Counted from the first letter of the stretch, positions 1 to 64,000 are shown. The stretch is 64,000 bases of DNA from Candidatus Omnitrophota bacterium (GCA_041650295.1 JBAZLM010000005.1:36592-100591), one strand, 5' to 3'. Notes: a model not told the origin generated them from the sequence alone. A program made the numbers and translations.

Positions 1-2
1 CT

Positions 3-530
3 TTAGATAATCATATTCCGATCAATGATCCTTTGCAGATCTATAAACTTGCCGAAACCGTAAAAATTGATTTAAAAACTAATGTCGACGGCTCTTTAAA
101 TATTATTTTAGATGGCCAAGATGTTTCTTTGGCTATTCGTAACCCTAGAATTACCCAAGTTGTTTCTGATGTTGCCAAAATTAAAGAAGTTCGGCAAGTA
201 TTAGTTAATCTACAAAGAAAATTAGGGGAACAAGGGGACTGTGTTTTAGACGGCCGAGATATCGGTACGGTAGTTTTTCCCAATGCCCAAAAGAAATTTT
301 TTATTGATGCATCACCACAAGAAAGAGTCAACCGCCGCTTTAAAGAACTAAAGGGGCTAGGACAAGATATTTCAGAAGATTCTGTTTCTAAAGATCTTTC
401 TAATCGCGATAAAATCGATTCTACCCGCGAAACTTCACCGCTACGTAAAGCCAATGATGCAATTTATATTGATACCACGAAATTATCTATTGAAGAAGTA
501 GTCAATAAAATGTTGGAATACATAAAATAA
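3..530 (+). CDS. cmk: cytidylate kinase, C-terminal part (5' end lies before the window)
   Basis: The frame is open from position 3. The translation ...GRDIGTVVFPNAQKKFFIDASPQERVNRRFKEL...RDKIDSTRETSPLRKANDAIYIDTTKLSIEEVV matches the Cmk C-terminal region. The ORF track begins at an internal TTG at 33. Confidence 0.8.
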   Translation, partial: LDNHIPINDPLQIYKLAETVKIDLKTNVDGSLNIILDGQDVSLAIRNPRITQVVSDVAKIKEVRQVLVNLQRKLGEQGDCVLDGRDIGTVVFPNAQKKFFIDASPQERVNRRFKELKGLGQDISEDSVSKDLSNRDKIDSTRETSPLRKANDAIYIDTTKLSIEEVVNKMLEYIK

Positions 531-2330
531 ATGGATAAATCCTTATTAAGAAATTTTTCTATTATTGCCCATATTGACCATGGAAAATCCACTTTGGCCG
601 ATCGGATTCTAGAGCTTACTGGAGCTGTAGATGTTCGTCATAAGGGTGATCAATTGCTAGATGATATGGAATTAGAGAAAGAACGTGGAATTACCATTAA
701 AGCATCAATGGTCAGATTAAATTATTTTTCGAAAAAATTTAATAAAGAATATATTTTAAACTTAATTGATACCCCTGGCCACGTTGATTTTACTTATGAA
801 GTATCTAAGTCACTAGCCGCTTGTGAAGGTGCAGTTCTAGTAGTAGATGCCGGTCAGGGGATCGAGGCTCAAACTGTAGGTAATTATTATTTAGCATTAG
901 ATAATAATTTACACGTAATTCCGGTACTTAACAAAGTAGATTTAATCTCTGCAGATGTAGCCAAAGTTAAATCACAAGTGGAGACTGTTTTAGGTTTTAA
1001 AGATGATGAAGTTATTTTAGCTTCAGCCAAAGAAGGTACTGGGGTCATTGAAATTTTAGATAGAATTATTGAAACAATTCCCGCTCCCGGTGGAGAGATC
1101 AATAATCCACTTAAAGCTTTAATTTTTGATTGTCGTTTTGATGCTTTTAAAGGAGTAGTGGTCTTTGTAAAAGTAATTGATGGGCAGATATTTCCTAAAA
1201 CTCAATTAAAGATGTTTAATGCTGGTAAAATTTATAAGATTGAAGAACTAGGAGTTTTTAAAGATTTAAAATACACCGCTGTCGATTCACTTACTTGTGG
1301 GGAAGTCGGTTATTTTACAGCTAACTTACGCGATCCACGAGAGGTAGTCATTGGCGATACAATTACCGATCCGAAGAATCCTTGTAGCCAGGCTTTACCG
1401 GGATATCGCAAAGTAAAACCCTTGGTTTTCTGTGGAATTTATCCGGTTAATCCAGCTGATTTTCCAGAGTTGCGTGACGCCATGGATAAATTAAAACTTT
1501 CCGATGCTTCATTTGTTTTTGAACCAGAAAATTCTCAGTCATTTGGCACCGGATTTCGCTGCGGTTTTCTTGGACTTTTACATATGGAGATTGTTCAAGA
1601 GAGATTGGAGCGAGAATACAATTTAAATTTAATCCTCACTGTACCCAACGTTGTTTATCGCATTAAAACCAAAGAAGGTGAATTAATAGAAGTAGATACC
1701 CCGGCTAAGCTTTGCCCTTCACAAGATATTGCGGAAGCTTTTGAACCCTACGCTTATCTTTTAATGATCGTGCCAGTTGATTCAATTGAGGCGGTTTGTG
1801 ATTTTACTAAAACTCGCAGGGGAATGTTTGTTTCTAATGAATACCTGGGAGAAGATAGGGTGAAGGTAGTTTTCTCCGTACCACTTTCTGAAATTATTGT
1901 AGATTTTTATGATCGCATGAAATCCATTACCCGGGGTTATGGTTCGATGGATTACGAAGTTAAAGAATATCTACCCACAAAGTTGGTAAAATTAGATATC
2001 ATGCTCAATAGTCAAATCTGTGATGCTTTTTCTTCGTTAATGTGCAAAGAAAAAGCTACTTCTCGAGCACATCTTTTAGTCAGCAAGCTAAGAGAGCTAA
2101 TTCCTCGCCAACTTTTCGAAGTTTCAATTCAAGCAGCGATTGGCAGTCAGATCTTAGCTTCGGAAAAAATTCGTTCAGTTGGTAAAAACGCCACCAGTAA
2201 ATGTTCTGGAGGTGATATCACCCGCAAACGTAAACTTTGGGAAACCCAAAAAAAAGGCAAAAAACGACTAAAACAATTTGGAAAAGTTGAAATACCACAA
2301 GAAGCATTTCTGGAGGTATTAAAGATATGA
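531..2330 (+). CDS. lepA: elongation factor 4 (LepA) translational GTPase
   Basis: 599 aa. G1 motif IIAHIDHGKSTLADR, DTPGHVDF, NKVDL, and C-terminal LepA-specific region. Confidence 0.95.
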   Translation: MDKSLLRNFSIIAHIDHGKSTLADRILELTGAVDVRHKGDQLLDDMELEKERGITIKASMVRLNYFSKKFNKEYILNLIDTPGHVDFTYEVSKSLAACEGAVLVVDAGQGIEAQTVGNYYLALDNNLHVIPVLNKVDLISADVAKVKSQVETVLGFKDDEVILASAKEGTGVIEILDRIIETIPAPGGEINNPLKALIFDCRFDAFKGVVVFVKVIDGQIFPKTQLKMFNAGKIYKIEELGVFKDLKYTAVDSLTCGEVGYFTANLRDPREVVIGDTITDPKNPCSQALPGYRKVKPLVFCGIYPVNPADFPELRDAMDKLKLSDASFVFEPENSQSFGTGFRCGFLGLLHMEIVQERLEREYNLNLILTVPNVVYRIKTKEGELIEVDTPAKLCPSQDIAEAFEPYAYLLMIVPVDSIEAVCDFTKTRRGMFVSNEYLGEDRVKVVFSVPLSEIIVDFYDRMKSITRGYGSMDYEVKEYLPTKLVKLDIMLNSQICDAFSSLMCKEKATSRAHLLVSKLRELIPRQLFEVSIQAAIGSQILASEKIRSVGKNATSKCSGGDITRKRKLWETQKKGKKRLKQFGKVEIPQEAFLEVLKI

Positions 2331-2902
2331 GTTTAAAAAAGAAATCTGTATTACGCGATTGGACGGAATCAATTATTATTGCTTTTCTTTTAGCTATGGT
2401 TATCCGAGCTTTCGTAGTACAAGCTTTTAAAATTCCCACCGGATCCATGCGCATGACTTTAGTGGAAGGCGATTTAATTCTCGTAAATAAATTTATTTAC
2501 GGAGCAAAAGTTCCTTTTACTAAGTATCATTTACCGGCTTTACGCCTGCCTAAGCGAGGAGACGTGATTGTTTTTGTTTATCCGGAAGATAAGAAAAAGG
2601 ATTTTATTAAAAGATTAGTTGGCTTGCCAGGAGAGACCATTGAAATCAAAGGTGGATCGATTTATATTAATGATAAAGCCGCCAGCGAACCGATCTTTAA
2701 CCAGATCTATTATTATAACCGCGGAGAGTTTGCTGCAGAAGGGCAAAAAATTATTGTTCCTAAAGATTGCTATTTTGTTTTAGGAGATAATTCCGTTTCT
2801 TCAAAAGACAGCCGTTACTGGGGCTTTGTTTCTAAGGATGATTTATTAGGGAAGGCCCTGGTTGTTTATTGGCCACCGCAAAGGATTAAATTAATTAAAT
2901 GA
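2327..2902 (+). CDS. lepB: signal peptidase I
   Basis: 191 aa with an N-terminal TM helix. SPase I boxes PTGSMRMTL (Ser), KRLVGLPGETIE (Lys), VLGDNSVSSKDSRYWGFV. 4-nt overlap with lepA. Confidence 0.9.
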   Translation: MSLKKKSVLRDWTESIIIAFLLAMVIRAFVVQAFKIPTGSMRMTLVEGDLILVNKFIYGAKVPFTKYHLPALRLPKRGDVIVFVYPEDKKKDFIKRLVGLPGETIEIKGGSIYINDKAASEPIFNQIYYYNRGEFAAEGQKIIVPKDCYFVLGDNSVSSKDSRYWGFVSKDDLLGKALVVYWPPQRIKLIK

Positions 2903-3462
2903 ATATTGCCAATAAAATTTCTACCTTTCGCATCTTAAGCGTCCCATTTTTTATTGCTTGTCTGTTATTTTATGCGCCAGAGAGAAACTATTTAAAAACA
3001 GCAGCCCTAGTGATTTTTATTTTAGGGGTAATCTCTGATGGCTTAGATGGTTTTATTGCGCGCAAGGGAAAAATGCAATCAAAAGCCGGATTAATTTTGG
3101 ATCCGCTGGGAGATAAATTATTATTAATGAGTGCGTTCATTTTTCTTTCTCCCATGAGTAAAATGGATTTAAGTTTCCCACTTTGGGTAAGCTTTATTAT
3201 TATTTCGCGCGATTTAATTATTATCATGGGAGCAGTGGTTATTTATATGGTTAAACAAACCATTGATGTTTACCCTACTAAATGGGGCAAGCTCACCACA
3301 ATTTTTCAGATGCTTTCGGTAATTTGTATATTACTACAATGGAAGTTGGCCACATTTATTTGGTGGCCAGCAGTAATTTTTACCATTATTTCAGGTTTTG
3401 ATTATGTAAAGAGAGGATTTAAAATTTTATATGCTACTGACAATCGTCGCACTACTGGTTAG
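2899..3462 (+). CDS. pgsA: CDP-alcohol phosphatidyltransferase (PgsA-like)
   Basis: 187 aa, polytopic. CDP-OH transferase motif DGLDGFIARKGKMQSKAGLILDPLGDK (D-G-x2-A-R...G-x3-D-x3-D). Confidence 0.75.
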   Translation: MNIANKISTFRILSVPFFIACLLFYAPERNYLKTAALVIFILGVISDGLDGFIARKGKMQSKAGLILDPLGDKLLLMSAFIFLSPMSKMDLSFPLWVSFIIISRDLIIIMGAVVIYMVKQTIDVYPTKWGKLTTIFQMLSVICILLQWKLATFIWWPAVIFTIISGFDYVKRGFKILYATDNRRTTG

Positions 3463-4051
3463 TTATTTATTAGGCTCTATACCTACGGCTTATCTTTTTG
3501 GTAAGTATTTAAAAGGTATTGATATTCGCAAATCCGGTTCAGGTAATGTGGGTGCCACTAACGCCTTACGGGTATTAGGGAAAAGAGCTGGGATAGTCGT
3601 TTTAATAATTGACATAGCAAAAGGTTTAGTTGTAGTTACCTTACTAGCAGATTTATTTGTCAATAAATCAGGATTATGGCAAGCACAAAACCTACGTATT
3701 ATCATGGGGTTATGTTGTATTTGCGGCCACATTTGGACCGTATTCCTACAGTTTAAGGGAGGCAAGGGGATTGCCACCTCATTTGGCGTTTTACTGGGTT
3801 TAGCCATGAAAATACCCGGTTTAAATATTGTGGTTGGCATTGTTATACTGGTCTGGATAATCGTTTTTATTTGTTTTCGTATGGTTTCACTGGCTTCAGT
3901 TTTAGCAGCACTTGCCTTACCCATTCTTTGCCTTCTCTTTAAGCAACCACTTTTACTTTCTCTAGTAAATTTGTTGCTTAGTGCTTTTGTAATTATGCGT
4001 CATAAAGCAAATCTTATCAGAATCTTTCAAGGTAAAGAATCTCGTCTATAA
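3431..4051 (+). CDS. plsY: glycerol-3-phosphate acyltransferase PlsY
   Basis: 206 aa. GSGNVGATNALR motif and polytopic membrane protein. Overlaps pgsA by 32 nt. Confidence 0.9.
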   Translation: MLLTIVALLVSYLLGSIPTAYLFGKYLKGIDIRKSGSGNVGATNALRVLGKRAGIVVLIIDIAKGLVVVTLLADLFVNKSGLWQAQNLRIIMGLCCICGHIWTVFLQFKGGKGIATSFGVLLGLAMKIPGLNIVVGIVILVWIIVFICFRMVSLASVLAALALPILCLLFKQPLLLSLVNLLLSAFVIMRHKANLIRIFQGKESRL

Positions 4052-4156
4052 CCGCAAGGGAAACGCTTTCTTTTTTAGTCAAAATCACCTTGATTTAACC
4101 TCAAGCCACAAGCATACTTTCTCATACCAAGAATAGGTACAACATATGAGGAAGAT

Positions 4157-4495
4157 ATGCGTGACTTACTTTACAAAAATTTAACTCTTTGTGATCGCGG
4201 ACGCAAAATTATTACTAGCGCCGAAGTCGCCGATAAAGAAGGCGTACACAGTATAGTGCGTCGCCATTTTACTTATTTTATTAAACCAATAGAAAGTGAC
4301 AGCCAGGAAAAACCGACTCCTTATCTTTATGTTTTAAAAGAAAGAAACACTAAAGAAAAAAGAGAGCATTTTTTCTGTAAAATAAAGGGAAGCCTAGTCG
4401 CTAAAAGCAATGGAAAGCTGCTCAACATATCCTTTATCCATACCCTTAGTGTAGAGCTTACTGCCTCACAAAATCAAGTCCAAAATATCGAATAA
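4157..4495 (+). CDS. hypothetical protein (112 aa)
   Basis: ORF only. Lys/Glu-rich with no recognisable motif. Sits alone between plsY and the OMP gene. Confidence 0.35.
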   Translation: MRDLLYKNLTLCDRGRKIITSAEVADKEGVHSIVRRHFTYFIKPIESDSQEKPTPYLYVLKERNTKEKREHFFCKIKGSLVAKSNGKLLNISFIHTLSVELTASQNQVQNIE

Positions 4496-4539
4496 TTTTT
4501 AATTGACATAATCCTTACGTTGTATATAATAATAGCAAT

Positions 4540-7509
4540 ATGAAAAAAACTATTATTAGATACAACGCTATGGCGCTAGTAACTTTGGCGCTTTTATTTT
4601 TAACCATAATTCCGGTTTTTGCCGAAAGTCAAGCTGCGGATTATCTTTGTGAGCTAGGAAAGAGTTTTTATGCTCATGGTAAAACAGATGATGCTTTGGC
4701 TGAATTTAACAAAGCTTTAACGGTTGATCCAGACAATCAAACTGCCAAGTCCTACGTCAATAAAATATTTACTCAACAAAATTCTACTTCTGATCCTGAA
4801 CCTTCAGTTCCTCTTAATACCATAGAAACACCTCTTTCGGAGCTTGTTGAAACTTCGCCTCTAGCTAATCAAGATACTACAATTAATTCTTCTGTTAGTG
4901 CTCCTGTTGTGGATTCTACGGAAAATAAACCTTTAACTAAAGAAACAGCCATGGAAGAAGCAATGTCTATTGCTCAGGAATCCACGGTTGAAATAAAAAG
5001 TGAGATTCCGGCTGTAAATGAAATAACTACTAATGAGCCAGTTAAAAATGAATCTTCCGTAACACCTGCAGTAGATAAAGAAAAACAAAAAAATGCGGTT
5101 GCCGCTTATCTTTATGGTTACCCTGATTTAATGCCCAAAGACGAGCCGGCAGACAGGGGAATACAAGCTGGTCCAATAAAAATAACCGGAGAGATGCAAC
5201 TAAGTTTTGGAGTTACGCCTGATAAATTTATTTGGAAACAGGCTAATTATAATATGAATGAGAAATATTTTAGCTGGCGTACACTTTCTAATTCCGGACT
5301 TAATCGTGGAATGAACACTTTTGACACCAGAGTTTATGATTCTTTAAGTGTTAATGCTGATACAGAGAATAAAGATGGTTTTAATTTTCATACTAATATT
5401 ACAGTTGATCCCTGGAGTTTTACGGGAAAAAGCCGTAAATTTAGCGTTACTGATGTCGGTGGCGATCCTGCTAATTTACAATTATACTATTGGTCTAATA
5501 CTGGATATACAGTAGATAGAGCTGTTTATGGTTCAGTAAATGGAAGTGCTTTTAATGTTCCTGAATTAAAAGTTAAAAATGGCAAAACCAGCCCCGCAAC
5601 TGTAGTAACAAATCCTGCTGAGCCTTGGCTTAATTTTGATTTGACTGAAGAAAAGATTGAACGACAATTTCAACCCGTGCGTGAATTATGGCTAGATTAT
5701 ACAAATGATCAGATTAAGTTTAGAGTTTTCCCGATGGCTTATCAGGATCAAGCTTATTCATCAGATGATCCTATGGGGATTACTAATCGACATGTTTGGT
5801 GGCAAGACAGCCCGTGGTTACGTAGTTATCAACCCGGAGCATATCGATCCGGTATTTCTAGTTTTACCAAAGGCAAATGGGATGATTCACTTTCCTTTAT
5901 ATCTAAAGATAGTACTGGAAAATACCTTACTGCATTAAGAGGTTTTTCATTTTCTTTCTCTCCTTCAGAGCAAACAATTTTTGATACTACCGCAGCTACA
6001 CCTAAAAATCTTTGGCAAGACTATAGTACGGTGGATAATGTAATTTCAGCCAGCCGTTTAAAGCATTTCTTTGCCAATAATTTTATGTTAGGGGGCACGT
6101 TGACATCTCGTACCGGATTTAAAACTGACCCGCAAAAAATTGATAGTGAAAATATAGTGGGGGGAGTAGATTTAAGTTATGAAATCGTAGATGGAATGAA
6201 AGCTCAAGCTGAATTTTTAACCTCTAAATCTTTCTACGATATGTCTAATGATGATTATAAAACTGAATCTAACGGTAATGCTTACTACTTTTCTTTCATT
6301 TCTCGTTATCCTCAAAAAAGTATAATGGATCTAAAGTACGGTTATGATGATATCTCCATGGATAAAGATGAAAATTTCCTTATAAAAAGTAAATTTTATT
6401 TAAGTAGAATTGATAAAAATTTTGATTCATCGCTATCTAATTTTAGTAATACCCGGCAAGACACTGATTGGAGCAGACACATTCATTTTCGTCGACCCAT
6501 GGATTATTATTACCAGGGGTTAACTAAACCAGCAGATGCCAGTGTTTGGGGCCAGCTTAATGCTACCCGTATTGGTGATGGCATTGATAAAGACAGAAGT
6601 GTGCTTGGTTTTCGCTTAGAATCATTCTTAGATGATCGTTTATATAACCTTTTTGATATTCGTAATGTGCATGATAATAAAGGTAATTTTATTGAAAATG
6701 TTGCCCGTGATGAACTTTCCATAAGAGTAACTGATAAATTAACTGCTAAACTTTTAGGAATTTATCAAAAACTTCCTAGGACAACTTATCATGTTGATCC
6801 ATTTGTTTATGATGGTAACACTGGTGATTTTTTCACCAATACCCTTGTTAACGGCGGGGATGATCCATCAATAACTACTGGCTCAATTGGTCTAAATTAT
6901 GACTTCTTTGATTGGTTAAGTATTGACGGTATTTATGAATGTACTAACGACTATACTATAGGTTACGCCAATTTTCCCCGCAATGTCTATAATAATTATA
7001 CTAACTTATGGGGAACTTATTCTCAAAACGACAAACTTTATAATTATACTCAACCATCTCTTTACAATCAGCAATATTTTCCTCAAGCTCCATATGATTT
7101 CTATAATATTTTTAAAATGGGTGCACGAATTTCGCCATTATCTAATATGGATATTTATATCGATTATACCCGCAATGAATTCGAAGCGGCCAGCTTAAAT
7201 TCAGATAACATGAACCATATTGGCTTAGAAATGACCTATATGCCTGCTCCAAAATTCGGCATGTTAATTAAATACATTTATTCCCGCTGTGAAGATGTTG
7301 GCGCTTCAGGATTAGAAAAACTTTCTAGTCATAATAACTTCTACAGTGAATTTAGATATCTACCCACCAAAGATGATGAGATTATTTTGCAATACGGAGA
7401 AGGTAACTCTAGCGCTATCGGTAACTTAAACTTCGATCCTTATGGTGGTAGCATGCTAACTCTAGACACCCAACACATTATCCGCGCTTATTATCGCAGA
7501 AGGTTCTAA
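4540..7509 (+). CDS. putative outer-membrane beta-barrel protein with N-terminal TPR-like region
   Basis: 989 aa. Signal peptide MKKTIIRYNAMALVTLALLFLTIIPVFA. TPR-like segment YAHGKTDDALAEFNKALTVDPDNQ. S/T/E-rich linker. Long Y/N/D/G-rich alternating region ending in ...YYRRRF (C-terminal Phe typical of OM barrels). Confidence 0.55.
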   Translation: MKKTIIRYNAMALVTLALLFLTIIPVFAESQAADYLCELGKSFYAHGKTDDALAEFNKALTVDPDNQTAKSYVNKIFTQQNSTSDPEPSVPLNTIETPLSELVETSPLANQDTTINSSVSAPVVDSTENKPLTKETAMEEAMSIAQESTVEIKSEIPAVNEITTNEPVKNESSVTPAVDKEKQKNAVAAYLYGYPDLMPKDEPADRGIQAGPIKITGEMQLSFGVTPDKFIWKQANYNMNEKYFSWRTLSNSGLNRGMNTFDTRVYDSLSVNADTENKDGFNFHTNITVDPWSFTGKSRKFSVTDVGGDPANLQLYYWSNTGYTVDRAVYGSVNGSAFNVPELKVKNGKTSPATVVTNPAEPWLNFDLTEEKIERQFQPVRELWLDYTNDQIKFRVFPMAYQDQAYSSDDPMGITNRHVWWQDSPWLRSYQPGAYRSGISSFTKGKWDDSLSFISKDSTGKYLTALRGFSFSFSPSEQTIFDTTAATPKNLWQDYSTVDNVISASRLKHFFANNFMLGGTLTSRTGFKTDPQKIDSENIVGGVDLSYEIVDGMKAQAEFLTSKSFYDMSNDDYKTESNGNAYYFSFISRYPQKSIMDLKYGYDDISMDKDENFLIKSKFYLSRIDKNFDSSLSNFSNTRQDTDWSRHIHFRRPMDYYYQGLTKPADASVWGQLNATRIGDGIDKDRSVLGFRLESFLDDRLYNLFDIRNVHDNKGNFIENVARDELSIRVTDKLTAKLLGIYQKLPRTTYHVDPFVYDGNTGDFFTNTLVNGGDDPSITTGSIGLNYDFFDWLSIDGIYECTNDYTIGYANFPRNVYNNYTNLWGTYSQNDKLYNYTQPSLYNQQYFPQAPYDFYNIFKMGARISPLSNMDIYIDYTRNEFEAASLNSDNMNHIGLEMTYMPAPKFGMLIKYIYSRCEDVGASGLEKLSSHNNFYSEFRYLPTKDDEIILQYGEGNSSAIGNLNFDPYGGSMLTLDTQHIIRAYYRRRF

Positions 7510-7524
7510 TCAAACTCTATTAAT

Positions 7525-10500
7525 TTATTCTAAATAAATATCGATTTTGCTAACTTTGCGGGCACGTATATTTTCAGCTATTGCAGATGGTATAATCGTA
7601 GAGTTAATTTCGATTTGTTTGTCATTTTCAAAAATTACTTGTTTTACAATTTTTGCCGCATGTTTGCCAAAAGTATCTTTTTTCTTTTGATTATAATATG
7701 TTACCAGTATACTGCTTAAGAAATTAAAAGAATAAGTGCCTTGTTTAGTAAATAACCATCCTGCCAGATTAGGCTTAAACTCCAACTTTAGCTTCCCTTG
7801 ATTATCTAAAGTAAATGGATTACTACCAGCATTCATAATTAACCAGATGTGTAAAAATTCTGCAGTTGATCCTGAAAGCCTAGCCACAAATCCATTTCCC
7901 TGCAAAGATTGATCGGAAAAAGCGCTACTAGCAATAAAAGAAGAGTTTTCAAGTATACTACGACCATATCTTTTAGGATCTTGGAAAGGAATTAATACAT
8001 GTTTAAACTCTGTATAAAATTCTTCAATTAAACCAGTCTTTAACAACTCTAGAATATATTTATATTCCATATGCAACCAAATCGACTCATTTTCTAGCCA
8101 CCCCGGAGTAAAGACGCGAGTTCTGCCAATCTCTTCAGGCATGCTAAACAAAGAGGCGCAAACTTTATACATTTTCAATTTTTTATCAAAAAGATTGCTT
8201 TGCTTAGTGGCTTGATGTAATTTAATAGCTTGTTGAGAATTTTGAGCTAATCTTAAGCCATGCATTTGACCTTCCAAAAATAAAGGAAGAGGAGTTTGTG
8301 TAAATTTTTTAGGCTTAATCATATGCCCTTTAATTAACTCATAATCAACCACAGTATTAATAAAATATGAATTATATATCCCTGTTTCTTTATTAAAAGC
8401 TTTAGTTAAACCAGCTTCAACTTTTTCTAAACCTGCATCAACAAAATCAAGTAGTTTAGAAACAGAAAGATCATTTAAATTGCCGGAAAAACCCAAACAA
8501 GTTTTATTGCGATAATCTTCTTTTAAATTATTGCTTTTATCCCAGTAATTAAATCCATCATACGAAAACAAAACACTCGTCTGATTAATGAAATCAGCGA
8601 TCTCTTCCGGTACTTGAATTTGATCGACCCCAGAACAATTTAATGCTTTCTTTATAACTTGCAACAAGCGCTTTAATTCAAATGTTTCACAAGTAGATGA
8701 ACCAAAAAGGGCAGGCAGGCCGTTGAGTGAATCATACCAATTGGGTTTATTTGCTTCCATTTCAATACCAACTCCAAACGGATCAAGAGAAGCAAGTTTA
8801 TTTACCGCCAAACACACAAGCTTAACTATTAAAGTTGTATAATAAATTTCTCCGGCTCCATGCTGCATTCTTAAATCATGAGGATAATGCGAACGCTTCG
8901 CGATTAGTTCTTTTTTTCTAGAATCCATAACTACCGAGTGTAGTTGACGGGGCTCTCCATTATAAAGAACGTATTTTTCATTACGGGGTCTAACTATCTC
9001 AGCATTATCATAAAAAGAAAAAACTTTTTTTTCAAAAAAAAGTTCTTTAAATTTTTCAGGATAAATTCCTAGGAAACTATCAATTAAATCTAAGTTATAG
9101 GTCCAGTGATCTGTCCAAAAACCTTCGCCATGTTCGGCATCCTGCAACTTTTGAGCAGAGGAAAGAATCTGGGTAAGAAAATCATCATAAGAACTTTTTA
9201 ACTGAATTTTATTTAATTCAACAAAAAATATTAACTCACCGGGAGTAAAAGGTTTTTTAAAAAATAATTTAAATTTATCAATAATGTCTGGTTCAACTAT
9301 CTCTTTTAATAATTTAATTAGGTCGAAATTATCTTTAAGTAAAAATTTGTCACTTTTAATAACTAGTGGATTAAAGCCATCGCTTTGAATTAAGTTCATA
9401 AAAAAGATAATGTTCTCGTCTTTAATTAAAGGATTAAACCAGAGGTCATTACGCCGATTTTGATTGGCATCACGATAATTACCATTTCCTTGTGAGAGAT
9501 AAGTAGGATCTAATTGAAAACGATTATAATCACGTTCTGGATCACCGTGTTTACGTGCATAAAGATAAAACATTGCTCCAGATTTAAGCACTTCAGGGTA
9601 ACCGCCGCGCATAATATTATCAAGATAACTCTGGCCAGCATATAAATCAAAGGCAGCAGAGCTACTTTTGGTAGAGATTTCATTTTTTAGATCGGCAATT
9701 AATTTTACATTACGCTGGAGCTTATTTTCCAGATAACCAAATTTAGTAATCCTGTCCACTGAGCTATTTAATATTTTTACATTGCGGGCCTGGCCGATTA
9801 CTGAATAAAACTTTTTCTGTTCTTTAGGTTTTAATTTAAATTTTAAAAAAAGGAGAGCAGAAGGAGTCTTGTTGTCAGTTAGTTGACGACGAGGATAAAT
9901 ATAATTATATTTAGCTAAAAATTGGTAAGGATAAGAGAAATCAGTGACTGGGCCAAAAACAACCTGTGGATCAACAATTGGACGGATAATCTCTGAACGG
10001 TTCTTTTTAAAATGATAGTTAAGATAAAAATTTCCGGCATCGATATGCACAACTTCTGGACGATCTGATGGATCAACCGCCAACTTATAAAACGGCACAC
10101 CTTTGTCAAAATTATCTACTTTCATCCAAGCTTCAATAGTCCGGCTCATTTCTTTTAGAAAATATTGATGTTCACCAAAAGGAATGATTTGTGGCAAACC
10201 ATCAATAATCTCTATAGAGCGCAAAGTTTTACCAATATTTTCAACCGTTACCATGCGACTTAATCCAGCAAAATTATCATCAGGAATGTTAAAATATTCC
10301 ACACAAGTTTTAATCCCTAAAGTGAAATTAATTTCTTCAATGGTTAACTTAGCTGAATCCATGCGCATCAAATTGGTTATTCGATATTCTAAATTTGAGC
10401 TACCATTATGGAATGGTTCATAAAAAATAACTTTTTTATTAGATTTAATTTTAATGAAAGTGCGGAAACCATGACTGGTTACTAATTGCCAGGCTTTATT

Positions 10501-10725
10501 GGCAGGGAAAAACTCTAAAATAGCCTGATCTTTATCTTTTGTACCAAAACTAGAAATACATTGACCGCGATTAACATAAAAAACCCACATCGGAATACCA
10601 TATCTTCCGGCGATTCCAGGAAAAAAGTTGACAAAAGGCTTAGCGTAATTATAATTTTCAATGACAAATTCGCCTTGCTGATTAAGGTAGTATTTAATTT
10701 TAATTTGTTTAGTAGAAGAGTTCAT
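7525..10725 (-). CDS. large hypothetical protein, possibly glycoside phosphorylase/hydrolase-like (GH94-like alpha/alpha-barrel family)
   Basis: 1066-aa uninterrupted ORF on the minus strand. N-terminus FVIENYNYAKPFVNFFPGIAGRYGIPMWVFYVNRGQ resembles the N-terminal beta-sandwich of cellobiose/chitobiose phosphorylase-type proteins. GNGNYRDANQNRRND resembles the GxGDWND catalytic region. Assignment is tentative. Confidence 0.5.
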   Translation of the reverse strand: MNSSTKQIKIKYYLNQQGEFVIENYNYAKPFVNFFPGIAGRYGIPMWVFYVNRGQCISSFGTKDKDQAILEFFPANKAWQLVTSHGFRTFIKIKSNKKVIFYEPFHNGSSNLEYRITNLMRMDSAKLTIEEINFTLGIKTCVEYFNIPDDNFAGLSRMVTVENIGKTLRSIEIIDGLPQIIPFGEHQYFLKEMSRTIEAWMKVDNFDKGVPFYKLAVDPSDRPEVVHIDAGNFYLNYHFKKNRSEIIRPIVDPQVVFGPVTDFSYPYQFLAKYNYIYPRRQLTDNKTPSALLFLKFKLKPKEQKKFYSVIGQARNVKILNSSVDRITKFGYLENKLQRNVKLIADLKNEISTKSSSAAFDLYAGQSYLDNIMRGGYPEVLKSGAMFYLYARKHGDPERDYNRFQLDPTYLSQGNGNYRDANQNRRNDLWFNPLIKDENIIFFMNLIQSDGFNPLVIKSDKFLLKDNFDLIKLLKEIVEPDIIDKFKLFFKKPFTPGELIFFVELNKIQLKSSYDDFLTQILSSAQKLQDAEHGEGFWTDHWTYNLDLIDSFLGIYPEKFKELFFEKKVFSFYDNAEIVRPRNEKYVLYNGEPRQLHSVVMDSRKKELIAKRSHYPHDLRMQHGAGEIYYTTLIVKLVCLAVNKLASLDPFGVGIEMEANKPNWYDSLNGLPALFGSSTCETFELKRLLQVIKKALNCSGVDQIQVPEEIADFINQTSVLFSYDGFNYWDKSNNLKEDYRNKTCLGFSGNLNDLSVSKLLDFVDAGLEKVEAGLTKAFNKETGIYNSYFINTVVDYELIKGHMIKPKKFTQTPLPLFLEGQMHGLRLAQNSQQAIKLHQATKQSNLFDKKLKMYKVCASLFSMPEEIGRTRVFTPGWLENESIWLHMEYKYILELLKTGLIEEFYTEFKHVLIPFQDPKRYGRSILENSSFIASSAFSDQSLQGNGFVARLSGSTAEFLHIWLIMNAGSNPFTLDNQGKLKLEFKPNLAGWLFTKQGTYSFNFLSSILVTYYNQKKKDTFGKHAAKIVKQVIFENDKQIEINSTIIPSAIAENIRARKVSKIDIYLE

Positions 10726-10970
10726 TTTTTTATTTAATAATTCATTTTACATATTTTATTTAATTTGTCAATCATCTTAAGATTTATTATTCAGGTTACT
10801 ACATTGTGTAGACATGCACATCTATGTATATTTGCAATATTTTTTTAAATACCCCTTGATTTTTTTATAACAATATGTTACATTCTCAAGAGTTATAAAT
10901 TAGCCCAATGTTTTGTATTTTTATTTTTTTACATAAATAAACAGGCCTTTTTAAAACTATTTAAAAACTC

Positions 10971-13900
10971 ATGTCGAGACACAAGCTGCCAAAAGTATTT
11001 TATCTGCTCATTAGTTTTCTATTAATCTTTGAGCAATCCGGCTTTGCCCAAGTGGCTGCTCAGCTGGATATCTCAGGCAAGCTGGCTGCTTTTGGCAACT
11101 CCATCACTGTAGAGAGGTTTAGGCCGCTACATTTAAGGTATCTACAGTATAACCCCCAAGACAACAACTTCCGCCTGTTAATTGATAAAGGTACCCTTAA
11201 AAACCCTTCAAATACCGATTTAGAACGTACTTCTAAGGAACTACTCAAATACTTCTTTATTGGTCTATCTTTACCTAATGATAAGTTCTGGGTAAACTTA
11301 AGACCAGATGCTGCTGATAGTATTATTGATGATAAACTAGCGCAAACCGATATTGGTCGCATTCTTTTAGAAGCTGATGTCCAGCTTAAAAAGGACACTG
11401 CCAACGCCACATCCCCAGAGACCGCTCAAGGCAAACTCTACTGGGATAAGCTTTATGCTAAAGCTGCAGAGTTATTCGGCTCTCAAAACATCACAATACC
11501 TACACTAACTAGACCCTGGATTGTTCCCGATGAAGTAATCATCCGCGAATCTACTGATTCAGCTTATGTCTACAAAGCATCATTAAAGGTGATGCTAGAG
11601 CAAGACTACCTAAAGAACAGCTCTACCTATAACTTCAAAGACGACCGCCTAAAAGCTTTAAATGAATACTCATCTCAATTAATCCGAGAACTAATTATTC
11701 CTAACCTAACTAAAGAGATCAACACCTCTAAACAATACGCACCACTACGTCAGGTATATTACTCTTTAATCTTGGCTCAATGGTTTAAAGCTCGTAACCA
11801 AACTAAAAACAATCCTTATACTAATTTAATTAACTCTCAGAACCTAACCGGTTTTACCTCTAAAACCCCATACTCTAAAGAAACTTACTTCAACCAATAT
11901 CAAAAATCCTTTAAAGACGGGGAATACAACATCCATACTCCAGTAACTACTCCAACTGGACAAGTAATTAGAAGTTATTTTTCGGGGGGAATGGCGTTTG
12001 GAACAATTTCTCCGATCCGTACTCCTGCCAATAATTCTACTGAAATTGCACAACCTTATGAAGCAAGAATCACGCTTCCTGCTACAGAAGCGCAACAAAA
12101 TGATAATCCGGTTTTTTTCACACCTACGCAAGCTACCGAAAAAATTAACCAGCTAGCAATTACTGGCGATCTACACAAGTTAAAAGCTTATGCCGAAAAA
12201 GCAATAAGGGGAGAGGTTAATCAAGATGAATATCTCCAAGGCTATGCTCAAGAATTAAAAATAATTACCGATATTTTATCTCAAACTCGCCCAGTGGATG
12301 AACTCAATCTTTTAGTTAATCAATTTGACGTAAAAATTAAACAGTTGGATATTTTACGTGCAATCACTGAAATTATTTTACAATTAGAAAATGGAAAAGA
12401 AGGAACAAGTAATCCGCAAAGACTTAAAGAACTACGGGAAGTTTTTATTAAATATCCGGAAATCTCTCAACTTCTTATTAATTATTTTGAAACTAGATTC
12501 AACCCAGAAAAAACTATTGATGCTCGCGGTGAAGAGGCCGGCCAAATTAGGTTAAAAATACTTAAACTAATCGAAGAGCTGGATGGACTTCCAGAACATA
12601 ATATTTTAGCTAAAGCTATCGGCATCTTAATTGCCACAATTAAAACCGACTACTACATTGAAAACAGAACAGAACTTTTCTTAAGAATCGACCCGCGAGC
12701 AATTGTCGCCTACGATGATTCTGGCGCGTTAATCCGCACGCCACCTTATGCACTTATCTGGGTACACGTGCCTTACGGAGCATTTGGGGCACACTCCAGA
12801 TATGCTGATGTGGCTAGAGGAGGCTTGAGAAGTATTCGACCAGAGAGAGTTAATTTATGGAATAAAGTGTTAACCGAATGCGTAGCGCTATCCTTTACGC
12901 AACATAAAAAACATATAGATATTTCAGAAGGCGGATCTAAAGGAGCATTCGTTTATCAAGAAGGCTTAAATTTTGTAGCCTCAGCATTGGCTTACGTTGA
13001 CGGTCTAACTAACTGTATGATTAACGATGAGCGTATTGCCGTTGCTTCAGGAAATATCACCATTGATCCATTAGAACTGGGACCTGATGAAGGAACCGCA
13101 GAATTAGTAGACGTAATTACCGCTTTAGCTTGGTGGAAAAATTTAGACACTTGGAGACTTTTAATCACCGGAAAATCAGCGGTTTTAGGCGGCATATCAC
13201 ATATGAAAAACAATTTAACAACTCCCGCAGTAATGGGCAACCGGGTTACTTCTCAAGGAGTAATGGCACATGCTTTTGAAACAACAAGATACTCACAAGA
13301 AAAAAATATTACCCCAAAAAATAAATTATCGCTCTCAATTACCGGAGGCCTAGATGGGGATGTTGCCAGTGGCCTAGTTGAAATCGCAATCCGTAATTAT
13401 AATGAAGATGTGGCTATACGTAGCTTGGTTGATTTTTCCGGAGTCATGTTTGATCCGGCTGGCCTTGATCACAGCGCTCTATTAGAGATGTATGCGAATG
13501 AATCACAAGCAAAATTATTTCCCAAAGAAAAACTGGGACCCGGAGGTTTTATTGCCGAAGCGCGCAAAGGCTATGCTGAAGAAAACTATACTACCTTAAA
13601 TACAGATTCACTAAAGTATCTAAACACTTATGCTTTAGATCCGCAAGTTTTAGAGAAATTAGGATTGGAAGCAAAATATAAAGAACAAGCCGGACTAAAT
13701 AATGATCAACCATTGATTATGGTTTTAGAAAGAGACAGTCAAAACAGACCATCAAAGATCAAAGTCCACGATGTTTATTTAAGAGACGCAATGTTCTTCT
13801 TAACCAAAGCTGATATGCTCATCACTGGAGGGGGAGTAAAGGACTCCATTAATGACCAAAATTGGGAGCTTTTCTTTGATCAAGAGGGCCGGCCAACTAC

Positions 13901-16900
13901 CCCGGCAATCGTTCATGGCGCAAATGTATTTACCACTAAGAATGCGCTAATTAATCTAGAAAAAAAAGGAATATTTATTGAACCAGATGAAAAAGCTAAT
14001 TCCGTAGGAGTAGAGATCTCCAGCAACGCAGAATTAAATATCAACAGCATTTTTAAACCAGCAGAGATTACTCCAGCAATAATGACTGCATATTTTAAAC
14101 AGGTTTTAGCTAATTCTTTAGAAAACGCTAGATGGAAATTTTTTGCTTTAAGAATAGAAAGCGAAGACAGACCTGAGCAAAGTGCTGCTACCGAAGTTTC
14201 TCCGACCATGTCTATGGAAATAACTGCCCTGGCAGATTTAATTTCAAACATGTTTAGCGACATCCGTAGCGGCTCTAATCCTGAAGCCATAGATCGATTA
14301 AAAAATAACTTTCCGGAATTAGACGCGCTTGATTCAAGCTACCCAACCACATTAGCTCGCCTGCTAGACCGCATGCCTCAAGCCCGGCTACAAGCTACAA
14401 TTTCAAAATTAATTGCCAAAGAGATTGTTTTAAATCTTGGAATGGGAACCGTTGCTCAACTGGCTAAAAATTTAAAAGTCGACCAAAAAGAAATTGTTCG
14501 TCTATATTTAATCGAAGCCGAAAAACTCGATATTTATGAAAAAGTAAAAGCAGTAATCGAAAATCCGCAAAATTTTACTCCTAGTGCTCAAATTAATAAA
14601 TTAAGAGAGTTACGTAAAGAATTAACCAATGCCATTGAACATTCTAAAACCGCGTTAGAAAAAGAGATTAATGATGCCATAGCTCCTTTTGAAAGTGGCT
14701 TAGCCCCAACTGATAAAATACATATCAAAGGTCTATTGAGAAAGTTTTTAATCGAAAAATATTCTGCATTAAAAAATGAACTTATACTCGGAGGTACTTT
14801 TATATCTGCAGCGATGCTCACTAAAAAACAAAGACAAGAACTATTGGGAGCAGAAAACTATGACCAAATTGCCAAAGACACAACTAATGAAGCTGCCGCT
14901 AAAGATACATATGTAATTTTTGACTCAATGGACGGTGGATTAGGTCAAAGCGTAGAACGAAAAAATTACCTTAAAATCAGAGAAGATACTGAAAGTGATT
15001 TTAAAGCTCGTCGTGACGAAAACAACAAAATCGCCTTAGGCGCCAAGGGAACTGACTTAGCTTATGATATCGAACTTAATGGTGAGCATTTTAAAGCCAG
15101 CGTCGCGGAAATTAAACTATTACACATATTGAGCATAACTCAACAATTCGGGAAAGTTACTTTCCAACCATTAGTAAACACCGATTCAGCTCCTTCTTAT
15201 GAAGCTTTACTAAATAGTACTTATCTTTTAGACAAAGCAGACAAAAATAAAACTGACAAAAGAACTTATCGTCAGGTTTTAGCTGAATATGGAATAACCT
15301 TGGACAAAACAAATGAGTTCCTCTACCAAGCTAATCTTCCAATCATTGAATATGATACTAATAAACTAACCAATAAATTTCCCACTCCTGGTGGCCATGG
15401 CCAATGGGGAGTCATGCTTTTAAGTGAGGCTAAAGATATTGAATTGCCTAAAGACGGCAAAACATTAATTCGGGCATTCTACAATGGTGATGGAATCGCT
15501 AATTTTCCAGATGCGGCAATCTTAGGTTGGATGGCTAAAAAGAAGATCGGAATTGTGATGATTTCAACCACAAAAGCCGGTTTAGATAAAAAGGGTGGCC
15601 AAATCGGAATTCAAATATTACCGGATGGCTCAACTCGGGTACAAATGTTAGAATTAGCCCAGGCAAAAAAAATCGGCAAAGCTCATGAACAATTATTTGC
15701 AGCTATCGGTTTACCGGGAGTAGACACAGTCGAAGGTGTTGATGCTCAAGGCAATCCTTATACCTACACCAATGAAGCCGGAGCCCAATACTTTAATACC
15801 AATATTGCTTTAATCAACTATAGTGTTTTATCACCGATTTTTAAGTCTATTTTAGAAATTAAAACTAAAGATATTGATTTCGAGGGTGAAAAGTTAACCG
15901 GAGCAGAGCTATTAGAAAGAATTGTTTCTCCGGATTTAATCGAAAATGTTAAAACCAGGGAAGACGGTAAAAATTATACTCAATTAGAAGGAGCAATTGG
16001 CTCAGCGCTACTTAACTGTAATGCTTTCTTTAGCGCAACTAAAGATCCCCGCATAAAAAAAATCCTTTCTGATGTAATTGGAGATAATAAACTTTTAAGA
16101 ATTGTCAACGTTGATGCTTCTCAAAGAACTAAATTTTTTACCCCAATAAAAAGTGCTTTCGATTACTGGTTCCAAAACTACTCAGACTATTATAAAATGG
16201 ATACTCAAAATTGGACATTAGTTGATGCAAGAGAAGGAGAAGAGCCTCCGCAAGTCGATATTATCTCTTACAAACTAGATAAAGATGGCAAAAAAGTTGA
16301 TGATAAATTTTATAGCGATGTCCAAAACATAATTAACTCTTTTGCTAAAGCATCTACAATTGAATTAAAATCCTTAAATATTGAAGGCCAAATTAAAGCT
16401 GAAAATGCCATTCTTAAGGGAAATATAAAAATTGTTAGTAGTTTCCCAGGAATTATTGATTTAAACAGCGAAGCCAGCCGTAAAGCTTTAAATCAATCCG
16501 GAACCCAACCATTAATCTTAAATAACGTTAGCATCTCTATTGATGATCAAGGCAAAATCACAATGGATGATACATCAGTTAAACCGCCTTCGGTTGGCTC
16601 AACCGGTGAATACGAAATTATGCAAGAAATAATATTAGAAGCCGAAAATGATTATAGTGCTAGCCGAATTGCTCAAGCGGCTCAAAAGATATACGACGGC
16701 TTATTAAGTATGGAAGAAGATGAATTTATTGTTAATCTACCGACTGCCATCAAAATTTTAGAGGCTACATATAATCCTAAATTCGCTCCCATGCTTGAAA
16801 TTCTAAATAATCTAGATAAAAAAGACCATTCAGGCCTAGTAGAAAAATTAAAGAAACTGAATAATGATAGCAGCGCTCGGACTAACGCCGGTGGTATTGA

Positions 16901-17264
16901 TTTCCGCACGCTGCCGATCGTATCCCAAGCCATTAGCAACTTAAGCACTAATATTAATCGCAGCTCAATCAACAGCTTAGCCAAAATTGACTTAAACAAT
17001 GAGTGGCTTGATATTGAAAAGTTAATTAACTCAGGGATTGTTCCTTCAACTAATCGAATCAAAGAATACGTCCAGGCATCTTGTGCTCAAGATAAAACTA
17101 AAAACTGTAAAGATAAGGTTATTAATGGTATCGCTGATATCTTGCGCCAAGAAGAAGATCTCTGTCAGCGCACCAATCCTAAACTTTTAGATATATTAGT
17201 TGTCCTTCAGGCATCTAGAAATAGTAACGAATTGAATCAGGCGTTTCTCGGCAAAGCTATATAA
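10971..17264 (+). CDS. secreted 2097-aa multidomain protein; N-terminal domain paralogous to the giant ORF at 33332; contains large-NAD-GDH-like and UDP-sugar pyrophosphorylase-like domains
   Basis: Signal peptide ending ...SGFAQ. The first ~330 aa align with the start of the 33332 ORF (e.g. FRPLHLRYLQYNP/FRPLELRYFSYNS, WVNLRPDA, EADVQLKKDTA, IPTLTRPWIVPDEVIIRES, VIRSYFSGGM). Downstream domains are described in separate findings. Confidence 0.9.
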   Translation: MSRHKLPKVFYLLISFLLIFEQSGFAQVAAQLDISGKLAAFGNSITVERFRPLHLRYLQYNPQDNNFRLLIDKGTLKNPSNTDLERTSKELLKYFFIGLSLPNDKFWVNLRPDAADSIIDDKLAQTDIGRILLEADVQLKKDTANATSPETAQGKLYWDKLYAKAAELFGSQNITIPTLTRPWIVPDEVIIRESTDSAYVYKASLKVMLEQDYLKNSSTYNFKDDRLKALNEYSSQLIRELIIPNLTKEINTSKQYAPLRQVYYSLILAQWFKARNQTKNNPYTNLINSQNLTGFTSKTPYSKETYFNQYQKSFKDGEYNIHTPVTTPTGQVIRSYFSGGMAFGTISPIRTPANNSTEIAQPYEARITLPATEAQQNDNPVFFTPTQATEKINQLAITGDLHKLKAYAEKAIRGEVNQDEYLQGYAQELKIITDILSQTRPVDELNLLVNQFDVKIKQLDILRAITEIILQLENGKEGTSNPQRLKELREVFIKYPEISQLLINYFETRFNPEKTIDARGEEAGQIRLKILKLIEELDGLPEHNILAKAIGILIATIKTDYYIENRTELFLRIDPRAIVAYDDSGALIRTPPYALIWVHVPYGAFGAHSRYADVARGGLRSIRPERVNLWNKVLTECVALSFTQHKKHIDISEGGSKGAFVYQEGLNFVASALAYVDGLTNCMINDERIAVASGNITIDPLELGPDEGTAELVDVITALAWWKNLDTWRLLITGKSAVLGGISHMKNNLTTPAVMGNRVTSQGVMAHAFETTRYSQEKNITPKNKLSLSITGGLDGDVASGLVEIAIRNYNEDVAIRSLVDFSGVMFDPAGLDHSALLEMYANESQAKLFPKEKLGPGGFIAEARKGYAEENYTTLNTDSLKYLNTYALDPQVLEKLGLEAKYKEQAGLNNDQPLIMVLERDSQNRPSKIKVHDVYLRDAMFFLTKADMLITGGGVKDSINDQNWELFFDQEGRPTTPAIVHGANVFTTKNALINLEKKGIFIEPDEKANSVGVEISSNAELNINSIFKPAEITPAIMTAYFKQVLANSLENARWKFFALRIESEDRPEQSAATEVSPTMSMEITALADLISNMFSDIRSGSNPEAIDRLKNNFPELDALDSSYPTTLARLLDRMPQARLQATISKLIAKEIVLNLGMGTVAQLAKNLKVDQKEIVRLYLIEAEKLDIYEKVKAVIENPQNFTPSAQINKLRELRKELTNAIEHSKTALEKEINDAIAPFESGLAPTDKIHIKGLLRKFLIEKYSALKNELILGGTFISAAMLTKKQRQELLGAENYDQIAKDTTNEAAAKDTYVIFDSMDGGLGQSVERKNYLKIREDTESDFKARRDENNKIALGAKGTDLAYDIELNGEHFKASVAEIKLLHILSITQQFGKVTFQPLVNTDSAPSYEALLNSTYLLDKADKNKTDKRTYRQVLAEYGITLDKTNEFLYQANLPIIEYDTNKLTNKFPTPGGHGQWGVMLLSEAKDIELPKDGKTLIRAFYNGDGIANFPDAAILGWMAKKKIGIVMISTTKAGLDKKGGQIGIQILPDGSTRVQMLELAQAKKIGKAHEQLFAAIGLPGVDTVEGVDAQGNPYTYTNEAGAQYFNTNIALINYSVLSPIFKSILEIKTKDIDFEGEKLTGAELLERIVSPDLIENVKTREDGKNYTQLEGAIGSALLNCNAFFSATKDPRIKKILSDVIGDNKLLRIVNVDASQRTKFFTPIKSAFDYWFQNYSDYYKMDTQNWTLVDAREGEEPPQVDIISYKLDKDGKKVDDKFYSDVQNIINSFAKASTIELKSLNIEGQIKAENAILKGNIKIVSSFPGIIDLNSEASRKALNQSGTQPLILNNVSISIDDQGKITMDDTSVKPPSVGSTGEYEIMQEIILEAENDYSASRIAQAAQKIYDGLLSMEEDEFIVNLPTAIKILEATYNPKFAPMLEILNNLDKKDHSGLVEKLKKLNNDSSARTNAGGIDFRTLPIVSQAISNLSTNINRSSINSLAKIDLNNEWLDIEKLINSGIVPSTNRIKEYVQASCAQDKTKNCKDKVINGIADILRQEEDLCQRTNPKLLDILVVLQASRNSNELNQAFLGKAI
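12480..14100 (+). other. large NAD-specific glutamate dehydrogenase (Bac_GDH)-like domain inside the 2097-aa protein
   Basis: Motifs RFNPEKT, VARGGLRSIRPERV (cf. ARGGLRWSDR), EGGSKGAF (catalytic Lys region, cf. VGAKGGF), ITGGLDGDVASG (dinucleotide-binding GG-DGD-G), HGANVFTTKNALINLEKKGIFIEPDEKANSVGVEISS (GDH C-terminal GANxF...ANxGGV motif). Confidence 0.6.
14900..15850 (+). other. UDPGP-family (UTP-glucose-1-phosphate uridylyltransferase-like) domain inside the 2097-aa protein
   Basis: VIFDSMDGGLGQSVERKNY (cf. LNGGLGTSMG nucleotide-binding loop) and PTPGGHGQWGV (cf. PGHGD) about 160 aa downstream. Confidence 0.5.
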
Positions 17265-17286
17265 CTTAAAAAAATACAACTCTTAA

Positions 17287-17320
17287 CCCGATTTTGATTA
17301 CCCACAAATCGGGTTTTTTG
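17287..17320 (+). terminator. rho-independent terminator after the 2097-aa gene
   Basis: CCCGATTTTG / CAAATCGGG stem followed by a TTTTTT run, 23 nt after the stop codon. Confidence 0.7.
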
Positions 17321-17391
17321 TTAACCAAAACCTAGCCGCTTAATGTTGACTTTTAACAAATGGATGCTAAAATAAAAACAGGAGAATTAGG

Positions 17392-17679
17392 ATGTCGATA
17401 GATAAAGACACTATTAAACATGTTAGTCATTTAGCACGTATCGAACTGCAGCCAGAAGAGTTAGAAAAACTTTCTGGCCAATTGCATGATATATTAGGTT
17501 TTATTGACAAAATCAGTGTTTTAAACATTGAAAATGTCGCACCGGCAAGCCATATTTTACCCATTAGTAATGTTTTGCGAGAGGATAAACCCCAGAGCTC
17601 TTTATCCACCGAAAAAGTTTTAGCGAATGCTCCCAGCAAAAAAGGTAGCTACTTCAGCGTGCCTAAAATCATCGAATAA
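17392..17679 (+). CDS. gatC: Asp/Glu-tRNA(Asn/Gln) amidotransferase subunit C
   Basis: 95 aa. [31 protein letters not shown] is a GatC signature. Immediately upstream of gatA. Confidence 0.9.
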
Positions 17680-17681
17680 CC

Positions 17682-19112
17682 ATGGAATTAAATAAATTAA
17701 CCGCTCATCAATTATTAGACCAACTTGCTAGTAAAAAAACTACACCAGAAGCCATCGAAGAATCACTTCATGCTCAAATTAAAAAAACTGAGCAAAAAGT
17801 TAGAGCTTATGTACGTAGCGATGAGATTAAAAAAATCACAAAATATAATCCTGCTGGTCAACTTCAAGGATTACCCATTACCATTAAAGACAATATTTGT
17901 ACGCAAGGAGCAAAAACTGAATGCTGCTCAAAGATTCTTACCGATTTTTGTCCGCCGTATGATGCCACAGTAATTAGTAAATTAAAAGCCGCAGGGGCAG
18001 AGATATTCTCTTTAAAGGCGAATATGGATGAATTTGCTTTCGGCTCATCTACTGAGAACTCATATTACGGGCCTTCAGCTAATCCTTGGAATTTAGAATG
18101 CGTCCCCGGAGGTTCTTCCGGTGGCTCAGCAGCAGCGGTAGCTAGCGATGAGGCAATCTGGGCACTAGGATCAGATACCGGTGGCTCAATTCGCCAACCA
18201 GCAGCATTCTGCGGTGTAGTCGGATTAAAGCCCACTTACGGTCGAGTTTCCCGTTTTGGTCTCATTGCTTTTGCTTCCAGTTTGGATCAGATCGGACCAA
18301 TTACTAAAGATGTAGAAGATGCGGCAATTTTATCAAAAATTATTTCCGGTTACGATCCTTGCGATTCAACTTCTGTAAATGTCGCCGTTGCGGATTATAC
18401 TAAAAGTTTAACCAAAGATATTAAAGGATTAAAAATTGGTATTCCCAAAGAATATTTTGTGCAAGGCTTAGATCCCGAAGTAAAAACTATTATTGAAGAA
18501 GCGATTCAAAAACTACAATCTTTAGGAGCAACTTCTAAATCGGTTTCTTTGCCACACACAGAATATGCCGTTCCGGTTTACTACATTATTGCTACTGCCG
18601 AGGCCAGCTCAAATTTAGCTAGATTTGACGGAGTGCAATACGGTTACCGCGCTAAATCTGAAAATTTAATGCAGATGTATAAATTAACCCGTGCTCAAGG
18701 CTTTGGTGATGAAGCTAAACGCCGTATTCTTTTAGGGACATTTGCATTATCGCACGGTTATTACGATGCCTATTATTTACGCGCACTTAAAGTGCGTACT
18801 TTAATTAAACAAGACTTTGAACAAGTTTTTAAAGATTTTGATTGTATTGTTTCTCCGGTATCGCCAACCCCGGCATTTAAAATGGGTGAGCGAACCGCCG
18901 ACCCTTTAAAGATGTATCTTTCGGATATTTACACTATCTCAGTAAATCTGGCAGGGATCCCGGCAATTTCTATACCTTGCGGTTTTACTAAAAAAGGATT
19001 GCCTGTAGGACTACAAATTATGGCCAAACACTTCGACGAAGAGATGATCTTTAGAGTTGCGCATACTTTTGAACAAAACACAGAGTGGCACAAGGTTAAA
19101 CCAAAATTATGA
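17682..19112 (+). CDS. gatA: Asp/Glu-tRNA(Asn/Gln) amidotransferase subunit A
   Basis: 476 aa. Amidase signature [49 protein letters not shown]. Confidence 0.95.
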
Positions 19113-20536
19113 TTTATCAGACAGTTATCGGACTAGAAGTACACTTACAATTAAAAACTAAAACCAAGGCATTCTGCAATTGTGCCATTGATTTTGGTCA
19201 AACCGCTAACTCTAGCTGCTGTCCGGTTTGTCTAGGGTTTCCCGGAACGCTACCGGTTTACAATAAAGAGGCCTTAAATTCCGCAATTAAAGTTGCTCTA
19301 GCTTTTAATTGTAAAATTCAAGAGCACACTAAATTTGACCGCAAAAATTATTATTATCCTGATCTGCCCAAAGGTTATCAAATTTCGCAATATGATCTAC
19401 CGCTATCTAAAAACGGATTTCTGGATATTACAGTTGAACAAACGCTTAAGCGCATCGGGATCACTAGGATCCATTTAGAAGAAGATGCCGGTAAACTTAT
19501 TCACGAAGGCGAAGTGAGTCTGGTTGATTTTAATCGCACCGGAATTCCTTTATTAGAAATTGTCAGCGAGCCAGATTTAAACAGTCCCCAAGAAGCCTTT
19601 GATTATTTAACCAGCTTAAAAAGCATCCTTGAATATTTAGATGTCTCTGATTGCGATATGGAAAAGGGATCTTTGCGCTGCGACGCTAACATATCTTTAC
19701 GACCACAAGGGGCTAAAGAACTAGGCGTAAAAGCAGAGTTAAAAAATATGAACTCATTTAAAGGCGTCAAAGATGCACTCGCTTTCGAAGTTAAGCGGCA
19801 AACTGAATTATTAGAATCCGGCCAAATCATGCAACAAGATACCCGGCTTTGGGATGCGCAAAAAGGAATCACTGTATCGATGCGTAGCAAAGAAGGAGCC
19901 AAAGATTACCGTTATTTTCCCGATCCCGACTTAACCGTTTTTATCATTGATCAGCCGATGATTGAGAAAATAAAAACTCAACTGCCAGAGTTACCACAAG
20001 AAAAAATGCAACGCTTGATGCGCGATTACTCATTAGCTGAATATGATGCTAAAATTTTAGTAAGTTCCAAAAAAGATGCTGTTTTTGCAGAGGAATGTAT
20101 TAACAACTATCCCGAAAAAGATAAAAAGAGCATAGTTAACTGGTTAATCGGGCCGTTATTAGCCGAAGCTAATTTAAGAAAGCTAAACTTACATGAGTTG
20201 GGGATTGAACAAAAGGAATTAATTAATTTAATTGGTTTCGTAGATAGAAATGAGATTTCTTTTCTATCGGCAAAAAGTGTATTAACGCAAATAATTGACA
20301 CTAAGAAATCTGCGCAAACCTTAATTACTGAGGGTAACTTGTTGCAGATATCAAATACTTCAGAGCTAGAACAAATTATTCAGATAGTTATTCAAGAAAA
20401 TGAAAAATCAGTGAACGACTTTAAAGCCGGTAAAACTAATGCACTCATGTTTCTAGTCGGTCAAGTCATGAAAAAAAGTGCCGGTAAAGCTAACCCCAAA
20501 GTAGTAGGCGAACTGATTCAACGGAGATTAAATTAA
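19109..20536 (+). CDS. gatB: Asp/Glu-tRNA(Asn/Gln) amidotransferase subunit B
   Basis: 475 aa. N-terminus [24 protein letters not shown]-terminal GatB/YqeY domain. 4-nt overlap with gatA. Confidence 0.95.
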
Positions 20537-21780
20537 TGCGCAATAAACTACTCATTGGATTTCTATTAATCATTATTATTTTTATTGGCACCAGAGCAGC
20601 TCTTTCTGATACCAAGAAAAAAAATAATGATGAACTATATAAACAAGTTGAATTATATTCTGATACGATGGCCATTATTCAAAAAGAATATGTTAATGAA
20701 ACTAAGCCTAAAGATCTAATTTACGGATCATTAAAGGGTATGCTTTCTTCACTAGACCCGCATAGCTCATTCATGAATCCAGACGATTACAATGATTTAA
20801 AAGTGGATACTGAAGGAAAATTTGGTGGCCTAGGAATCGAAATTACCACCAAAAACGACTTATTAACCATTATTACCCCCATTGAAGATACTCCTGCCTG
20901 GAAGGCTGGCCTAAAACCTGGCGATCATATTATTAAAATTAACAATGAATTAACTCGTCAAATGACGCTTACCGATGCCGTTAAAAGGATGCGTGGTAAA
21001 CCCGGAGAAGCAGTTAATCTAACGATTATGCGCAACTCAGAGAATAAATTATTAGAATTTAAAATTATTCGCGACATAATTAAAATTAAAGATATTAAAC
21101 ATGCGCGCATTTTAGAAGATAAGATCGGCTATATCCGCTTGGTAGAATTTCGCAGCAACTCTTTACAGGATTTTAATCATGCTTTAAGTATACTTTCTAA
21201 GCAAGGTATGCAAGGATTAATTATTGACCTGCGTAATAATCCCGGAGGACTTTTAGATGTAGCGGTAAAAATTACCGGTAAATTTATTGCCCCTAATAAA
21301 AAAATTGTTTACACAAAATCCAGAAACAAAGACCAGGATCTGGAATTTTATTCTGATGCCAAGGGCACTTTATTAAGTTTGCCATTGGTAATCTTAATTA
21401 ATGAAGGCTCAGCTTCCGGTAGCGAAATTATGGCTGGGGCCCTACAAGATTACAAAAGAGCCATTATTATCGGAAGCAAATCATTCGGCAAAGGTTCTGT
21501 GCAGACAGTAATCCCGCTTGGTGATGGTTCAGCTCTGCGCTTAACCACTAGTCATTACTTTACTCCTTCCGGAAAAATTATTAATGGCAAAGGGATAGTG
21601 CCGGATATTTTAGTTGAGGAAAGCAAATTACTTGAACCAACAAAAGATCAAGTTGAAAAAACTAAAAAATTACTAACAAATAGCAATGAAACTGAGTTTG
21701 ATTACAAAAACGATGCGACGTTAATCCGGGCAATTAACACTTTAAGAGGAATTGTGATTTATAAACAAGCTGGATCCTAA
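20536..21780 (+). CDS. ctpA: carboxyl-terminal processing protease (S41, PDZ-containing)
   Basis: 414 aa. Signal/TM N-terminus, PDZ region, S41 catalytic motifs NEGSASGSEI and SKSFGKGSVQT. Confidence 0.85.
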   Translation: MRNKLLIGFLLIIIIFIGTRAALSDTKKKNNDELYKQVELYSDTMAIIQKEYVNETKPKDLIYGSLKGMLSSLDPHSSFMNPDDYNDLKVDTEGKFGGLGIEITTKNDLLTIITPIEDTPAWKAGLKPGDHIIKINNELTRQMTLTDAVKRMRGKPGEAVNLTIMRNSENKLLEFKIIRDIIKIKDIKHARILEDKIGYIRLVEFRSNSLQDFNHALSILSKQGMQGLIIDLRNNPGGLLDVAVKITGKFIAPNKKIVYTKSRNKDQDLEFYSDAKGTLLSLPLVILINEGSASGSEIMAGALQDYKRAIIIGSKSFGKGSVQTVIPLGDGSALRLTTSHYFTPSGKIINGKGIVPDILVEESKLLEPTKDQVEKTKKLLTNSNETEFDYKNDATLIRAINTLRGIVIYKQAGS

Positions 21781-21797
21781 CTAGCTATCCTTAGTTA

Positions 21798-22583
21798 ATG
21801 AAAAATAAACCATTTTTAATTATTCTTATAATATTAGTTTTACTTTTATTTACTGCCATTATCTTAACACCCACTTATAAAAAACCTGTGATTAAAAAAA
21901 CTTTGCCTGCTAAAACGCAAGGCACCATCGCTATCGTTATAGATGACTGGGGTTATCACTTAAATAATTTATCTACACTTAAAGAAATTAAAGTCCCTTT
22001 AACCTGTGCTGTATTACCAAACTTAAAATATTCTAACCTTGTTGCTAACAAATTAAACAGTTTAGGTTATGAAATTATTCTGCATCTACCCATGCAACCT
22101 AAAGAAAAATATGCATTAGAAAACAACACAATTACATTAAACATGAATGAAAAACAAGTACAAGCAATTTTCATTAAAGACCTATCCTCAGTAAAATTTG
22201 CTAAAGGCGTCAACAATCATATGGGTTCAGCAATTACGGAAAATATAAAAATGACAACTCTGGTTTTAACCCAAATTAAAAAACATAACTTATATTTCCT
22301 AGATAGCTTTGTTACTGCCAAATCTGTTTGCAAAGAAGTCGCCACTTCACTAAAAATCAAATTTGCTAAACGTGATGTTTTTTTGGACAATTCAGATGAT
22401 CCGCTGTACATCAAAAATCAATTAAAAAAACTGAAAAATTTAGCTAAAAAGAATGGCGTGGCCATTGGTATCGGGCATGACCGCAAAAATACATTATTGG
22501 TCCTAAAACAAATGCTACCTTTAATGAAGGAAGAAGGATACCGCTTTGTTTTTGTTTCTCAAGTTACCGAGGTATCTTTATGA
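21798..22583 (+). CDS. divergent polysaccharide deacetylase family protein (YibQ-like)
   Basis: 261 aa. N-terminal TM, IAIVIDDWGY motif typical of PF04748. Confidence 0.7.
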   Translation: MKNKPFLIILIILVLLLFTAIILTPTYKKPVIKKTLPAKTQGTIAIVIDDWGYHLNNLSTLKEIKVPLTCAVLPNLKYSNLVANKLNSLGYEIILHLPMQPKEKYALENNTITLNMNEKQVQAIFIKDLSSVKFAKGVNNHMGSAITENIKMTTLVLTQIKKHNLYFLDSFVTAKSVCKEVATSLKIKFAKRDVFLDNSDDPLYIKNQLKKLKNLAKKNGVAIGIGHDRKNTLLVLKQMLPLMKEEGYRFVFVSQVTEVSL

Positions 22584-23563
22584 TCGTGCTTGGGGTGGAA
22601 AGTTCTTGTGATGAAACTGGCGTAGCCATAGTTAAAAATGGTAAAACAATTCTATCTAATGTTGTCGCTACTAGTTTAAAAATGCATAGTAAACACGGCG
22701 GAGTAATCCCTGAGATTGCCTCAAGAATGCAATTAGAAAGTATTGCCAGTGTTTACAAAGAAGCTTTAAAAAAAGCTAAGATTAAATCTGAGCAAATCGA
22801 CCTAATTTCAGTTACGAATAACCCGGGTTTGCCAGGATCATTGCTAGTGGGAATTTCTTTTGCTAAAGCATTGGCCTTAGGTTTAAACAAACCAATACTA
22901 GGAATTAATCATATCCATAGTCACATCTATGCGAATTTTCTTTGCCATCATCATATTAAAATGCCATCTGTTGCCTTAATTGTTTCTGGGGGACATACTA
23001 CACTTTTTTATATTAAAGATTTTAGTAAAATTCAAGTCCTGGGAGAAACTCGCGATGATGCCTGCGGTGAAGCTTTTGATAAGGTAGCAAAAATTATGCA
23101 CCTAGGTTATCCCGGAGGACCATTAATTGAGAAATTGGCCAAAGGAGCAAATAAAAATAAAATTAAATTTGCCTGTTCAGGAACCGACCAAGAATTAGAT
23201 TTTAGTTTCAGCGGAATAAAAACAGCAGTTTTATATTATTTAAAAGATAAAAAAAATAGTTTAAAATTACAAAAAGACTTAGCCGCTTCTTTCCAAGAGA
23301 GCGCACTAAATACCTTAATAAAAAAATCAATGTTAGCTTGCAAACGAAAAAAAGCTAAAAATTTCCTAATTGGCGGCGGAGTAGTTGCCAACAGTAGTTT
23401 ACGCCAAAAATTCAGTGCAGAATGTCACAAAAATAAAATTAATTGCTATTACCCTGAAATTAATTTGTGCATGGATAATGCCGCAATGGTGGCTGGCCTG
23501 GCTAACTATCTCTATAAAAAAGGCTATCGTAGTAATTTAAATTTAAACCTAGTATATAATTAA
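22580..23563 (+). CDS. tsaD: tRNA N6-adenosine threonylcarbamoyltransferase
   Basis: 327 aa. MIVLGVESSCDETGVAIV..., HSHIYANF, GGVVANSSLR. Classic Kae1/TsaD. Confidence 0.9.
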   Translation: MIVLGVESSCDETGVAIVKNGKTILSNVVATSLKMHSKHGGVIPEIASRMQLESIASVYKEALKKAKIKSEQIDLISVTNNPGLPGSLLVGISFAKALALGLNKPILGINHIHSHIYANFLCHHHIKMPSVALIVSGGHTTLFYIKDFSKIQVLGETRDDACGEAFDKVAKIMHLGYPGGPLIEKLAKGANKNKIKFACSGTDQELDFSFSGIKTAVLYYLKDKKNSLKLQKDLAASFQESALNTLIKKSMLACKRKKAKNFLIGGGVVANSSLRQKFSAECHKNKINCYYPEINLCMDNAAMVAGLANYLYKKGYRSNLNLNLVYN

Positions 23564-23574
23564 AGGAGGAAAAA

Positions 23575-24009
23575 ATGCCTACAGATTTTCAAATGATTGT
23601 GCGCTTACTATTGACCTTAATCCTGGCTGGATTAATTGGCCTAGAAAGAGAAGCACATCAAAGAGATGCAGGCCTACGCACCCATATTTTAGTAGCTTTA
23701 GGATCTTGCCTTATCATGTTGACATCTATGTATGTTTTTGATATATATAAAGACAAGGTTTCATTAGATCCGGCTAGAATTGCCGCCGGGGTAATTACCG
23801 GTATTGGATTTTTAGGTGCCGGAGCAATTATTCGCGAACCAGAAAGAATTAGAGGACTGACTACCGCTGCCAGTCTCTGGGTAGCTGCGGGAATTGGTTT
23901 AGCAGTAGGAGTAGGTTTTAGTAAAATGGCTATTTATACCACAGTTTTAGTTCTGATTGTTTTACATTTTTTTCGTTTTGTCGAAGGAACGCTTAAAAAA
24001 GGAGGATAA
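23575..24009 (+). CDS. mgtC: MgtC/SapB family membrane protein
   Basis: 144 aa. LLLTLILAGLIGLEREAHQRDAGLRTH is the MgtC N-terminal signature. Strong SD AAAGGAGG 8 nt upstream. Confidence 0.75.
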   Translation: MPTDFQMIVRLLLTLILAGLIGLEREAHQRDAGLRTHILVALGSCLIMLTSMYVFDIYKDKVSLDPARIAAGVITGIGFLGAGAIIREPERIRGLTTAASLWVAAGIGLAVGVGFSKMAIYTTVLVLIVLHFFRFVEGTLKKGG

Positions 24010-24011
24010 AC

Positions 24012-24515
24012 ATGGCCTTTAAAAAGAAAATGGAAGAAAAAACTTTAGACGTCGATGCAGCAATGCAGGGAACCATGACCTTTAAGGATCCAGTAAATTT
24101 ACGAATCAATGGAAAATTTGAGGGAAATCTAGATACGCGTGGCAATCTTACAATTGGAGCCACTGCTATTATTAATGCTGATATTATTGGTGATAATATT
24201 ATCGTGGGTGGAAAAGTTAAAGGTAAAATCACTGCCCGCGAAAGACTAACGCTTTTACCGCAAGCAATTGTAGAAGGTGATATTTATCCGGCAAAACTTA
24301 ATGTTGCCGAAGGTGCGATGCTTCAAGGTAAATGCACTATGCTCCATGATTTTCTTAATTGTGAACAGTTATCAAAATATTTAGAGGTGGAATTAAACTC
24401 TATTATGGAGTGGGCCAACACCGGAAAAATTCCTGGAAATAAAGAAAATGAAGGTTGGAAATTTGAACGTAAAGCCATTGATAGTTGGGTAGCTGCAGGT
24501 AAAATCGGAAAGTAG
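24012..24515 (+). CDS. bactofilin-domain protein fused to excisionase-family HTH (HTH_17) DNA-binding domain
   Basis: 167 aa. Beta-helical bactofilin repeats (GKFEGNLDTRGNLTIGATAIINADIIGDNIIVGGKVKGKITARERLTLLPQAIVEGDIYPAKLNVAEGAML). C-terminal segment LSKYLEVELNSIMEWANTGKIPGNKENEGWKFERKAIDSWVAAG resembles excisionase/MerR-like HTH. Confidence 0.6.
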   Translation: MAFKKKMEEKTLDVDAAMQGTMTFKDPVNLRINGKFEGNLDTRGNLTIGATAIINADIIGDNIIVGGKVKGKITARERLTLLPQAIVEGDIYPAKLNVAEGAMLQGKCTMLHDFLNCEQLSKYLEVELNSIMEWANTGKIPGNKENEGWKFERKAIDSWVAAGKIGK

Positions 24516-24525
24516 GATTATCTAA

Positions 24526-24837
24526 ATGAATGAAGAGAAGCTGTTAACTGTAAGAGACGTGGCCACTTTACTGGGCGTAACCGAGAAAGATGTTTTAGAT
24601 CTTACTGAATCAGGAGTAATTCCGGGATATAAGATCGGTGGCTTGTATTTAAGATTTAAAAAAGAACAAGTTGAGCAATATCAAAAAAATCAACAAACCC
24701 TACATCCAAATAAAAATAAAACAGAATCGCAAGACTCTTCCAGTAAATTTTCTGATTTTCTTTATTTCAATGACTTCTATATCCTGGCAGCAGCTTTAAT
24801 CATTGTCTTTGGATATCTTGTCTATCGAGGCCTATAG
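24526..24837 (+). CDS. excisionase-family HTH protein with C-terminal membrane anchor
   Basis: 103 aa. LLTVRDVATLLGVTEKDVLDLTESGVIPGYKIGGLYLRFKKEQVEQY (HTH_17). C-terminal hydrophobic helix ILAAALIIVFGYLVY. Confidence 0.6.
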   Translation: MNEEKLLTVRDVATLLGVTEKDVLDLTESGVIPGYKIGGLYLRFKKEQVEQYQKNQQTLHPNKNKTESQDSSSKFSDFLYFNDFYILAAALIIVFGYLVYRGL

Positions 24838-24842
24838 CGAGA

Positions 24843-25514
24843 ATGCCTAAAAGTAAAGGATTTTGCGATTTGGGATTTGCCAAGTTAGATACCGATAGAA
24901 AAAAACGCAAAGGATTTGCCGAAGTTATTTATTGCCCAGGTAAAGACCGCGCTCATTTAAAAGCAATTGTCAAAAGAATTATCCAAGCAAAACAAGATCT
25001 GCTTTTAACCAAGTTAGACAAATCTACCTTTGCTTATTTAAAAAAAACTACACCTGCTTTAAAATATAACCCCCTGGCAAAAATTGGTTATCTGCTAGCC
25101 AAGTCTAAAATTATTTCTAAAGGTTATGTCATTGTTGTTTCCGCTGGCACTAGCGATATTCCTGTGGCTGAAGAAGCAGCACAAACCTTAGAAATAATGG
25201 GTGATCGCGTAGAAAGACTTTACGATGTTGGCGTTGCCGGAGTACATCGCCTGATGAATAATATTGAAAAATTAAGAGCTGCCCAAGTAATTGTCGTAGT
25301 CGCTGGGATGGAAGGAGCATTACCCAGTTTAGTCAGCGGATTAGTAAAAGCTCCGATTATTGCTGTTCCTACCAGCTGTGGGTATGGTTCAAGCTTTTCT
25401 GGTCTAGCTGCGTTATTAACCATGCTTAACGGCTGTTCACCGGGAGTAACGGTAGTTAATATTGACAATGGATTTGGTGCTGGTTATTTTGCCAGCTTAA
25501 TTAACAAAAAATAA
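24843..25514 (+). CDS. larB: nickel-pincer cofactor biosynthesis protein LarB (PurE-like carboxylase/hydrolase)
   Basis: 223 aa. N-terminal DLGFAKLDTDRKKRKGFAEVIYCPGK and PurE-like core VVVAGMEGALPSLVSGLVKAPIIAVPTSCGYG. Confidence 0.65.
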   Translation: MPKSKGFCDLGFAKLDTDRKKRKGFAEVIYCPGKDRAHLKAIVKRIIQAKQDLLLTKLDKSTFAYLKKTTPALKYNPLAKIGYLLAKSKIISKGYVIVVSAGTSDIPVAEEAAQTLEIMGDRVERLYDVGVAGVHRLMNNIEKLRAAQVIVVVAGMEGALPSLVSGLVKAPIIAVPTSCGYGSSFSGLAALLTMLNGCSPGVTVVNIDNGFGAGYFASLINKK

Positions 25515-25515
25515 T

Positions 25516-26847
25516 ATGGCTCTATCCGGTTTAGATATTTATAAATTACTACCTAAAACAAATTGCCGACAATGCGGATTTGCCACCTGCCTAGCTTTTG
25601 CTATGCAATTGGCTAAAAAATCTGTAGAGCTAGAAAAATGTCCAACCGTTTCTGCCGAATCTAAAATAATTTTAGACGCTCAGGCTCAGCCACCGATTAA
25701 ATCCATTACGATAGGCAACAATGAATCACATTTTGAAATTGGCAACGAAACTGTCATATTTAGACACGAAGAAAAATTTCGCAACCCTACCGGAATTGGT
25801 TTTATCATTGAAGATAGCCTCACGGATATAAAAATTCAAGAACATTTAGAAAAAATTAATCAATTAAAATTTGACCGTGTAGGACAAATACTTGAAGTTA
25901 ATTTAGTGGCTTTAAAACAAAATCAAGATGCGCAAAGATTCTTAGCCGCAACCAGAATAGTAATTAATAATACCAACTTAGCTTTAATGCTCATGAGCGA
26001 AGACTTAAGCGCATTAAAGCAGGCAGCAGAACTGGCCAAAGAACGCAAACCTTTAATTTATTGTGCTACCAAAAATAATGTTACTCAAATTGCAGCTATC
26101 GCCAAGGAACTGCAATTAACATTGGTAGTTAATGCTACAGACTTTGATAATTTAGCCCTGCTCACTAAAGAGCTTAACGCATCGGGCATAAATAATTTAA
26201 TTTTAGATACTGGAACTAAACCGATTACGGAAAAAATTTGGGATTTGACCCAACTACGTCGTCAAGCATTAAGAAAATCAAATCGCGCGTTAGGATATCC
26301 AACTTTAACGATCATAAATAACCCTGACCCTTATGCGGAAGCAATTGAAGCAAGTGTTTATCTAGCTAAATATTCTAGCCTAGTGTTAATTAAAAATATC
26401 AACACTTGGGAGATCCTTTCAATTTTAACGCTAAGACAAAATATTTTTACTGATCCACAAAAACCATTACAAATGGAAGCCAAACTTTATCCAATAGGCC
26501 AAGTAAATCAAAATTCACCAGTTCTGATTACCACTAATTTCTCTTTAAGTTACTTTACTGTTTTAAGTGAAGTAGAGGCCAGTAAAATACCGGCTTATAT
26601 TCTATGTGTAGATACACAAGGAATGTCTGTACTTACTGCCTGGGCAGCGGAAAAATTTAATGCTGAATGTATTACTAAAGCAATAACTACTCATGGAGTA
26701 ACTACCGCCGTAAAACATAAAAATTTAATTATTCCTGGCTATGTAGCAATGATTAGCGGAGACCTAGCCGAACAATCTGGATTTGAAATTATTGTCGGAC
26801 CTAAAGAAGCCGCCGGAATTCCGGCATTTTTAAAAAACTTGAAATAA
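25516..26847 (+). CDS. acsC: corrinoid iron-sulfur protein large subunit (CODH/ACS gamma subunit)
   Basis: 443 aa. N-terminal Fe-S binding LSGLDIYKLLPKTNCRQCGFATCLAFAMQLA characteristic of AcsC/CdhE, followed by TIM-barrel and corrinoid-binding regions. Confidence 0.8.
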   Translation: MALSGLDIYKLLPKTNCRQCGFATCLAFAMQLAKKSVELEKCPTVSAESKIILDAQAQPPIKSITIGNNESHFEIGNETVIFRHEEKFRNPTGIGFIIEDSLTDIKIQEHLEKINQLKFDRVGQILEVNLVALKQNQDAQRFLAATRIVINNTNLALMLMSEDLSALKQAAELAKERKPLIYCATKNNVTQIAAIAKELQLTLVVNATDFDNLALLTKELNASGINNLILDTGTKPITEKIWDLTQLRRQALRKSNRALGYPTLTIINNPDPYAEAIEASVYLAKYSSLVLIKNINTWEILSILTLRQNIFTDPQKPLQMEAKLYPIGQVNQNSPVLITTNFSLSYFTVLSEVEASKIPAYILCVDTQGMSVLTAWAAEKFNAECITKAITTHGVTTAVKHKNLIIPGYVAMISGDLAEQSGFEIIVGPKEAAGIPAFLKNLK

Positions 26848-26853
26848 ACTTTT

Positions 26854-28776
26854 ATGTTAAAATTTAAAATTACATTTTTACCTGATAATAAAACTATTTC
26901 TGTAGAAAAAGGCACTACTATTCTTTCTGCAGCAATCTCAGCTGGTGTTTACATTAATTCTAACTGCGGCGGTGACGGAATTTGCGGGAGATGTAAAGTT
27001 ATCATTAAAGGTGAGGTTACTAGTCAACCCAATGGAATAATTACACCTATTGAACGCAAAAATAATATTTATTTAGCATGTCTTACTAATGTACAAGGAG
27101 ACTTAGAAGTTTATATTCCGGATAGCTCAAGACTTAATTTCGATAAACTTACTCCTGAGGAGTTAGAAGAGCGACTAAACGGTTTATATTCAAAAGCTGA
27201 GGATATAGCCACGGTCAAAACAAAAACCGAAGATAAATTTTTTAAACATTCACCTTTTGCTACAAAAATTTATTTAGAGTTACCGAAACCAACGCTTAAT
27301 GACAGCATTAGTGATTTAGAAAGACTTTACCGAGCTTTGTCCCAATATCAAGAATTTCCAGCGATACAAACCGGATTATTTAATATTCGACAACTGGGAG
27401 AATTATTACGTGATTATGATTGGAAAGTTACCGTAACTTTGGGCAGACGTAACGATACTGTAGAAATTGTACTGATTGAACCAGGAGATACTAGTGCTAA
27501 AAATTTTGGACTTTGTTTTGATATCGGCACCACCACAATTTCCGGCCAATTAATTGATTTAAATTCAAAGAAAGTTTTGGGAACCAAAGCTACTTATAAT
27601 CAACAAGCGGCTTTTGGTAGTGATGTAATTACTCGCATTGTGCATGCTTCAAAAGCTAAAGGACTAGAACAATTACACAATGCCGTTTGCGATACTATGA
27701 ATCAAATTATTAAAGATTTAGTACTTGAACACCAAGTTGACTTAAACACGGTTAATTGCATTGTTTGCTCAGGAAACACCACGATGATGCATCTGCTTTT
27801 AAATATGGATCCGGCTCACATCCGTAAAGAGCCTTATATCCCAACAGCAAATTTTTTACCCGTAGTACGCGCCAGCGAAGCCGGAATTCGAATTAACCCC
27901 AGAGGATTACTCTATTGTGTACCAGGAGTCTCAAGCTACGTTGGAGGCGATACTACCGCCGGAGTTTTATCTAGTGGAGTATATCAAAAAGATAAACCTT
28001 GCATCTTAATCGACATCGGAACCAACGGAGAGATTGTTTTAGGAAACAAGGAATTTTTAGTCGGTTGTGCCGCTTCTGCCGGACCGGCTTTTGAAGGAAG
28101 CGGAGTAACCAGCGGAATGCGCGCGGCAAGTGGCGCAATTCAAAAAGTACGCATTAATAAAAAAGATTTTAATATTACCTATTCTGTAATTCAAGATAAA
28201 AAACCTAAAGGAATTTGCGGATCCGGATACATTGACTTACTCAGCGAAATGCTAGATGCCGGAGTAATTGATAAAAGCGGAAAAATAAAAATTGAAGGCA
28301 AGCGCATTCGCACAACTGATAATGGGAAAGAATTTATTGTTTGCTTTAAAGAAGAGACTGAAACTGACCGCGATATCGTAATTAACGAAGCTGACATCGA
28401 AAATCTAAAACGCTCCAAAGGAGCAATTTATTCAGCAACTTCAATTTTAGTTAACCACCTGGGGCTAGATTATTCCGCCGTGCATAAATTTTACATCGCC
28501 GGAGGGTTCGGTACTTATCTAGATATCGAAAAAGCCATTAGAATAGGCTTGCTGCCTGATTTAGAGCGTTCTAAATTTATTTTTATCGGTAACAGCTCAC
28601 TAGCTGGTTCAAGAGAGATACTTTTATCCAGTCAAGCCATGGAGATGGCTAATTTACTAGCGACTAAAATTACTTATTTTGAATTATCTAATGAACCAGC
28701 TTATATGGAAGAGTATAGTCAGGCTTTATTTTTTCCACATACGGATTTAACCAAATTTCCAACGGTGAGGTTTTAA
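26854..28776 (+). CDS. reductive activator of corrinoid Fe-S protein (RACo; 2Fe-2S ferredoxin + ASKHA ATPase)
   Basis: 640 aa. N-terminal plant-type ferredoxin cysteines NCGGDGICGRCKV. C-terminal ASKHA-fold ATPase motifs (FDIGTTT, IDIGTNGEI). Confidence 0.75.
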   Translation: MLKFKITFLPDNKTISVEKGTTILSAAISAGVYINSNCGGDGICGRCKVIIKGEVTSQPNGIITPIERKNNIYLACLTNVQGDLEVYIPDSSRLNFDKLTPEELEERLNGLYSKAEDIATVKTKTEDKFFKHSPFATKIYLELPKPTLNDSISDLERLYRALSQYQEFPAIQTGLFNIRQLGELLRDYDWKVTVTLGRRNDTVEIVLIEPGDTSAKNFGLCFDIGTTTISGQLIDLNSKKVLGTKATYNQQAAFGSDVITRIVHASKAKGLEQLHNAVCDTMNQIIKDLVLEHQVDLNTVNCIVCSGNTTMMHLLLNMDPAHIRKEPYIPTANFLPVVRASEAGIRINPRGLLYCVPGVSSYVGGDTTAGVLSSGVYQKDKPCILIDIGTNGEIVLGNKEFLVGCAASAGPAFEGSGVTSGMRAASGAIQKVRINKKDFNITYSVIQDKKPKGICGSGYIDLLSEMLDAGVIDKSGKIKIEGKRIRTTDNGKEFIVCFKEETETDRDIVINEADIENLKRSKGAIYSATSILVNHLGLDYSAVHKFYIAGGFGTYLDIEKAIRIGLLPDLERSKFIFIGNSSLAGSREILLSSQAMEMANLLATKITYFELSNEPAYMEEYSQALFFPHTDLTKFPTVRF

Positions 28777-29529
28777 ATGGGCAAAATTATTGCCATGGCC
28801 GGAAAAGGTGGCACCGGCAAAACGACAACCGCTGCTTTAATTGTGCGCCTAATTAAAGAAAATAAATTAGGTTCAGTTCTAGCCATCGATGCTGATCCCA
28901 ATAGTAATTTAGGTGAAACTTTGGGGATAAAATCTACAGAAAATATTGGAAAAATATTAGACGAGATTGGTGCTAACCCGGATAAAATACCCAACGGGAT
29001 GACTAAAGAGCGTTTTATCCAACACCAGGTGCAATCAGCAGTGCAAGAAGAAGACGGGTTTGATCTTTTGAGCATGGGCAAACCCGAGGGGCCAGGTTGC
29101 TATTGCTACGTAAATAATGTTTTACGGGGAGTAATTACCAAACTAATTAACGACTATGATTACATCATTATTGACAACGAGGCTGGTCTTGAGCATTTAT
29201 CTCGACGCACAACTGGTTTTGCGGATCTGCTTATTGTCGTTTCAGATGCCACCAGTGTTGGACTAAAATCAGCCAAAAGAATTATTGAATTAGTGAAACA
29301 ATTAAAATTCCAAGTTAAGAAAAATTTTCTATTAATTAATCGTTTTAATAAAAATATCGATGCACAATTAGTTAAAGAAACCGGACTGGAAGTATTAGGC
29401 AATTTACCCACTGATACAGATCTTGAAAAAATTAGTCTCGAGGGAAACTCTATTTTTACTTTAAAATCAACTGCTCAAATATTAAAAAGCTTAAATTTAT
29501 GCGGAGATAAAATATGGAAACACAGTTAG
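28777..29529 (+). CDS. cooC: CO dehydrogenase/ACS nickel-insertion accessory ATPase (CooC/AcsF, MinD-like)
   Basis: 250 aa. Deviant Walker A AMAGKGGTGKTTTAAL and CxC motif GPGCYCY. Confidence 0.8.
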   Translation: MGKIIAMAGKGGTGKTTTAALIVRLIKENKLGSVLAIDADPNSNLGETLGIKSTENIGKILDEIGANPDKIPNGMTKERFIQHQVQSAVQEEDGFDLLSMGKPEGPGCYCYVNNVLRGVITKLINDYDYIIIDNEAGLEHLSRRTTGFADLLIVVSDATSVGLKSAKRIIELVKQLKFQVKKNFLLINRFNKNIDAQLVKETGLEVLGNLPTDTDLEKISLEGNSIFTLKSTAQILKSLNLCGDKIWKHS

Positions 29530-30440
29530 TAATTGAAAAGTGGCCAGGAGCCATTTCCACGATAATTATTGGCGCAGATAAATCAACTGGCGGTTCACGC
29601 AATAATCTCATTAAAATCGGCGGACAAAACAGCTTGCCCCTATTAATAAAGGAAGGCGCCATACCTAACAAACCAAAAATCGCCTTTGAGATCTGGGATA
29701 TCCCTACGCAAGATTGGGATAAAGAATTACTTTCTGCTTACGGAAAAGCAATTAACGATCCACTGGAATGGGCGCAGATTTGTGTAAATGAATTTAAAGC
29801 TGAATTACTCTGCGTCAGAATGCAGGGAACGCATCCTGACTTTGGCGATAAAACAGCACCAGATGCAGCTAAGTTTATCACCACATTATTAAATAAAATA
29901 AAAGTGCCCTTAATCATTGTGGGTAGTGGAGATATTAGTAAGGATAATTTAATTATACCTGCAGTTTCAGAGGCAGCTAAAGGAGAGCGTTGCTTAATTG
30001 GTTCGGCAGTGCAAGAAAATTATAAAACTTTAATCGCTAGTGCGCTAGCCGACGGTCACAATATTATCGCCGAAAGTCCTATTGATATTAACATTGCTAA
30101 GCAATTAAATATCTTGATCTCGGATATGGGACTGGGAGTTGAGCGCATTGTAATTGATCCAACTATTGGAGCCTTAGGTTATGGCTTAGAATATGCTTAT
30201 TCTATTATGGAGAGAGCCAGAGTTGCCGCTTTATCAGGAGATAAAACTTTAGCTTGCCCATTTATTTGTTTTGTCGGACAAGAAACTTGGAAAACCAAGG
30301 AAGCTCAAGTGAGTGCAGAGCAGGGAATCATGTGGGAGATGCTAACTGCCAGCAGTCTGATTCAATCCGGGGCGGATCTTTTGGTAATGCGTCATCCTAA
30401 GGCTATTGAAAAAGTAAATAGTTTTATTGAAAAAATTTAA
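29514..30440 (+). CDS. acsD: corrinoid iron-sulfur protein small subunit (CODH/ACS delta subunit)
   Basis: 308 aa. Sits directly after acsC/RACo/cooC in a corrinoid/ACS cluster. TIM-barrel-like composition consistent with AcsD/CdhD. Confidence 0.65.
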   Translation: METQLVIEKWPGAISTIIIGADKSTGGSRNNLIKIGGQNSLPLLIKEGAIPNKPKIAFEIWDIPTQDWDKELLSAYGKAINDPLEWAQICVNEFKAELLCVRMQGTHPDFGDKTAPDAAKFITTLLNKIKVPLIIVGSGDISKDNLIIPAVSEAAKGERCLIGSAVQENYKTLIASALADGHNIIAESPIDINIAKQLNILISDMGLGVERIVIDPTIGALGYGLEYAYSIMERARVAALSGDKTLACPFICFVGQETWKTKEAQVSAEQGIMWEMLTASSLIQSGADLLVMRHPKAIEKVNSFIEKI

Positions 30441-30448
30441 CAAGGCAG

Positions 30449-30476
30449 TTGCGTAAGTTAAAGTTTCTGTTATAAT
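30449..30476 (+). promoter_or_regulatory. sigma70-like promoter upstream of the tRNA locus
   Basis: TTGCGT (30449-30454), 16-nt spacer, TATAAT (30471-30476). Located 30 nt before the tRNA-like element. Confidence 0.55.
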
Positions 30477-30505
30477 TAATTTCCTGAAAATTTTTTACTA
30501 GTTTT

Positions 30506-30580
30506 GACGGCGTAGCTCAGCCTGGTAGAGCAAGCGGCTCCCCTCGAAGCCTACGGCTTCAAGGGCTGCGTCGCGATAAA
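30506..30580 (+). ncRNA. degenerate tRNA-like element (tRNA 5' half + unrelated hairpin)
   Basis: GACGGCGTAGCTCAGCCTGGTAGAGCAAGCGGCT is a canonical acceptor 5' strand + D-arm and matches 28/32 nt of the tRNA-Met 5' half that follows it. I could not fold an anticodon arm, T-arm or acceptor 3' strand. GAAGCC-TAC-GGCTTC forms a 6-bp hairpin. Confidence 0.35.
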
Positions 30581-30644
30581 TTTTGTAAGGCGACTTGATA
30601 CTTAAATCAAGCCGCATGAATACTTGATAAGAGAAATTCGTTTT

Positions 30645-30721
30645 GGCGGAGTAGCTCAGCCTGATAGAGCATGCGGCTCATACCCGCCTGGTCGGTGGTT
30701 TAAATCCACTCTCCGCCACCA
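30645..30721 (+). tRNA. tRNA with CAT anticodon (elongator Met or Ile2-lysidine type), CCA encoded
   Basis: Acceptor GGCGGAG/CTCCGCC. D-arm GCTC-AGCCTGATA-GAGC. Anticodon arm TGCGG-CTCATAC-CCGCC (CAT). Variable loop TGGTC. T-arm GGTGG-TTTAAAT-CCACT. Discriminator A plus CCA. G1-C72 pair argues against initiator. Confidence 0.8.
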
Positions 30722-30802
30722 ATGTCCCGAGAGGCAGTCCTGCGAAGCGACAGCGGAGCAGGGCCACTCTCCGCCACCAATGTCCCGAGAGGCAGTCCTG
30801 CG
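30706..30802. repeat. perfect 39-bp tandem direct repeat (30706-30744 and 30764-30802) spanning the tRNA 3' end; att-like
   Basis: CCACTCTCCGCCACCAATGTCCCGAGAGGCAGTCCTGCG occurs twice, 19 bp apart. Copy 1 contains the last 12 nt of the tRNA, the discriminator/CCA, and 23 nt of flank. Confidence 0.85.
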
Positions 30803-30822
30803 CAAGCAAGATTGTCTCTTTT

Positions 30823-32097
30823 TTATTTTCCTGAGATTTTTTTAGCTAATTTTTCGATAAACAAAGAAGTGACGATGAAGACGGCCGCCTCAGTGAAGAT
30901 AGTAGAGAATGCCGCTCCTACATAAGAAAATTTATTGATCAAAATAAAAATAAGCGGCACACCAATTAACGCAGTGGTCACATGAATCTTGGCATATAAA
31001 TCTTGTTTTCCACAAACTAACAGAAATTGTACTTTAAAATTATTTGCCCCCACAAAAAATACCGCTGCCAATAACATTCTTAAAGCCAAGACTACTTCCT
31101 GATAAACCGCTCCACAAGTAATCTGAATAATCCAAGGGGCTAAAAAATAAGCAATCGGCAAACTCACTACAAATCCTAAAGTTATGCCGTCCTGAATTCT
31201 AAACATAATCGCCACCGCCCGTTGTTTATTTTTGGCATAGACATTACTAATTCTAGGAAAAACCGCCCGAGTGAATGAATCCATGGGGAAAGTCTGAATA
31301 ACATTAGCGATCCTTTCGGCAATTGAATAGTAGCCGGTAATTACGTTATTAGTTAAAAGACCCACGGCAAAAACTCTAGTTGTGGTATAAGTATTTACTG
31401 CTAAAATCGAAATAAAAATATCCCAACCGGTTTTTAGCTCTTGCTTTATTGTGGCGTATTTTTGCAGAATAAATTGAATTTTAAATTTTTTAAATGCAAT
31501 ATAAAGGCCTAATATACCGCTAATAATTGAAAGCAATGAATTTAACAATGGAACTAAAATGAAATCCTGCGGGCCCTTAATAAAAATAAAAACAGATAGT
31601 GCATATAAAATCCCACTAACCACATTAACTATGGCAATGTAGCTCATTTTTTCTTTTCCCTGAAAGAACCAAACCGGAAAAAGAGTACTACCAATTACCG
31701 CTCCAAAACTTAAAATATAAACTAGCCAGTCCTGACCAAATTTTGGTACAAAATATAAAACCATACTAAGAATAATCAAACTTATGATCGCAAAAATTAA
31801 CTTTACCGTCATTACTGAAGAGAAAACCGCGCTATTTTTGGCCTTATGCTCTCCCAACAAAGAAATTGTTTTGGTAGCCGAAAGACTAAAGCCGTAATCA
31901 GTAAGAATCATAAAATACTGCACAAAACTTTGGGCAAAAGCAATTAATCCAAACTTTTCCATACCAATAACTCTAATCAAATAAGGGATAACAATTAACG
32001 GCAAGATGTAACTTATTCCTTGAAGACTGGTAAGGGAGAGGAAGTTTCCTAAAACAATTTTGTGTTCTTTATGCGTAACAATTTTTTTAGACATCAT
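30823..32097 (-). CDS. oligosaccharide/polysaccharide flippase family protein (Wzx-like, MOP superfamily)
   Basis: 424 aa with about 12 predicted TM helices. Composition and length typical of Wzx/polysaccharide biosynthesis export proteins. Confidence 0.6.
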   Translation of the reverse strand: MMSKKIVTHKEHKIVLGNFLSLTSLQGISYILPLIVIPYLIRVIGMEKFGLIAFAQSFVQYFMILTDYGFSLSATKTISLLGEHKAKNSAVFSSVMTVKLIFAIISLIILSMVLYFVPKFGQDWLVYILSFGAVIGSTLFPVWFFQGKEKMSYIAIVNVVSGILYALSVFIFIKGPQDFILVPLLNSLLSIISGILGLYIAFKKFKIQFILQKYATIKQELKTGWDIFISILAVNTYTTTRVFAVGLLTNNVITGYYSIAERIANVIQTFPMDSFTRAVFPRISNVYAKNKQRAVAIMFRIQDGITLGFVVSLPIAYFLAPWIIQITCGAVYQEVVLALRMLLAAVFFVGANNFKVQFLLVCGKQDLYAKIHVTTALIGVPLIFILINKFSYVGAAFSTIFTEAAVFIVTSLFIEKLAKKISGK

Positions 32098-32175
32098 TTA
32101 TAATTTACATGCCATTACTCCTAAAGTCAACTTCTTCTTACTATTAGCAAAAGTTTATGCTAAAATAAATTCACA

Positions 32176-33135
32176 ATGAATAATTTTCAAGAGACAATTA
32201 AAAAATATAACTTAATCCAAAAAAACGACAAGCTTTTAGTGGGAGTCTCCGGTGGCCCAGATTCATTAGCGCTACTTTTTCAACTTAATAATTTAAAAAA
32301 TAAATTGAATTTAACTCTACACATTGCTCATCTTGATCACGGATTAAGAAAAGATTCCCACAGAGATCTGCAATTTGTGCAAAAATTAGCTGATCAACTA
32401 GATATCCCTATTACCATAAAAAAAATAAACCCTAAACTTCTAAAAAACAAAGGCTCGCTAGAAGAGGTGTGTCGAGAAGTCAGGCAGGATTTTTTTATTC
32501 AAACTGCCAAAAAAATTAAGGCTAATAAAATCGCCCTAGGCCATAATCTTAACGACCAGGCGGAAACAGTTTTAATGCGCATTTTACGAGGCACCGGATT
32601 GTCCGGACTTAGCGGAATTTGGCCAAAAAGAGAGATTCGTAATATAATTTTTATTCGACCGCTTATAGAAACTTCCCGCAGTGAAATTGAAAGATATTTA
32701 AAACGAAAAAAAATTAATCCTTGTCTGGACCCAACCAATCATGAGGAGTTATTTTTCCGCAATAAAATTAGGTACCACTTAATTCCTATATTAAAAGAAA
32801 AATACAACCAAAATATTGTAGAAGTTCTAGCCAGCCTGGCAGATAATACTGCTTATGATTACGAATACCTTGATCAGGTCACAAAAAACAACTTAAAAGG
32901 CAATCTCAAACATTTAAATATTAAAAAACTGCTCAAGCTACATCCAGCCATCTTGCGCTTAAAAATTAGGCAGGGGATTAGCAATCTTCAAGGAGACACT
33001 CGCCGCATCGGCTTTGTGCATATTAAAGAGGTCGAAGATTTACTCAAAAATAGACCATGCGGGGCAATTGTTGACTTACCCAAAGGAATTTCTGTGCAAA
33101 AAACCCATTCTGCACTACATTTTTACAAACTCTAA
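32176..33135 (+). CDS. tilS: tRNA(Ile)-lysidine synthetase
   Basis: 319 aa. PP-loop LLVGVSGGPDSLALL, HLDHGLR motif. Confidence 0.85.
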   Translation: MNNFQETIKKYNLIQKNDKLLVGVSGGPDSLALLFQLNNLKNKLNLTLHIAHLDHGLRKDSHRDLQFVQKLADQLDIPITIKKINPKLLKNKGSLEEVCREVRQDFFIQTAKKIKANKIALGHNLNDQAETVLMRILRGTGLSGLSGIWPKREIRNIIFIRPLIETSRSEIERYLKRKKINPCLDPTNHEELFFRNKIRYHLIPILKEKYNQNIVEVLASLADNTAYDYEYLDQVTKNNLKGNLKHLNIKKLLKLHPAILRLKIRQGISNLQGDTRRIGFVHIKEVEDLLKNRPCGAIVDLPKGISVQKTHSALHFYKL

Positions 33136-33160
33136 AATTAAATAAATATTTGTTTTAAGC

Positions 33161-33189
33161 TTGAAAAAAGTCATTTTTTATGTTATATT
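33161..33189 (+). promoter_or_regulatory. candidate sigma70 promoter between tilS and the giant gene
   Basis: TTGAAA (33161-33166), 17 nt, TATATT (33184-33189). Confidence 0.4.
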
Positions 33190-33260
33190 TATACCAAGTT
33201 AAGGCTTTTTTAATAAATAGGCCAAAACAATACACTAATGATGACTAAAATAAGTTATAA

Positions 33261-33294
33261 CCGGAATAAAGCAAAAATTCATTCCGGTTTTTTA
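33261..33294 (+). terminator. hairpin + T-run (terminator/attenuator-like) 37 nt upstream of the giant ORF start
   Basis: CCGGAAT-(13 nt loop)-ATTCCGG perfect 7-bp stem followed by TTTTTTT. A TTGACA hexamer follows immediately at 33295-33300. Confidence 0.55.
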
Positions 33295-33331
33295 TTGACA
33301 GATAATAAAACGATTTAAAAAGGAGTATTGA

Positions 33332-36300
33332 ATGAAAACTAAAAATAGCAAAGCTAAAAGAATCTTATCGTTGGTTTTATGTTTCGGTTTAATTTTACAG
33401 CAAATGGGTTTTGCCCAAATCGCTAGCGAATTAAATATAGCCGGCTATTTGGCTAAGTCTAATGCCAATCTGGTCCAAGCCAAATTTAGACCATTAGAGC
33501 TACGCTATTTCTCCTATAACTCCTCAAATGACAATGTTAAGCTACTTGTAGACAAAGGAGATCAGAAAGAATTAAATAGTCTCCAGGTGCAAGAACAATC
33601 TAAATCCCTATTAAACTACTTCTTAATTGGTATCACTCTACCCAACAATACATTCTGGGTTAACTTAAGGCCAGATTCTGAAAACCAAATTATTGATCAA
33701 TATTTAGAGAAAACTGATATCGGCAAGATTATGTTAGAGGCCGACGTGCAACTCAAAAAAGACACCGCCAGATTTACTTCTCCGGAAACCTCTGAAGGCC
33801 GCGTCTACTGGAATAAGCTTTATAAAAAAGCCGAGCAACTTTATGGAACTCAAAATACCACTATTCCCACATTAACTCGTCCCTGGATTGTTCCTGGCGA
33901 AGTAATCATTAGGGAATCAAATGGTAGTGCTTATGTTTACAAAGCCGTGCTCAAGGTCATGTTGGAACAGGACTATTTAAAAAATTCTACCACTTATAAT
34001 TTTAAAGATGACCGCGCCAAAGCATTAAATGAATATTCTAGTCAATTAATTAAAGAGTTAATTATTCCTAATCTAACTAAAGAGATAAACTCTAGCAAAA
34101 GATACGCCGCATTAAGACAAGTTTTTCATTCGCTAGTTTTAGCACATTGGTTTAAATCACGTTTTACCGGTAAAAGCGGTAGCTACGCCGCCATGATTGA
34201 CACTAAAAATCTTACCAATTTAACTTCACAAACAACCTGGTCAAAAACTACTTATTTTAAACAATACCAAGAATCATTTAATAAAGGTGAGTACAACGTC
34301 CAAGAACCGGTTTATACTCCTAGCGGCCAAGTAATCAGAAGCTATTTCAGCGGTGGTATGCAATTTGGAATGAATATGAAATCTCCTCTTTCCCCAAAAG
34401 GAGAAATTGGGATAATAAGCACCGACAATCCGAATCCACCAATAACACCAGAATCAGTGGTGTTTACAAGTAACGATGGGAAGTCTTTAATCGAATCTAC
34501 AATTAACGAAAACGCCCGTTCTCAGGCACCTCCAGTTGTCCAAGCTCAAACTCCTGAAGAAGCAAAAGCAGTACGTTTAGCCGAGCTAGTTCAGTTTGCT
34601 CTGGATCTACAGACAAAGTATCATGGTAAAGCCACTACCGGTAAATTTACCATCTTCTCCGGTCCTCCAGGCGGTGGTAAGAGCTTAGCTTGGGACGGTT
34701 TTGTAAAGGTAATGTTAGAGGCTCTAGTAGCTAAGGGCCAAATTGTTATCGATCCTAAATTATCCAATGATGATAACCTATTTGCTTCCGGACTATTTGA
34801 TAAATTTATTCTTTTTCATACCCGAGCGATGCGTCCAGGAGAAAAACAGGGAGGAATTAAGGATAGTAGCGGAGTAATTCAATCAGGAAATTATTATTAT
34901 AGAACGCCTGAACATTTAGAAAAATTAAAATCAGAAGGTAAAATTATTATTACTTTAGTTAATAATCAACCTCAAGGTTTAGCCCTCTATGATTTTGAAG
35001 ATACCTATACATTTAACGGAGAAACTAACACTGCATTTGTTAGCGGCCTTGCCTCTAAATTAAAACAAGATAAAATCACTATTCTAGAAGGTGGCTTAGG
35101 ATGGTTTGATGAGTTAAATAATGTATTTAAAGATATCGAAACCGATGAACAGCTAAAAGCTACCTTTGAAGGAGTAGCTAATGACGGTTTAAACAGTATC
35201 TTCATCTGTCCATTTACTGATGAGCGGATTATGGAAATTGAAGATAATGTTCAAGTTGAATATGCTCGCGCAGATAGAGGATCTAAAGAAGGCTTAGCCA
35301 TACATCAAGCCGAATACGAAGAAGCTATTGCTATCAGAGGCAGGCTAAAAGCTAAATTAGAATCTCTCATTGCCCAAGGTTCTGATGCTTTAAAAGCAGC
35401 CCTACCACAACTTCAAACTCAGTTCTTTAATATGGACAAGCAGTTCATGTCAAAGGTAGAAGTTGCTCAAGAAGATGCCTTTGGCTATGTTGCCCCAGAC
35501 AAGATCACTTCAGAAGATGCTTTGAGAAAAGCCAGCTTCCAGGAAACAATTGCTAGAATTCATTCTCGTGAAGTAAAAGAAGCCAAGAGTGTTATTGAAA
35601 CTCTAACAAAATTAATCAATGCCGGTGATCTAGAAAAGATCCAAGAATATCTAAATGATGCCAAAGCAATCAGCAAAATACTATATGCTCCGGTTACAAA
35701 TGACGAGTTAATAAAACGTGCCGATGAAGCAGCCCAACAGGTTATCCGCCGTGTTGATTATCAATACATCCTGAATAATGTTTGGATTGTGGATGAAGCA
35801 GAACGTAATATCTTTCAACGTGATTTAGGTGCAAGATTTGCTGAAGATGCCATCGGACCATTAAAAGGAAGGTTTGCTCCGGGCAAGAGTCCTGCTGATG
35901 CATTACAAGTTATTACACAGTCACAATATTTACAGGGTCTTCTAAAGGAAATAGGCTATTTTACATTAACGGATTATTTAAAGGCTTATGCAGAAGAAGC
36001 TCCAAGCTTAGGATTTGAACCTTTGGCTAAGTATCCTAGAACAACGGCTAAACGTGATTTATATACAACTAAAAATTCATTAGTTAATCAAGGAGTTTTA
36101 AGAATAAAAAATCCAGGAGTTAAAGGAGCGCCTTATGAATTTATACTCACAGAAAAAGGTGCCCAAGCTATTTTAGCTAAAGAAGAACAAAAGACCAAGT
36201 TAATTAGTAATTTTGTTACAGTATTAAATAATTATTTAAATAAACACGATTCTAGTAATCCATTAAGTACAAACAATCCTTTTCAAACAAATAATAATCA

Positions 36301-39300
36301 AGGGCCAATTAATTCTCCAGCGATTCCTCCTGCTCCTGTCTCTGCTGGACCGTTAGGGGCGGTGGTGGGTGGAATGGGTGGCCAAACTGCCAGGGCTAGT
36401 GCTTCTTCTGCGATTCATGAAAGAGAAAATTATTTAGCCAGAGCTGAAGAGATGGCTAAATTGATAGATCAATTAATAATTAGATCAAATAATAAAGTAA
36501 ATCCAATTTATACAGGAACAGATCCTCCTGCCGGTAGCATGGGTAGTTCACTCCCAGACTATATCCATGCGTTAATTATGGGAGAAAAAATGTTTGGTGC
36601 TTTAGTAGCAAATGTTTCAAGTAGTGAAGCAGATGCAGCAAGAAATGCAGTTGGAAACTTAAAATTTATGGCGAGCAGGCCAACAGTGGCTGCTCTCCAT
36701 AAATTCCTAAGCGTTGCCAATAGAGCCAAAGGTGCGGCGAAATTTAGCCAAATCCCAGGTTCTATTCGTGCGTATGGCTTCCGCGCCAAGTTTGTAAATG
36801 CCCTCAAGAAGTTAATCGTTATTCCTCAATTAAAAGATCTGGGTAACTCTGAATGGAATGAATTTAAAGGGAATAATCCTACACTTTTAGGTAGAATTTT
36901 TGGTTTTTGTGCAAATGATTTACGTCATTTATTTGGCAAGAACAAGAAATCATCCGATAAAATTATAATTCCGTCAGATGTCAGTCCGGATACTAGGTTG
37001 ATATTAGAACAGTTGCAAAGGATGAATGATAAAATCAATGATGTAAAAACAATAGCTGAAGCCGCAGCAGAAAAAGCCGAAGCCGCTAAGGATTTAAATG
37101 ATAAGTTAAAACACAGATTTGATGATAAATCAAAGTTGCCTTTTGATGATTGTGTTATCGGGATGTGCTATGATTTACTTTATGAAAAATTCTCACCGAA
37201 AAAAGTAGAAGCGCTGGTAAACGAGATTGATAAAGAATTTCGAAAAATAACTGGCATAAAAACCGGTAGTTATGAGGTCCCTAATTTAAATATTTTAGTT
37301 AATGTATTTAAGAATGTAACTGGCCTTGATTTAAAAATTCATAAAGTGAATAAGAATGCTCTTGTTGATTTAGTTCAAAAATATCCCGCTGAAATTGGTT
37401 TAATTGCTAAGCTTCAAAATGGTAAGCATCATGCTTTCACTGGCATGGGTTTAACTGATAAGGGAAATATTCGAATTATGCAAGAGAACTCTGGAGATTT
37501 TAAAGCGGCTCAAGAGATCTCGATTAATAATTTACCAGAAGAAGTGATAGTTGTTACACTTGCTACTTTAAAAGATCAGCAGCTTATTTTAAGTAAAGAG
37601 CTTACTGAAAAAGAGAGAAAAGAAATTAAGGAGATCGGTGGAATAACAGCTGGAGCAGAGGCTGGTACAGGGTCTAGTACAGCCACAGGGGCAGCTGCTG
37701 GAGTGGGATTAAATGGAGCAGCTAGTTCTAATAAAGGTAATGGTAGAGCTGATGGTGGTCAAATTAATCAATCAGTAGTAGGTCTTAGCGGTTTAAGCAT
37801 GACAGGAAATTTAGCGATAAACGTTCCGCAGGTTTCATTCTTTAATCATTTAGGGGCAAATGGTATTCGCGGATCACCGTCATTAACTACAAATCTGATT
37901 AATTTGTTCCGCACTAATTTTGCTACTATTAAAATAGTTGCTCCTAAACTAACTACAAATTTTGCTAAAATCCAAGCCTCTGTAAAATTAAATTACAATA
38001 AAGGTATTAACGCGGCTAGAACTCATTTCGTTAGATCTAGCGATAAGAATGTACGACTAAATAATCCCATCTCTAATACAGAAAAGAAGGCTAGCGCAAC
38101 TGATAATCAGCCGGCGATGGTTAACGTTAATGGCAAAAAAGTTATTGATGGTGACCTTTCGAATAGAACCATTAATCCTAATGACTTAAATAAAGTTGGA
38201 AAGACAAATGAAGAGATTTCCATAGCTACCTCTTCTGATTTAGCAAATAATAATATTCGTGCTCCTCCGACAGTTGCCGCTAAAATTACAAAAATCATTC
38301 GCTCAGTTATTGTTTTCCTCGCTACGGTTATTTCAATTATCTCTGTTACCACTCTGCCAGTTTTTGCGTTAAATAACAACTCTATTGTTACCGGACTTAA
38401 ATCAGCAAACATAATCATGTTTGTGATTGCTGCTGTGATAATTCCTACAAGGATTATTAAAACGACTATTGCTGAAAATAAAGCGGCAAGATATGGTTTT
38501 AGAACGATAGAATTTGATGCTACGGGTAAAAAGTATCTTAAATCGTTAAAAATTCGCGAAGTTAGAAATAATAATGAAAATGGTCAAGCACCGGTTGGGA
38601 TAGCAGTTGTTTTTGCAGCTATTGCGATTATTGGTGCATTATTCTGGCATTATGCGGCTTTTTCATTAGCCGATTTGATTGGCCTGGCTGGAATAGCAAT
38701 TTTTGGTATTGTAGCTATAGCTGCTTTTATCGGTAGCGTAGCAATGGAAAGTGTAGATAATAAAACTGCCGCAGATTTTGGCCGCAAAGTAATTAAGTTT
38801 GCCACGGTTGGTATTGTATTTTTTGGAGCACTTTATTTATTTGCTACTGCTAAAATTCCTGCTGCAGTAGAAGAGGCTATCCGTAACAGTTCATTACAGA
38901 GAGTATTTGATTTCTTAACTGTAAAAATAGGTGGCGGATTAACTGCACCTTTAGTTTTTGGAGCGGTATGGGGAAATTTAAATAATCAGGATCAGCCTTC
39001 TGCAAAACATCAGCCAAGCAATTCTTTACCGGCACAAAAAATTAATCATCATTATTTCAAAAAGATTATTGCTAAGTTATTTGGTTTAAATCATAAAGTA
39101 GCTCCTGCTAAGAAAATTTTACCTGTTTCCAACACCCAGATAAATAAAAATAAAATTTTAGTAAATGATCAACTAGGTCTTGGGGTAACTAATTTTGCCA
39201 AGGCTCCTCCGGTTAAGAGTCCGATTGTGTATTCAGCAAAAACAATTAACTCAACAGTTAACGGAGGAAAAAATGGTAAACTTACTAAAAATTCAAGAAT

Positions 39301-42300
39301 TCAAAGAAACAATGGCCGAATTAGACAATCAGTACAAAATCAGAAGATTGCAAGAGATGCGACAGGTAGCAGTGCTAGAAATGTTAAATCTGAAAAGCAT
39401 GCTAGCAGAAAAACCAGCAAATTAAATCGTTTTTACGCTTGGTTAAAACAGCCTAAAATAGCCAAGTGGGTTAAACTATTAATCGTAGCTAGTTTAATTG
39501 GAGTGGCAACCTTAGTTTTTGCTACCCCGGAGATGGCGGCCAGGGTAAGTAGTATAAATAATGAAGCCATAAGTAACGCAGCGTACTATTTAAGTCCAAA
39601 GGTATTTGTAAAACACGCTATATTTTTTAGTTTTCTGATCTGGGTCAACCGCAGGGGTTATATATTCTTTCCTACATTCGCTTTCTTGTTCGGGATGAAT
39701 CAAGCCAGTCATTTAAATCTAAGATTAATCGGTACACCTTTCTTTATGAATTGGTTCTATAATTGCCTAGATGTTGCTTTATATGCTAGCTTAATATTAG
39801 CTTTTATTGAGTTTTCTAAGGCTGCTAATAAAATAGAGCATTGGGGTAGAGAAACTATTGGTATTTGGCCGGTAAAGATTAAAACAATTGCCAAGGTTGC
39901 GTCTTTCTTTTTCGTAGCTTTAACCGTGCAAGAATTAATGAGCGCAATGTCGTTTACCCGTTTTATGTTAGAAACTTTTTATACTGCGCAAAAGCTCACC
40001 TTTGATCCTTACGATATCCTTGCGTATTTAGGAGGAGGTGTAGCATTTTTCGTCTTAACTAGCATAATGTCAATTTCTAGGCGCCAAGCATTTATTCGAA
40101 AAAATCAGTTAAAGAAAAACAGTGTTAGAATGCAAAAAGATCAAAATAAGGATAATAAAAATAATTTTTTAACAGAAAAGAGAGCGATTCCTGAAGATAA
40201 TAAAACTACTACTTTACATAGTTATGTGTCGGTAGCGGTAATACCTTCAATTGTATTATCGTTAAGTTTTTTTGACGTGGCAGCTAATATCAGCGCTGCT
40301 TTTGTTGCAGTTACGATTGTTGGTGTTATTGGTTGGGGTATTTATCGGTTGGGTAAACTTATTCATAAAATCCTTATATTAAAAGCTAATTCTAAACAGG
40401 ATTTAAATAATGCTTTTGACGATAAAAATGACCCAGCCCGTCCTTTACCTGGTCAGCCGATGCCTACGAGAGAAGAAGCAAACACCGAAGTAGCTAGACA
40501 TGATTTAACGCAATTTGAAACAATTTCCGAAGATCGAGCGGAAGTAAAATTAGCTATAGAATATTTACGTTCGATTAATGAAAATCAATTAGCTCATTAC
40601 TTAGAATATTTAGCTAAAGCCGGATTAATTCGTGCTGGACCATTAGCCGGCTTCTTAGCTACTACTTATATTTTAGATCAAGATAATGATTTTATTCTCC
40701 TGTCCAATCTCTACCCTGCAGAGAATAGCGTTTCAGATTATGCCGCAAGTTTAGTTCATGAGATCGGTGCCATTTTTAAATTCAATCATCAAGAAAATCA
40801 GACACGAGAAGATAATTTCTATACTTGGTTAGCGGCCAAAGTACTTGAGCCGAATTTTGGCGCTGTAGTAAATACTCGTCTTACAACCGAGGCCGCTTCT
40901 GATAATTTTGTTGCCGATAAGAAAGCGCTTCCTTATAATTTCTTCTTCTCAAAATCGAATCGTTCTCGTGGCAATATTTTACCTGCCACTAAACCTTATC
41001 CTGATGCTAAACAATTACACCGCAATCATTCCCCAAAATATCTTTACAAAGATATCAAAGGCAAAGTTAAAGTGTTCTCTATTAAAGACCAGTCGATTCC
41101 TAAATCACAACACGCAGCGGTTCAAGAGATCAATGAAGAAGAGTTAGTGCAATTAGCATTAACCGGCGGATGGAAGGTAGTCGTAGCTAAAGATTATGAT
41201 CAGATGACTTATGCTTCTTTATATTTAGTGATTAAACTTATGCATCTGGCGCAAAGAGAATTTGCTATGGGGTTGGCTACCGGCGGCACCACAGAGTCAC
41301 TGCGCAAGGCGATGGGGTTACTCGATTATAGCCGCAAGATCTTAGATGGTCTTTCTCTTCCTGGGGATAAGGTAAATAAATGGTCTACCTTAGATAACTA
41401 TTATTGGAATAAGCTTGCCGAGATGATTGATGTATTGCTTTCTAGTTACACTCAGGAGCAGGGGTATATGCTTTTAGGGAATATCTATGGTAAAGATAGA
41501 ATAAACTATGATTATTTTGTTACGCCTTATGATAAAACCGACTTAAGTTTAGAGCAGGTAGCAGAAAATTTCCGCCTGCGCATGCGGGTATTTTTAAATG
41601 AGACTTATAGAATATTGGTGCAGTTGCACGGCATTGGTTCAGACGGCCATGATGGTTTTAACGAGATCTATCCATCAATGCCTCTTTTACGTCCAGATTA
41701 TGATTCTGAGCTTTTAGATATTACCAAAGTTCAGAATATCGGTCATTTCTTACCCAAAGGTTTTCATCCTTTCTTTTTAAGATTTATGGCGGATAATAAA
41801 ATTTTTTATATGTCTAGACTCATCGATGTTTTAAATCGTATGGGTTTTGAAAGAATCGCCGGGTATTATCCAGAGTCTAAATACCAATTTGCTTCAGAAA
41901 AAGAGTATCTAGATGAGGTAAAATATCTATTAAAATATTTTAAACTTACTCCGGCTCAGTCGATTACTCAGGGCTCAGGAGATATTCTTGAAAGGACCAA
42001 TAATCCGGATTCTTTAAATCTCTACATGAGTTCAGGAGCGCATAAAGCTACTCCGACTTATGATGCGGTTGAAAAAGAACCGTCTTTATACAATACTGCT
42101 TCTGCTATGCAGCTACAGGCTAATTCTATACTTATTGTAACGCTAGATGCCGCAGTAAAACTTGATCAAAGTAAATGTTTCTTCTTTGTTCCTCAGGCTT
42201 ATAATCCGCTTTTAGTTAGTGCCAAAGCCATTGAAGAGACTTGGCAAGAGACTGCTGAAGGCAGAAGGATCCATGCATTATTAGAAGAGAAGCATGGCAA

Positions 42301-45300
42301 GCATTCCTATCCGGCCACTATGCCAATAACCAATAAAGCAGATAAAGCTCCTACTCCTAGACAATTTAATAAAATTCTGCAGGCTCTTGGTGGAGAGCAA
42401 GCTTTAGCCAGCAAAGGAATAACTTTAAATATAAATAATGTGGTAATTAGCCCAGCATTAGAGGCTCCGGCGGAAGTCAGAGCAGGAGTATTATACGTTA
42501 ATCCTAATATCTTACGTGGTCCTCCGAAACAATTACGCGTAATCTTTGAAGGACATGAACTACTCCACTTAATTAATCCTACCGCTACTGAACAAAGAGT
42601 ACAGATATCTACAATTAATTACTTAGTAAACCATCATCGTCTTAATGCCCACATTAAATTTTTAAATAAGAATAAATTTGGTTTGAGAGCAGATATTACA
42701 TGGTTAACTACTTTAAATTTAAAATCTAAAGAAACAGCTGCTTCTAAAGATATTAAGTTTGAAAGGCTAGCCAAAGAAGATCTGCGATCTATGGCTAAAT
42801 ATTTAAGTCCTATTCTTGCTTTTGGTATCGTATTGTGTGTTGTGCCAGAAACTATTCTCGGGGCTTTAATGGCAATTCCTTTTATCGGTCTAGCAGTTTG
42901 GCGGTTAGTATTTCCTACTAATTGGCGCTTATGGACAGTAGCTACACTTAATTGCACAGATCGTCATTATCAAATTGCTTATAATAAACTCATTAAAACT
43001 AAAAATAAAAGAACAATTAAAGCATTAATTAAATGTTTAGAGGGAAAAAATTTAAATACTTGTTTAATTGCAATTAATATTCTTGGCAAAATTTATTCTG
43101 TAAAAACAAAAGCTAATAAATTTGATCAATTAGTAGTTTTATCTTTTATTGGCTTGGCACATAAGCTGTTAAATCCAAATGAAGAGATGTTTGCCTATTC
43201 TCGTTTTAGTATCTTTAAAACTATTATAAATACTTTATCTGTTTGGGTAGATACAGAAAAAACAATATTTGAAAAATCTAGTAATGAATATTTAGCAATT
43301 TATGAATTTTTTAGTAAATTCTTAGCTTCTAATGAGACAATACAAAATTCTGGATTTGAATTTTTAGCTTTACGGGAATTCTGTAAAAAATTTCCGGATC
43401 AGACGCCAGCTCATTGTGTTAGTAATTTAGTTAATTACGTTCTCGTTGGCAGTCCAACTGATCGTTCTGCTAATGGCGTCAGTACTGAAGAGGTGGAAAA
43501 GGCCATCGCCAAATTTGGTGGAATAGAAGAAATCTTAAAGCGAGAAATTACTAAATATACTGACTATATTAATATAATTTTTGGAATTAATATAGTAGAG
43601 CAAAAATTAAAGATTTCTTCAGAGATTATAAATTGTTTAATAGCTGCTTGTGGGGTACATTTTGCGCAAGCTCCTCCAGAATGGCATATCGGTGCTGCTA
43701 TTGGAATTTGTAAGCGTGAAGGTAAAGAAGAGCCAGTAATTATTATTACACAAGCAACTTCTGCCGATGCTATTGCTCATGAAATTTGCGCGATCTTAAT
43801 CCCTGGCTTAACACATGAAGAAAATTTAATAGTAAGTAAAAGAGTTAATTGTTCATTAGCTGCTTATGACTCTACCAATGCATTAGACAATTCTTTAAAA
43901 GGACGAGTAGAAAAAGTCTCAGGGGCTTTGGCTAGACTCTATAATCTGGATTCTCGTGAATTGCGCAATGTGCTTAATTTGGCTCCGGCTTGGGAGAAAG
44001 TTTTTAATGAAGAGATTCTTCCGGAGATTATTGATGGATATCTGCAGTATTTATCCTCTCCAAATGATAAAAAGCCTGCAGCGGTAGTTTTAATTACCGG
44101 AGAAGGCGGAATCGGTAAAACTACTGTAGCTTTGTCCTTTGATGAGATTGCGGAAGCGGCTTTAAAAAGAATTCGTGATGAAAAAAAATTATCAAGACAA
44201 TCAAATTTAGTAAGAGAGATTGCTTTCGATGATTATATTTTACAAAAAAACGATCGCCAAATTGATCCGTTAACTGGAGTTGCTACTGAAGATCCTTTTA
44301 AAAAATTCGAGTATGATCGTTTCTTAAAAGATATGCTAGCTTTGAGGCAAGGACAAACTATTTATAAGCCAATTTATGATTTCAATCTGCGTGGTCGACT
44401 TAAATTTGCTCTAAATCAAGAAAATCAGATAGTTTTAATGGTGGGTAATGAAGAAATTTTAGTTGGGGTTAATGTAGAAACCCAAGAGCCGTATTTCTCT
44501 TATCAAAATAAGCAGCAAGATTCATTAATGTTGGGTACTAATGAAATTAAAGTTGAGTTAAAAATATATCGTAATACTGAAAATAATATTGTTATTAATT
44601 TGCGAGACAGCGAGCATGTTTTTCGATTTGATGAAAAAGGTAAAGTTAATGTTAATGTTGGGGATGTTACACAAGTTTTAGAAAAAGGTAATTTAGTTGA
44701 AGCTTTGGAGATGATTGTTCCGCAGGGAAAAGTTTATATCGTTGAAGGTATTTTGGCTTTACAAAGCGATAAATTAAACGCTAAGTGTTTAACGGTTTAT
44801 ATTACAGGAGGTTTTGAGGCACGACTTTTACGTATGCTTAGCCGTTCGATGGGTGAAAGTGGAAGAAAGAACACGATTCAGGAGTTAGTTGAGCAACGTT
44901 TAAGATTAATAAAACTTGAAGAAATGCCTTACATTTGGCCAGTGAAAAAGAAGGCCCGTTGGGTAGTTACTAGTTTTAGTCGTTCAGAAGCTGTTTATAT
45001 GCTTTATATTCGTGGTCAACTAAATTGTCCTAATAAGAGAATAGTGCAAATTTTAAAAAGCTTAGGAGTTGATTGTCATGCACTAGTTGATGCATTGAAG
45101 AATATTTATCAGAATGAGGTGGCGGCTCGCTTAAGCGGTGGGCAGGGAATTCCTAGTGCTATTGAAGGAACAGCCTTTCATGTTTTTATGGATAATTGTG
45201 GTTTAGTTATAAAAGTGCCCCGCGCTGAATTTTTAAAGGAATTTGAAACAAATTTTATTAAGTTTTATAATACAGTGCTTAAAACTAGATTAGGTGGATT

Positions 45301-48300
45301 GATTGTTCCAGGAACAATTATTGATTTAAATAAGCTAGGTGTGGATATTAGCAGAGTAGTTGACGGTGATTTTTATAAATTTGAAAAGGTTCTTATTCAA
45401 AATAAAGTAGTAACGCTTGGTCAAAGATTAAATGATCTCTTAAAGGTTCAAGATATAGAGGGAGTAAAGAAATTAATTGATCAGTATTTTATTTTGCAGC
45501 AAGCGCTTTGGCGAAGGGGTGTTTGGGACAATAAGCCTAAGTTTATGGAGAAATATGGTTTTATTCCTTTAGATGGAGTAGAACAATTAGTGGTGGTTGG
45601 GGTTGATGGCTTAAAAGATAGGATAGAAGAATTTGATCCTACTTTATATATGAATAAAGATTTGCGTCCGCAAAATCTGCCGGCAGAATTAGAAGATTAT
45701 TATGATCTGAAGGTTAAGGAGATGATTTTTAGTAAAAATGACTTTTTAACTTATTTTGCCAGTGGATTGAAAGAGTGTCAAATGGCTCCAGATATTTCGG
45801 ATATTGAAATTGGTCGTAAACAAATGGATCATATTGTCACTACATTAAGGCAAGCGATGTTACAAAAATATCGTAAATTTTTTGGTTGTCTTAATTATAG
45901 TAGGGATAATCCGCTAATTTATTGGATAAAGTTTTATGTGGATACAGTTTATGCTAAAGGGGTAGCGCAGCAAGTTTTGTTAAATGCTTTTTATGAACAA
46001 GTTATTGAAGATCCCCAGATGTTAGATGAAGTCTCTAAAACTACTAGCAAACTTCAGGAAAAACTTAAAGAATTTAATCATAACGGTCTAGTCAGTGATT
46101 CCGGGCTTTTAGTGATGGCTGAAGAAATGCTTTATATTAAGAATGAATTTAATCATCAGAAAACGGATTCAACTGTTGGCGCTTTAGTGGGTGCTCAAAC
46201 TAAGACAACTGAAATTACCAATTATAGTGTTGAATTAGTATCTAAGCCAAAAATTACATCTGAAGAAATTGAAAAAATTCTATCAACTATGCGCGGTATG
46301 GCGGATGCGATGGCAGTTTTATGTACCGGTATTGAAGGATCTACTTATAAAGATGTTCCCGGTTTGCTTATTGATATTCAGAAAATGGAAGAACTTTTTG
46401 GGATTATTGCTGAGCGTGTAAAATCTACGGATAAAAATTTTGCTATTCATCCGGAGCTAGTTAATATTCGCGTGGCGGATGATGCTTTGGAAACTGTTCC
46501 TTCTTTAGAGGCATTAGAGACAGATCTCAAAGTTGGTATTTATCCGATTGCGGCTAATCCGATACATCTATCGCATATATTAGTTGGAATCGAAGCGATT
46601 GCTATTGGCAAGTGTGACGTGGTTTATTTTGATGTTCAATCCGGTGGGTATGTGCTTAAACCGATTTTAACCGCGACTGAAAAATATCGATACGAATTAA
46701 GTATGATACTTTTAGCTTTACTTGCTCCGTTCTTTGGTTTTGCGATAAATATTTCTAAAGACGGCGAAACGGATATTTTTAGAATTCAGAAGCTTAACCT
46801 TAATCAGAAAAGGGTTAAGTATGTTTATATTGTAGGTAGTGATCATTATCATCGGTGGGTAGAAAAAGACGCTTCGGATAATTTAATTCGGGGAACAGAA
46901 GAATATAGGCAGTATGTTTTAGTGCACAACGGCAAAGAGCCGACTCCGGATACAATTCAGAAGATGGAAGATAAATTAGTTGAATTTGGGGTGGATGCTT
47001 CGGAACTGGCCATATTATTTGTGGAGCGCATCGGTGAAGAAGCGCAAGAAACAATTGCTAGTTTATTAGATATCAGCATGCTTCCTCCGGTCGGGATGGC
47101 TTCTTCTACGGCGATTCGTAATGCTTTCAAGGCAATTGAAAGAATGACTAAGGATGAAGGCAATTTAAGCGCAGTGGAATTAGCAGAATTGCAAAAAGAT
47201 TTATTGAAAGGGTTAATTTATCTGCCGTATGTTAGCTACCAGTATATTATCGACCATTTGGATTATTTAGATATGCTGGTGCATCCTGAGGAATATGATG
47301 GGAGCAAGCCGGCTGATCGTGCGGCTAATGGCGCAAGTGCTAAAAGAGTTGATGCGGCTATTAATGATTTTGGTGGAATAAATGAAATTTTAAAGAATGA
47401 AATTAAGGATATTCTTTATGATAGAAATATTATGTTAGGTATTAATAAGGCGGCCTATAGCATGGATCAGGATCCTACGGCAATATATAGCGCGTTGATT
47501 GCGCGAGGAGTACATTTTGCTCAGGCACCTCCGAATTGGAAAATTGGCTCAGCCATTGGTATCTTAGATAAAGATGGAAAAATAGAATTGGTAGTTATCC
47601 TCTCTAAAGATGCAAATCCTGAAGAAGTTGCCCATGAAATCCGCGCTGTATTAATTTCAAGCTTAACTCACCAAGAAAATCAGTTATTAAGATCTAGTGA
47701 CAAAGTAGTTAAGAATATGTTTACTCATTCGATTGCTTTTCGTGGCTTGTTAACTCCCGAAGAAGACGCTGCCGTTGAATATTTTGATGACCCGATTAGC
47801 CCAGCTAAAAAAGGAGCAGTTCCCCTAAGCACACTTAAAGAGTATTCAGCAGCTGAAGAAATTATTTTTAACATCAAAGATATTGAATTAAAGAATCATG
47901 GTGCGCTGATACTTAATGAAGATTACCTGAAAAAATTTCATATTTATTTCTATCAGACTACTAGTAGTCCATCGCCTAATGCCAGCGTTGATTTTCAATA
48001 TATGAATATTTTTGTTTTTGCTAAATCTGCAGAAGAACTCAACGCACAGATTATTGCTAAAATATTAGTGCATGAATTAGTTGAATATGTTTTGGTTGAA
48101 CATTACTTAACAAATAATCAGTCAGCTAATTTTTCTGTAGCGCATCAGCAAGCCCTAGCAACAGTTAAGGATCTTGATGCCTTTATTTTAGCGAATAAGA
48201 AAACGAATAATTCTAGTGAAGCGCAATCACTATCTGATAAATTGATAGGTCAAAATAATGGCGCGGTAGTAAATACCTGTGGTAAAGATTTTCCTGTGAT

Positions 48301-51300
48301 TGCTAAATATTTTGCGGATGATCCGAGAAAAACATATTTGGCCTTGCGTAATTGGCAGAAAGAATTTAAGCAGCTTTTAGGGCAGGATAAAACATTAGAG
48401 CAGCTCACTACTTTTAAAGACGATCAGCATCCGGCCGGCACAGAGTACTTCTTATTAACTGATGAGCAAGGCAAATTTTTAAAGGACATTCAGGGTAATT
48501 ATATCATCCGTCCGCGCGATCTTTGCCATCAGGACGGGTCCTATCATCGCAGCGTTTTGATCGCCGCTATTGATTATCAGGGTAAATTTTTAAGGCAACA
48601 GCGTTCACAAACCAAGAGAATGTTTAAGCATTATTATGATCTTTCAGCCTGCGGGCATACTGCTTTGGATGCGGATTTGACAGGGGCGGCCCAAAGAGAG
48701 CTGGAAGAGGAGATATTCAATGATGAACATAAGATTGATTTAGCACGCTTAATTCAAATTACCCCGGATGCTTCGGTGCAGCATGATTTTATTTATACTG
48801 ATGAAAATGGTAGAAAATATATTGATAATGAGCGGTCGACGCTTTTTGTTTATTTTATGACCGAGGAAGAAAAGTTAAAGATTAAGTATCAGGTATCGGA
48901 GGTTGATCCTAAGGGCTGTAAATGGCTATGGTTTAAAAAAGAGGCGAATCGATATCGGGCTCATCCGGATAAATATGCAGCTGGCTTTAAAAGAGTGGTA
49001 GATAACCAGGATTTATATATAAAATTAACTAGTGTTGCAACGAGTGTTTATGGTGAAAATTATGCAGCAATTGCTGAAAAATTTGATGCCGAAACTTTTA
49101 AAGCTTTATATAAATTGACACATGAAGATCTCGACAATAAGGCCATGCAAGAAATTATGAATATAATTATAAGTAATTATCAGGAGCAAGGAATGATAGA
49201 CCGACTTTTTGGGATTGATTTATTAAATCCAGTAATGCAGCCGCTCGATTTTAATGATTTTAAGCGCCAGGAAGAAAACACTAGGTTTGTAGCTGACCGA
49301 GTGTTTCAGCTCACGGATTCTCATGATAAGTTATCAGTATTTAGTAGAGATAGATTACTTGATATGATTTGGGATGCCTTAAGGATAATTTATCTTTGGA
49401 TGCCCTTGTCTATATTTAAAAGATTTTATAACAATCAAGCGGTAGTGTCTGGACATGCTATCATGCATACTTTGGATGTTTTGGATGAGTGTTTTAGAAT
49501 TCAGAATGAACAGAAATATTTTTTATGGGAAGAAGATATCAAAAATTTAATTTTTGCCTCCTTGACTCATGATTTAAGTTATCTTATATATCAAGAAGGA
49601 CACTATCATTTTTCTTCAATTTGGGCAAGTGCTATTCTGGAGAAGAATAAAAAATATAATAAACATGCAGGAGACTGGACTTTTGGGACGCATAATAATA
49701 GATATGATGAAATTAAAGTGGGGGATATTATTAAGTTACATGATAAGGCAAAAGAGTACAATCTATACGATAATAATCAAGCAGCGGCGATTCTTCGGGA
49801 TGCTGATAAGTTAACTGCTGATTTAGATCCGCAGAGAATATATGATGCTAAGTGGTCAAATATATTGGAAAAGAACGGTTATACGCTAGAAAGGCCGGTA
49901 CCTTTTACAGAAATATTTTTTAATCCTCAAGAAGATCTTGATCATCGGGTAAAGGTGATAATCGATAATCTTCCGTATGATAGAAGTGATGCGGTTACAG
50001 ATCTTTTCCGTAAGATTATATACGATCGCAAGCAAGGTGGTGGATATTTGACCCGAGGGGGATCAGATATAATAAGCACTGCGGCTAATGATTTAAGTGT
50101 ATTGGTTGATTTTATTATAGATAAAGCGCAGGATTTGGAAGAAAAATATGGGTTTGGATTAGAAAGAATAGAACAAATTAAAGGAATTTTTTATGAACTT
50201 TATCATGTTATTTTTAATCAATGTTTTACTGAATCCCTGATTAATATAAATACAACTCGGGAAAATGAAATTTATTCACAAGAATTTAATTTGTTTAAAA
50301 GCAATCTAATCAACCGTATTTTAGAATTTAATCGAAGAATGCAAGAACCGTTGTTCTATGATAATGATGAAGATATTAATATGATTTTTTACGTATGGGA
50401 GTCTCAAGAGAGTCTTAACGCCGTTAAGTTTCTTGGGTCAATGGCAAAGGAAGGTTATTTAAACCGTGGCGAGATTGAATTAATTAAGGAGAATATAAAA
50501 ATTGCTTATGGACCAAACAAGCAAGTTCCTTCTGATTTTTTCCCGCTATACGATCAAATTTTTGATTTGTTTACTGTTGATTATGATACTGTTTTAGGTT
50601 ATTTTAACGATGTTGAACAAAATTTAGATACTACTTCAGGCCTTCGTAGTCAATTACAGGATTATTTAAATATTTCAGGGCAAGATAATAATCCTTTAGA
50701 CCGCTCAGCTAGAGGTAAGAGTAAAAGAAAAGTTAATGCGGCTATTAATGAATTTGGCGGGATAGAAAAAATACTGCAAGAGGGGACGTTGGATGTTGGC
50801 CTTTTCCAAAAGATTAATTCAGGTATTGATTGTACAGCAAAAAGTTTGGGAAAGACCGGTGAAGAGATTGAAAGATTATTGATGTCTAGGGGTGTGCATT
50901 TTGCGCAGGCGCCTCCGGGATGGGAAATCGGTCCAGCGATTGGTATTTTGAATCGCGATGAGAAAAAAGAGCTGGTAATTATTGTCCCCAAAGATGTGGA
51001 CATCGAAGATCTTGCCCATGAAATCCGCGCGGCAATTCTCCCCGGTTTAACCCATCAAGAAAATTTAAATATACAGGCAGTTAAAGAAATCCAACTCGAG
51101 CCGGTTTTTATTTCAGCAAATAAGCAAGCGCTTTCTTCTGAAGTAGCTTCAAATAAAGATTTTTTTGTACTGGTATTTAATTGCGGCAGCTCTTCAATTA
51201 AATACCAGTTTATTAATATGCAGGATGAATCAGTGGTGAAAAAAGGGACGATTAATATGATTGGCGAAAGCGATGGCCCGGCGAATTATTTAGAAGTAAT

Positions 51301-54300
51301 TAAGAATATTTTGGCGGATTTGTCTAGCTCCGGGTTGACTCCTTCGGCGATCGGTCATCGTGTAGTGCATGGTGGGGATAAATTTGAGGCATCAGTTTTA
51401 ATTAATGCCGATGTTAAGGCGGCGATTAAGGATTGTTTTAAGCTTGCCCCGCTGCATAATCCTGCGCATCTTATGGGCATCGAGGCTTGTGAAGAGCTGC
51501 TCCCGGGCATTCCGCAGGTTGCAGTTTTTGATACCGCTTTTCATAGCACTTTGCCTGCAGAAGCTTATTTATATGCTCTTCCTAAAGAGTATTACACTAA
51601 GTTTGGTATTAGGAAATATGGTTTTCATGGCACCAGCTATCGGTATGTCGCTAGTGCTGCGGCCAAACAATTAGGCATTCAGCCGGAAGATTTGAATGCG
51701 GTGATCTGCCATTTGGGTAATGGATGTTCAGTGGCAAAAATAAAAGCGGGAAAATCCGTGGATACGAGCATGGGGCTTACTCCTTTAGAGGGATTAGCCA
51801 TGGGCACGCGCTCCGGGGATATTGATGCCTCTGTGTTGGAGTTTATCGCTAATGAAACCGGAAAGAATATCGAAGAGCTGATGGCAATGTTAAATAAGGA
51901 TAGCGGATTATTAGGCATTTCCGGAGTAAGTAATAATATGATTAAATTACATGAAGCATTGGGAATAATTTCTCCGCGCCGGCCAAAGGAGATTAAAGAT
52001 GGAATTTCTAAAGTTGAGTTTTGGGCGGCGCAAGATGAAGATTTAATCAAAAAATATACTGCTTTAGCGCTTAAGGTTTTTACTTATCGCGTCGCCGGTT
52101 ATATCGGCAAGTATTATTGCGGCTTGCCGGCGGAGAGCGCTAAAATTATCTTTACGGCGGGCATTGGTGAGAATGCCGGTATGATTCGGCAAATGATTTT
52201 AGATCAGCTTCCGGGAATTGCGAATTTAGAGCAGCGGGTAATGGTGATTCCTACGGATGAGGAGCTGATGATTGCTCGAGATACGCAGGAGATTATTGAA
52301 AATATCCGGAATAATTCTATTTTGGCGCACAAGGGTTTTTTTGTTAAAGAGCAAGTTGGAGCACTGGTTAAAGTTTTAGGTTCTAGTACAACAAATGATA
52401 GTCAATTGGATGTAGATAATTTTATTATGAATATTTCGCAGTATGGCGCAATGACTACGGGTAAATGGTTAGGTCACCGGGAAAAAGTCGCGCAGGTAGT
52501 CAATGGTGAATTTTATAATGTTGTTCCGGTTACTATGCAGTTAGCACCTACTACAATTTGCCAATATAATTGTCCTACTTGTAGTTACGGTCGATCAAAA
52601 GAGGAGATCAGGAGTGCACTAAAATCAAAGACTGCCAATAAAAAAGATTTTTTTATGAGCATGGAAGATATGAAATTATATTTGGATCGCATTAAAGAAG
52701 CAGGAATAAAAGGTGTTATCTTCACTGGAGGTGGCGAACCGTTATTGAATCCTTACACGATAGATGGACTGGAGTATGCTAAGTCTTTAGGTTTACAGGT
52801 AGCCATGTTTACGGATGGCTACTTACTTACTCCGGAAACTGCTCAACGGATTATGAAAATTGGTTTAGTATTTTTACGCATTAGTTTTAACGCAGGAACG
52901 CCGGTTACCTATAAGCATTTTCACGGCACGACGGAAGATGCTTTTTATCGTGCAATTAAAAATATAGAGAATATAGCTGTGGCTAAAGAAATAACAAAGA
53001 GCCAAACCTCATTTGGGATTGGCGTTATCATTACTCCGTTAAATATTAAGGATCTTTTACATATTGCCAAGATTGTTAAGTCAATTGAAGAGCGCCATCC
53101 GGGAATGATTGAATTTATAGCTTATCGGCCGACCGTTCGTTATGAGCGTGGCTGTCAAAGAACCTTATTTACAAAGCAGGCGGTTGAATATATGCGCCAG
53201 ACTCCGGAATTAAGCCGTTATTATCAGGCGTATTATGATTTTATTTACAATGGAAAACAGTTCCCGGCTTCATTATTTCAAGAAGCGGTTACGATATTAG
53301 ATAACGAAGTTAAGCCATATTTGGAAAGTGGAGAATATCCGGTTAAGCTATTAACACCAAAAGGACGTATTGAAGGAGTTTACCAGACCGAAAAGCCTTT
53401 TTCGAAATGCTTAGCTTGTCCTTGGTGTAGTTTTATCGGACCGGAAGGCAATGTCTATCATTGTGTCGAGTTAGCGGTTGATTCTAGAACGATTTATGGC
53501 AACCTTAAAAAACAAACATTTAAAGAAATATGGGAAAGTCAGCAGAGAAAAGATGTCATTGAGCGGGTTAATGTTGAAGGGATGAAGTCTTTCTGTCCTC
53601 CAGTATGTTTATTATTTGAATATAATAAAATATTTGAAGATATTCAGCAGGGGTTAACTAATCCGGTGGTTCGGGAAAGATTGATTAAGGAAATTGAACG
53701 ATTTAGAGTTAGATTTGAACAGGAAGATTTGCCCATAGTCGGTAAAGGAGTAGATTTTATGTACCCGGCGAGGATGCCAGTAGCTAATGAGGAAGATCGG
53801 GAGCCGAGTAAGGCGGAATTAAGAATAATCCGCCGAGCCTTTGGCGGCAAGAGATATTATGAGAAAATTACTGGTAAAAAATTCAAGGATTTGGTAATTG
53901 TCCTTTATGCAGATTCAGATGTGGTGACCGAAGTTACTCCATCCGGAGCATTGTTAATTAACCCGAATCTTTTGCGCGGCCCGCCGAAACAGTTAAAAAT
54001 AATCTTCCAAAATCATGAATTATTTCATTTGCAGAATCCGAATATTGCTGAAGAGTTAGCCCACGCTTATACTATTCAATATTTATTAAAAAAAGGTTTA
54101 TTACAACGCCACCTATCCTTCTTAAAAAATAATAAAATTGGTTTAAAGCCGAATCGAGATTGGTTGTTAGAGTTAGAATTAGAAGATGTATTAATAAAAG
54201 TGATATCTTCTAAAGCTTCTCCTGCGCAGCAGGTAGCGATGATTGTTGAAAGAGCAGTTAATTTATTTAATCCAGATATAGTTTTTCAATGTATAGATGC

Positions 54301-57300
54301 CAGCCGTTGGATTAATTCTGGTTTGGATAAATTAGGTATCGTAAATTCACGCCGGGTAATTCATCTTAGCAAGGACATTACTCGAGAGCCGAAGATTGGC
54401 GAAAAAACCGAATATCACGATATTATTGAAGCGGTTTTTGAGGGCCAAATCTGGGTCATTGATACCCAAGCAAGACAATTTACGCAACAAACTAATAGTA
54501 GAATTCATGGTTTGTCTTTGGAGTTTGCTAATAAGTATATTTACAGCGCCAAAGATTATTATTCTATGCTTAAAGCGTTCTGGCTTGCTATGTCGGTTTT
54601 CCAAATTTCAGAAGCTTTGATTGATTCCACTGCTACCTCCCAAGGAATTGCGCCAGATTTAAAGAAAGCTTACTCAATTAAAAGTTCACGCATAAATTTT
54701 AAAAATTTATTAAGATTTTTAAGGGGAGCTGTTCAGCATAAAATAGGCCAAGGTATTATTTTGCATAACTTTGTGCCGTTTCCGATATTAGCTTTGGCAG
54801 TTTGGCCGGCAATAGCCGATTTTGTTGCAGCGCATCCGATATTAATGGGAGTAGGTATTTTATTAACTGGTGTTTGTTTAGCTTTGGTTTTATGGCGTAA
54901 ATTATTTCCGGTGAATTGGTATTCGCGAAGATTGAAAAGTTCGTTGGCTGAAGTTCGTGTTGAGGCAGCTATTGCTTTAGGAAAAACTAAAAATCATAAA
55001 GCCGTTAAGCCACTATTGGTGACGATCTATGATCATCATCTTTTAGTGCGCGACGCGGCGGTTGGCGCTTTGGGTCAGCTTAAAGATAGTCAAGCCATTG
55101 AGCCATTAATTGAATTATTTAGGATTTCAGATGATTATCGTAAAACGCTTATCATTAAAGCTCTTAGTGAAATAAGCGGTGAAAAAGTGTCAGTGGATAG
55201 CCTTGGCGCGGTGGTGGGTAGTAAGTTCGGTGAGCAGGAAGCAATTAAGATGAGTCAGGCGCTGCCTCTAGAACCAGTCGCTTCACCGCTTAGATTTGGC
55301 ACCAGTGGCTGGCGCAGTAGTAGATATACAGATTTTGTCATGCCCAATGTTCGACGTATATTAGAAGGAATTGCTTTGTATCACGATAGGGTGCTTAAGA
55401 AAGGAACATTTTTAATTGGTTATGATCCTAGAGCCGAAAATCAAAGTTTTGCTAAAGAAGCAGCGAGTATCTTTGCGGCACATGGTATTAAAACGCAAAT
55501 TATAATTAGTGATCCAACTCCTACTCCGGTTTTAGGATACTTAGCTGGTTCTAATGATGAGATTGCTGGAATTATCATTTTTTCCGCTAGCCATAACCCT
55601 GCCGAATATAATGGTATAAAATTTTATCAATATCACGGCGGTTCGGCGGATGTTGAAACTACGGATGTTATTTCAGAATTAGCCAATGCCGCCATAACCT
55701 ATAGGATAATGGATTATCAACAAGCTAAAGTAGAAGGCTTAATTACTGAAATTACTTTAGGTCAAGTAATTCAAAAATATGTTTTTGAATATATTATTCC
55801 TAGAGTTAAAGAAATCGGCGCTTGGAATGATATCGTAAATTATATCAAAAATAATCCGGAATTTGTGTTGGTGGTTGATCCGATGCAGGGTGCGGCGGTA
55901 GAATACTTAAAAGCAATTTATTTGCAGCTAGCCAAAGAAGCCGGTCGGGACTTCTTTATATTAATTCATACCAATAATCATGATCCAGAATTTTTAGAAG
56001 TAAATAGCGCGCCTAATCCGACATTGCCAGAAAATATAACTGAACTAATTAGTAAGGTATCCTTCGGCAAACAGGTTTTTGGTTTAGCGGTAGACGGGGA
56101 TGCGGATAGATTTAGAGTGATTGATTTTGGTGGCAAAGTTATTGAGGCTTCAGATGTAATTGCTATTTTAGCGCATTTTTTAAATACAGAGATTGGCTTG
56201 ACTGGTGTGATTGGAAAAAGTGTAGCCACATCTAATTTTGTCAATGCTATTGCTAAATATTTAAAATTAGATTTAGTGGAAGTTGGGGTAGGGTTTAAGA
56301 ATTTTGTGAATCAAGTAGTTAAAAATAAGGTTAATTTCTTAGTGGGCGGAGAAGAATCGGCCCATGTTTGTTTAGGGCTGTTGAATCAGTCTTGGGACGA
56401 TGGCATTGCTATAGGGCTATTGTGTTTTTGGGTAGTTGCGCGTACCGGCAAAACTATTTCTGGGTATAAAACTAGAATTGAAAAAGAAGTGGGGAAACAT
56501 TTTGACTCTGAAGTAATTACAATTTATGGCCAAGACGATTCGATTAAGGATGTAATTACTAATTTAATTCAAAAGACTGCAGAGGAACTAGAATCCGGAG
56601 TTCCGGCTTTAAAGACGACAATTGTAAAACAGGTCAGCAAGTTACAAAATAAGAAGGTAAAGGAATTAATTACTTTAGATGGCTTAAAAATTGTTTTTGC
56701 ATCCGACGATTGGATCCTTTTGCGACCTTCGGGAACTGAGCCAGCAGTTAGGCTTTATGTAGAAGTCACAGATTCATCTAAATTTGCTAGCTTGGTTAAG
56801 CTAGGTAGGGCTTTATTGGGAGTAGAAGAAGAGATTAGTCAAAATTTAAACCCGATTGCTTACCGCGGTTCTTTAACAGATGAAGAAAATTTGATTGCCC
56901 AAAGGTTAGCTAAAACAGCCGATCCTCTGACAGAAGGAGCAAGAGTGGCAGGGAGCTTAAGAGGGTATAAATCTGCAACTAGCATAATTTGCAATAATAT
57001 TAAAAATATTCATCTAGATGCTTATGGTAAGTTAGAATTAGAAGCTATTTTGAATAAATTTTCAATTTATTTTTATCAAACTGCTAATCGTTCGCCACCT
57101 AATGCGGTAACCGATGCTTTCAACCATCGTATTATCATTTTTGCTAATACAGAAGAGGAGCTCACCCATAAACTTTTGGTAAAAATTTTAATTCATGAAC
57201 TTGTCGAATATGAAATTCTCAATGACCCTCAGGTAACCACCGCTATTGCCCATCATCAAGCAGAGTTAGTTATAGATAGCTTAGATGATGTGGCGATTTT

Positions 57301-60300
57301 ATTCAACGATGAAGAATCGATATATTTTTCTAAAACAATCATTGATGCATTAAATAAGCTATTTTTAGAGCAAGATTTCTTAGATTATTATAATTTAATT
57401 TATCCGCAGAAGTTAGCTATCACTGGAGTAGATCATCAGCCCGGAAGAGATTTAGTAGATATTTTAATTGATACTACTTCTGGACAGCGTGAATTCAAGG
57501 TAGCTTTATATAAATCTGGCTATTCATTAGATAATAACATAGAAAATAGATATTTAAGGATAGCTAGTAGAATTGTCGGATTATATCAAAATTTTCTTTT
57601 GCAAAGAATAGATAATGAATTAGATGCTGTTGGGATTAAAACCGCAGATGTAATTGAACAAATTGAAGATTCATTTCGTCAAACTGTTTACGATCAAGAA
57701 TGGGAATCTTTAAGTGAGGGCTCAGATGCCAAAGTATATAAAAATCAGGATTCTTCATTAGTAATTAAGGCAGTAAAAGAAAGAAGTCTTAGTTATGATT
57801 ATTCTTATAATGTTAATCCTTTTATAAATTATCAATTAGCAAAACAATATTTAGGGCATTTAGCTGTACGTTTTTTAATCTTGGATAATTTGAAAATTAG
57901 ACTCCCAGATAAAGATGGGAATATTGAAGAAGTAATTATTGAAAGAGCGGTTGTGCAGAAATTTGTTAAAGTATTTTTTAAATTAGGAGTACATGACTAT
58001 ACAAAATATGAACATTGTACTGGTATTTTAGCCGATTTGATTAAAGAAGGAAAAATTGAAACGGCAAAATTTATAATTGGTGAATTTTTAAAAGGCGTGC
58101 GAGCAATTTTAGCCCGTGGATTATTTGATTGGGATATCAAAGCAGAGAATTATGGATATGATCCTTCGGTGGGTAAAGTAGCAACATTGGATATGGGTAA
58201 ATTATTGTTATATGATCAGGTTGTGCTTACTTCAGCAAAGGTATTTGTAAGAAATTTAAAAATTACCAGCGATGATATCTATGAATGGACTAAATTTGTT
58301 ATTAATCAAGAAGCGGCTCTTGAATTAAAGAATTATTTTGATACTTCAGTAAAAAAGGTTTTTTGGTTGGCCTATGATGAGGTGGGATTAGATATTACTA
58401 AAGATCTGAATGTTTTAGATAAAGAACATATGTTAGAAGACAGTGTGCGATATGATTTATGTTATGACAATTCAATAGGAAAGCCGGTTAATTATGCCGG
58501 TACTAGAGAAACTAGAGAAAGGGCTGCGCGGTTAATTTCTAAATATTTAAAAGACAATAATATAGATATTGATGCGGTGGAGATGGTTTTTGCTAAATTT
58601 GGTTTTGCCCAGCTTTGCCAAGAAACAGAAGTTTCTAAAATGTTATCCGATGGTTTTGTTTCTGATAATATTTTCTGTCTTGCTTTAGATGAAAATAGCA
58701 ATCCTTATTGCGGTATTAAAGCCAGAGAGCCCAAGAATTTTCCTACTGTTCAATATGTATTATATAACGATGAATATAAAGGCCAGCTTACTACTCGTCA
58801 AGACTCTGTTAATATTAAAAAAGCAGTAGTTAAAACATTGCTTCGATATTATGACTATCGTCAAGAAGTATATGATACTTTAGCAAAAAAATTTGCATTG
58901 GATAAAACTTTAAAAATTTGGAATTCTATGAACTTGAGGGAAGAATTTGAAAAAATAAAATACAATAATTTAAACGTTGATCAGAAGGATACCTTGAATT
59001 TATTATTAGGTATTTGTAAAGATGGTGATTTAGCTGGAAGGATGATCTTGGCTTTCGATGAGTTGGCAGAGACCAGAAGATATCCTTTTGGCATAGATTT
59101 GAATAAGATGTATTTGATTAAGTCCGAGAATGATTTTGCCGTTGAGGTCTTTGGGATGGGTACCTTTACTCGGAAAACCCAGGAAAAAGAGGTGCTCTTG
59201 CATATGCATCAAAATCTTAGCTTTTCTTACGAGGATATTTTGGAGGCGATTGTAGAAAGTAAAGATGAGATGGGTGCAACTATTTTTATTAGTAAGGTTT
59301 ATTTTCAGTGTAGTGCAATGGATAGCGAGCTTAAAGAAGTATTAATGAAAAAATTAAACCAGCTTCGTTCCTCTGATTATACTGGCGTATTTGATAGTGT
59401 TGTAAATGGTTTACCTAAGAATCATTTGCTTTGCTCAGCGAACAATTTAACTGATCAAAATAATGCCTATCCTTTACCGGTGCCGGAAGCGGTTCGCTCT
59501 GATATAAATAAAACATTTATTAATTCCACGGTAAATAATTTAGAAATACAGACTTCTCATATTCCGGTGAATGCTTATTTTGAGTCGCTGCAAAATATTT
59601 TAAGCGTTTTTAAAAAATGTTTTGGTCGCGCTCCCCCGAGATTAGGTCTCTGGCAATTGCTTGTTTCCACGGATTTAAGCTTAACGCGAGGCAAGGTTGC
59701 CGCCTGCGATATTAAATCCCGAACTGTTTATCTGCACACTTATTTTTTTCAACTTTCCCAAGCTAAACAATTAGAAATTCTTTATCATGAGCTCATTAGC
59801 CATATGCAAAAGGGTATCGCCGATGAAAATATTGCTCTGCGTGATACGAATGCTTTCTTTTGGCTACAACCCAATGCTCCCCAACTAGTCGGGAAAACGT
59901 TGATGACTTTATCGATGGAAGGTAATATTCCGGAATTTGCCGGATATCCGGATGCGCAGAATGCTTGTACTCGGGGTGGATTAGGTGCATATTTTGGCGA
60001 TAAGTTGGAAGGGTTGTTTGCGATTGGCTTGACTGCCTGGGGCGTTGAGCCGGCTTATGCTTATACTACTAGAGATGGAAAAGATATCGCCGTGGATTAT
60101 GCGCCATTATTTAATCAGGGCGTGATTAGTAAAGTTTTAGATAAAAATGGTGCTCCTTTAGTGTTACAAGTTTATGCTTGGGATGATCAATGCAAAAGTT
60201 CACTTTATAAGGATAAATCCATCGCGGTGGAAGTTTGGCTGGTTAACCGCGGAGGCACGCCGCTATATCTTTTATACTCACAGGAAGTATTTAATAATCT

Positions 60301-63300
60301 TTATACGGATAATCGTGCACATCGTTTTACTCAGGAGATAGTTTTTGGTAAAGCGGTTTATTGTTTAATGAAGACACTTAAAATTGTTCCGGATATTATG
60401 CATTTAAATGAGGCGCATACCGTAGTGGCTGCCGCGCAGGCTAGAGCGGACAATGATTTTAACAAAATGGTTATTGTTTATACCAATCACACATTAGTTC
60501 CGGCTGGACTGGAAATTTTTCATGCTTCCAATTTGGGCGTAGACTCTAACCGGATGATGTATCAAATTGGCGTGCCGGCGGAAGAAGAGTGCAAGTTTCG
60601 TTCATATTTTTTACGTGCGAACGGAATGGTAGATTTTTGTTCTGCAGCAGTGCATTTAGCCGATGTCATTAATGCGGTGAGCTTAGAGCATGCGGCGGCA
60701 ACACAGAGACTTTTCCGTTCGATGTATGGTGATGAATTCAAGACTAAAGTTGTGGGTGTACTTAATGGTTCAGGTAAAACTTGGATGAATGATTCATTAA
60801 GGGTAATTCAAGATCGTGGTCTAATGGCTAATCAGGAAGAGTTAAACTTAATTCATCAAAAGGGTAAAATAGAGGCTTTTGCAGAGATTGAAGCCAGAAC
60901 CCAGGTGCAATTAGATTTAAGCAAACCAACGATTTGGATGGTGCGTCGGATTGTAGATTATAAGAGCCAGTATCCGATGTTACGATTTTTATTACATATT
61001 TTGTGTGCTGATCGCAATATTAGCTATACGCGCGATCAACTGCAAACAGCTTGGTTTAGAGATATTCCGGATTTATTAACACAAGAGAATCGTAATTTAT
61101 CGCAAGAGGTGTTGAATTATATTTTTGCCCAAAAAGAAAGGGTTTTCGGTTTAGGATTTCAGGTAGTGGTGGGCGGTCCGGAGTATATGTCATTTTGGAT
61201 TGCTGAATTTAAACGTTGGTCGCTACTTCCTGAATTTAGAGGAAAATTTATTTATGTGCCAAATTCGGATGCCCGCTTGCTTAAGATGCAAGCCATTGGG
61301 GCGGATATTTGTATTAATATCCCTCGACCGTTAGAAGAGGCTTGCGGAACTTCTGATCAAAGAACTGGATTAAACGGTGGGGTTAATGTGGCTATCCGTG
61401 GCGCTGGTCCGGTAGAGTGGATCACCGATTATAATGAACAGAGTAAAGCGGGAAGTGGATTTTTATTAGAGTCATATACTAATACTGTAGATAATGAAGT
61501 TACTGCAGATAATTATTTATTTTATCGTAAGGCACCGGCCGATATTCTTTCTAAGTTAGAAGTAGCGCGTGGATTGTTTGATCTGCAAGATAAGTCTGCT
61601 TGGAAAAAATTGATGCACGATGCTTACCTTGACGCTAACGCTAAAGTGAGCGCTAAAGCGATGGAACAGCGTTATGCTTTAAATGTTTACCAACCTAAGG
61701 CGACAGATGAATTAAGAAAAAAAATAGCGCAAGCTAATGATTTCCCGCTTTCTGCGATGGAGATGATGGATGTGTTAGAGCTGGGAATTTGCCAGCAGGA
61801 TAAGCAATTGCTTTTTGATTTATTAGCCAGGGTAAAATCCACAATTTTTCCTGCCGCCACCGGGCGGATTATGAAAACGATGATGAAGATTTGCGACCGG
61901 TATGGGTATGAGATTACTCAAGCGCAGGCAGATATTTTGCTAAGTTTTGCGGATAATTTATATTTCCCGGAAGAAATCTGCGAATTTTTTACTAAAACAC
62001 AATGGCGTGGCTACGCTTTTAATTATTTAAATGAAAAATTCCAAAAAATTCATCCGGATGCAAGCATTAGTTACGCTCCGACGCGGCGAAGAAACTTGTT
62101 GTCAAGTTTAAGTATTTTAGCTAAAGACGCTGGCTTACTACAAGAAACTTTAGACCAAATATGGTTTAATTCAGCGGTTAGGTTTAGCCGAAGATATATT
62201 ACTTACGAACTTAGAGAAGGTAGAATTAGTGAAGTTAAAGATGAGGCGATAATTTTTATTTATCATAAAAATCCTAACGGCAAAATAAGTTATGAATCGA
62301 TTTATGCGCATGGAAAAGTTAGGCCTGATCATCGGACCTTGTCGCCAGGTCAGAAATATATGGGTAAAGTGTTTAAAGTCGGAGAAATTTATGAGGGGAT
62401 GCCGGCATTTGATTTCAATGGAGAAGAAATATTAAAAGATTGCGATGAGAATATCCTTTCTTTACGGGGGACATACACTGAGCTGGAAAGTGTAGTAGGG
62501 GGATTTGTAAGATTGGATCTGCCCAGACTTCCGGTAGAACAATTATTAAATGTTACCGGTGAAAAAGATCTAGATGCTTATATTTTTAGACAAATTGTGT
62601 CGGCAGCGAAATTTATGGCAGCCATTGTTAACCCGCAGAAAGAATTAGTCTTAGAAGCGTTGATCAAAGAGAGCTTAGAAAAAAGATTTAATCGCTCATT
62701 GCCTTTACGTTTTTCGATCGAAGATTTTAATCGTTGGGTAGCCGGGGAGCAAGTTTTAGGAATTCAGAATCAGCAAAAAATAGTTATTCCAAATTGCGCT
62801 GAACTTGAGTCGGTTTGTGTTTCTGACTCAGATGGAATACATCCTAGATTTGCATTAGCTTTAAGAGATATGCTTGATGAAAAATTTCCGGGGGTACAAG
62901 TAGTTTTAGAAAAAGCTGATGGAAGAATGGCTTTTGCCAGTGATGATCAGGAAATTACCAAGTTGGCTTGTACGCAGGGTGAAGTAATCTATGTATTTGC
63001 TTGGGGTGATAGTCATCGCCATGCTGCTGCGGCCTTGGATAGAGTTATTTCGTTAATTAATCCTAATGGACGTACTATTGGTCTTACTTTTGGTCACGGT
63101 CGAGGTCTGGTGATGAGAGCCGATGAAGTTTTAGCTGTGCAGCAAAGCGGAAAGACTATCCATCATCCTTTTCTGTTGGCGGGAAAAAATCCAGCTGATT
63201 TGGAGAATGTAATTTTGGAAATTTCTTCTTGGGGCGCATTACAGGGGGTGATGACGGTTAGCGGCGGTGAGTTTAACCATGTTGCGGTAAATTTTAGAGA

Positions 63301-64000
63301 TAATTATGTGTCGAACATTCCCTGGTTAAGCGGAGTGGATGCGGATTATATGCAAGGTCTTTTTGGCAAAGAAATAGAGTTAATCGTGGATAAAACTAAG
63401 CTGCCGATAATTAGAGTGGTTAGCGCGCAGGAAGATAATCGTTGGGTAAATTGTACGCTCAAAGCCCCTAACACCGATGACTTAATGCATCGATTTAATT
63501 GCGACATTACCTACATTGAGCAGGTAATTAAAAATGCTGAAGAGACCGCGGTGCCGGAAAGTTTCATTAATACGATTACCGATCAAGGATTCGACGATTT
63601 AATTAAAGCTATTCTGGGCCAACGCTCTCCGCATATTCGCTTGTTTGTGGTAAAAGCGCCTGCAATTGCTAATTTATTCGGTATTCCTCGTTACCAGAAT
63701 GCAGTTTTAGCACGCGACACGATTCCAGTTTATACTGTACCGGATAATGCTGGCAATCTTTGTTGTTACGTTACGCAGAATTTTTATGATTCGCTTTTGG
63801 TTGACCCGTGGTTATTTTGTTTTGCTCTAGATCATGAATTTTATGAAAAAGGTACGGTTCCTCACCGTGTGCATAAACAGGCCTGGCAAGATCGGGGAAG
63901 CTTAGAATGCTTTGCTGATCCGGCGACCGGAATTAATAAGTTCATAAAGCTTTATATTGATCGCTTATTTGCTGAAGGCGATATTGAAGGGTTAGACCGA
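33332..64000 (+). CDS. giant multidomain secreted/membrane protein, 5' complete and 3' end beyond the window (>=10,223 codons, >=30.7 kb)
   Basis: ATG at 33332 is preceded by in-frame TGA and by AAAGGAG 8 nt upstream. My hand translation of every codon to 64000 found no in-frame stop. Frame consistency (codon starts = 2 mod 3) was verified at embedded motifs: acetate kinase 51185, radical SAM 52559, PGM 55298, phosphorylase 61334. It is absent from the ORF track because no stop lies within the window. Signal peptide [29 protein letters not shown]. Confidence 0.85.
   Translation, partial: [10223 protein letters not shown]
49400..49850 (+). other. HD-domain phosphohydrolase-like region embedded in the giant ORF
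   Basis: [12 protein letters not shown] ... [13 protein letters not shown] ... HYHFSS ... [12 protein letters not shown]. The H...HD...H...D pattern defines the HD superfamily. Confidence 0.6.
51160..52310 (+). other. acetate/propionate kinase (AckA)-like domain embedded in the giant ORF
   Basis: [77 protein letters not shown], ...[12 protein letters not shown]. All acetate kinase signature segments are in order. An ~45-aa insertion precedes the C-terminal subdomain. Confidence 0.8.
52500..53650 (+). other. radical SAM domain with C-terminal SPASM-like cysteine cluster, embedded in the giant ORF
   Basis: CQYNCPTC (CX3CX2C), [11 protein letters not shown] glycine-rich SAM motif. Downstream CLACPWCSF...HCVEL...CPPVC resembles SPASM/twitch auxiliary-cluster cysteines. 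Confidence 0.7.
55280..56830 (+). other. alpha-D-phosphohexomutase (phosphoglucomutase/phosphomannomutase) domain embedded in the giant ORF
   Basis: RFGTSGWRS, active-site loop [13 protein letters not shown], metal loop AVDGDADRF, sugar-binding GGEESAH, phosphate-binding [15 protein letters not shown]. All four PGM/PMM loops are in canonical order. Confidence 0.8.
59880..61560 (+). other. GT35 alpha-glucan (glycogen/maltodextrin) phosphorylase-like domain embedded in the giant ORF
   Basis: [11 protein letters not shown] (cf. YSGGLGVLAGD), PLYLL, [20 protein letters not shown] (cf. HLNEGHAAF), [11 protein letters not shown] (cf. TTHTPVPAG), [28 protein letters not shown] (cf. EASGTSGMKAALNG...LDGWW). 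Confidence 0.7.

What the first reader, a model, noticed from the sequence alone, without database searches (positions are those of the whole stretch)
10971..17264. Second large secreted protein (2097 aa) sharing the giant ORF's N-terminal domain
The first ~330 residues of the 10971 ORF and of the 33332 giant ORF are clearly homologous. The similarity includes the signal peptides, both ending in GFAQ, and long identical blocks such as WVNLRPD, EADVQLKKDTA, IPTLTRPWIVP, YVYKA.LKVMLEQDYLKNS.TYNFKDDR, EYSSQLI.ELIIPNLTKEIN, VIRSYFSGGM. Downstream the two diverge completely into different sets of enzyme-like modules. This defines a family with a conserved secretion/anchoring head and variable catalytic-fold cargo, present at least twice within 22 kb.
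Basis: seen in the sequence. Interest (0 to 1): 0.75.

Follow-up and report, generated by a model that had tools for sequence, protein, structure and literature searches.

The report
Omnitrophota head–cargo–tail exported protein family
The 2097-residue protein and the neighbouring giant protein belong to a very large, apparently undescribed family found almost only in Omnitrophota bacteria, in which a conserved signal peptide plus N-terminal "head" and, where the C-terminus is visible, a conserved "tail" flank almost any set of enzyme modules, probably to carry them out of the cytoplasm.

Summary
Residues 1-~340 of ORF 10971-17264 and of the giant ORF starting at 33332 are 62% identical (E 6e-166). 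The similarity extends well beyond the signal peptide, is not compositional, and reflects old paralogy (63% nucleotide identity).

The head is not private to this window. A profile finds 7739 50%-identity clusters, always at residues 1-~345, in proteins of about 540 to more than 7391 aa. Nearly all named sources are Omnitrophota, with several copies per genome.

New here: the last ~125 aa of the 2097-aa protein (from GGIDFRTLP) form a second conserved module. It sits at the extreme C-terminus of almost every complete family member. Minimal members are only head, disordered linker and tail.

Cargo between the ends varies: here a glutamate-dehydrogenase-like and a UDP-sugar-pyrophosphorylase-like module; elsewhere kinases, methyltransferases, NUDIX, FHA, DnaJ.

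Head and tail match nothing in Pfam, NCBIfam or the PDB.

A consensus Sec signal peptide (GFA|Q), no other membrane helix, and strong cysteine depletion suggest export. Destination and role of head and tail remain inferred.

The giant ORF fits the published "Archaeovorin" giants. The head–tail chassis links these giants to ordinary-sized proteins and appears undescribed.

The parts
10971..17264 (+). Complete gene for the 2097-aa family member (called p1 here; identical to database protein P0197). Order of parts: signal peptide, head, linker, GDH-like module, UDPGP-like module, linker, tail.
   Evidence: ORF list and translation. The exact sequence is found on ENA and Logan contigs annotated as Candidatus Omnitrophota.
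10971..11048 (+). Sec-type signal peptide, aa 1-26 (MSRHKLPK / VFYLLISFLLIF / EQSGFA), with predicted signal peptidase I cleavage A26|Q27.
   Evidence: In the family, 287 of 313 intact N-termini have [small]-x-[small]-Q, and 210 read GFAQ. The n-region net charge averages +3 and the hydrophobic run is about 12 aa. No formal signal-peptide predictor was available.
11049..11990 (+). Head domain, aa 27-340, ending in IRSYFSGG.
   Evidence: 62% identity to the giant ORF's head. Alignment A1 has 46 invariant columns. The AlphaFold2 model has pLDDT 84 and pTM 0.77, with a mixed alpha/beta structure. No Pfam, NCBIfam or PDB match.
12297..14780 (+). Cargo module 1: large NAD-glutamate-dehydrogenase-like region, aa ~443-1270. 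It keeps the ARGGLR motif (aa 615) and the GGSKGAF motif (aa 654), which aligns with the lysine-containing AKGGF segment of the solved GDH.
   Evidence: Pfam GDH_HM3, Bac_GDH_CD and ELFV_dehydrog all score above their gathering cut-offs; GDH_C is below its cut-off. Alignment to M. smegmatis GDH 7a1d. Motif positions.
14931..16385 (+). Cargo module 2: UDP-sugar pyrophosphorylase (UDPGP)-like region, aa ~1321-1805. Motifs: DGGLGQS (aa 1321), PGGHG (1473), NGD (1505), DKKGG (1539).
   Evidence: Pfam UDPGP scores 36.8 bits against a cut-off of 22. PDB UGPase alignments 3gue and 4m2b. Motif positions.
16890..17261 (+). Tail domain, aa 1974-2097, starting at the GGIDFRTLPIV motif and followed by a helical bundle.
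   Evidence: Conserved at the extreme C-terminus of 42 head-bearing ORFs in 80 loci. It lies within 25 aa of the C-terminus in 115 of the 121 tail-positive proteins among the 262 collected, and is present in 13 of 14 members of 3000 aa or more. Consensus. In the AlphaFold2 model of minimal member P0013 the tail has pLDDT ~80-88 and five helices.
33332..64000 (+). Giant ORF, at least 10223 aa and still open at the window end, carrying the second head copy.
   Evidence: No stop codon in 10223 codons. Pfam finds PRK/uridine kinase, NUDIX, acetate kinase, radical SAM with SPASM, HEAT repeats, PGM/PMM domains I-IV and a starch-synthase-type glycosyltransferase. A crude hydropathy scan gives about 16 candidate transmembrane segments from aa 1649 onward.
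33332..33415 (+). Signal peptide of the giant ORF, aa 1-28, with predicted cleavage A28|Q29.
33416..34357 (+). Head domain of the giant ORF, aa 29-342.

Best explanation
Both genes encode members of one family found almost only in Omnitrophota, built on a fixed chassis. The order is a Sec signal peptide with a conserved GFA|Q cleavage site, a ~315-aa head of unknown fold, a flexible linker, variable cargo, a second linker, and a ~125-aa tail (GGIDFRxLPIV followed by a five-helix bundle).

Shown: the architecture itself. The smallest members are only head, disordered linker and tail. Larger members carry from one enzyme module to many thousands of residues between the two ends. This reads most simply as cargo inserted into the linker of an ancestral head–tail protein.

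Inferred: the precursor is exported by Sec and cleaved by signal peptidase I, leaving Gln at the new N-terminus. The 2097-aa protein has no other membrane helix, so its glutamate-dehydrogenase-like and UDP-sugar-pyrophosphorylase-like modules end up outside the cytoplasm. Head and tail are the constant sorting or anchoring parts, recognised by machinery encoded elsewhere or binding the cell envelope, and they may dock on each other. In the giant member, transmembrane segments thread later parts back, so only roughly the first 3000 aa may be outside.

The likely purpose is the surface coat or host/prey interaction proposed for the ultra-small, epibiotic or predatory Omnitrophota. The enzymes would act on, or inside, a partner cell or on its released contents.
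For: Homology and family size:
- The two heads are 62% identical, E 6e-166.
- The family comprises 7739 clusters, 6415 of them at E<=1e-30. All 150 listed hits have a single head copy, at residues 1-~350 except one at 61-406.
- 454 stretches occur in species-representative genomes, up to 4 per genome among the best 80.

Tail coupling:
- 43 tails lie inside head ORFs. Seven more lie downstream of interrupted head ORFs. None occurs without a head in 80 loci.
- 13 of 14 members of 3000 aa or more have the tail.
- Minimal members of 537-609 aa are head plus tail only. In the model of one of them, residues 315-467 are disordered.

Cargo variability.

Export:
- The signal-peptide consensus holds across the family.
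- p1 shows no hydrophobic segment beyond the signal peptide in a Kyte-Doolittle scan.
- Cysteine makes up 0.29% of p1 and 0.26% on average of the cargo of 120 members. In the same window, 10 soluble cytoplasmic proteins have 0.9-2.5%, while exported CtpA has 0% and the membrane-anchored LepB 0.5%.
- 12 of the 14 closest GDH-like relatives (eight with no source name, three labelled Omnitrophica) start with a signal-peptide-like hydrophobic N-terminus.

Head–tail docking (weak): pTM is 0.65 for a 589-aa model in which 192 residues have pLDDT below 50. A beta-bridge at residue ~295 appears only when the tail is present.

Ecology: published work proposes surface or predatory roles for Omnitrophota giant proteins (bioRxiv 10.1101/2023.11.21.568195; PMC10066038).
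Against: - Much of the cargo (NAD-, UTP-, ATP- and SAM-dependent enzymes, a DnaJ domain, FHA) normally needs cytoplasmic cofactors, which is awkward for a periplasmic or extracellular location.
- No secretion or partner gene recurs next to family genes. The neighbours are housekeeping genes.
- Head and tail give no informative fold match, so their sorting role is argued only from position and conservation.
- Cysteine depletion is not decisive. Cytoplasmic actinobacterial large GDHs are equally cysteine-poor at 0.27%.
- Signal-peptide and transmembrane calls rest on simple rules, not on a trained predictor.
- The C-terminus of the window's giant ORF is not visible.
Confidence: 0.55

Rival explanations
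1. The head, and perhaps the tail, is itself a catalytic or self-processing domain rather than a passive sorting or anchoring module. It could, for example, cut or ligate the polypeptide or modify an envelope polymer. On this view the family shares an enzymatic function at its ends.
For: The head has an unusually dense set of invariant polar residues across paralogues with unrelated cargo: R56, N109, R111, D136, K140, D142, R181, E210, D212, D224, N231, N251, R260, Q261, S265 and K273. The tail begins with an invariant GG-x-D motif, the kind of motif that could mark a processing site. The published giant-protein survey raises cleavage of giants into smaller polypeptides as a possibility (10.1101/2023.11.21.568195).
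Against: There is no invariant His or Cys and no recognisable catalytic constellation. No fold or sequence match to any enzyme family was found. Conserved polar residues can equally well form a binding interface.
Confidence: 0.15
2. The N-terminal hydrophobic segment is an uncleaved membrane anchor, or is not used for export at all. The cargo then works in the bacterium's own cytoplasm as a membrane-tethered multi-enzyme scaffold.
For: The cargo consists of cytoplasm-type enzymes needing NAD, UTP, ATP, SAM or Fe-S clusters. A 2026 preprint reports that 46% of long Omnitrophota proteins have transmembrane helices but no signal peptide, and reads these as cytoplasmic-face architectures (10.64898/2026.06.07.730766). 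The cysteine-rich part of the giant ORF after ~aa 3000, which includes a radical SAM module, looks cytoplasmic.
Against: The hydrophobic run is only ~12 aa, with a +3 n-region and a conserved small-x-small cleavage motif. This is typical of cleaved Sec signal peptides and too short for a stable anchor, and the positive-inside rule places the head outside. Cargo in members without transmembrane segments is strongly cysteine-depleted compared with same-genome cytoplasmic proteins.
Confidence: 0.12
3. The head is a functional analogue of the TPS domain of two-partner-secretion exoproteins. After Sec export it would be recognised by an outer-membrane Omp85-type transporter that threads the long passenger to the surface.
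For: The layout is the same at the N-terminus: a Sec signal peptide followed directly by a conserved ~300-aa domain on very long, variable exoproteins. The comparison with TpsA proteins rests on general knowledge of the family.
Against: There is no Pfam TPS (Haemagg_act) hit even at E<=10. The model is mixed alpha/beta rather than a beta-helix. No transporter gene recurs next to family genes. TpsA proteins have no conserved C-terminal tail. Folded globular enzyme cargo is atypical for that pathway.
Confidence: 0.08
4. The similarity is trivial: chance, low complexity, the signal peptide only, or a recent duplication or assembly artefact.
For: None was found.
Against: E 6e-166 and z = 63 against shuffles. 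65% identity without the signal peptide. 63% nucleotide identity with a longest exact match of 14 nt. Thousands of independent homologues in public data.
Confidence: 0.01

Closest known systems
Omnitrophota giant proteins of the 'Archaeovorin' type (West-Roberts et al. 2023, bioRxiv 10.1101/2023.11.21.568195; also PMC10066038 and bioRxiv 10.64898/2026.06.07.730766)
   Same: Same phylum. The window's giant ORF has the published domain repertoire: radical SAM, NUDIX, GT5 starch-synthase type, PGM/PMM and HEAT repeats, plus a signal peptide and many transmembrane segments. The papers note that N-terminal regions generally lack identifiable domains.
   Different: None of the accessible papers describes the conserved head or tail, or the continuity between giants and 540-3000-aa proteins. 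The 2097-aa protein is not giant and has no transmembrane segment. No SecA_DEAD domain was detected in the visible 10223 aa.
Two-partner secretion exoproteins (TpsA: FhaB, ShlA, CdiA) with their N-terminal TPS domain
   Same: A signal peptide followed by a conserved N-terminal domain of ~300 aa on very long, variable exoproteins. Multiple paralogues could share one transporter.
   Different: Different fold, no sequence match, no adjacent TpsB gene, a conserved C-terminal tail, and globular enzyme cargo instead of beta-helical repeats.
Type IX secretion substrates with a conserved C-terminal domain, and the Bacteroidetes 'Q-rule' (PMC5837995, PMC10653852)
   Same: A Sec signal peptide plus a conserved C-terminal module on otherwise unrelated cargo. 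Gln is the first residue after the predicted signal-peptidase cut, as in Q-rule proteins.
   Different: The tail is helical, not a beta-sandwich CTD. No Pfam or NCBIfam CTD hit was found. T9SS is a Bacteroidota system. Other exported proteins in this window do not show Gln at +1.
Polymorphic toxin and MARTX-type modular exoproteins
   Same: Constant trafficking parts combined with swappable enzymatic modules. Many paralogues carry different payloads.
   Different: Here both ends are constant and the middle varies. The cargo is metabolic or signalling enzymes rather than recognised toxins. No autoprocessing protease, repeat region or immunity gene was detected.
Large bacterial NAD-glutamate dehydrogenases (Pfam Bac_GDH; solved M. 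smegmatis enzyme 7a1d/7jsr) and UDP-glucose pyrophosphorylases (Pfam UDPGP)
   Same: The cargo modules of the 2097-aa protein pass the Pfam gathering scores and keep signature motifs.
   Different: Only 26-30% identical to characterised enzymes. The two modules are fused to each other and placed behind a signal peptide, between head and tail. Activity is untested.

Membership tests
Head–tail family defined here (Omnitrophota) | Head domain at residues ~27-340, directly after a signal peptide ending in GFA|Q | tested here: met
   Both window proteins meet this.
Head–tail family defined here (Omnitrophota) | Tail (GGIDFRxLPIV followed by a helical bundle) at the extreme C-terminus | tested here: met
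   Met for the 2097-aa protein, aa 1974-2097. Not testable for the giant ORF, which runs off the window.
Archaeovorin-type giant proteins (West-Roberts 2023) | Very long ORF (the 46 catalogued genes exceed 90 kb, about 30,000 aa) with numerous transmembrane regions | tested here: inconclusive
   The giant ORF is at least 10223 aa with about 16 candidate transmembrane segments, but is cut by the window. The 2097-aa protein fails on both size and transmembrane count.
Archaeovorin-type giant proteins (West-Roberts 2023) | Domain set: glycosyl transferases, methyltransferases, radical SAM, NUDIX, HEAT | tested here: met
   The giant ORF has GT5, radical SAM with SPASM, NUDIX, HEAT and PGM/PMM. The 2097-aa protein has none of these.
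Archaeovorin-type giant proteins (West-Roberts 2023) | Divergent SecA DEAD helicase domain (present in most) | tested here: not met
   No SecA_DEAD hit at E<=0.01 in aa 1-10000. The remainder of the ORF is not visible.
Two-partner secretion TpsA | TPS domain (Pfam Haemagg_act, beta-helix) | tested here: not met
   No Pfam hit even at E<=10. The model is a mixed alpha/beta fold.
Two-partner secretion TpsA | Adjacent TpsB (Omp85/POTRA) transporter gene | tested here: not met
   None in the window. No recurrent neighbour of that kind in 80 loci.
Type IX secretion substrates | C-terminal beta-sandwich CTD recognised by Pfam or NCBIfam models | tested here: not met
   The tail is helical. No Pfam or NCBIfam hit.
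Large NAD-glutamate dehydrogenase (Bac_GDH) | Catalytic-domain profile match above the curated cut-off | tested here: met
   Bac_GDH_CD scores 38.6 against a cut-off of 22.8. ELFV_dehydrog scores 51 against 23.4.
Large NAD-glutamate dehydrogenase (Bac_GDH) | Conserved lysine-containing glycine-rich motif and the ARGGLR motif | tested here: met
   GGSKGAF aligns with the AKGGF segment of 7a1d, and ARGGLR is identical. That this lysine is the catalytic one rests on general knowledge of GDHs. Other active-site residues were not mapped.
Large NAD-glutamate dehydrogenase (Bac_GDH) | Glutamate dehydrogenase activity | not testable with these tools
   Requires an enzyme assay.
UDPGP (UTP-glucose-1-phosphate uridylyltransferase family) | Profile match above the cut-off and nucleotide-binding signature motifs | tested here: met
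   36.8 bits against a cut-off of 22. PGGHG, NGD and DKKGG align to UGPases 3gue and 4m2b. The glycine-rich loop is altered to GGLGQS.
Sec / signal peptidase I substrates | Positively charged n-region, 10-15-aa hydrophobic region, small residues at -3 and -1 | tested here: met
   Rule-based check over 313 family N-termini. No trained predictor was available.

The most novel reading that the evidence does not exclude
The head and tail are the two halves of a recognition or anchoring device for a so far unknown Omnitrophota-specific export, surface-display or prey-delivery route. This route would carry folded, cytoplasm-type enzymes, from single modules up to 10,000+-aa giants, out of these ultra-small cells. 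The giant 'Archaeovorins' would then be the extreme of one modular effector family in which new cargo is inserted between two constant ends.
Probability: 0.3. Interest if true: 0.85.

Novelty: new variant of a known kind. Interest (0 to 1): 0.66.

Why it matters
Giant proteins of Omnitrophota are a recognised puzzle, and published surveys report that their N-terminal regions have no identifiable domains. A sharply conserved head and tail shared by thousands of proteins offers four things:

1. A sequence handle to find, classify and delimit these proteins, including fragments from broken assemblies.
2. A link between the giants and ordinary-sized, experimentally tractable relatives. The minimal members are ~550-600 aa.
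3. A pointer to a common handling step (export, anchoring or delivery) that can be tested directly.
4. An evolutionary route to giant genes, by repeated insertion of enzyme modules into one linker.

If the cargo really works outside the cell or inside prey, the family would be a large catalogue of exported metabolic enzymes in epibiotic or predatory nanobacteria.

Tried and rejected
- **Pfam (also at E<=10), NCBIfam and a PDB sequence-profile search with head and tail.** Nothing beyond noise.
- **Foldseek against the PDB with the head model.** Best E 0.19, to NheA with TM-score 0.12. Rejected as insignificant.
- **AlphaFold database search.** The library was not available.
- **Neighbourhood clustering of 517 flanking ORFs from 80 loci.** No secretion, chaperone or transporter partner. 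The only recurrence is housekeeping synteny, gyrB-gyrA-glmS-rsmI upstream in 15-18 loci.
- **Orthologues of the whole 2097-aa architecture.** None found. The closest GDH-like relatives lack head and tail.
- **Phage origin.** Only 2 hits in 2.9 million viral contigs.
- **Recent gene conversion between the two heads.** Rejected.
- **Literature search for a prior description of the head or tail.** Nothing found in the accessible papers. Kizina et al. 2022 was not held in the library.
- **Tool behaviour.** The first homology search lists only proteins up to ~1.75 times the query length, so its short hits are an effect of the tool and not evidence of stand-alone heads.
- **Transmembrane counts.** These come from a crude hydropathy scan and were not used to fix the topology of the giant ORF.

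Full report
**Observation**

ORF 10971-17264 (+) encodes 2097 aa. The frame opening at 33332 has no stop up to the window end, so it encodes at least 10223 aa. Both proteins start with a basic stretch, a ~12-aa hydrophobic run and the sequence GFAQ.

Without the signal peptide the identity is 65%, and the alignment score lies 63 SD above shuffled controls. At DNA level the two heads are only 63% identical. The longest exact match is 14 nt, and half of the identical residues use different codons. These are old paralogues under purifying selection, not a recent duplication, gene conversion or assembly artefact. tblastn finds only these two copies in the window, and the two proteins share nothing else in the visible sequence.

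**Setting**

The surrounding genes are ordinary chromosomal genes: lepA, lepB, pgsA, plsY, gatCAB, ctpA, tsaD, a bactofilin gene, Wood-Ljungdahl accessory genes and tilS. The exact 2097-aa sequence is in public data, annotated as Candidatus Omnitrophota.

The giant ORF carries PRK/uridine kinase, NUDIX, acetate kinase (E 2e-109), radical SAM with SPASM, HEAT repeats, PGM/PMM domains I-IV and a GT5 starch-synthase-type domain. A hydropathy scan gives about 16 candidate transmembrane segments from aa 1649 onward. This is the domain repertoire published for the "Archaeovorin" class of Omnitrophota giant proteins (10.1101/2023.11.21.568195). A 2026 preprint describes the same sugar-metabolism module (10.64898/2026.06.07.730766).

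**The head is a very large family**

- A word-indexed search returned 405 hits. Where a source gives a name, it is almost always Omnitrophota/Omnitrophica or simply 'bacterium'. That tool lists only proteins up to about 1.75 times the query length, so the short lengths there are not meaningful.
- A profile of 41 heads, scored against 1.84 billion cluster representatives, found 7739 proteins at E<=1e-3 and 6415 at E<=1e-30.
- Each of the 150 listed hits has a single head copy. It starts within the first 20 residues in all but one (P0136, 61-406). For the 142 new representatives, lengths run from 609 to 7391 aa with a median of 1414.
- In species-representative genomes, 454 stretches encode a head, and the best 80 include up to four per genome. 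A few records carry other phylum labels, which I could not check.
- Only 2 hits occur in 2.9 million viral contigs.

**A conserved tail (new here)**

BLASTP of the 2097-aa protein without its head against the head-bearing ORFs of 80 loci matched only its last ~125-170 aa, and always at the very C-terminus of the other proteins: 42 ORFs.

- Among the 262 collected proteins, 121 have the tail, and in 115 of them it lies within 25 aa of the end.
- 13 of 14 members of 3000 aa or more have it, up to 7391 aa.
- In the 80 loci no tail occurs without a head. Seven apparent exceptions lie a few kb downstream of a head ORF that is broken into consecutive same-strand ORFs.
- The consensus is GGIDFRxLPIVxQPM…NLDxEW…GIxPSxERIKEY…CIADILRLEEE.
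- Members of 537-609 aa consist of head, a ~100-aa linker and tail only.

Whether the window's giant ORF ends in a tail cannot be seen.

**Structure and family searches**

The AlphaFold2 head model is confident (pLDDT 84, pTM 0.77). It shows three beta-hairpins packed against about eight helices. In the model of minimal member P0013, residues 315-467 are disordered, and the tail (pLDDT ~80-88) is a short strand at GGIDFR followed by five helices.

Two weak hints suggest that head and tail are predicted as one body:
- pTM is 0.65 although 192 of 589 residues have pLDDT below 50.
- A beta-bridge at head residue ~295 is absent from the head-only model.

I could not inspect coordinates or PAE, so this is only a lead.

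**Cargo**

In the 2097-aa protein, aa ~443-1270 match the large NAD-glutamate dehydrogenase family above Pfam cut-offs. They keep ARGGLR and a GGSKGAF motif that aligns with the AKGGF segment of the solved M. smegmatis enzyme; that this lysine is the catalytic one is general knowledge of GDHs, not shown by the alignment. Residues ~1321-1805 match UDPGP and keep PGGHG, NGD and DKKGG.

No other head-bearing protein examined has this cargo. The closest GDH-like relatives (35-58% identity; eight carry no source name, three are labelled Omnitrophica) lack head and tail, but 12 of 14 start with a signal-peptide-like hydrophobic N-terminus of another kind.

Pfam scans of 54 other family members found methyltransferases, HEAT repeats, DnaJ, FHA, metallophosphoesterase, guanylate kinase, HD, GH94, ABC1 kinase, LMW phosphatase, M48, M23, NUDIX, phosphoribosyltransferase and ARMT1. 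No family matched more than two members of either scanned set (Methyltransf_25 matched three across both), and much of the sequence is unannotated.

**Where the proteins go**

- Of 313 intact family N-termini, 287 have small-x-small-Gln (210 read GFAQ), behind a ~12-aa hydrophobic run and a +3 n-region. This is the pattern of a cleaved Sec signal peptide, with Gln exposed as in the Bacteroidetes Q-rule (PMC5837995). It is too short for a stable anchor.
- The 2097-aa protein has no other hydrophobic segment. Of 141 representatives scanned, 120 have none in their cargo.
- Cysteine is 0.29% in the 2097-aa protein and 0.26% on average in the cargo of those 120 members. The 10 soluble cytoplasmic proteins in the same window have 0.9-2.5%, while exported CtpA has 0% and the membrane-anchored LepB 0.5%.
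- The giant ORF has 0.23% cysteine in its first 3000 aa and ~1.1% afterwards. The switch lies near the hydrophobic pair at aa 3153-3193. This suggests that its N-terminal part is outside the cytoplasm and its later enzyme modules, including the radical SAM module, are inside.
- Caveats: cytoplasmic actinobacterial large GDHs are also cysteine-poor (0.27%), no trained predictor was available, and cofactor-dependent cargo outside the cytoplasm is hard to rationalise.

**Genomic context**

Clustering of 517 flanking ORFs from the 80 loci shows no recurrent secretion, chaperone or transporter partner. The only recurrence is housekeeping synteny, gyrB-gyrA-glmS-rsmI upstream in 15-18 loci, which marks one orthologous position. 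Any machinery that handles these proteins is therefore encoded elsewhere.

**Interpretation**

Shown: a head–cargo–tail architecture with a consensus signal peptide, very wide distribution in one phylum, multiple paralogues per genome, and a size continuum from ~540 aa to more than 10,000 aa.

Inferred:
- Sec export and cleavage.
- Extracytoplasmic location of members without transmembrane segments.
- Head and tail as constant sorting or anchoring parts, perhaps docking on each other.
- Cargo acquired by insertion into the linker.
- A role in the surface coat or host/prey interaction proposed for these bacteria (PMC10066038; 10.1101/2023.11.21.568195).

Rivals:
- The head is catalytic or self-processing. 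It has many invariant polar residues but no recognisable active site.
- The proteins are membrane-tethered cytoplasmic scaffolds. This fits the cargo chemistry but not the signal peptide or the cysteine depletion.
- The head is a TPS-like two-partner secretion signal. The layout is similar, but the fold differs, there is no partner gene, and the conserved tail has no counterpart.

**Novelty**

Giant Omnitrophota proteins are known. The accessible papers say their N-terminal regions lack identifiable domains and do not mention a shared head or tail. Neither domain is in Pfam or NCBIfam. I therefore rate this a new variant of a known kind: an undescribed two-ended chassis that unites ordinary-sized proteins with at least some giants.

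Noticed in passing
Alignment A1: homologues P0074, P0091, P0072, P0062 (not in the window): Some head homologues carry low-complexity inserts in two or three different surface loops of the same protein, with a recurring peptide such as GLSPEGLPAGRQGTVP. This resembles an in-frame repeat element inserting into coding sequence.
   Followed up: no
Proteins P0263-P0276 (relatives of window 12297-14780): The closest GDH-like relatives lack head and tail, but 12 of 14 begin with a different signal-peptide-like N-terminus, often followed by a shared 'TLAP…' motif. Other head types for exported enzyme modules may therefore exist. Where a source names these proteins, it is Omnitrophica.
   Followed up: partly
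window 33332-64000, giant ORF around aa 3000-3200 (about nt 42300-42900): Cysteine content jumps from 0.23% in the first 3000 aa to ~1.1% afterwards, close to a hydrophobic pair at aa 3153-3193. This is a possible topology switch from outside to cytoplasmic.
   Followed up: partly
L005 1058-6815; L034 9923-13407; also L026, L033, L046, L056, L072: In seven of 80 loci, head and tail lie in consecutive same-strand ORFs separated by a stop or a frame change. These could be pseudogenes, sequencing errors or genuinely split genes.
   Followed up: partly
L034 8181-9446: A divergent head-like stretch (40% identity, no signal-peptide region) starts one base after the end of an ORF of more than 2723 aa, directly upstream of a regular family gene. 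It may be a tandem or degenerate copy.
   Followed up: no
Loci L009, L014, L015 and others (15-18 of 80): One family paralogue sits at a conserved position downstream of gyrB-gyrA-glmS-rsmI across many genomes labelled Omnitrophota.
   Followed up: partly
window 4540-7509 (+) and 7525-10725 (-): Two large unannotated genes lie just upstream of the 2097-aa gene. One is a 989-aa protein with a signal peptide, one TPR repeat and 0.3% cysteine. The other is a 1066-aa protein with no Pfam match, transcribed divergently.
   Followed up: no
window 24012-24515 (+): A bactofilin domain is fused to an HTH_17 DNA-binding domain, and a separate small HTH_17 gene follows it. This is an unusual combination.
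   Followed up: no
window 44000-64000: GC skew on the coding strand of the giant ORF stays strongly positive (about +0.15 to +0.32), much higher than in the rest of the window.
   Followed up: no

Follow-up and report, generated by a model that had tools for sequence, protein, structure and literature searches.

The window is a stretch of 64,000 nucleotides from a Candidatus Omnitrophota bacterium. On its plus strand lies a 2097-aa open reading frame (ORF). An NCBI MAG protein, 'NAD-glutamate dehydrogenase domain-containing protein [Candidatus Omnitrophota bacterium]', has the identical sequence. Four parts make up the protein: head, glutamate dehydrogenase (L-GDH) unit, UDP-sugar pyrophosphorylase-like unit and tail (Table 1). 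The ORF length given in the initial annotation was correct, and the five GDH motifs it listed were found in the order and range that it gave (nt 12813-14012). The domain it drew at nt 12480-14100 was rightly located but too narrow, the true unit covering nt 12114-14675. It did not mention the pyrophosphorylase-like unit, the shared head and tail or the recurrence of this head in the giant ORF.

Table 1. Coordinates of the features in the window
Feature	Position (nt)	Strand	Residues (aa)	Basis or remark
Whole gene, head-cargo-tail protein	10971..17264	+	1-2097	2097-aa ORF
Signal-peptide-like N-terminus	10971..11048	+	1-26	rule-based
Head module	10971..12005	+	1-345	
L-GDH unit	12114..14675	+	382-1235	Pfam, PDB profile search, AlphaFold model
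GDH_HM3 helical motif	12297..12506	+	443-512	Pfam
Glutamate-binding half	12813..13100	+		R616, Q644, K647, catalytic K657, catalytic D706
Motif ARGGLRSIRPERV	12813-12851		615-627	
Motif GGSKGAF	12930-12950		654-660	
Codon of catalytic K657	12939-12941		657	
Codon of catalytic D706	13086-13088		706	
Dinucleotide-binding Gly-rich loop through acidic 'position 7'	13338..13433	+	790-801 (loop), D821	
Motif ITGGLDGDVASG	13338-13373		790-801	Gly-rich loop
HGAN...ANSVGVEIS segment	13914..14021	+		N985, V1014, S1017: nicotinamide-ribose and gamma-carboxylate contacts
Motif HGANVF	13914-13931		982-987	
Motif ANSVGV	13995-14012		1009-1014	
UDP-sugar pyrophosphorylase-like unit with flanking linkers	14676..16670	+	1236-1900	
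Pfam UDPGP core	15252-15671		1428-1567	Pfam
Tail module	16863..17261	+	1965-2097	
Tail GGIDFRTLP motif	16890-16916			
Giant ORF with the same head	33332..64000	+	>10,222	runs past the window end
Head of the giant ORF	33350-34411		first ~350	61.5% identity to the head of the 2097-aa protein

Four Pfam families matched the protein above their gathering cut-offs: ELFV_dehydrog (PF00208; E = 2e-13, 51 bits against a cut-off of 23.4), Bac_GDH_CD (PF05088; E = 6.6e-10, 38.6 bits against 22.8), GDH_HM3 (E = 3.7e-6, 27.4 bits against 24.6) and UDPGP (E = 2.4e-9). GDH_C scored below its cut-off in the same scan (17.1 versus 26). A profile of the L-GDH unit and its homologues matched M. smegmatis L-GDH180 (7a1d) with E = 9e-220, and the GDH-family match of the flagged segment lies far beyond chance. 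The AlphaFold2 model of residues 382-1235 (pLDDT 94.7, pTM 0.91) was matched by Foldseek to the L-GDH180 structures 9hv6, 7jsr and 7a1d at E of about 1e-27, with about 880 columns aligned and TM-scores of 0.64-0.68; for small GDHs the match was at E = 1e-12 only. Residues 382-1235 form the catalytic core of an NAD+-dependent glutamate dehydrogenase of the large type. Homology to the large bacterial NAD-GDH family, which the initial annotation had proposed checking by Pfam profiles and structure prediction, is borne out by both.

The unit comprises helical motifs including HM3, a catalytic domain in two halves, one binding glutamate and the other the dinucleotide, and a C-terminal domain that is helical. 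M. smegmatis L-GDH180 (PDB 7A1D, 7JSR, 9HV*; PF05088) has the same fold in these three parts at about 18% identity. In the protein described here, the ACT-like/PAS regulatory and oligomerisation segment of L-GDH180 is replaced by a signal-like N-terminus and the head. The families of that segment (three ACT-like, PAS and HM1-2: PF21075, PF21079, PF21076, PF21077 and PF21073) were all without a match in the Pfam scan of the 2097-aa protein. They are recorded for actinobacterial L-GDH180 matches; here, a head unrelated to them fills residues 1-345. Unlike L-GDH180, the GDH unit is also fused to the pyrophosphorylase-like unit and the tail.

The residue map for the glutamate, NAD+ and catalytic positions of L-GDH180 was taken from Lazaro et al. 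2025. All 18 positions checked (R616, G617, G618, Q644, K647, K657, D706, H744, T760, G792, G793, G796, D797, V798, D821, N985, V1014 and S1017) are identical to those of the M. smegmatis enzyme. K657 is the catalytic lysine and D706 the catalytic aspartate. The equivalents of CsGDH K89/R, Q110, K113, K125, D165, V377 and S380 are R616, Q644, K647, K657, D706, V1014 and S1017, all of them kept, and L-GDH180 likewise has Arg in place of CsGDH Lys89. The residues of the dinucleotide fold are also kept (G792, G793, G796, D797 and V798 of the Gly-rich loop, with H744, T760, N985 and D821), D821 being the acidic 'position 7' that favors NAD+ and is shared with L-GDH180. Sixteen of the positions do not vary among the 13 closest Omnitrophota homologues, although overall identity is only 39-56%, and this invariance is the signature of catalytic selection.

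These data bear on the suggestion in the initial annotation that the region is a repurposed, catalytically dead fold with a binding or structural role in an extracytoplasmic protein. The predicted extracytoplasmic location, together with the lack of NAD(H) outside the cell, would fit such a role, as would the low identity to characterized enzymes (18% to L-GDH180) and the missing ACT/PAS segment. Nevertheless, the loss of all catalytic residues that the annotation named as a ground for refutation was not found, since none was lost among the 18 positions; the Gly-rich loop and the position-7 acidic residue for NAD+ are retained, and G793 and D821 alone vary, each differing in 3 of the 13 homologues. 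A dead fold is therefore very improbable. The L-GDH unit is predicted with good confidence to be enzymatically active and, as the whole active site is intact, conversion of glutamate and NAD+ to 2-oxoglutarate, NH4+ and NADH has most likely been retained.

Mid-size GDHs (about 1,000-1,060 aa, the size of L-GDH115) from Desulfobacterales and others, such as 'GdhA3' of Desulfamplus magnetovallimortis, resemble the present unit more closely than L-GDH180 does, with 25-27% identity at E = 1e-20 to 1e-44, and have the GPDEGT and ANK/SxGV motif variants in common with it. They are without head, tail and UDPGP unit. An Omnitrophota GDH clade (P0121-P0133) has the same unit of about 850 aa at 39-56% identity. 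Its members are 1,230-1,430 aa long and have no tail or UDPGP unit; the place of the head is taken by another N-terminal region, which is shorter and contains a 'DTLAP' motif. Every full-length member bar one has a signal-like N-terminus. For two of them the NCBI annotation reads 'NAD-glutamate dehydrogenase [Candidatus Omnitrophica bacterium]'.

The second enzyme unit of the protein resembles UDP-sugar pyrophosphorylases (Pfam UDPGP, PF01704; E = 3.6e-11, 42.9 bits against a cut-off of 22, for the unit) and is alignable with T. brucei UGPase (3gue). It carries DGGLGQS, PGGHGQ, NGDG and DKKGGQ, corresponding to the family motifs (GGLG loop, PxGHG, NGD and DKKGG); the GGLG loop was picked out by eye. 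Stand-alone Omnitrophota enzymes of 603 aa, annotated as UTP--glucose-1-phosphate uridylyltransferase, are 39% identical over 94% of the unit, and these homologues have no signal peptide.

The N-terminus of the 2097-aa protein satisfies the Sec (SPase I) rule, which calls for a positive n-region, a core of 7-15 residues and small residues at -3 and -1. The protein starts with MSRHKLPKVFYLLISFLLIFEQSGFA, followed by QVAAQ. The rule-based assignment gives the n-region as MSRHKLPK (+3), the h-region as VFYLLISFLLIF (12 residues) and the c-region as EQSGFA, with G at -3, A at -1 and putative cleavage between GFA and Q. When extended through EQSGFAQVAA, the hydrophobic core nears a transmembrane-helix score (KD19 1.56), a point against export. 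There is no further hydrophobic segment anywhere after the N-terminus. By these rules, the initial annotation was right to place the GDH behind a signal-peptide-like N-terminus. Outside the cytoplasm, NAD+, UTP and sugar phosphates are ordinarily unavailable, which also speaks against export. The combination of GDH homology, a signal-like N-terminus and the absence of any other membrane segment makes the cofactor paradox real.

A simple rule detected a signal-like N-terminus in 195 of 205 members of the head-cargo-tail family, the c-region of which, [EQ]Q[ST]GFAQ, has a conservation of 90% or more. In the Omnitrophota GDH clade, the same rule detected one in 12 of 14 proteins, including some whose N-terminal domain is different, whereas none of 29 other large GDHs has one (0/24 mid-size and 0/5 180-kDa). 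The signal-like N-terminus of GDHs is specific to the Omnitrophota lineage. The n/h/c organization is similar to that of two envelope-type proteins encoded in the window, CtpA and a 989-aa TPR protein; lepB is also present there. With a Sec-type signal-like peptide on the head and no later membrane segment, export is the most likely course, and from the sequence it is somewhat favored for the 2097-aa protein.

More than 1000 word-index matches had only residues 1-345 and 1970-2097 in common with this protein. For the family defined by head and tail, a limit of E <= 1e-3 gives 7,519 representative clusters and one of E <= 1e-30 gives 5,854; we state its size as at least 5,800 clusters, with clustering at 50% identity. 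Among species-representative genomes the head was found in 442 loci, with several in a single genome, and of the 80 loci kept, 64 were labelled Omnitrophota/Omnitrophica; the family is almost confined to this phylum. Among the matches listed, the head is 60-76% identical to more than 100 members and N-terminal every time. It is conserved far more than the cargo across the family and has no relatives in Pfam, NCBIfam or the PDB. In the tail, a GGIDFRxLP motif is followed by a helical domain, about 90 aa long, in which three Cys are semi-conserved. Residues 1965-2097 show 30-61% identity to the C-termini of members, and the tail forms the C-terminal end in 170 of 210 sampled members with lengths of 1.1 to 7.4 kaa. 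Models of head and tail had a pLDDT of 56 overall and no PDB match.

The cargo elsewhere in the family is of cytoplasmic type and consists of unrelated domains (methyltransferase, GNAT, kinase, GGDEF, radical SAM/SPASM, B12-binding, DnaJ, CheR, NDK and PPDK among others), and none of the other 119 top head-family matches contains the GDH or UDPGP unit. These units are two interchangeable enzyme cargo modules. The giant ORF 16 kb downstream has acetate kinase (E = 4e-107), complete PGM, radical SAM and glycogen synthase domains; it is an Archaeovorin-type ORF and forms one head-cargo-tail family with the 2097-aa protein. Cargo such as radical SAM/SPASM, B12-binding and acetate kinase domains is hard to imagine as functional or cofactor-loaded after Sec passage.

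A serious rival to export, and a possible though not a probable one, is a cytoplasmic or membrane-tethered location, with the N-terminal segment an uncleaved anchor or no membrane signal at all. The GDH and UDPGP units would then be metabolic enzymes of the cell itself, fused into a carrier that the head tethers or scaffolds inside the cytoplasm, and the family would serve to organize cytoplasmic enzymes in ultra-small cells. The nucleotide-dependent active sites are intact in both the GDH and UDPGP units, and the overwhelmingly cytoplasm-type cargo of the family, Fe-S and B12 enzymes included, points the same way, as do the very well conserved acetate kinase and complete PGM of the giant ORF and the signal-less stand-alone UDPGP homologues. 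A transmembrane-like segment is present in about 15% of family members; where it directly follows the head (about 8 of these), it would split head and cargo across the membrane. Moreover, West-Roberts et al. doubted extracellular predictions for the glycolytic domains of giant proteins. Against a cytoplasmic location, the N-terminus is a canonical Sec one with a core of just 12-13 residues, and the positive-inside rule would put all later sequence outside the cytoplasm. Likewise, 174 of the 210 sampled members are without a further hydrophobic segment able to bring the cargo back. The recurrence of a similar N-terminus on Omnitrophota GDHs with a different N-terminal domain, and never on those of other phyla, is the pattern expected for a selected export signal.

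Our overall reading, to which we assign a probability of about 0.5, is that an active L-GDH core is the cargo of an exported head-cargo-tail protein. The protein would be exported by Sec and cleaved between GFA and Q, and the conserved head and tail would dock or assemble it at the cell envelope or a host-contact zone. Outside, the enzymes could work solely on metabolites and cofactors supplied by host or prey. This site of action and source of substrates are proposed tentatively. More speculative still is that head and tail constitute an undescribed, phylum-wide platform for export, docking or delivery, placing competent cytoplasmic-type enzymes outside the cell's own cytoplasm, as a coat at the host-contact zone or inside a prey cell. 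If true, this would amount to externalized or injected metabolism run on host cofactors.

Conserved terminal modules around a variable middle are also found in MARTX toxins, cellulosomal enzymes and spidroins, where they serve delivery, docking (dockerin) and assembly (N- and C-terminal domains), respectively. The analogy is functional only, as no sequence or fold relationship to any of the three was detected. In MARTX toxins, the conserved ends deliver a mosaic of central effectors; these toxins have glycine-rich repeats at both ends and a CPD autoprocessing domain. By this analogy, head and/or tail might bring the cargo into the host or prey cytoplasm, where GDH and UDPGP would use host NAD+, glutamate and UTP and so drain the metabolism of the host or rewire it. 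A mosaic of enzymes that require cytoplasmic cofactors, flanked by conserved ends, would suit such an effector, as would a head more conserved than the cargo, which is expected if it engages shared machinery, and the description of Omnitrophota as predatory or host-dependent. Nevertheless, the 2097-aa protein has no tandem repeats and no Peptidase_C80, RTX (Pfam) or dockerin, nor any pore-forming or autoprocessing (CPD/C80, C39) domain. Its N-terminus is of Sec type, whereas MARTX toxins are secreted by the type I route. The window contains no secretion-system genes near the protein, head and tail give no structural hint of translocation, and the phylum has no experimental precedent. A translocated effector is thus improbable.

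Archaeovorin-type giant proteins of Omnitrophota were described by West-Roberts et al. 2023 (bioRxiv 10.1101/2023.11.21.568195) as being of giant size, with numerous transmembrane helices and, upstream, a locus resembling those for type II secretion or type IV pili. The 2097-aa protein falls outside this definition, with 2,097 aa against >10,000 and no transmembrane helices after the N-terminus. Within the window, no such locus adjoins either family gene, and the scanned ORFs (>=100 aa) upstream of the giant ORF are housekeeping genes, Wood-Ljungdahl genes or without Pfam match. Neither of the two giant-protein papers mentions GDH, and no description of the shared head and tail was found in the papers that could be searched. 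The two kinds of protein have in common the phylum, the mosaic of cytoplasm-type enzyme domains and the localization paradox, and an intact GDH in a signal-bearing carrier sharpens the question of the place in which enzymes of this kind act. One member of the Omnitrophota is a predator of archaea that has been cultured; peptides mapping to its giant ORF were about 3-fold higher when its cells were attached to larger ones.

All five motifs by which the initial annotation had recognized a large NAD-glutamate dehydrogenase (GDH) in the 2097-aa GDH carrier were found in the order it gave, at aa 615–627, 654–660, 790–801, 982–987 and 1009–1014 (nt 12813–14012). The two Pfam families it had proposed as a check, Bac_GDH and ELFV_dehydrog, both matched, and the GDH_C match was sub-threshold. 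The domain call itself is already present in automated annotation, as an identical NCBI MAG protein on a 153-kb contig is named 'NAD-glutamate dehydrogenase domain-containing protein [Candidatus Omnitrophota bacterium]'.

Relatives found in a homology search with aa 431–1320 fell into three tiers: 13 Omnitrophota proteins (39–56% identity over about 850 aa); about 24 mid-size GDHs of about 1,000–1,060 aa from Desulfobacterales and others (25–27% identity, E 1e-18 to 1e-44); and actinobacterial 180-kDa NAD-GDHs (E about 1e-9 and weaker). The common GDH unit was bounded by BLAST at aa 382–1235. A profile built from its relatives matched the 180-kDa enzyme of M. smegmatis, L-GDH180 (7a1d), with E = 9e-220, small hexameric GDHs reaching only about 1e-13. 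The AlphaFold2 model of aa 382–1235 was very confident (pLDDT 94.7, pTM 0.91) and aligned with crystal and cryo-EM structures of L-GDH180 over about 880 columns (E about 1e-27, TM 0.64–0.68), with small GDHs well behind. On these profile and model matches, the unit is equivalent to the part of L-GDHs made up of the helical motifs, the catalytic domain and the helical C-terminal domain. Comparison of Pfam hits with the domain lists of actinobacterial L-GDH180 showed that the three ACT-like domains and the PAS domain, which in L-GDH180 serve regulation and form part of the tetramer interface, are missing from the carrier. By profile, fold and active site the unit belongs to the L-GDH family; lacking the ACT/PAS segment, it falls outside the L-GDH180 class.

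Lazaro et al. (2025) match residues of mL-GDH180 to those of CsGDH, the enzyme of Clostridium symbiosum, and this map was carried over to the query via the alignment. All 18 positions checked are the same as in L-GDH180, and among the 13 Omnitrophota relatives variation was seen only at G793 and D821 (three sequences each). As read from the alignment, such invariance in proteins only 39–56% identical overall indicates selection for catalysis, and for this reason the unit is likely to be an active NAD+-glutamate dehydrogenase. The repurposed or binding-only fold suggested initially is contradicted by this active site, in which the catalytic Lys and Asp and the cofactor residues are kept, and is highly improbable.

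Features of the GDH carrier and of the giant ORF (residue numbers refer to the respective protein)
Feature	Position	Counterpart	Remark
GDH-carrier ORF	10971..17264 (+)		2097 aa, single long ORF
GDH_HM3	aa 443–512		Pfam, above curated cut-off
Bac_GDH_CD	aa 530–664		Pfam, above curated cut-off
ELFV_dehydrog	aa 928–1025		Pfam, above curated cut-off; best stretch
UDPGP	aa 1428–1567		Pfam, above curated cut-off; unexpected
GDH active site	R616	L-GDH180 R780 / CsGDH K89	gamma-carboxylate
GDH active site	G617, G618	CsGDH G90, G91	conserved glycines following R616
GDH active site	Q644	L-GDH180 Q803 / CsGDH Q110	glutamate-binding pocket
GDH active site	K647	L-GDH180 K806 / CsGDH K113	alpha-carboxylate
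GDH active site	K657	CsGDH K125; L-GDH180 K816 by our own count	catalytic Lys, GGxKG motif; our assignment, outside the map of Lazaro et al. 2025
GDH active site	D706	L-GDH180 D888 / CsGDH D165	catalytic Asp
GDH active site	H744, T760	L-GDH180 H923, T929	nicotinamide
GDH active site	G792, G793, G796		Gly-rich loop
GDH active site	D797, V798	L-GDH180 D964, V965	phosphates and nicotinamide amide
GDH active site	D821	L-GDH180 D983	acidic position 7, NAD+ preference
GDH active site	N985	L-GDH180 N1115	nicotinamide ribose
GDH active site	V1014	L-GDH180 V1144	glutamate-binding pocket
GDH active site	S1017	L-GDH180 S1147	gamma-carboxylate
Transmembrane-helix clusters, giant ORF	~aa 1650–1846, 2043–2338, 3153–3196, 4454–4476, 7142–7194		

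Between the GDH unit and the tail lies a UDP-sugar pyrophosphorylase-like unit (aa 1236–1900; Pfam UDPGP, E 3.6e-11), which gives the carrier the order head, L-GDH, UDPGP, tail. Its PGHG, NGD and DKKGG motifs align with trypanosomal UGPase, with a GGLG loop upstream, and over 94% of its length it shares 39% identity with stand-alone 603-aa Omnitrophota enzymes. Both units were absent from the other 119 top head-family matches and from the 80 fetched loci.

The first homology search with the GDH carrier was dominated by more than 1000 proteins having only two segments in common with the query: the head (aa 1 to about 345, 60–76% identity) and the tail (aa about 1970–2097, 30–61% identity). The middles are unrelated and include methyltransferase, GNAT, metallophosphoesterase, FHA, DnaJ, UbiB/protein kinase, HATPase, GGDEF, PPDK_N, radical SAM, B12-binding, HAD, NUDIX, NDK, CheR and HEAT/TPR domains, among others. 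In a full HMMER scan of 1.84 billion representatives, the head was found in 7,519 clusters (5,854 at E ≤ 1e-30); of the 150 best matches listed, 148 have it N-terminally or close to the N-terminus. Among GTDB species representatives it occurs in 442 loci, several of which may come from one genome. Sixty-four of the 80 loci kept were labelled Omnitrophota/Omnitrophica, the remainder belonging to 'uncultured Planctomycetales' MAGs (12), unclassified 'bacterium' MAGs (three) and a Thermodesulfovibrionia MAG (one). The tail, in which a GGIDFRxLP motif and a variable linker precede a helical domain of about 90 aa, forms the C-terminal end of 170 of the 210 sampled members (1.1 to 7.4 kaa; those without it are mostly short) and of 36 of the 51 complete ORFs in the fetched loci. 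Wherever the carrier resides, head and tail are large families (no fewer than 5,800 clusters at 50% identity for the head) without a Pfam (E ≤ 10), NCBIfam or PDB counterpart, their alignment profiles giving only noise against PDB sequences.

In the tail (window 16863–17261, alignment A4), the Asp of GGIDF and a Glu are invariant and three Cys are semi-conserved; in the GDH carrier these are C2038, C2046 and C2065, half of its six Cys. A metal or disulfide site is possible.

The N-terminus of the GDH carrier, MSRHKLPK-VFYLLISFLLIF-EQSGFA/QVAAQ, with G at -3 and A at -1, has the apparent n/h/c organization of a Sec signal peptide. It is similar to those of CtpA and a 989-aa TPR protein, both in the window, where lepB is also encoded. 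No other hydrophobic segment was detected by a hydropathy scan of the carrier. Signal-like N-termini were scored by a simple rule (mean KD ≥ 2.3 over 10 residues within the first ~45, net positive charge before the stretch); such hydropathy and signal-peptide rules are crude and no substitute for trained predictors. They were found in 195 of 205 head-family proteins and in 12 of the 14 members of the Omnitrophota GDH clade (P0121–P0133 and the query), against 0/24 mid-size GDHs and 0/5 L-GDH180-type proteins. Of the two clade exceptions, P0132 is a partial sequence and P0126 has a short N-terminus that appears to be truncated. Because the feature sets the clade apart from all other large GDHs sampled, and most clade members have a different N-terminal region without the head, it is by this rule a lineage-specific conserved property of Omnitrophota GDH units, not a single-gene accident. 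In P0121–P0127 the signal-like N-terminus is followed by a conserved 'DTLAP' motif and in two UDPGP homologues (P0189, P0221) by 'LNLPAPG', which suggests that Omnitrophota enzyme carriers may have more head types.

Export of the carrier via Sec is rather probable from these sequence features. Other routes and anchors were rejected: a lipoprotein (no lipobox Cys), a prepilin leader (motif and hydrophobic segment in the wrong order), sortase LPXTG (the tail reads LPIV[ST]Q), an autotransporter or type IX secretion C-terminal domain (helices rather than beta structure are predicted for the tail), a TPS domain (no Haemagg_act match) and a MARTX architecture (repeats and CPD absent). No type II secretion or type IV pilus-like locus was seen among the ORFs scanned in the window.

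The best-supported reading overall, with a probability of roughly 0.5, is that an active L-GDH-type enzyme is carried together with a UDPGP-type enzyme in an exported head-tail carrier, which its highly conserved head and tail would hold or assemble at the envelope or at the zone of host contact. Placement there would make the enzymes dependent on metabolites and cofactors of the host or prey cell, a restriction that we consider tentative. This reading agrees with accounts of the phylum as host-dependent or predatory, and it fits the reported rise, roughly 3-fold, of peptides mapping to the giant ORF of V. archaeovorus when cells were attached to larger ones. If the carrier is exported, its fully conserved NAD+-GDH implies the use of host-derived cofactors, either where the cells touch or within the prey; parasitic or predatory metabolism of this kind would be new. 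MARTX-like delivery into the prey cytoplasm is compatible with the architecture, has no direct support and is improbable.

The main rival keeps the protein in or on the cytoplasmic side, with the family as a scaffold for the cell's own enzymes. In its favour, nearly all cargo types need cofactors, including Fe–S/B12 enzymes and acetate kinase, and the stand-alone UDPGP homologues have no signal peptide. Moreover, some members have a transmembrane segment directly after the head. By the crude hydropathy scan, a later transmembrane segment is absent in 174 of 210 family members, and about 15% of the head-family proteins sampled contain at least one strongly hydrophobic stretch. In about eight, all outside the window, the segment lies just after the head at aa 344–470 (P0034, P0042, P0043, P0054, P0066, P0118, P0273 and P0325); so placed, it would leave the head on one side of the membrane and the cargo on the other. 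P0066 combines it with radical SAM and B12-binding cargo. We regard a cytoplasmic location as somewhat unlikely; were it correct, signal-peptide predictions across Omnitrophota would be misleading and the head-tail family would be a new scaffolding of cytoplasmic enzymes in ultra-small cells.

DeepTMHMM signal-peptide calls were made for 48% of long Omnitrophota proteins in a 2026 preprint, and extracellular predictions for metabolic domains of giant Omnitrophota proteins may be wrong (West-Roberts et al. 2023, bioRxiv 10.1101/2023.11.21.568195). Published work on these giants cannot place the enzyme domains because transmembrane-helix predictions are unreliable there. The GDH carrier shares their head and lacks any further membrane segment, and its two nucleotide-dependent enzymes are recognizable and appear active, so its topology hinges on whether the N-terminus is a working signal peptide. 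The gene alone overturns nothing; being small and tractable, it allows an open question about a large uncharacterised family to be tested. Neither the enzyme type nor the occurrence of Omnitrophota proteins laden with enzymes is new. The novelty lies in the definition of head and tail, in the L-GDH cargo whose active site is intact and in the clean predicted topology with a signal peptide only. Head, tail and GDH modules were found described neither in two giant-protein papers and the survey of Seymour et al. nor in wider literature searches, which likewise gave no description of an Omnitrophota GDH with a signal peptide.

The head-cargo-tail family includes Archaeovorin-type giants; the GDH carrier is itself not giant and has no transmembrane helices. 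A tblastn search of the window for further copies detected one more head (61.5% identity) and no second tail. The head belongs to the giant ORF (33332 to beyond 64000, +; >10,222 aa), which is open at the window end. Its cargo comprises PRK/uridine kinase, NUDIX, acetate kinase (E 4e-107), radical SAM-SPASM and HEAT repeats, together with a complete four-domain phosphoglucomutase and a GT5 starch-synthase domain. With its clusters of transmembrane helices, this composition matches that of the giant 'Archaeovorin' proteins in West-Roberts et al. (2023). GC skew is near-neutral over the first 10 kb of the giant ORF and +0.15 to +0.32 from window position ~44000 to 64000, wholly within it.

Genes neighbouring the GDH carrier include lepA, lepB, pgsA, plsY, gatA, gatB, ctpA, tsaD and a Wood-Ljungdahl cluster, consistent with an anaerobic bacterium of about 36% G+C. 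The Wood-Ljungdahl accessory cluster (window 25516–30440, +) contains two CdhD/AcsD-like genes, a RACo corrinoid activator and a CooC/ParA-type ATPase. The DNA probably comes from an anaerobe of the acetogen type, and against this background the acetate kinase within the giant ORF is notable. A 1066-aa ORF (7525–10725, −), with no Pfam match and no signal-like N-terminus, is divergent from the GDH-carrier gene across an AT-rich spacer of 245 bp. In addition, a 167-aa protein (24012–24515, +) has a bactofilin domain fused to a C-terminal HTH_17 DNA-binding domain.

What the first reader, a model, noticed from the sequence alone, without database searches (positions are those of the whole stretch)
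33332..64000. Giant uninterrupted ORF of at least 30.7 kb running off the window end, absent from the ORF track
From the ATG at 33332 every codon to 64000 reads through without TAA/TAG/TGA. I translated the whole stretch by hand (10,223 codons). Recognisable protein motifs recur in the same frame across 30 kb (codon starts all = 2 mod 3 at 33332, 51185, 52559, 55298, 61334), which excludes chance and hidden frameshifts. The ORF track lists only short minus-strand and frame-0 ORFs here because this frame has no stop inside the window. Flanking genes translate normally in code 11, so this is not a recoding artefact. Genes this size are extremely rare. The product carries a signal peptide, two blocks of TM helices, internal repeat families and more than ten enzyme-like domains. 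Giant genes have been reported in a few uncultivated lineages (for example Omnitrophota) but remain essentially uncharacterised, and this mosaic of metabolic-enzyme folds is not a described architecture.
Basis: seen in the sequence. Interest (0 to 1): 0.95.

Follow-up and report, generated by a model that had tools for sequence, protein, structure and literature searches.

The report
Omnitrophota giant multi-enzyme membrane gene
This is a real, uninterrupted gene of at least 30.7 kb from an uncultivated Omnitrophota bacterium that strings many metabolic enzymes onto one membrane-anchored protein; such giant genes are already documented in this phylum, so it is a new example of a known kind, but it starts with a conserved 'cap' shared with thousands of much smaller enzyme-fusion proteins.

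Summary
Window 33332-64000 is one open frame of 10,223 codons with no stop, while the other five frames carry 489-1,240 stops. Codon usage matches the neighbouring housekeeping genes along its whole length.

Neighbour synteny and homologues place the window in Candidatus Omnitrophota. Genes over 20 kb are common there. This domain set is already published as the 'Archaeovorin' / 'multi-enzyme metabolic cluster' type: HEAT, phosphoglucomutase, a starch-synthase/glucan-phosphorylase-like GT-B domain, radical SAM, NUDIX, kinases, a signal peptide and TM helices.

New details:
- **N-cap.** The first ~343 aa are a highly conserved cap found in more than 5,600 protein clusters, always N-terminal. 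It includes a 2,097-aa paralogue in this window.
- **C-cap.** Complete family members also end in a 'GGIDF' C-cap. The giant has not reached one by 64000.
- **Synteny.** A related genome carries a 1,349-aa capped protein with unrelated cargo at the same locus.
- **Connectors.** Four internal repeat families join the enzymes. One is a zincin-like HExxH module beside TM hairpins.

Which side of the membrane the enzymes occupy, and the full gene length, remain unresolved.

The parts
33161..33189 (+). Promoter-like site (TTGAAA, 17 nt spacer, TG-TATATT)
   Evidence: Consensus scan only. The region is conserved in the syntenic locus L002. Not evidence of function.
33259..33295 (+). Leader hairpin AACCGGAAT..ATTCCGGTT followed by a T-run. 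It is either the terminator of the upstream gene or an attenuator.
   Evidence: RNA fold z=-3.6. The stem and T-run are conserved in L002. No Rfam family reaches threshold. The simple terminator scan did not call it.
33321..33325 (+). Ribosome-binding site AGGAG, 6 nt before the ATG
   Evidence: Read directly from the sequence.
33332..64000 (+). Giant ORF, first 10,223 codons, truncated by the window end
33332..33415 (+). Signal-peptide-like N-terminus (aa 1-28). n-region MKTKNSKAKR, h-region ILSLVLCFGLIL, c-region QQMGFA|Q.
   Evidence: Inspection only. The motif QQxGFAQ is conserved across the family. No signal-peptide predictor was available.
33416..34360 (+). N-cap, the conserved family-defining module (aa 29-343)
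   Evidence: 55-73% identity to hundreds of Omnitrophota proteins, always at their N-terminus. 5,640 cluster representatives at E<=1e-30. AF2 pLDDT 75.8. No PDB fold relative. No Pfam or NCBIfam model matches.
34613..35473 (+). Guanylate-kinase-like P-loop domain 1 (aa 428-714, GPPGGGKS)
   Evidence: 34% identity to the N-terminal domain of P0121, which has a weak Pfam Guanylate_kin hit. Motif found.
35840..36232 (+). Guanylate-kinase-like P-loop segment 2 (aa 837-967, GRFAPGKS)
   Evidence: 55-67% identity to two segments of P0001, which carries PF00625.
38306..38845 (+). TM block 1, about 5 hydrophobic helices (aa 1659-1838)
   Evidence: Kyte-Doolittle scan.
39470..40333 (+). TM block 2, about 4 hydrophobic helices (aa 2047-2334)
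   Evidence: Kyte-Doolittle scan.
42290..42727 (+). Repeat module A, copy 1. Zincin-like, HELLH at aa 3075.
   Evidence: Related to copy 2 at E 1e-30. HExxH plus a downstream E are invariant in 4 copies.
42788..42907 (+). TM hairpin 1 (aa 3153-3192), followed by repeat module B copy 1 (aa 3176-3254)
43448..43840 (+). Repeat module C, copy 1 (aa 3373-3503)
   Evidence: phmmer E 1e-31 to 1e-37 among the three copies.
44087..45004 (+). Uridine-kinase/PRK-like P-loop kinase, split by an insert (aa 3586-3891)
   Evidence: Pfam PF00485 E 3e-7. NCBIfam uridine kinase in 2 stretches, below cutoff.
47303..48196 (+). Repeat module C copy 2 (aa 4658-4789) followed by repeat module D copy 1 (aa 4779-4955)
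48542..48949 (+). NUDIX hydrolase domain (aa 5071-5206)
   Evidence: Pfam PF00293 E 2e-5, above the gathering score. The strict NUDIX-box regex did not match.
50687..51082 (+). Repeat module C, copy 3 (aa 5786-5917), directly before the acetate kinase
51164..52267 (+). Acetate/propionate-family kinase domain (aa ~5945-6312)
   Evidence: Pfam PF00871 E 1e-109. NCBIfam TIGR00016 scores 364 bits, above its cutoff of 293.
52541..53608 (+). Radical SAM plus SPASM domain (aa 6404-6759). CQYNCPTC at aa 6410 and a Cys cluster at aa 6693-6759.
   Evidence: Pfam PF04055 and PF13186. Motifs found.
53744..54187 (+). Repeat module A, copy 2. Zincin-like metallopeptidase fold, HELFH at aa 6895.
54266..54634 (+). 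Conserved domain of unknown function (aa 6979-7101), shared with capped protein P0136
   Evidence: BLASTP 37% identity, E 6e-21. My by-eye papain/transglutaminase-like reading is unverified. No Pfam or PDB hit.
54770..54898 (+). TM hairpin 2 (aa 7147-7189), followed by repeat module B copy 2
54932..55189 (+). HEAT repeats (aa 7201-7286)
   Evidence: Pfam PF13646 and PF03130.
55292..56806 (+). Phosphoglucomutase/phosphomannomutase/GlmM-type domain, all four subdomains (aa 7321-7825). Active-site motifs SASHNP, DGDADR and GEESA are intact.
   Evidence: Pfam PF02878/79/80 and PF00408. NCBIfam. Motifs.
56795..57307 (+). Repeat module D, copy 2 (aa 7822-7992)
   Evidence: Three further copies occur in the unrelated giant ORF L081.
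57338..59365 (+). Conserved ~680-aa region of unknown function (aa 8003-8678)
   Evidence: 31% identity over 737 aa to P0121, E 5e-83.
59975..61696 (+). GT-B alpha-glucan phosphorylase / starch-synthase-like domain (aa 8882-9455)
   Evidence: NCBIfam TIGR02094 matched over positions 19-600 of 600, at 124 bits, below its cutoff of 192. PDB 9l6i alpha-glucan phosphorylase E 3e-17. Pfam Glyco_transf_5 E 5e-11.
63446..64000 (+). Conserved segment (aa 10039-10223), 68% identical to part of another giant ORF (L081)
10971..17264 (+). Paralogue in the same window: a 2,097-aa capped protein. It has an N-cap, then glutamate-dehydrogenase-like and UDP-glucose-pyrophosphorylase-like cargo, then a GGIDF C-cap.
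   Evidence: N-cap 61.5% identical to the giant's. Cargo by Pfam. C-cap HMM E 1e-40.

Best explanation
**Identity (well supported).** This is the 5' part (at least 30.7 kb) of one genuine chromosomal gene of an uncultivated Candidatus Omnitrophota bacterium. It belongs to the already described class of Omnitrophota giant multi-enzyme proteins, called 'Archaeovorin-type' or 'multi-enzyme metabolic cluster'. It is also the longest member seen here of a very large Omnitrophota-specific family. That family is built as: signal-like N-terminus, conserved ~315-aa N-cap, variable enzyme cargo, and a conserved ~115-aa 'GGIDF' C-cap.

**How it most likely works (inferred).**
- The N-terminal signal sequence engages the Sec pathway and places the N-cap outside the cytoplasmic membrane.
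- The TM blocks (aa 1659-2334) and two TM hairpins (aa 3153-3192, 7147-7189) hold the chain in the membrane.
- This tethers a linear array of catalytically intact enzymes: P-loop nucleoside/nucleotide kinases, NUDIX, acetate kinase, radical SAM/SPASM, phosphoglucomutase, and an alpha-glucan phosphorylase-like GT-B domain.
- The enzymes are joined by repeated connector modules.
- Together they would form a membrane-bound platform for alpha-glucan and sugar-phosphate turnover, acyl-phosphate-linked ATP formation and nucleotide handling.

Two zincin-like HExxH modules sit next to the TM hairpins. They may trim or cleave the chain; this is speculative.

**Evolution.** The giant form arose by loading more cargo between the conserved caps at a locus that holds a 1.3-kaa capped protein in a relative.
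For: **Real ORF.** 0 stops in 10,223 codons against 489-1,240 in the other frames. Codon usage is uniform. An independent assembly confirms the 5' end.

**Omnitrophota.**
- Hits to the N-cap are named Candidatus Omnitrophota/Omnitrophica wherever a source gives a name.
- More than 572 copies occur in GTDB genomes, and the best 80 are almost all Omnitrophota MAGs.
- Locus L002, from an Omnitrophota MAG, has the two upstream genes at 83% and 69.5% aa identity. It also has a conserved leader.

**Known class.** The Pfam/NCBIfam domain set equals the sets described.

**Family.**
- The N-cap is found in 7,454 cluster representatives (5,640 at E<=1e-30), always N-terminal.
- 110 of 120 hits, and 47 of 52 complete ORFs in fetched loci, end with the GGIDF C-cap.
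- Members of 4,375 and 6,439 aa keep both caps.
- HMMs find no internal N-cap or C-cap in the giant.
- A paralogue lies in the same window.

**Intact active sites.** Radical SAM CxxxCxxC plus SPASM cysteines. PGM SASHNP / DGDADR / GEESA. P-loops. Acetate kinase above the NCBIfam cutoff.

**Anchoring.** Hydropathy analysis and K/R-rich flanks on both sides of the two hairpins.

**Connectors.** Repeat families A-D. Families A and D recur in a different giant ORF, L081, and families A and C recur in Omnitrophota fragments P0204 and P0203.

Against: - The gene is truncated by the window. Its length, C-terminus and any C-cap are unseen.
- No read-level check of the assembly was possible beyond the 5' 1.2 kb.
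- The signal peptide and TM helices rest on inspection and a Kyte-Doolittle scan, not on a dedicated predictor.
- Topology is internally inconsistent. Two ATP-type P-loop domains lie between the N-cap and the first TM helix. The flank upstream of TM1 is K/R-rich. Most mid-sized family members have a signal-like N-terminus, no TM helix and cofactor-dependent cargo.
- The module A model has low confidence (pLDDT 57).
- Profile comparison shows no relation between modules C or D and the zincin-like module A.
- NUDIX, uridine kinase and the phosphorylase-like domain score below the family-specific NCBIfam cutoffs or lack strict motifs.
- No expression or proteomic evidence exists for this gene.
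Confidence: 0.75

Rival explanations
1. **Exported cargo carrier.** The signal peptide, N-cap and C-cap constitute a dedicated sorting or assembly system. Capped proteins, the giant included, are moved out of the cytoplasm. They end up in the periplasm, in a surface coat, or in attached prey or host cells, and their enzymes work there.
For: - The N-terminus is a classical Sec-type n-h-c region, conserved across the family.
- 100 of 121 members have no other hydrophobic segment.
- The caps are far more conserved (55-73%) than the cargo.
- A standalone enolase coexists with a capped, divergent enolase (31% identity) in one MAG. Capped enzymes are therefore extra copies.
- Published DeepTMHMM and TMHMM runs also place such enzyme domains outside.
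Against: - The cargo needs ATP, NAD, SAM or Fe-S clusters: PGK, GAPDH, PPDK and radical SAM. These are not expected outside the cytoplasm, and Sec export of Fe-S enzymes is not expected.
- No twin-arginine motif is present.
- No secretion machinery is conserved next to family members in 77 loci.
- The giant has about 13 TM segments, which would retain it in the membrane.
Confidence: 0.3
2. **Polyprotein precursor.** The giant chain is cut at or near the repeated connector modules. The cutting is done by its own zincin-like module A, or by other peptidases. This releases separate enzymes or sub-complexes.
For: - Two HExxH zincin-like modules have invariant catalytic residues.
- Connector families A-D lie exactly between enzyme domains.
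- West-Roberts et al. proposed cleavage of giant proteins by built-in C39 or S8 peptidases.
Against: - No cleavage sites are known.
- The module A model has low confidence.
- Modules C and D have no detectable peptidase relationship.
- M48/M56-type domains often act on other substrates.
- There are no proteomic data for this protein.
Confidence: 0.25
3. **Predation or adhesion factor, as proposed for Archaeovorins.** A surface-exposed protein that binds prey and digests its cell wall.
For: - It has the same overall class and phylum as the V. archaeovorus protein. Peptides of that protein rose 3-fold in attached cells.
- It has HEAT repeats and a glucan-active GT-B domain.
- The related giant L081 carries GH2/GH72-like TIM-barrel hits.
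Against: - In the 10,223 aa seen here, Pfam finds no glycoside hydrolase, lytic transglycosylase, dockerin, lectin, adhesin repeat or peptidoglycan-binding domain.
- No type II secretion or pilus genes lie in the 33 kb upstream.
- The recognisable content is intracellular-type metabolism.
Confidence: 0.2
4. **Artefact.** A misassembled or chimeric contig that joins separate genes, or a non-coding stretch that is open by chance.
For: Giant repetitive genes are hard to assemble.
Against: - The chance of an open frame is about 1e-345.
- In-frame Pfam domains occur along 30 kb.
- Codon usage is uniform.
- There are almost no DNA tandem repeats.
- An independent assembly confirms the 5' end.
- Comparable ORFs come from complete long-read genomes.
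- L081 is another ORF that stays open across its whole 20.5 kb.
Confidence: 0.03

Closest known systems
Archaeovorin-type giant proteins of Omnitrophota (West-Roberts et al. 2023, bioRxiv 10.1101/2023.11.21.568195; type: the 39,678-aa protein of Velamenicoccus archaeovorus LiM)
   Same: - Same phylum.
- A single ORF of tens of kb.
- A signal-like N-terminus followed by a long N-terminal region without known domains.
- Many TM helices.
- HEAT repeats, a GT5/glycogen-synthase-like GT-B domain, NUDIX, radical SAM, PGM/PMM and other sugar-phosphate enzymes.
- Embedded peptidase-like modules.
   Different: - Only 10,223 aa are visible, whereas their set was at least 30,000 aa.
- No SecA_DEAD, C39 or S8 peptidase, glycoside hydrolase, methyltransferase or TPR hit in the visible part.
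- The peptidase-like element here is a zincin (HExxH) module.
- No type II secretion genes lie upstream.
- Sequence homology to the type protein was not testable.
'Multi-enzyme metabolic cluster' class and sugar-metabolism Pfam module of Omnitrophota proteins of at least 10 kaa (Nielsen & Lui 2026, bioRxiv 10.64898/2026.06.07.730766)
   Same: - Length of at least 10 kaa.
- Many distinct Pfams, with none dominating.
- PF08323, PF02878/79/80 and PF04055 co-occur.
- NUDIX and HEAT are present.
- SP+TM topology class.
- Few DNA-level tandem repeats despite protein-level repeats.
- Sequence-level singleton.
   Different: - Their description is by Pfam co-occurrence.
- The text I searched does not mention the shared N-cap or C-cap, or the connector families A-D.
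Unnamed N-cap/C-cap family of Omnitrophota enzyme-fusion proteins. Examples are NCBI 'MAG: phosphoglycerate kinase [Candidatus Omnitrophota bacterium]' of 1,165-2,428 aa, proteins P0001-P0202 here, and window ORF 10971-17264.
   Same: - The N-terminal ~343 aa are 55-73% identical.
- Cargo types overlap: guanylate-kinase-like, PGM, NUDIX and radical SAM.
- Same phylum.
- Several copies per genome.
   Different: - The giant is at least 1.6 times longer than the longest member seen (6,439 aa).
- It has TM blocks, which most members lack.
- It uses connector modules A-D, which are absent from 202 family proteins checked.
- It lacks the SSP linker motif that is enriched in mid-sized members.
- Its C-cap has not been seen.
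Minigluzincin / M48 (HtpX, BepA, Ste24) / M56 (BlaR1) zinc metallopeptidases, compared with repeat module A only
   Same: - An HExxH helix preceded by a small beta-sheet and followed by a helix carrying an invariant Glu.
- Position immediately next to TM helices.
   Different: - No sequence-level match to any Pfam, NCBIfam or PDB entry.
- The model has low confidence.
- It is embedded twice in a giant chain rather than being a free-standing membrane protease.

Membership tests
Omnitrophota giant genes (ORF >20 kb; Seymour et al. 2023, PMC10066038) | Single ORF longer than 20 kb | tested here: met
   30,669 nt open inside the window.
Omnitrophota giant genes (ORF >20 kb; Seymour et al. 2023, PMC10066038) | Encoded in an Omnitrophota genome | tested here: met
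   Synteny with Omnitrophota MAG locus L002, with neighbours at 83% and 69.5% aa identity. The N-cap family is restricted to Omnitrophota-labelled records, plus a few generically labelled MAGs. No marker-gene phylogeny was run.
Archaeovorin-type giant protein (West-Roberts et al. 2023) | Size class of the defining set (>=30,000 aa / >90 kb) | not testable with these tools
   The ORF runs off the window at 10,223 aa. The source contig could not be extended.
Archaeovorin-type giant protein (West-Roberts et al. 2023) | Numerous transmembrane regions | tested here: met
   About 13 hydrophobic segments by Kyte-Doolittle scan. No dedicated predictor was used.
Archaeovorin-type giant protein (West-Roberts et al. 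2023) | Characteristic domain set (HEAT, GT5/GT1, NUDIX, radical SAM/SAM enzymes, glycolytic-type enzymes, peptidases, glycosyl hydrolases, methyltransferases) | tested here: inconclusive
   Present: HEAT, a GT5/phosphorylase-like domain, NUDIX, radical SAM, PGM/PMM and a zincin-like module. Absent from the visible 10,223 aa: GT1, glycosyl hydrolase, methyltransferase, TPR and PPDK.
Archaeovorin-type giant protein (West-Roberts et al. 2023) | Divergent SecA_DEAD / SecA preprotein-binding domain ('most' members) | tested here: not met
   No PF07517 hit at E<=0.01 in aa 1-10,223, and no DEAD motif. It could lie downstream.
Archaeovorin-type giant protein (West-Roberts et al. 2023) | C39 or S8 peptidase near the N-terminus (some members) | tested here: not met
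   The N-terminal 3,500 aa have no Pfam peptidase hit. The N-terminus is the N-cap instead.
Archaeovorin-type giant protein (West-Roberts et al. 2023) | Type II secretion / pilus / carbohydrate-import genes nearby (many members) | tested here: not met
   None among the ORFs of the 33 kb upstream. The downstream side is not visible.
Multi-enzyme metabolic cluster class of >=10-kaa proteins (Nielsen & Lui 2026) | >=10,000 aa, with many distinct Pfams and none dominating by copy number | tested here: met
   10,223 aa visible. About 10 distinct Pfam families, each present once.
Multi-enzyme metabolic cluster class of >=10-kaa proteins (Nielsen & Lui 2026) | Sugar-metabolism module: PF08323 + PGM/PMM (PF02878/79/80) + radical SAM PF04055 | tested here: met
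   All are present in one frame.
N-cap/C-cap Omnitrophota enzyme-fusion family (defined here) | Conserved ~340-aa module at the extreme N-terminus | tested here: met
   Family HMM E 6e-187 at aa 6-347. 55-73% identity to members.
N-cap/C-cap Omnitrophota enzyme-fusion family (defined here) | Conserved 'GGIDF...' module of ~115 aa at the extreme C-terminus | not testable with these tools
   The C-terminus lies outside the window. No C-cap occurs within aa 1-10,223. That fits an unfinished ORF.
Minigluzincin/M48/M56 zinc metallopeptidases (module A only) | HExxH zinc-binding helix plus a downstream Glu ligand | tested here: met
   H91, E92, H95 and E103 are invariant in 4 copies from 3 proteins.
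Minigluzincin/M48/M56 zinc metallopeptidases (module A only) | Zincin fold | tested here: inconclusive

The most novel reading that the evidence does not exclude
The giant ORF is the extreme end of a previously undescribed Omnitrophota-wide 'capped cargo' system.
- A conserved signal-bearing N-cap has a fold with no solved relative. A conserved GGIDF C-cap closes the protein.
- Between them sit interchangeable enzyme cargo, ranging from one enzyme to dozens.
- The cargo includes extra, divergent copies of the whole glycolytic enzyme set.

Under this reading the caps are sorting or assembly handles. They would place central-metabolic enzymes in a non-cytoplasmic location, such as the periplasm, a surface coat or the prey. 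Alternatively, they would polymerise the enzymes into a membrane-bound metabolon. The caps would also serve as recombination handles, which would explain why syntenic loci carry unrelated cargo of 1.3 kaa versus more than 10 kaa.

Giant genes would then be a quantitative extension of this system rather than a separate invention.
Probability: 0.3. Interest if true: 0.8.

Novelty: new member of a known kind. Interest (0 to 1): 0.45.

Why it matters
As a giant ORF this is one more example of a phenomenon documented in thousands of Omnitrophota proteins, so the bare observation adds little.

Its value is as a well-delimited case that links two things treated separately so far:
- the giant proteins;
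- a very large family (more than 5,600 sequence clusters) of 1-6-kaa enzyme-fusion proteins that share the same N-terminal cap and, when complete, a C-terminal cap.

That link gives concrete, testable handles on the open question of what Omnitrophota giant proteins do and where they sit:
- a short conserved N-cap and C-cap that can be expressed, localised and used as bait;
- a predicted signal-cleavage site (GFA|Q);
- a candidate built-in zincin peptidase;
- a syntenic locus pair that shows cargo replacement.

If the enzyme cargo really is outside the cytoplasm, it would change how the energy metabolism of these ultra-small episymbionts is understood.

Tried and rejected
1. **Extending the gene.**
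   - An exact 42-mer from the window end found nothing in JGI metagenome contigs.
   - The look-up of encoding contigs on three neighbouring genes gave two short Logan contigs of 2.9 and 6.8 kb and no record for the third. The 50-200-kb contigs on record were not shown.
   - The length remains unknown.
2. **Orthologue search.**
   - The dark 3,205 aa (aa 381-3585) returned one weak hit, P0121.
   - The connector query returned two fragments.
   - None of the 78 GTDB loci is collinear beyond the N-cap.
   - L081 shares modules but is not collinear.
   - The word index limits sensitivity, so 'orphan' is only provisional.
3. **Internal repeats.** BLASTP self-comparison and TRF reported none. That was a false negative for the protein level. 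phmmer on overlapping pieces found four families.
5. **Modules C and D as degenerate zincins.** Rejected. hhalign probabilities were at most 1.4%, and there were no Pfam or PDB hits.
6. **A transglutaminase/papain-like domain at aa 6979-7101.** This was my by-eye reading only. No tool supports it, so it is not claimed.
7. **SSP[ILV] linker motif as a processing site.** It is strongly enriched in mid-sized members (180 observed against 12 expected) but absent from the giant and its paralogue. It is not relevant to this ORF.
8. **Conserved secretion genes next to family members.** None were found. The recurring neighbours are housekeeping genes: dnaN, gyrB, gyrA, glmS and rsmI.
9. **Invalid alignment.** Alignment A2 contains a fourth row that I mistyped and that is not real data. 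It is not used. A3 replaces it.
10. It was redone with full-length P0204.

Full report
**1. Observation**

The frame that starts at ATG 33332 is open to the last base of the window: 10,223 codons with no stop. An in-frame TGA immediately precedes the ATG. The other five frames of the same 30.7 kb contain 489-1,240 stops. At 36% GC the chance of an open frame is about 1e-345.

Codon usage correlates at r=0.78-0.90 with the housekeeping genes of the window in each of ten 3-kb slices, and GC1>GC2>GC3 holds throughout. The ORF lister omits ORFs that run off the source, which explains why this one is 'absent from the ORF track'.

The start codon is well supported:
- An AGGAG lies 6 nt upstream.
- The N-termini of hundreds of homologues align from residues 2-10.
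- A contig from an independent assembly (Logan, SRR8542065) is identical over window 31654-34531.

**2. Where the window comes from**

The 33 kb upstream is ordinary bacterial chromosome. It encodes:
- LepA, signal peptidase I, PgsA, PlsY, GatA, GatB, a Ctp protease and TsaD;
- bactofilin and PurE;
- a Wood-Ljungdahl block (two CdhD-family ORFs, RACo and a CooC-like ATPase);
- a flippase and a PF01171 ATP_bind_3 (TilS-family) protein.

Locus L002 comes from a MAG named Candidatus Omnitrophota bacterium SO_2016_LW1_34. It carries the two genes just upstream of the giant at 83% and 69.5% aa identity, in the same order, with a conserved intergenic leader. Every named homologue of the N-terminal module is Candidatus Omnitrophota or Omnitrophica. 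The best 80 of more than 572 genomic copies are almost all Omnitrophota MAGs; a few carry generic or probably wrong labels. I did not run a marker-gene phylogeny.

**3. Anatomy of the visible 10,223 aa**

- aa 1-28: signal-peptide-like n-h-c region ending in GFA|Q. This is by inspection.
- aa 29-343: N-cap (see section 4).
- aa 428-714 and 837-967: two guanylate-kinase-like P-loop segments. They were found only through homologues P0121 and P0001.
- aa 1659-1838 and 2047-2334: two TM blocks.
- aa 3586-3891: split uridine-kinase/PRK-like domain.
- aa 5071-5206: NUDIX.
- aa ~5945-6312: acetate/propionate kinase. Pfam E 1e-109; TIGR00016 at 364 bits, above its cutoff of 293.
- aa 6404-6759: radical SAM plus SPASM, with CQYNCPTC.
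- aa 7201-7286: HEAT repeats.
- aa 7321-7825: four-subdomain phosphoglucomutase/GlmM-type enzyme with intact SASHNP, DGDADR and GEESA loops.
- aa 8882-9455: GT-B domain. Pfam calls it starch-synthase-like. It covers the whole alpha-glucan-phosphorylase model TIGR02094 (124 bits, below cutoff) and matches PDB alpha-glucan phosphorylases.

About half of the chain has no Pfam, NCBIfam or PDB sequence match.

**4.

The first ~343 aa are 55-73% identical to the N-termini of hundreds of Omnitrophota proteins of about 900-2,800 aa. Their remaining sequence differs. It carries PGK, GAPDH, enolase, TIM, aldolase, PGM, G6P isomerase, PPDK/PEP synthase, iPGM, guanylate kinase, NUDIX, radical SAM, methyltransferases, DnaJ, metallophosphoesterase and more.

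An exhaustive HMMER search of 1.84 billion cluster representatives finds 7,454 members, 5,640 of them at E<=1e-30. The module is always N-terminal, and lengths in the top 150 reach 6,439 aa.

The family also shares a C-terminal module that starts with GG[IVL]D[FL]R about 112-135 aa before the end:
- It is present in 110 of 120 hits.
- It is present in 47 of 52 complete ORFs in fetched genomic loci.
- It is present in the 4,375-aa and 6,439-aa members.

A second member lies in this same window. ORF 10971-17264 (2,097 aa) has an N-cap 61.5% identical to the giant's, glutamate-dehydrogenase-like and UDPGP-like cargo, and a C-cap.

Family HMMs find exactly one N-cap and no C-cap in the giant. It is therefore not a run of fused family genes. 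Its missing C-cap fits an ORF that continues beyond 64000.

At the syntenic position, L002 has a capped protein of only 1,349 aa whose cargo is unrelated to the giant's. This suggests that cargo between the caps is replaced or expanded over evolutionary time.

**5. Connector repeats**

phmmer on overlapping 300-aa pieces reveals four repeat families placed between the enzymes:
- A: aa 2987-3132 and 6805-6952
- B: aa 3176-3254 and 7174-7250
- C: aa 3373-3503, 4658-4789 and 5786-5917
- D: aa 4779-4955 and 7822-7992

A, then a TM hairpin, then B form a composite unit that occurs twice.

None of these families occurs in 202 mid-sized family proteins. Modules C and A do occur in partial Omnitrophota proteins P0203 and P0204 respectively. 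Modules A and D (three copies of D) occur in L081. L081 is from a different organism (44% GC, JGI contig of 104 kb). Its 20.5 kb is again a single open frame, with other enzyme cargo.

Modules C and D have no detectable relatives and no profile similarity to A.

**6. Comparison with the literature**

- ORFs over 20 kb occur in 77/116 Velamenicoccia genomes and in most other Omnitrophota classes (PMC10066038).
- West-Roberts et al. 2023 report proteins up to 85,804 aa. They define 'Archaeovorins' by HEAT, GT5, NUDIX, radical SAM, PGM/PMM and other glycolytic-type domains, many TM helices, frequent SecA_DEAD domains and N-terminal C39/S8 peptidases.
- Nielsen & Lui 2026 report proteins up to 147,155 aa, 5,761 proteins of at least 10 kaa, a 'multi-enzyme metabolic cluster' class, and a sugar-metabolism Pfam module (PF08323, PF02878-80, PF04055). 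They report 94% with TM helices or a signal peptide, and mostly sequence singletons.

The present ORF fits these descriptions. In its visible part it lacks SecA_DEAD, C39/S8, glycoside hydrolases and nearby type II secretion genes.

**7. Mechanism**

*Shown:*
- It is one ORF.
- Catalytic motifs of several enzymes are intact.
- Hydrophobic blocks and hairpins are present.
- The caps and connectors are conserved.

*Inferred:*
- Sec-dependent insertion, with the N-cap outside.
- Membrane tethering of a cytoplasmic enzyme array. The supporting reasoning is that radical SAM/Fe-S and ATP-dependent enzymes need the cytoplasm, by established biochemistry, and that both flanks of each hairpin are K/R-rich.

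*Speculative:*
- Cleavage by the zincin-like modules.

*Unresolved paradox:*
- Most capped proteins have a signal-like N-terminus, no TM helix and cofactor-dependent cargo.
- The giant itself has P-loop domains on the N-cap side of the first TM helix.
- A standalone enolase next to a capped member shows that capped enzymes can be extra, divergent copies. This keeps alive the reading that the cargo acts in a separate location.
- No secretion machinery is conserved next to family members.

**8. Verdict**

- Novelty: a new member of a known kind.
- Interest is moderate at 0.45, and comes from the cap family, the synteny pair and the connector/zincin modules rather than from the size of the ORF.
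- The most novel reading not excluded is a phylum-wide capped-cargo sorting or assembly system, of which giant genes are the extreme. I give it a probability of about 0.3.

Noticed in passing
window 10971-17264 (+): A 2,097-aa paralogue of the giant's family. It has a signal-like N-terminus and N-cap (61.5% identical), then glutamate-dehydrogenase-like (PF00208/PF05088/PF21078) and UTP-glucose-1-P uridylyltransferase-like (PF01704) cargo, then a GGIDFR C-cap at aa 1974. It has no internal hydrophobic segment. It is identical in length, and in the C-terminal stretch checked, to library protein P0186.
   Followed up: yes
proteins P0001-P0120 (family members from other genomes): The short motif SSP[ILVMAT] is about 15-fold enriched (180 observed against 12 expected). 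It sits at fixed places: about aa 383 just after the N-cap, at domain junctions, and about 11 aa before the GGIDF C-cap. It looks like a linker, modification or processing motif. It is absent from the giant and from the window paralogue.
   Followed up: partly
window 33136-33331 and L002 4220-4411: The 196-nt leader before the giant gene is conserved in a related genome. It has a promoter-like TTGAAA/TG-TATATT, a stable hairpin with a T-run (33259-33295; fold z=-3.6) and a conserved AAAAAGGAG. It could be the upstream gene's terminator or an attenuator. No Rfam family matches.
   Followed up: partly
window 25516-30440 (+): A Wood-Ljungdahl-type gene block: two CdhD-family ORFs (one with an N-terminal Fe-S domain), the RACo corrinoid activase and a CooC/ParA-like ATPase. 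This suggests an acetogenic or acetyl-CoA-pathway metabolism. In that setting the acetate-kinase domain inside the giant could matter.
   Followed up: no
window 4540-7509 (+) and 7525-10725 (-): Two large convergent ORFs (989 and 1,066 aa) that are almost unannotated. The first has a single TPR hit and the second has no Pfam hit.
   Followed up: no
window ~44000-64000: GC skew of the coding strand jumps from about 0.06 to 0.2-0.3 at around 44 kb and stays high. This coincides with the start of the enzyme-rich part. There Glu and Asp rise from about 2-5% to 6-9% of residues. It is probably an amino-acid-composition effect rather than a replication signal.
   Followed up: partly
L081 (JGI Ga0074195_1000320, 29845-50399): Another giant ORF, open over all 20,554 nt fetched (6,851 codons), on a 104-kb contig of 44% GC. 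It has different cargo: GH2/GH72-like, metallophosphoesterase, WD40, phosphoribosyltransferase, methyltransferase and GNAT. It shares connector modules A and D with the window's giant. It contains a highly similar internal duplication (aa ~141-306 and 855-1018), each copy ending in the same hydrophobic helix.
   Followed up: partly
L066 1479-2759 (MAG JAKAMF01): A standalone 427-aa enolase lies 1.1 kb upstream of a capped family member. It is only 31% identical to the enolase carried as capped cargo in other members. Capped glycolytic enzymes are therefore not simply the housekeeping copies.
   Followed up: partly
loci L039, L043, L071, L049, L075 and others: A subset of capped family genes sits in a conserved housekeeping neighbourhood: dnaN, gyrB and gyrA in 7-10 loci, and glmS and rsmI in 12 loci each. 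This suggests at least one ancient, positionally conserved family member near the replication-origin region.
   Followed up: no
L021, L037, L043, L075: Four capped ORFs are still open after 3,684-3,717 aa at the end of the fetched 10-kb flank, on contigs that continue. More large or giant capped members probably exist.
   Followed up: no

Follow-up and report, generated by a model that had tools for sequence, protein, structure and literature searches.

The window analysed here, a stretch of 64,000 nucleotides from a Candidatus Omnitrophota bacterium (GCA_041650295.1 JBAZLM010000005.1:36592-100591), carries a giant open reading frame (ORF) that encodes at least 10,223 amino acids, a lower bound, as the frame runs past position 64000; a TilS gene lies upstream of it. 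A signal-peptide-like N-terminus and clusters of transmembrane (TM) helices are followed by a chain of PRK/uridine-kinase-like, NUDIX, acetate kinase, radical SAM plus SPASM, HEAT, PGM/PMM I-IV, GT5 glycogen synthase and phosphorylase-like domains. Embedded in the protein are two copies of a module with an HExxH motif. The features considered are as follows.

33332..64000, + strand: giant ORF, ATG at 33332, frame +2, still open at the window end
42290..42724, + strand: zincin-like module copy 1, aa 2987-3131 (from self-BLASTP, AF2 model and Foldseek)
42800..42925, + strand: predicted TM hairpin 1, YLSPILAFGIVLCVV - PET - ILGALMAIPFIGLAVWRLVF; hydrophobic span 42800-42913, end motif WRLVFPTNW at nt 42899-42925
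42926..43093, + strand: degenerate HEAT-like stretch after hairpin 1, aligning weakly to the copy 2 HEAT region
52547..53560, + strand: radical SAM (aa 6406-6550) and SPASM (aa 6696-6743), directly before module 2
53744..54184, + strand: zincin-like module copy 2, aa 6805-6951 (from self-BLASTP and family alignment)
54185..54769, + strand: insert of ~195 aa separating hairpin 2 from module 2, with no counterpart in copy 1
54770..54919, + strand: predicted TM hairpin 2, FVPFPILALAVWPAIADFVAA - HP - ILMGVGILLTGVCLALVLWRKLF; hydrophobic span 54770-54907, end motif WRKLFPVNW at nt 54893-54919
54932..55165, + strand: HEAT_2/HEAT_PBS repeats, aa 7201-7278, directly after hairpin 2

By source, length, domain mix and TM segments, the ORF belongs with the giant multi-enzyme ('Archaeovorin'-type) metabolic proteins of Omnitrophota (West-Roberts et al. 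2023, bioRxiv 10.1101/2023.11.21.568195; 2026 preprint 10.64898/2026.06.07.730766): it shares with them the Omnitrophota origin, a length above 10,000 aa and HEAT, GT5, radical SAM, NUDIX and PGM/PMM domains. The longest known ORFs, at up to ~85,000-147,000 aa, are likewise from Omnitrophota (10.1101/2023.11.21.568195; 10.64898/2026.06.07.730766). The HExxH module, in contrast, is absent from the text of both preprints, with 0 occurrences of 'HExxH', 'metalloprotease' and 'zinc' in the 2023 text and 0 of 'HExxH' in the 2026 text. Both rely on Pfam, by which the module goes undetected.

The two module copies and their surroundings

The original prediction had proposed two homologous HExxH copies within the giant protein. 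BLASTP of the protein against itself, cut into chunks, bore this out: aa 2993-3124 and 6811-6944 align with 38.8% identity over 134 aa (E 3e-28), and both predicted strings, VNPNILRGPPKQLRVIFEGHELLHLINP in copy 1 and INPNLLRGPPKQLKIIFQNHELFHLQNP in copy 2, are present. The modules measure ~145 aa in both copies and lie in the regions first assigned to them, although the domains start ~110-150 nt further upstream. HExxH occurs exactly twice in the 10,223 aa, each time at the homologous module position, as HELLH in copy 1 (nt 42554-42568, aa 3075-3079) and HELFH in copy 2 (nt 54014-54028, aa 6895-6899). Downstream of the motif lie a conserved glutamate (Glu3087, nt 42590-42592; Glu6907, nt 54050-54052) and a conserved histidine (His3107, nt 42650-42652; His6927, nt 54110-54112), and the N-terminal segment reads YPATMP in copy 1 and YPARMP in copy 2. 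Copy 2 begins ~60 aa past the SPASM domain, and the same order, radical SAM plus SPASM and then the module, recurs in the homologs P0001 and L019. The window copies show 38% identity to each other and 56% and 49% to copies in other genomes; they appear to be ancient paralogs, each kept with an intact catalytic signature. A three-copy repeat ('FGG...AHEIxA...THxEN') was considered as a divergent paralog of the module, but no relationship emerged (hhalign probability 5.6%, without a PDB match).

A TM hairpin had been predicted behind each copy, ending in AVWR...NW and leading into HEAT-like repeats. Hairpins indeed follow both copies and both end in W-R-x-x-F-P-x-N-W, but the exact 'AVWR' is confined to copy 1, copy 2 reading 'VLWR'. 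HEAT repeats are clear after copy 2 (PF13646, E 6e-13; PF03130, E 1e-8), whereas after copy 1 Pfam returned no HEAT match even at E<=10, the stretch there bearing a weak pairwise resemblance to the copy 2 region. A second self-match (aa 3176-3254 against 7174-7250, 30% identity, E 0.002) spans the second TM helix and the start of the HEAT region. The distance from module to hairpin is ~25 aa in copy 1 versus ~195 aa in copy 2, and the intervening insert in copy 2 has no family match in Pfam at E<=10. Because the hairpin flanks are rich in K/R and the loops are 2-3 residues long (3 in hairpin 1), the positive-inside rule, applied to a crude hydropathy scan, indicates that both flanks of each hairpin would lie on the cytoplasmic side. 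Between the copies, a single TM segment is predicted at aa 4456-4474, which, if real, would place copies 1 and 2 on opposite sides of the membrane.

Across the family, hairpin and module part company. A hydrophobic segment lies within 400 aa downstream in 9 of 41 homolog copies and upstream in 8 of 32, and most homologs have no TM segment within 400-600 aa of the module, with no directional bias. The unit of hairpin, WRxxFPxxW motif and HEAT repeats found after copy 2 is present in L007 and L019 as well; in L019 it sits ~2,200 aa away from the module, and in L028 it precedes the module. The hairpin was therefore rejected as a part of the protease module, and the idea of a membrane-embedded module falls with it. 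Since most homologs lack a nearby TM segment and the hairpin-HEAT unit occurs alone, the repeat family of the original prediction resolves into two independent cassettes that are adjacent twice by happenstance in the window protein.

Distribution and conservation of the module family

When 1.84 billion proteins were searched exhaustively, module homologs came up in 52 representative clusters; these are almost without exception long proteins, which hold as many as 3 copies each. In genomes, the module was located at 33 loci, all from Omnitrophota or mislabelled PVC MAGs and all inside very long open frames; at 32 of these the frame stayed open from end to end of the sequence retrieved, which reached 6,800 aa at most, and a locus could hold as many as 4 full copies. 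Short database matches sit on short contigs, and no free-standing module gene outside giant ORFs was found among the 52 clusters and 33 loci. Neither the window copies (Pfam at E<=10) nor the 39 members of the family alignment gave a significant Pfam or NCBIfam match.

The motif itself behaves as a genuine zincin-type signature, as had been proposed. Of 81 unique copies, 77 (95%) retain an intact HExxH, and two candidate third metal ligands were found past its second histidine, where the original prediction had suggested looking for one: E101, which opens the following helix, 6-8 residues on (96% of the 81 copies, Asp in 2 more), and H121, 28 residues on and another helix later (96%, Glu in 2 more). 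Further upstream, P8 and A9 are retained in 99% and 96% of the unique copies. Because the remaining 4 of 81 copies have lost HExxH and are nevertheless kept, catalysis is not required universally.

The flanks of the module copies are unrelated (6 of 903 and 12 of 1035 pairs related), and no fixed neighbouring domain emerged across the copies. Neighbours include guanylate kinase, PRTase, APH kinase, GGDEF, SIS, phosphorylase, radical SAM and PGM domains, among others, enzymes that by their assignment need cytoplasmic cofactors. We saw no gene fissions at module borders, and YPAxxP failed as a predicted dispersed cleavage motif, with 4 sites outside the modules against 3 expected. Judged by sequence, the module is a mobile cassette from a previously unclassified family that is found only inside Omnitrophota giants.

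Predicted fold and relation to minigluzincins

AF2 run with 3 sequences only reached a pLDDT of 43; with the 39-sequence alignment, the module was modelled at pLDDT 95.8 and pTM 0.90, with HExxH inside a predicted helix (residues 79-95). Foldseek searches of the PDB with this model returned minigluzincins as all six best matches and the rest at noise level (probability 0.91-0.99 for selecase and 0.47 for abylysin, TM 0.51-0.59 on the target, E 0.016-0.06). In the same line, an independent PDB profile search placed selecase MJ1213 first (E 0.003, range 0.003-0.03), aligned over the strand and the HExxH helix, and hhalign against a 66-aa selecase fragment gave a probability of 83.5%; fold, profile and hhalign evidence all lean on this one core of strand plus HExxH helix, and the similarity to minigluzincins is remote, with an identity of 20-24%. 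The order of secondary-structure elements in the model fits the fold of the minigluzincins (selecase, abylysin and jannalysin) of ~100 aa, with its three-stranded sheet, backing helix, active-site helix and C-terminal helical subdomain.

Like selecase (M. jannaschii MJ1213, PDB 4QHF-4QHJ) and abylysin/proabylysin (P. abyssi, PDB 4JIU), the module would be a small soluble domain, and it shares with them the succession of sheet, 'xLYVNxNxL' strand-loop, HExxH helix and a further helix that begins where the third ligand sits. Unlike them, it carries an N-terminal extension of ~35 residues with conserved YPAxxP and PDR...FGG, and in the model the extended YPAxxP segment is placed against the domain with confidence. 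Minigluzincins reportedly use a histidine as third zinc ligand, in selecase the His seven residues past HExxH. The module has a glutamate aligned within one residue of that position in 96% of copies. This E101 is the likely third ligand; H121, which could still be a ligand, may serve as an alternative or as a catalytic helper. A further difference lies in the setting: minigluzincins are free-standing archaeal proteins, while the module is embedded, often repeatedly, in bacterial giants, at 33 of 33 loci inside very long frames. Taken together, it is very probably a zincin- or minigluzincin-like domain with an intact catalytic signature, predicted to be soluble and, by the topology derived from the hairpins, probably facing the cytoplasm. 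It would add a bacterial, embedded branch to a scaffold previously represented by a few free-standing archaeal proteins.

The kinship to metalloproteases anticipated by the original prediction consequently stands at the level of minigluzincin-like profile and fold, but not as membership in M48, M56 or CPBP. Peptidase M48 (PF01435) did not match the window copies at E<=10 and reached E 0.19 in 1 of 39 members; M56 BlaR1/MecR1 (PF05569) matched neither the window copies nor the 39 members; and for CPBP/Abi intramembrane proteases (PF02517) there was no Pfam match, with EExxxR and FxxxH absent from the hairpin helices. The module resembles MEROPS M48 (HtpX, Ste24, Oma1) and M56 (BlaR1/MecR1) in its gluzincin-type HExxH site, its minigluzincin-like core and, in the window, the nearby TM helices. 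It differs from both in that its catalytic domain has no flanking or inserted TM helices, and most members lack any TM association. Minigluzincins are said to represent a minimal soluble version of the M48/M56 catalytic domains.

Possible functions of the module

As best explanation of the whole, we tentatively favour soluble zinc-metallopeptidase cassettes of minigluzincin fold which, on the cytoplasmic side, would cleave the giant chain. Each copy would be a soluble zinc-metallopeptidase domain of ~145 aa, with a small beta-sheet, an active-site HExxH helix and a next helix starting with the near-invariant Glu, placed directly between unrelated cytoplasmic-type enzyme domains, and the TM hairpin plus HEAT cassette would staple the chain to the inner membrane face. 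As the most likely mechanism we infer active endopeptidases that may cut the giant itself, at sites close to their own module in cis or at linkers in trans; adjacent enzyme blocks would thereby be released or regulated, much as happens with the embedded proteases of viral polyproteins and MARTX toxins. Self-processing taken by itself is a possible role that we hold with less assurance than the identity of the domain. The MARTX cysteine protease domain and the proteases of viral polyproteins are processing proteases embedded in large precursors.

Whether Omnitrophota giants are cleaved has been posed as an open question, with C39 and S8 domains, Pfam-visible and near the termini of the giants, as sole proposals so far (bioRxiv 10.1101/2023.11.21.568195). 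With these, as with the MARTX and viral proteases, the module shares its place inside a very long multi-module chain between functional blocks, but it would be of the zinc metallo- rather than the cysteine or serine class, has another fold, and is internal and repeated, not N-terminal. The MARTX and viral comparison is a mechanistic analogy for self-processing.

Other readings of the same data differ in how much of them they account for. That HExxH and its flanks are a coincidental, low-complexity or compositional resemblance is refuted: its sole argument is how often HExxH turns up in large proteomes, and the self-BLASTP E value of 3e-28, the homologous positions of the two motifs and 52 clusters with the same invariant residues rule it out. 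Largely refuted, and very improbable, is a membrane-embedded M48/M56-type unit in which HExxH domain and hairpin together cleave at the membrane. It would explain the hairpin behind both window copies and could appeal to minigluzincins as a reported soluble model of M48/M56 catalytic domains, but it is at odds with the missing significant PF01435 and PF05569 matches, with a hairpin distance varying from ~25 to ~195 aa, with the scarcity of TM segments near other homologs and with a hairpin-HEAT unit that occurs independently of the module.

A zincin-like fold without peptidase function, be it another metal-dependent hydrolase, a module for peptide binding or latency, or an oligomerisation or scaffold element organising the enzyme array, would accommodate the four retained copies without HExxH, and selecase interconverts between a monomer and inactive oligomers. 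We consider it quite unlikely, since H, E, H, E and H persist at 95-96% in ancient paralogs, a pattern typical of a catalytic metal site that is being preserved and not of a scaffold. Somewhat less remote, yet still improbable, are active zinc proteases working in trans on prey or host surface proteins, on cell-wall peptides or in cellular quality control. Selecase is itself a trans-acting, highly selective peptidase, and the giant lacks a dispersed cleavage motif; moreover, Omnitrophota giants are proposed to act in predation and cell-wall degradation and increase in abundance on prey contact (10.1101/2023.11.21.568195, citing Kizina et al. 2022). An extracellular, prey-facing role, however, fits poorly with ATP-, GTP-, SAM- and PRPP-dependent neighbours and with hairpin charges that put both flanks in the cytoplasm, and a module never met as a separate gene outside giant ORFs in the clusters and loci searched would be unusual for a general trans-acting protease.

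For the favoured reading, cleavage of the giant chain by soluble cytoplasmic cassettes, a more specific version is on balance unlikely but worth stating: the cassettes may be the missing processing enzymes of Omnitrophota giants, each module using its own YPAxxP segment either as an intramolecular plug that keeps it latent or as a site of cleavage, and cutting the chain at the cytoplasmic membrane face. Being giant-specific, repeated between enzyme blocks and equipped with a full zincin signature, the module is a tangible candidate for an enzyme that might cut the giants, and as it is small (145 aa) and confidently folded in silico, it opens the question of giant cleavage to direct experiment. 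If the proposal is true, ORFs of 10,000-150,000 aa would be true bacterial polyproteins that mature into membrane-tethered enzyme sets.

Zincin modules and other repeats in a giant protein

The giant ORF begins with an ATG at 33332 and meets no stop up to base 64000, giving at least 10,223 codons; its N-terminus is signal-peptide-like (MKTKNSKAKRILSLVLCFGLILQQMGFAQ), and ordinary bacterial genes, including LepA, GatA/GatB, an S41 protease, RACo and TilS, lie 5' of it. Pfam tiling resolved a chain of enzyme domains, and the protein belongs to the 'Archaeovorin' or multi-enzyme class of Omnitrophota giants (West-Roberts et al. 2023, bioRxiv 10.1101/2023.11.21.568195; 2026 preprint 10.64898/2026.06.07.730766). 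About nine predicted transmembrane (TM) segments cluster at window 38276-40340 (aa ~1649-2334), in the otherwise unannotated N-terminal third. A separate 2,097-aa ORF upstream of the giant (10971-17264, + strand) carries ELFV_dehydrog, Bac_GDH_CD, GDH_HM3 and a UDP-glucose pyrophosphorylase-like domain; with this glutamate-dehydrogenase/UDP-glucose pyrophosphorylase-like protein, multi-enzyme fusion in the genome is not limited to the giant gene.

Features of the giant protein (nt, window coordinates; aa, giant protein; enzyme and HEAT domains from Pfam)
nt 42290-42724 and 53744-54184: zincin module, copies 1 and 2
nt 42899-42925 and 54893-54919: hairpin end motif W(R/K)xxFPxxW
nt 43433-43870, 47306-47722 and 50696-51109 (aa ~3367-3512, 4659-4797 and 5789-5926): second repeat family, three copies, 43-51% identity
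nt 47657-48178 and 56786-57286 (aa 4776-4949 and 7819-7985): third repeat pair, 37% identity, E 3e-27
aa ~3586-3702: PRK/uridine-kinase-like
aa ~5071-5206: NUDIX
aa ~5946-6210: acetate kinase
aa 6406-6743: radical SAM and SPASM
aa 7201-7278: HEAT_2/HEAT_PBS
aa 7321-7821: PGM/PMM I-IV
within the giant protein: GT5 glycogen synthase; phosphorylase (weak match)

The two-copy internal repeat proposed in the original prediction was recovered by chunked self-BLASTP of the giant (aa 2993-3124 versus 6811-6944, 38.8% identity, E 3e-28), and the sequence strings quoted there are present. A weaker match (aa 3176-3254 versus 7174-7250, 30%, E 0.002) takes in TM helix 2 and the stretch beyond it. The 10,223 aa contain just two HExxH motifs, which lie at homologous positions (aa 3075 and 6895). 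With 38% identity between the two zincin copies, compared with 56% and 49% to the closest copies from other genomes, they are old paralogs, and each has retained the catalytic signature.

The three-copy family (consensus DRSANGxS...V.AAI..FGGIEEILK ... GVHFAQAPPxWKIGAAIGIL ... EPVIIIPKDV..E.VAHEIRAxLIPxLTHxENL) also lies shortly before zincin modules at two other genome loci, L007 and L021. It matched nothing among PDB sequences, and hhalign gave no significant link with the zincin module (probability 5.6%, the 'DR...FGG' helix alone aligning); its conserved H, HE and TH.EN residues could form a metal site. One member of the third repeat pair sits directly behind the second copy of this family, the other directly behind the PGM/PMM domain.

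A narrow family with a minigluzincin-like fold

One relative, a SPASM-plus-module fragment, came from word-indexed searching of 5.8 billion proteins. HMMER, run exhaustively over 1.84 billion cluster representatives, gave 52 matches (45 below 1e-10); nearly all are long proteins or fragments, and each holds up to three module copies. Scanning 185,579 species genomes yielded 33 loci, all from metagenome-assembled genomes labelled Candidatus Omnitrophota, auto-labelled Planctomycetales/Planctomycetia or plain 'bacterium'. The module-bearing frame was open over the whole fetched stretch (up to 20.4 kb) at 32 of these, with up to four full copies. At locus L023, a giant frame that is otherwise unbroken has one in-frame stop codon (6010-6012) between two of its zincin modules; sequencing error, true gene fission and stop-codon read-through are the candidate explanations. 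Pfam and NCBIfam recognised 0/39 representative copies; the module is a real, narrow and unannotated new family.

Conservation was counted over 81 unique full-length copies. HExxH, the zincin-type motif originally proposed, is intact in 77; the four copies without it indicate that pseudo-enzyme variants exist, though rarely. Profile position 101, 6-8 residues past the second His, is Glu in 96% (plus two Asp), and position 121 is His in 96% (plus two Glu), so that the search for a downstream third ligand ended with two conserved candidates. Other near-invariant positions are P8-A9 of an N-terminal 'YPAxxP', G34 of 'AFGG', T108, L125 and N128.

An AF2 model built from a 39-sequence alignment (pLDDT 95.8, pTM 0.90) consists of an extended N-terminal segment, two short helices, three strands and a helix (79-95) bearing H89/E90/H93; the next helix begins exactly at E101 and is followed by one with H121 and a final helix. 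The six best Foldseek matches in the PDB were selecase (4QHI, 4QHF, 4QHG; probability 0.91-0.99, TM-score 0.51-0.59 normalised to target) and abylysin (4JIU; 0.47, TM-score 0.51), with only noise below them. Independently, the family sequence profile ranked selecase MJ1213 first among all PDB sequences (E 0.003), in an alignment spanning '...tiYINkNiL...irfil-HELLHL', and hhalign of the family against an MJ1213 fragment gave 83.5% probability. Selecase is an experimentally characterised metallopeptidase, and minigluzincins were reportedly introduced as a minimal soluble scaffold for the catalytic domains of M48/M56, with His as the third ligand. In selecase the His at +7 aligns one residue off the Glu of the present family, making E101 the likeliest third ligand, with H121 as the alternative. 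The module thus probably represents a zincin of the minigluzincin kind, a known fold in a new context. Of the suggested M48/M56 relationship, kinship to the M48/M56 cores stood, while membership of M48, M56 or CPBP was rejected, as neither Pfam nor NCBIfam assigned any of the 39 copies.

A separable hairpin-HEAT cassette

The original prediction had likened the arrangement of HExxH, TM hairpin and HEAT repeats to membrane-embedded protease modules. Two close hydrophobic helices indeed lie 3' of each copy, ending in WRLVFPTNW (copy 1) and WRKLFPVNW (copy 2), the latter after an extra ~195 aa; HEAT repeats were confirmed by Pfam after copy 2, with none detected after copy 1 even at E<=10. Across the family the unit dissolves: a hydrophobic segment lies within 400 aa downstream in 9/41 homologous copies and upstream in 8/32, without directional preference. 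Other giants also carry hairpin-W(R/K)xxFPxxW-HEAT units, 247 aa after a module in L007 (motif at aa ~649) and ~2,200 aa from the module in L019 (aa ~1145), and L028 has a hairpin-HEAT unit upstream of its module. This rare, undirected association and the occurrence of hairpin-HEAT elsewhere imply two independent blocks that happen to adjoin twice in this protein, and a zincin module not itself embedded in the membrane, hairpin-HEAT behaving as a 'membrane staple + HEAT' cassette of its own. Between giants of different Omnitrophota genomes, the hairpin end and immediately following HEAT/PBS repeats are kept.

Both window hairpins have K/R-rich flanks and inter-helix loops of 2-3 residues, which by the positive-inside rule places both flanks in the cytoplasm. 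Zincin module and HEAT repeats would then share the cytoplasmic side, stapled there by the hairpin, as the charge pattern suggests; published work based on TMHMM assigned HEAT repeats to the cell exterior. If the single TM segment predicted at aa 4456-4474 (nt ~46697) is real, the two zincin copies would lie on opposite sides of the membrane.

Module surroundings and possible self-processing

The 350-aa flanks of different copies are hardly ever related (6/903 upstream and 12/1035 downstream pairs). Pfam neighbours in ten foreign neighbourhoods comprise cytidylyltransferase, DUF218, PRTase, phosphorylase, APH-type kinases, GGDEF, SIS, HEAT and, beginning 5 aa downstream of the module, a guanylate kinase; in the window they are radical SAM/SPASM and, farther off, PRK-like and PGM domains. 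Such nucleotide-, SAM- or sugar-phosphate-dependent enzymes are expected to work in the cytoplasm, and the module is a cassette shuffled between enzymes. The order radical SAM-SPASM-zincin module occurs in at least three giants (window 52547-54184; the relative P0001; L019 upstream of aa 3330), with 36% identity to L019 across the 346 aa that precede copy 2. Radical SAM enzymes of the SPASM type are usually peptide modifiers, and a local peptide-maturation pair of modifier and peptidase is conceivable.

Given the conserved catalytic signature, restriction to giant ORFs, repetition between enzyme blocks and probable cytoplasmic location, the most economical reading is a protease acting on the giant chain itself. 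Cleavage of Omnitrophota giants is an open question in the literature, where C39 and S8 domains alone are named (bioRxiv 10.1101/2023.11.21.568195). The simple prediction of self-cleavage at dispersed sites failed: YPAxxP does not recur outside the modules as an orphan site (4 observed versus 3 expected), which counts against that version. The module may instead be a protease that cleaves prey or cellular substrates in trans, or a non-proteolytic zincin-like domain. If the YPA segment is a cleavage site or latency plug, it would act once per module. The membrane-embedded M48/M56 version is the weakest, because coupling to TM helices is absent family-wide. Being small and testable, the zincin module gives a way into the question of whether giant proteins of bacteria are polyproteins.
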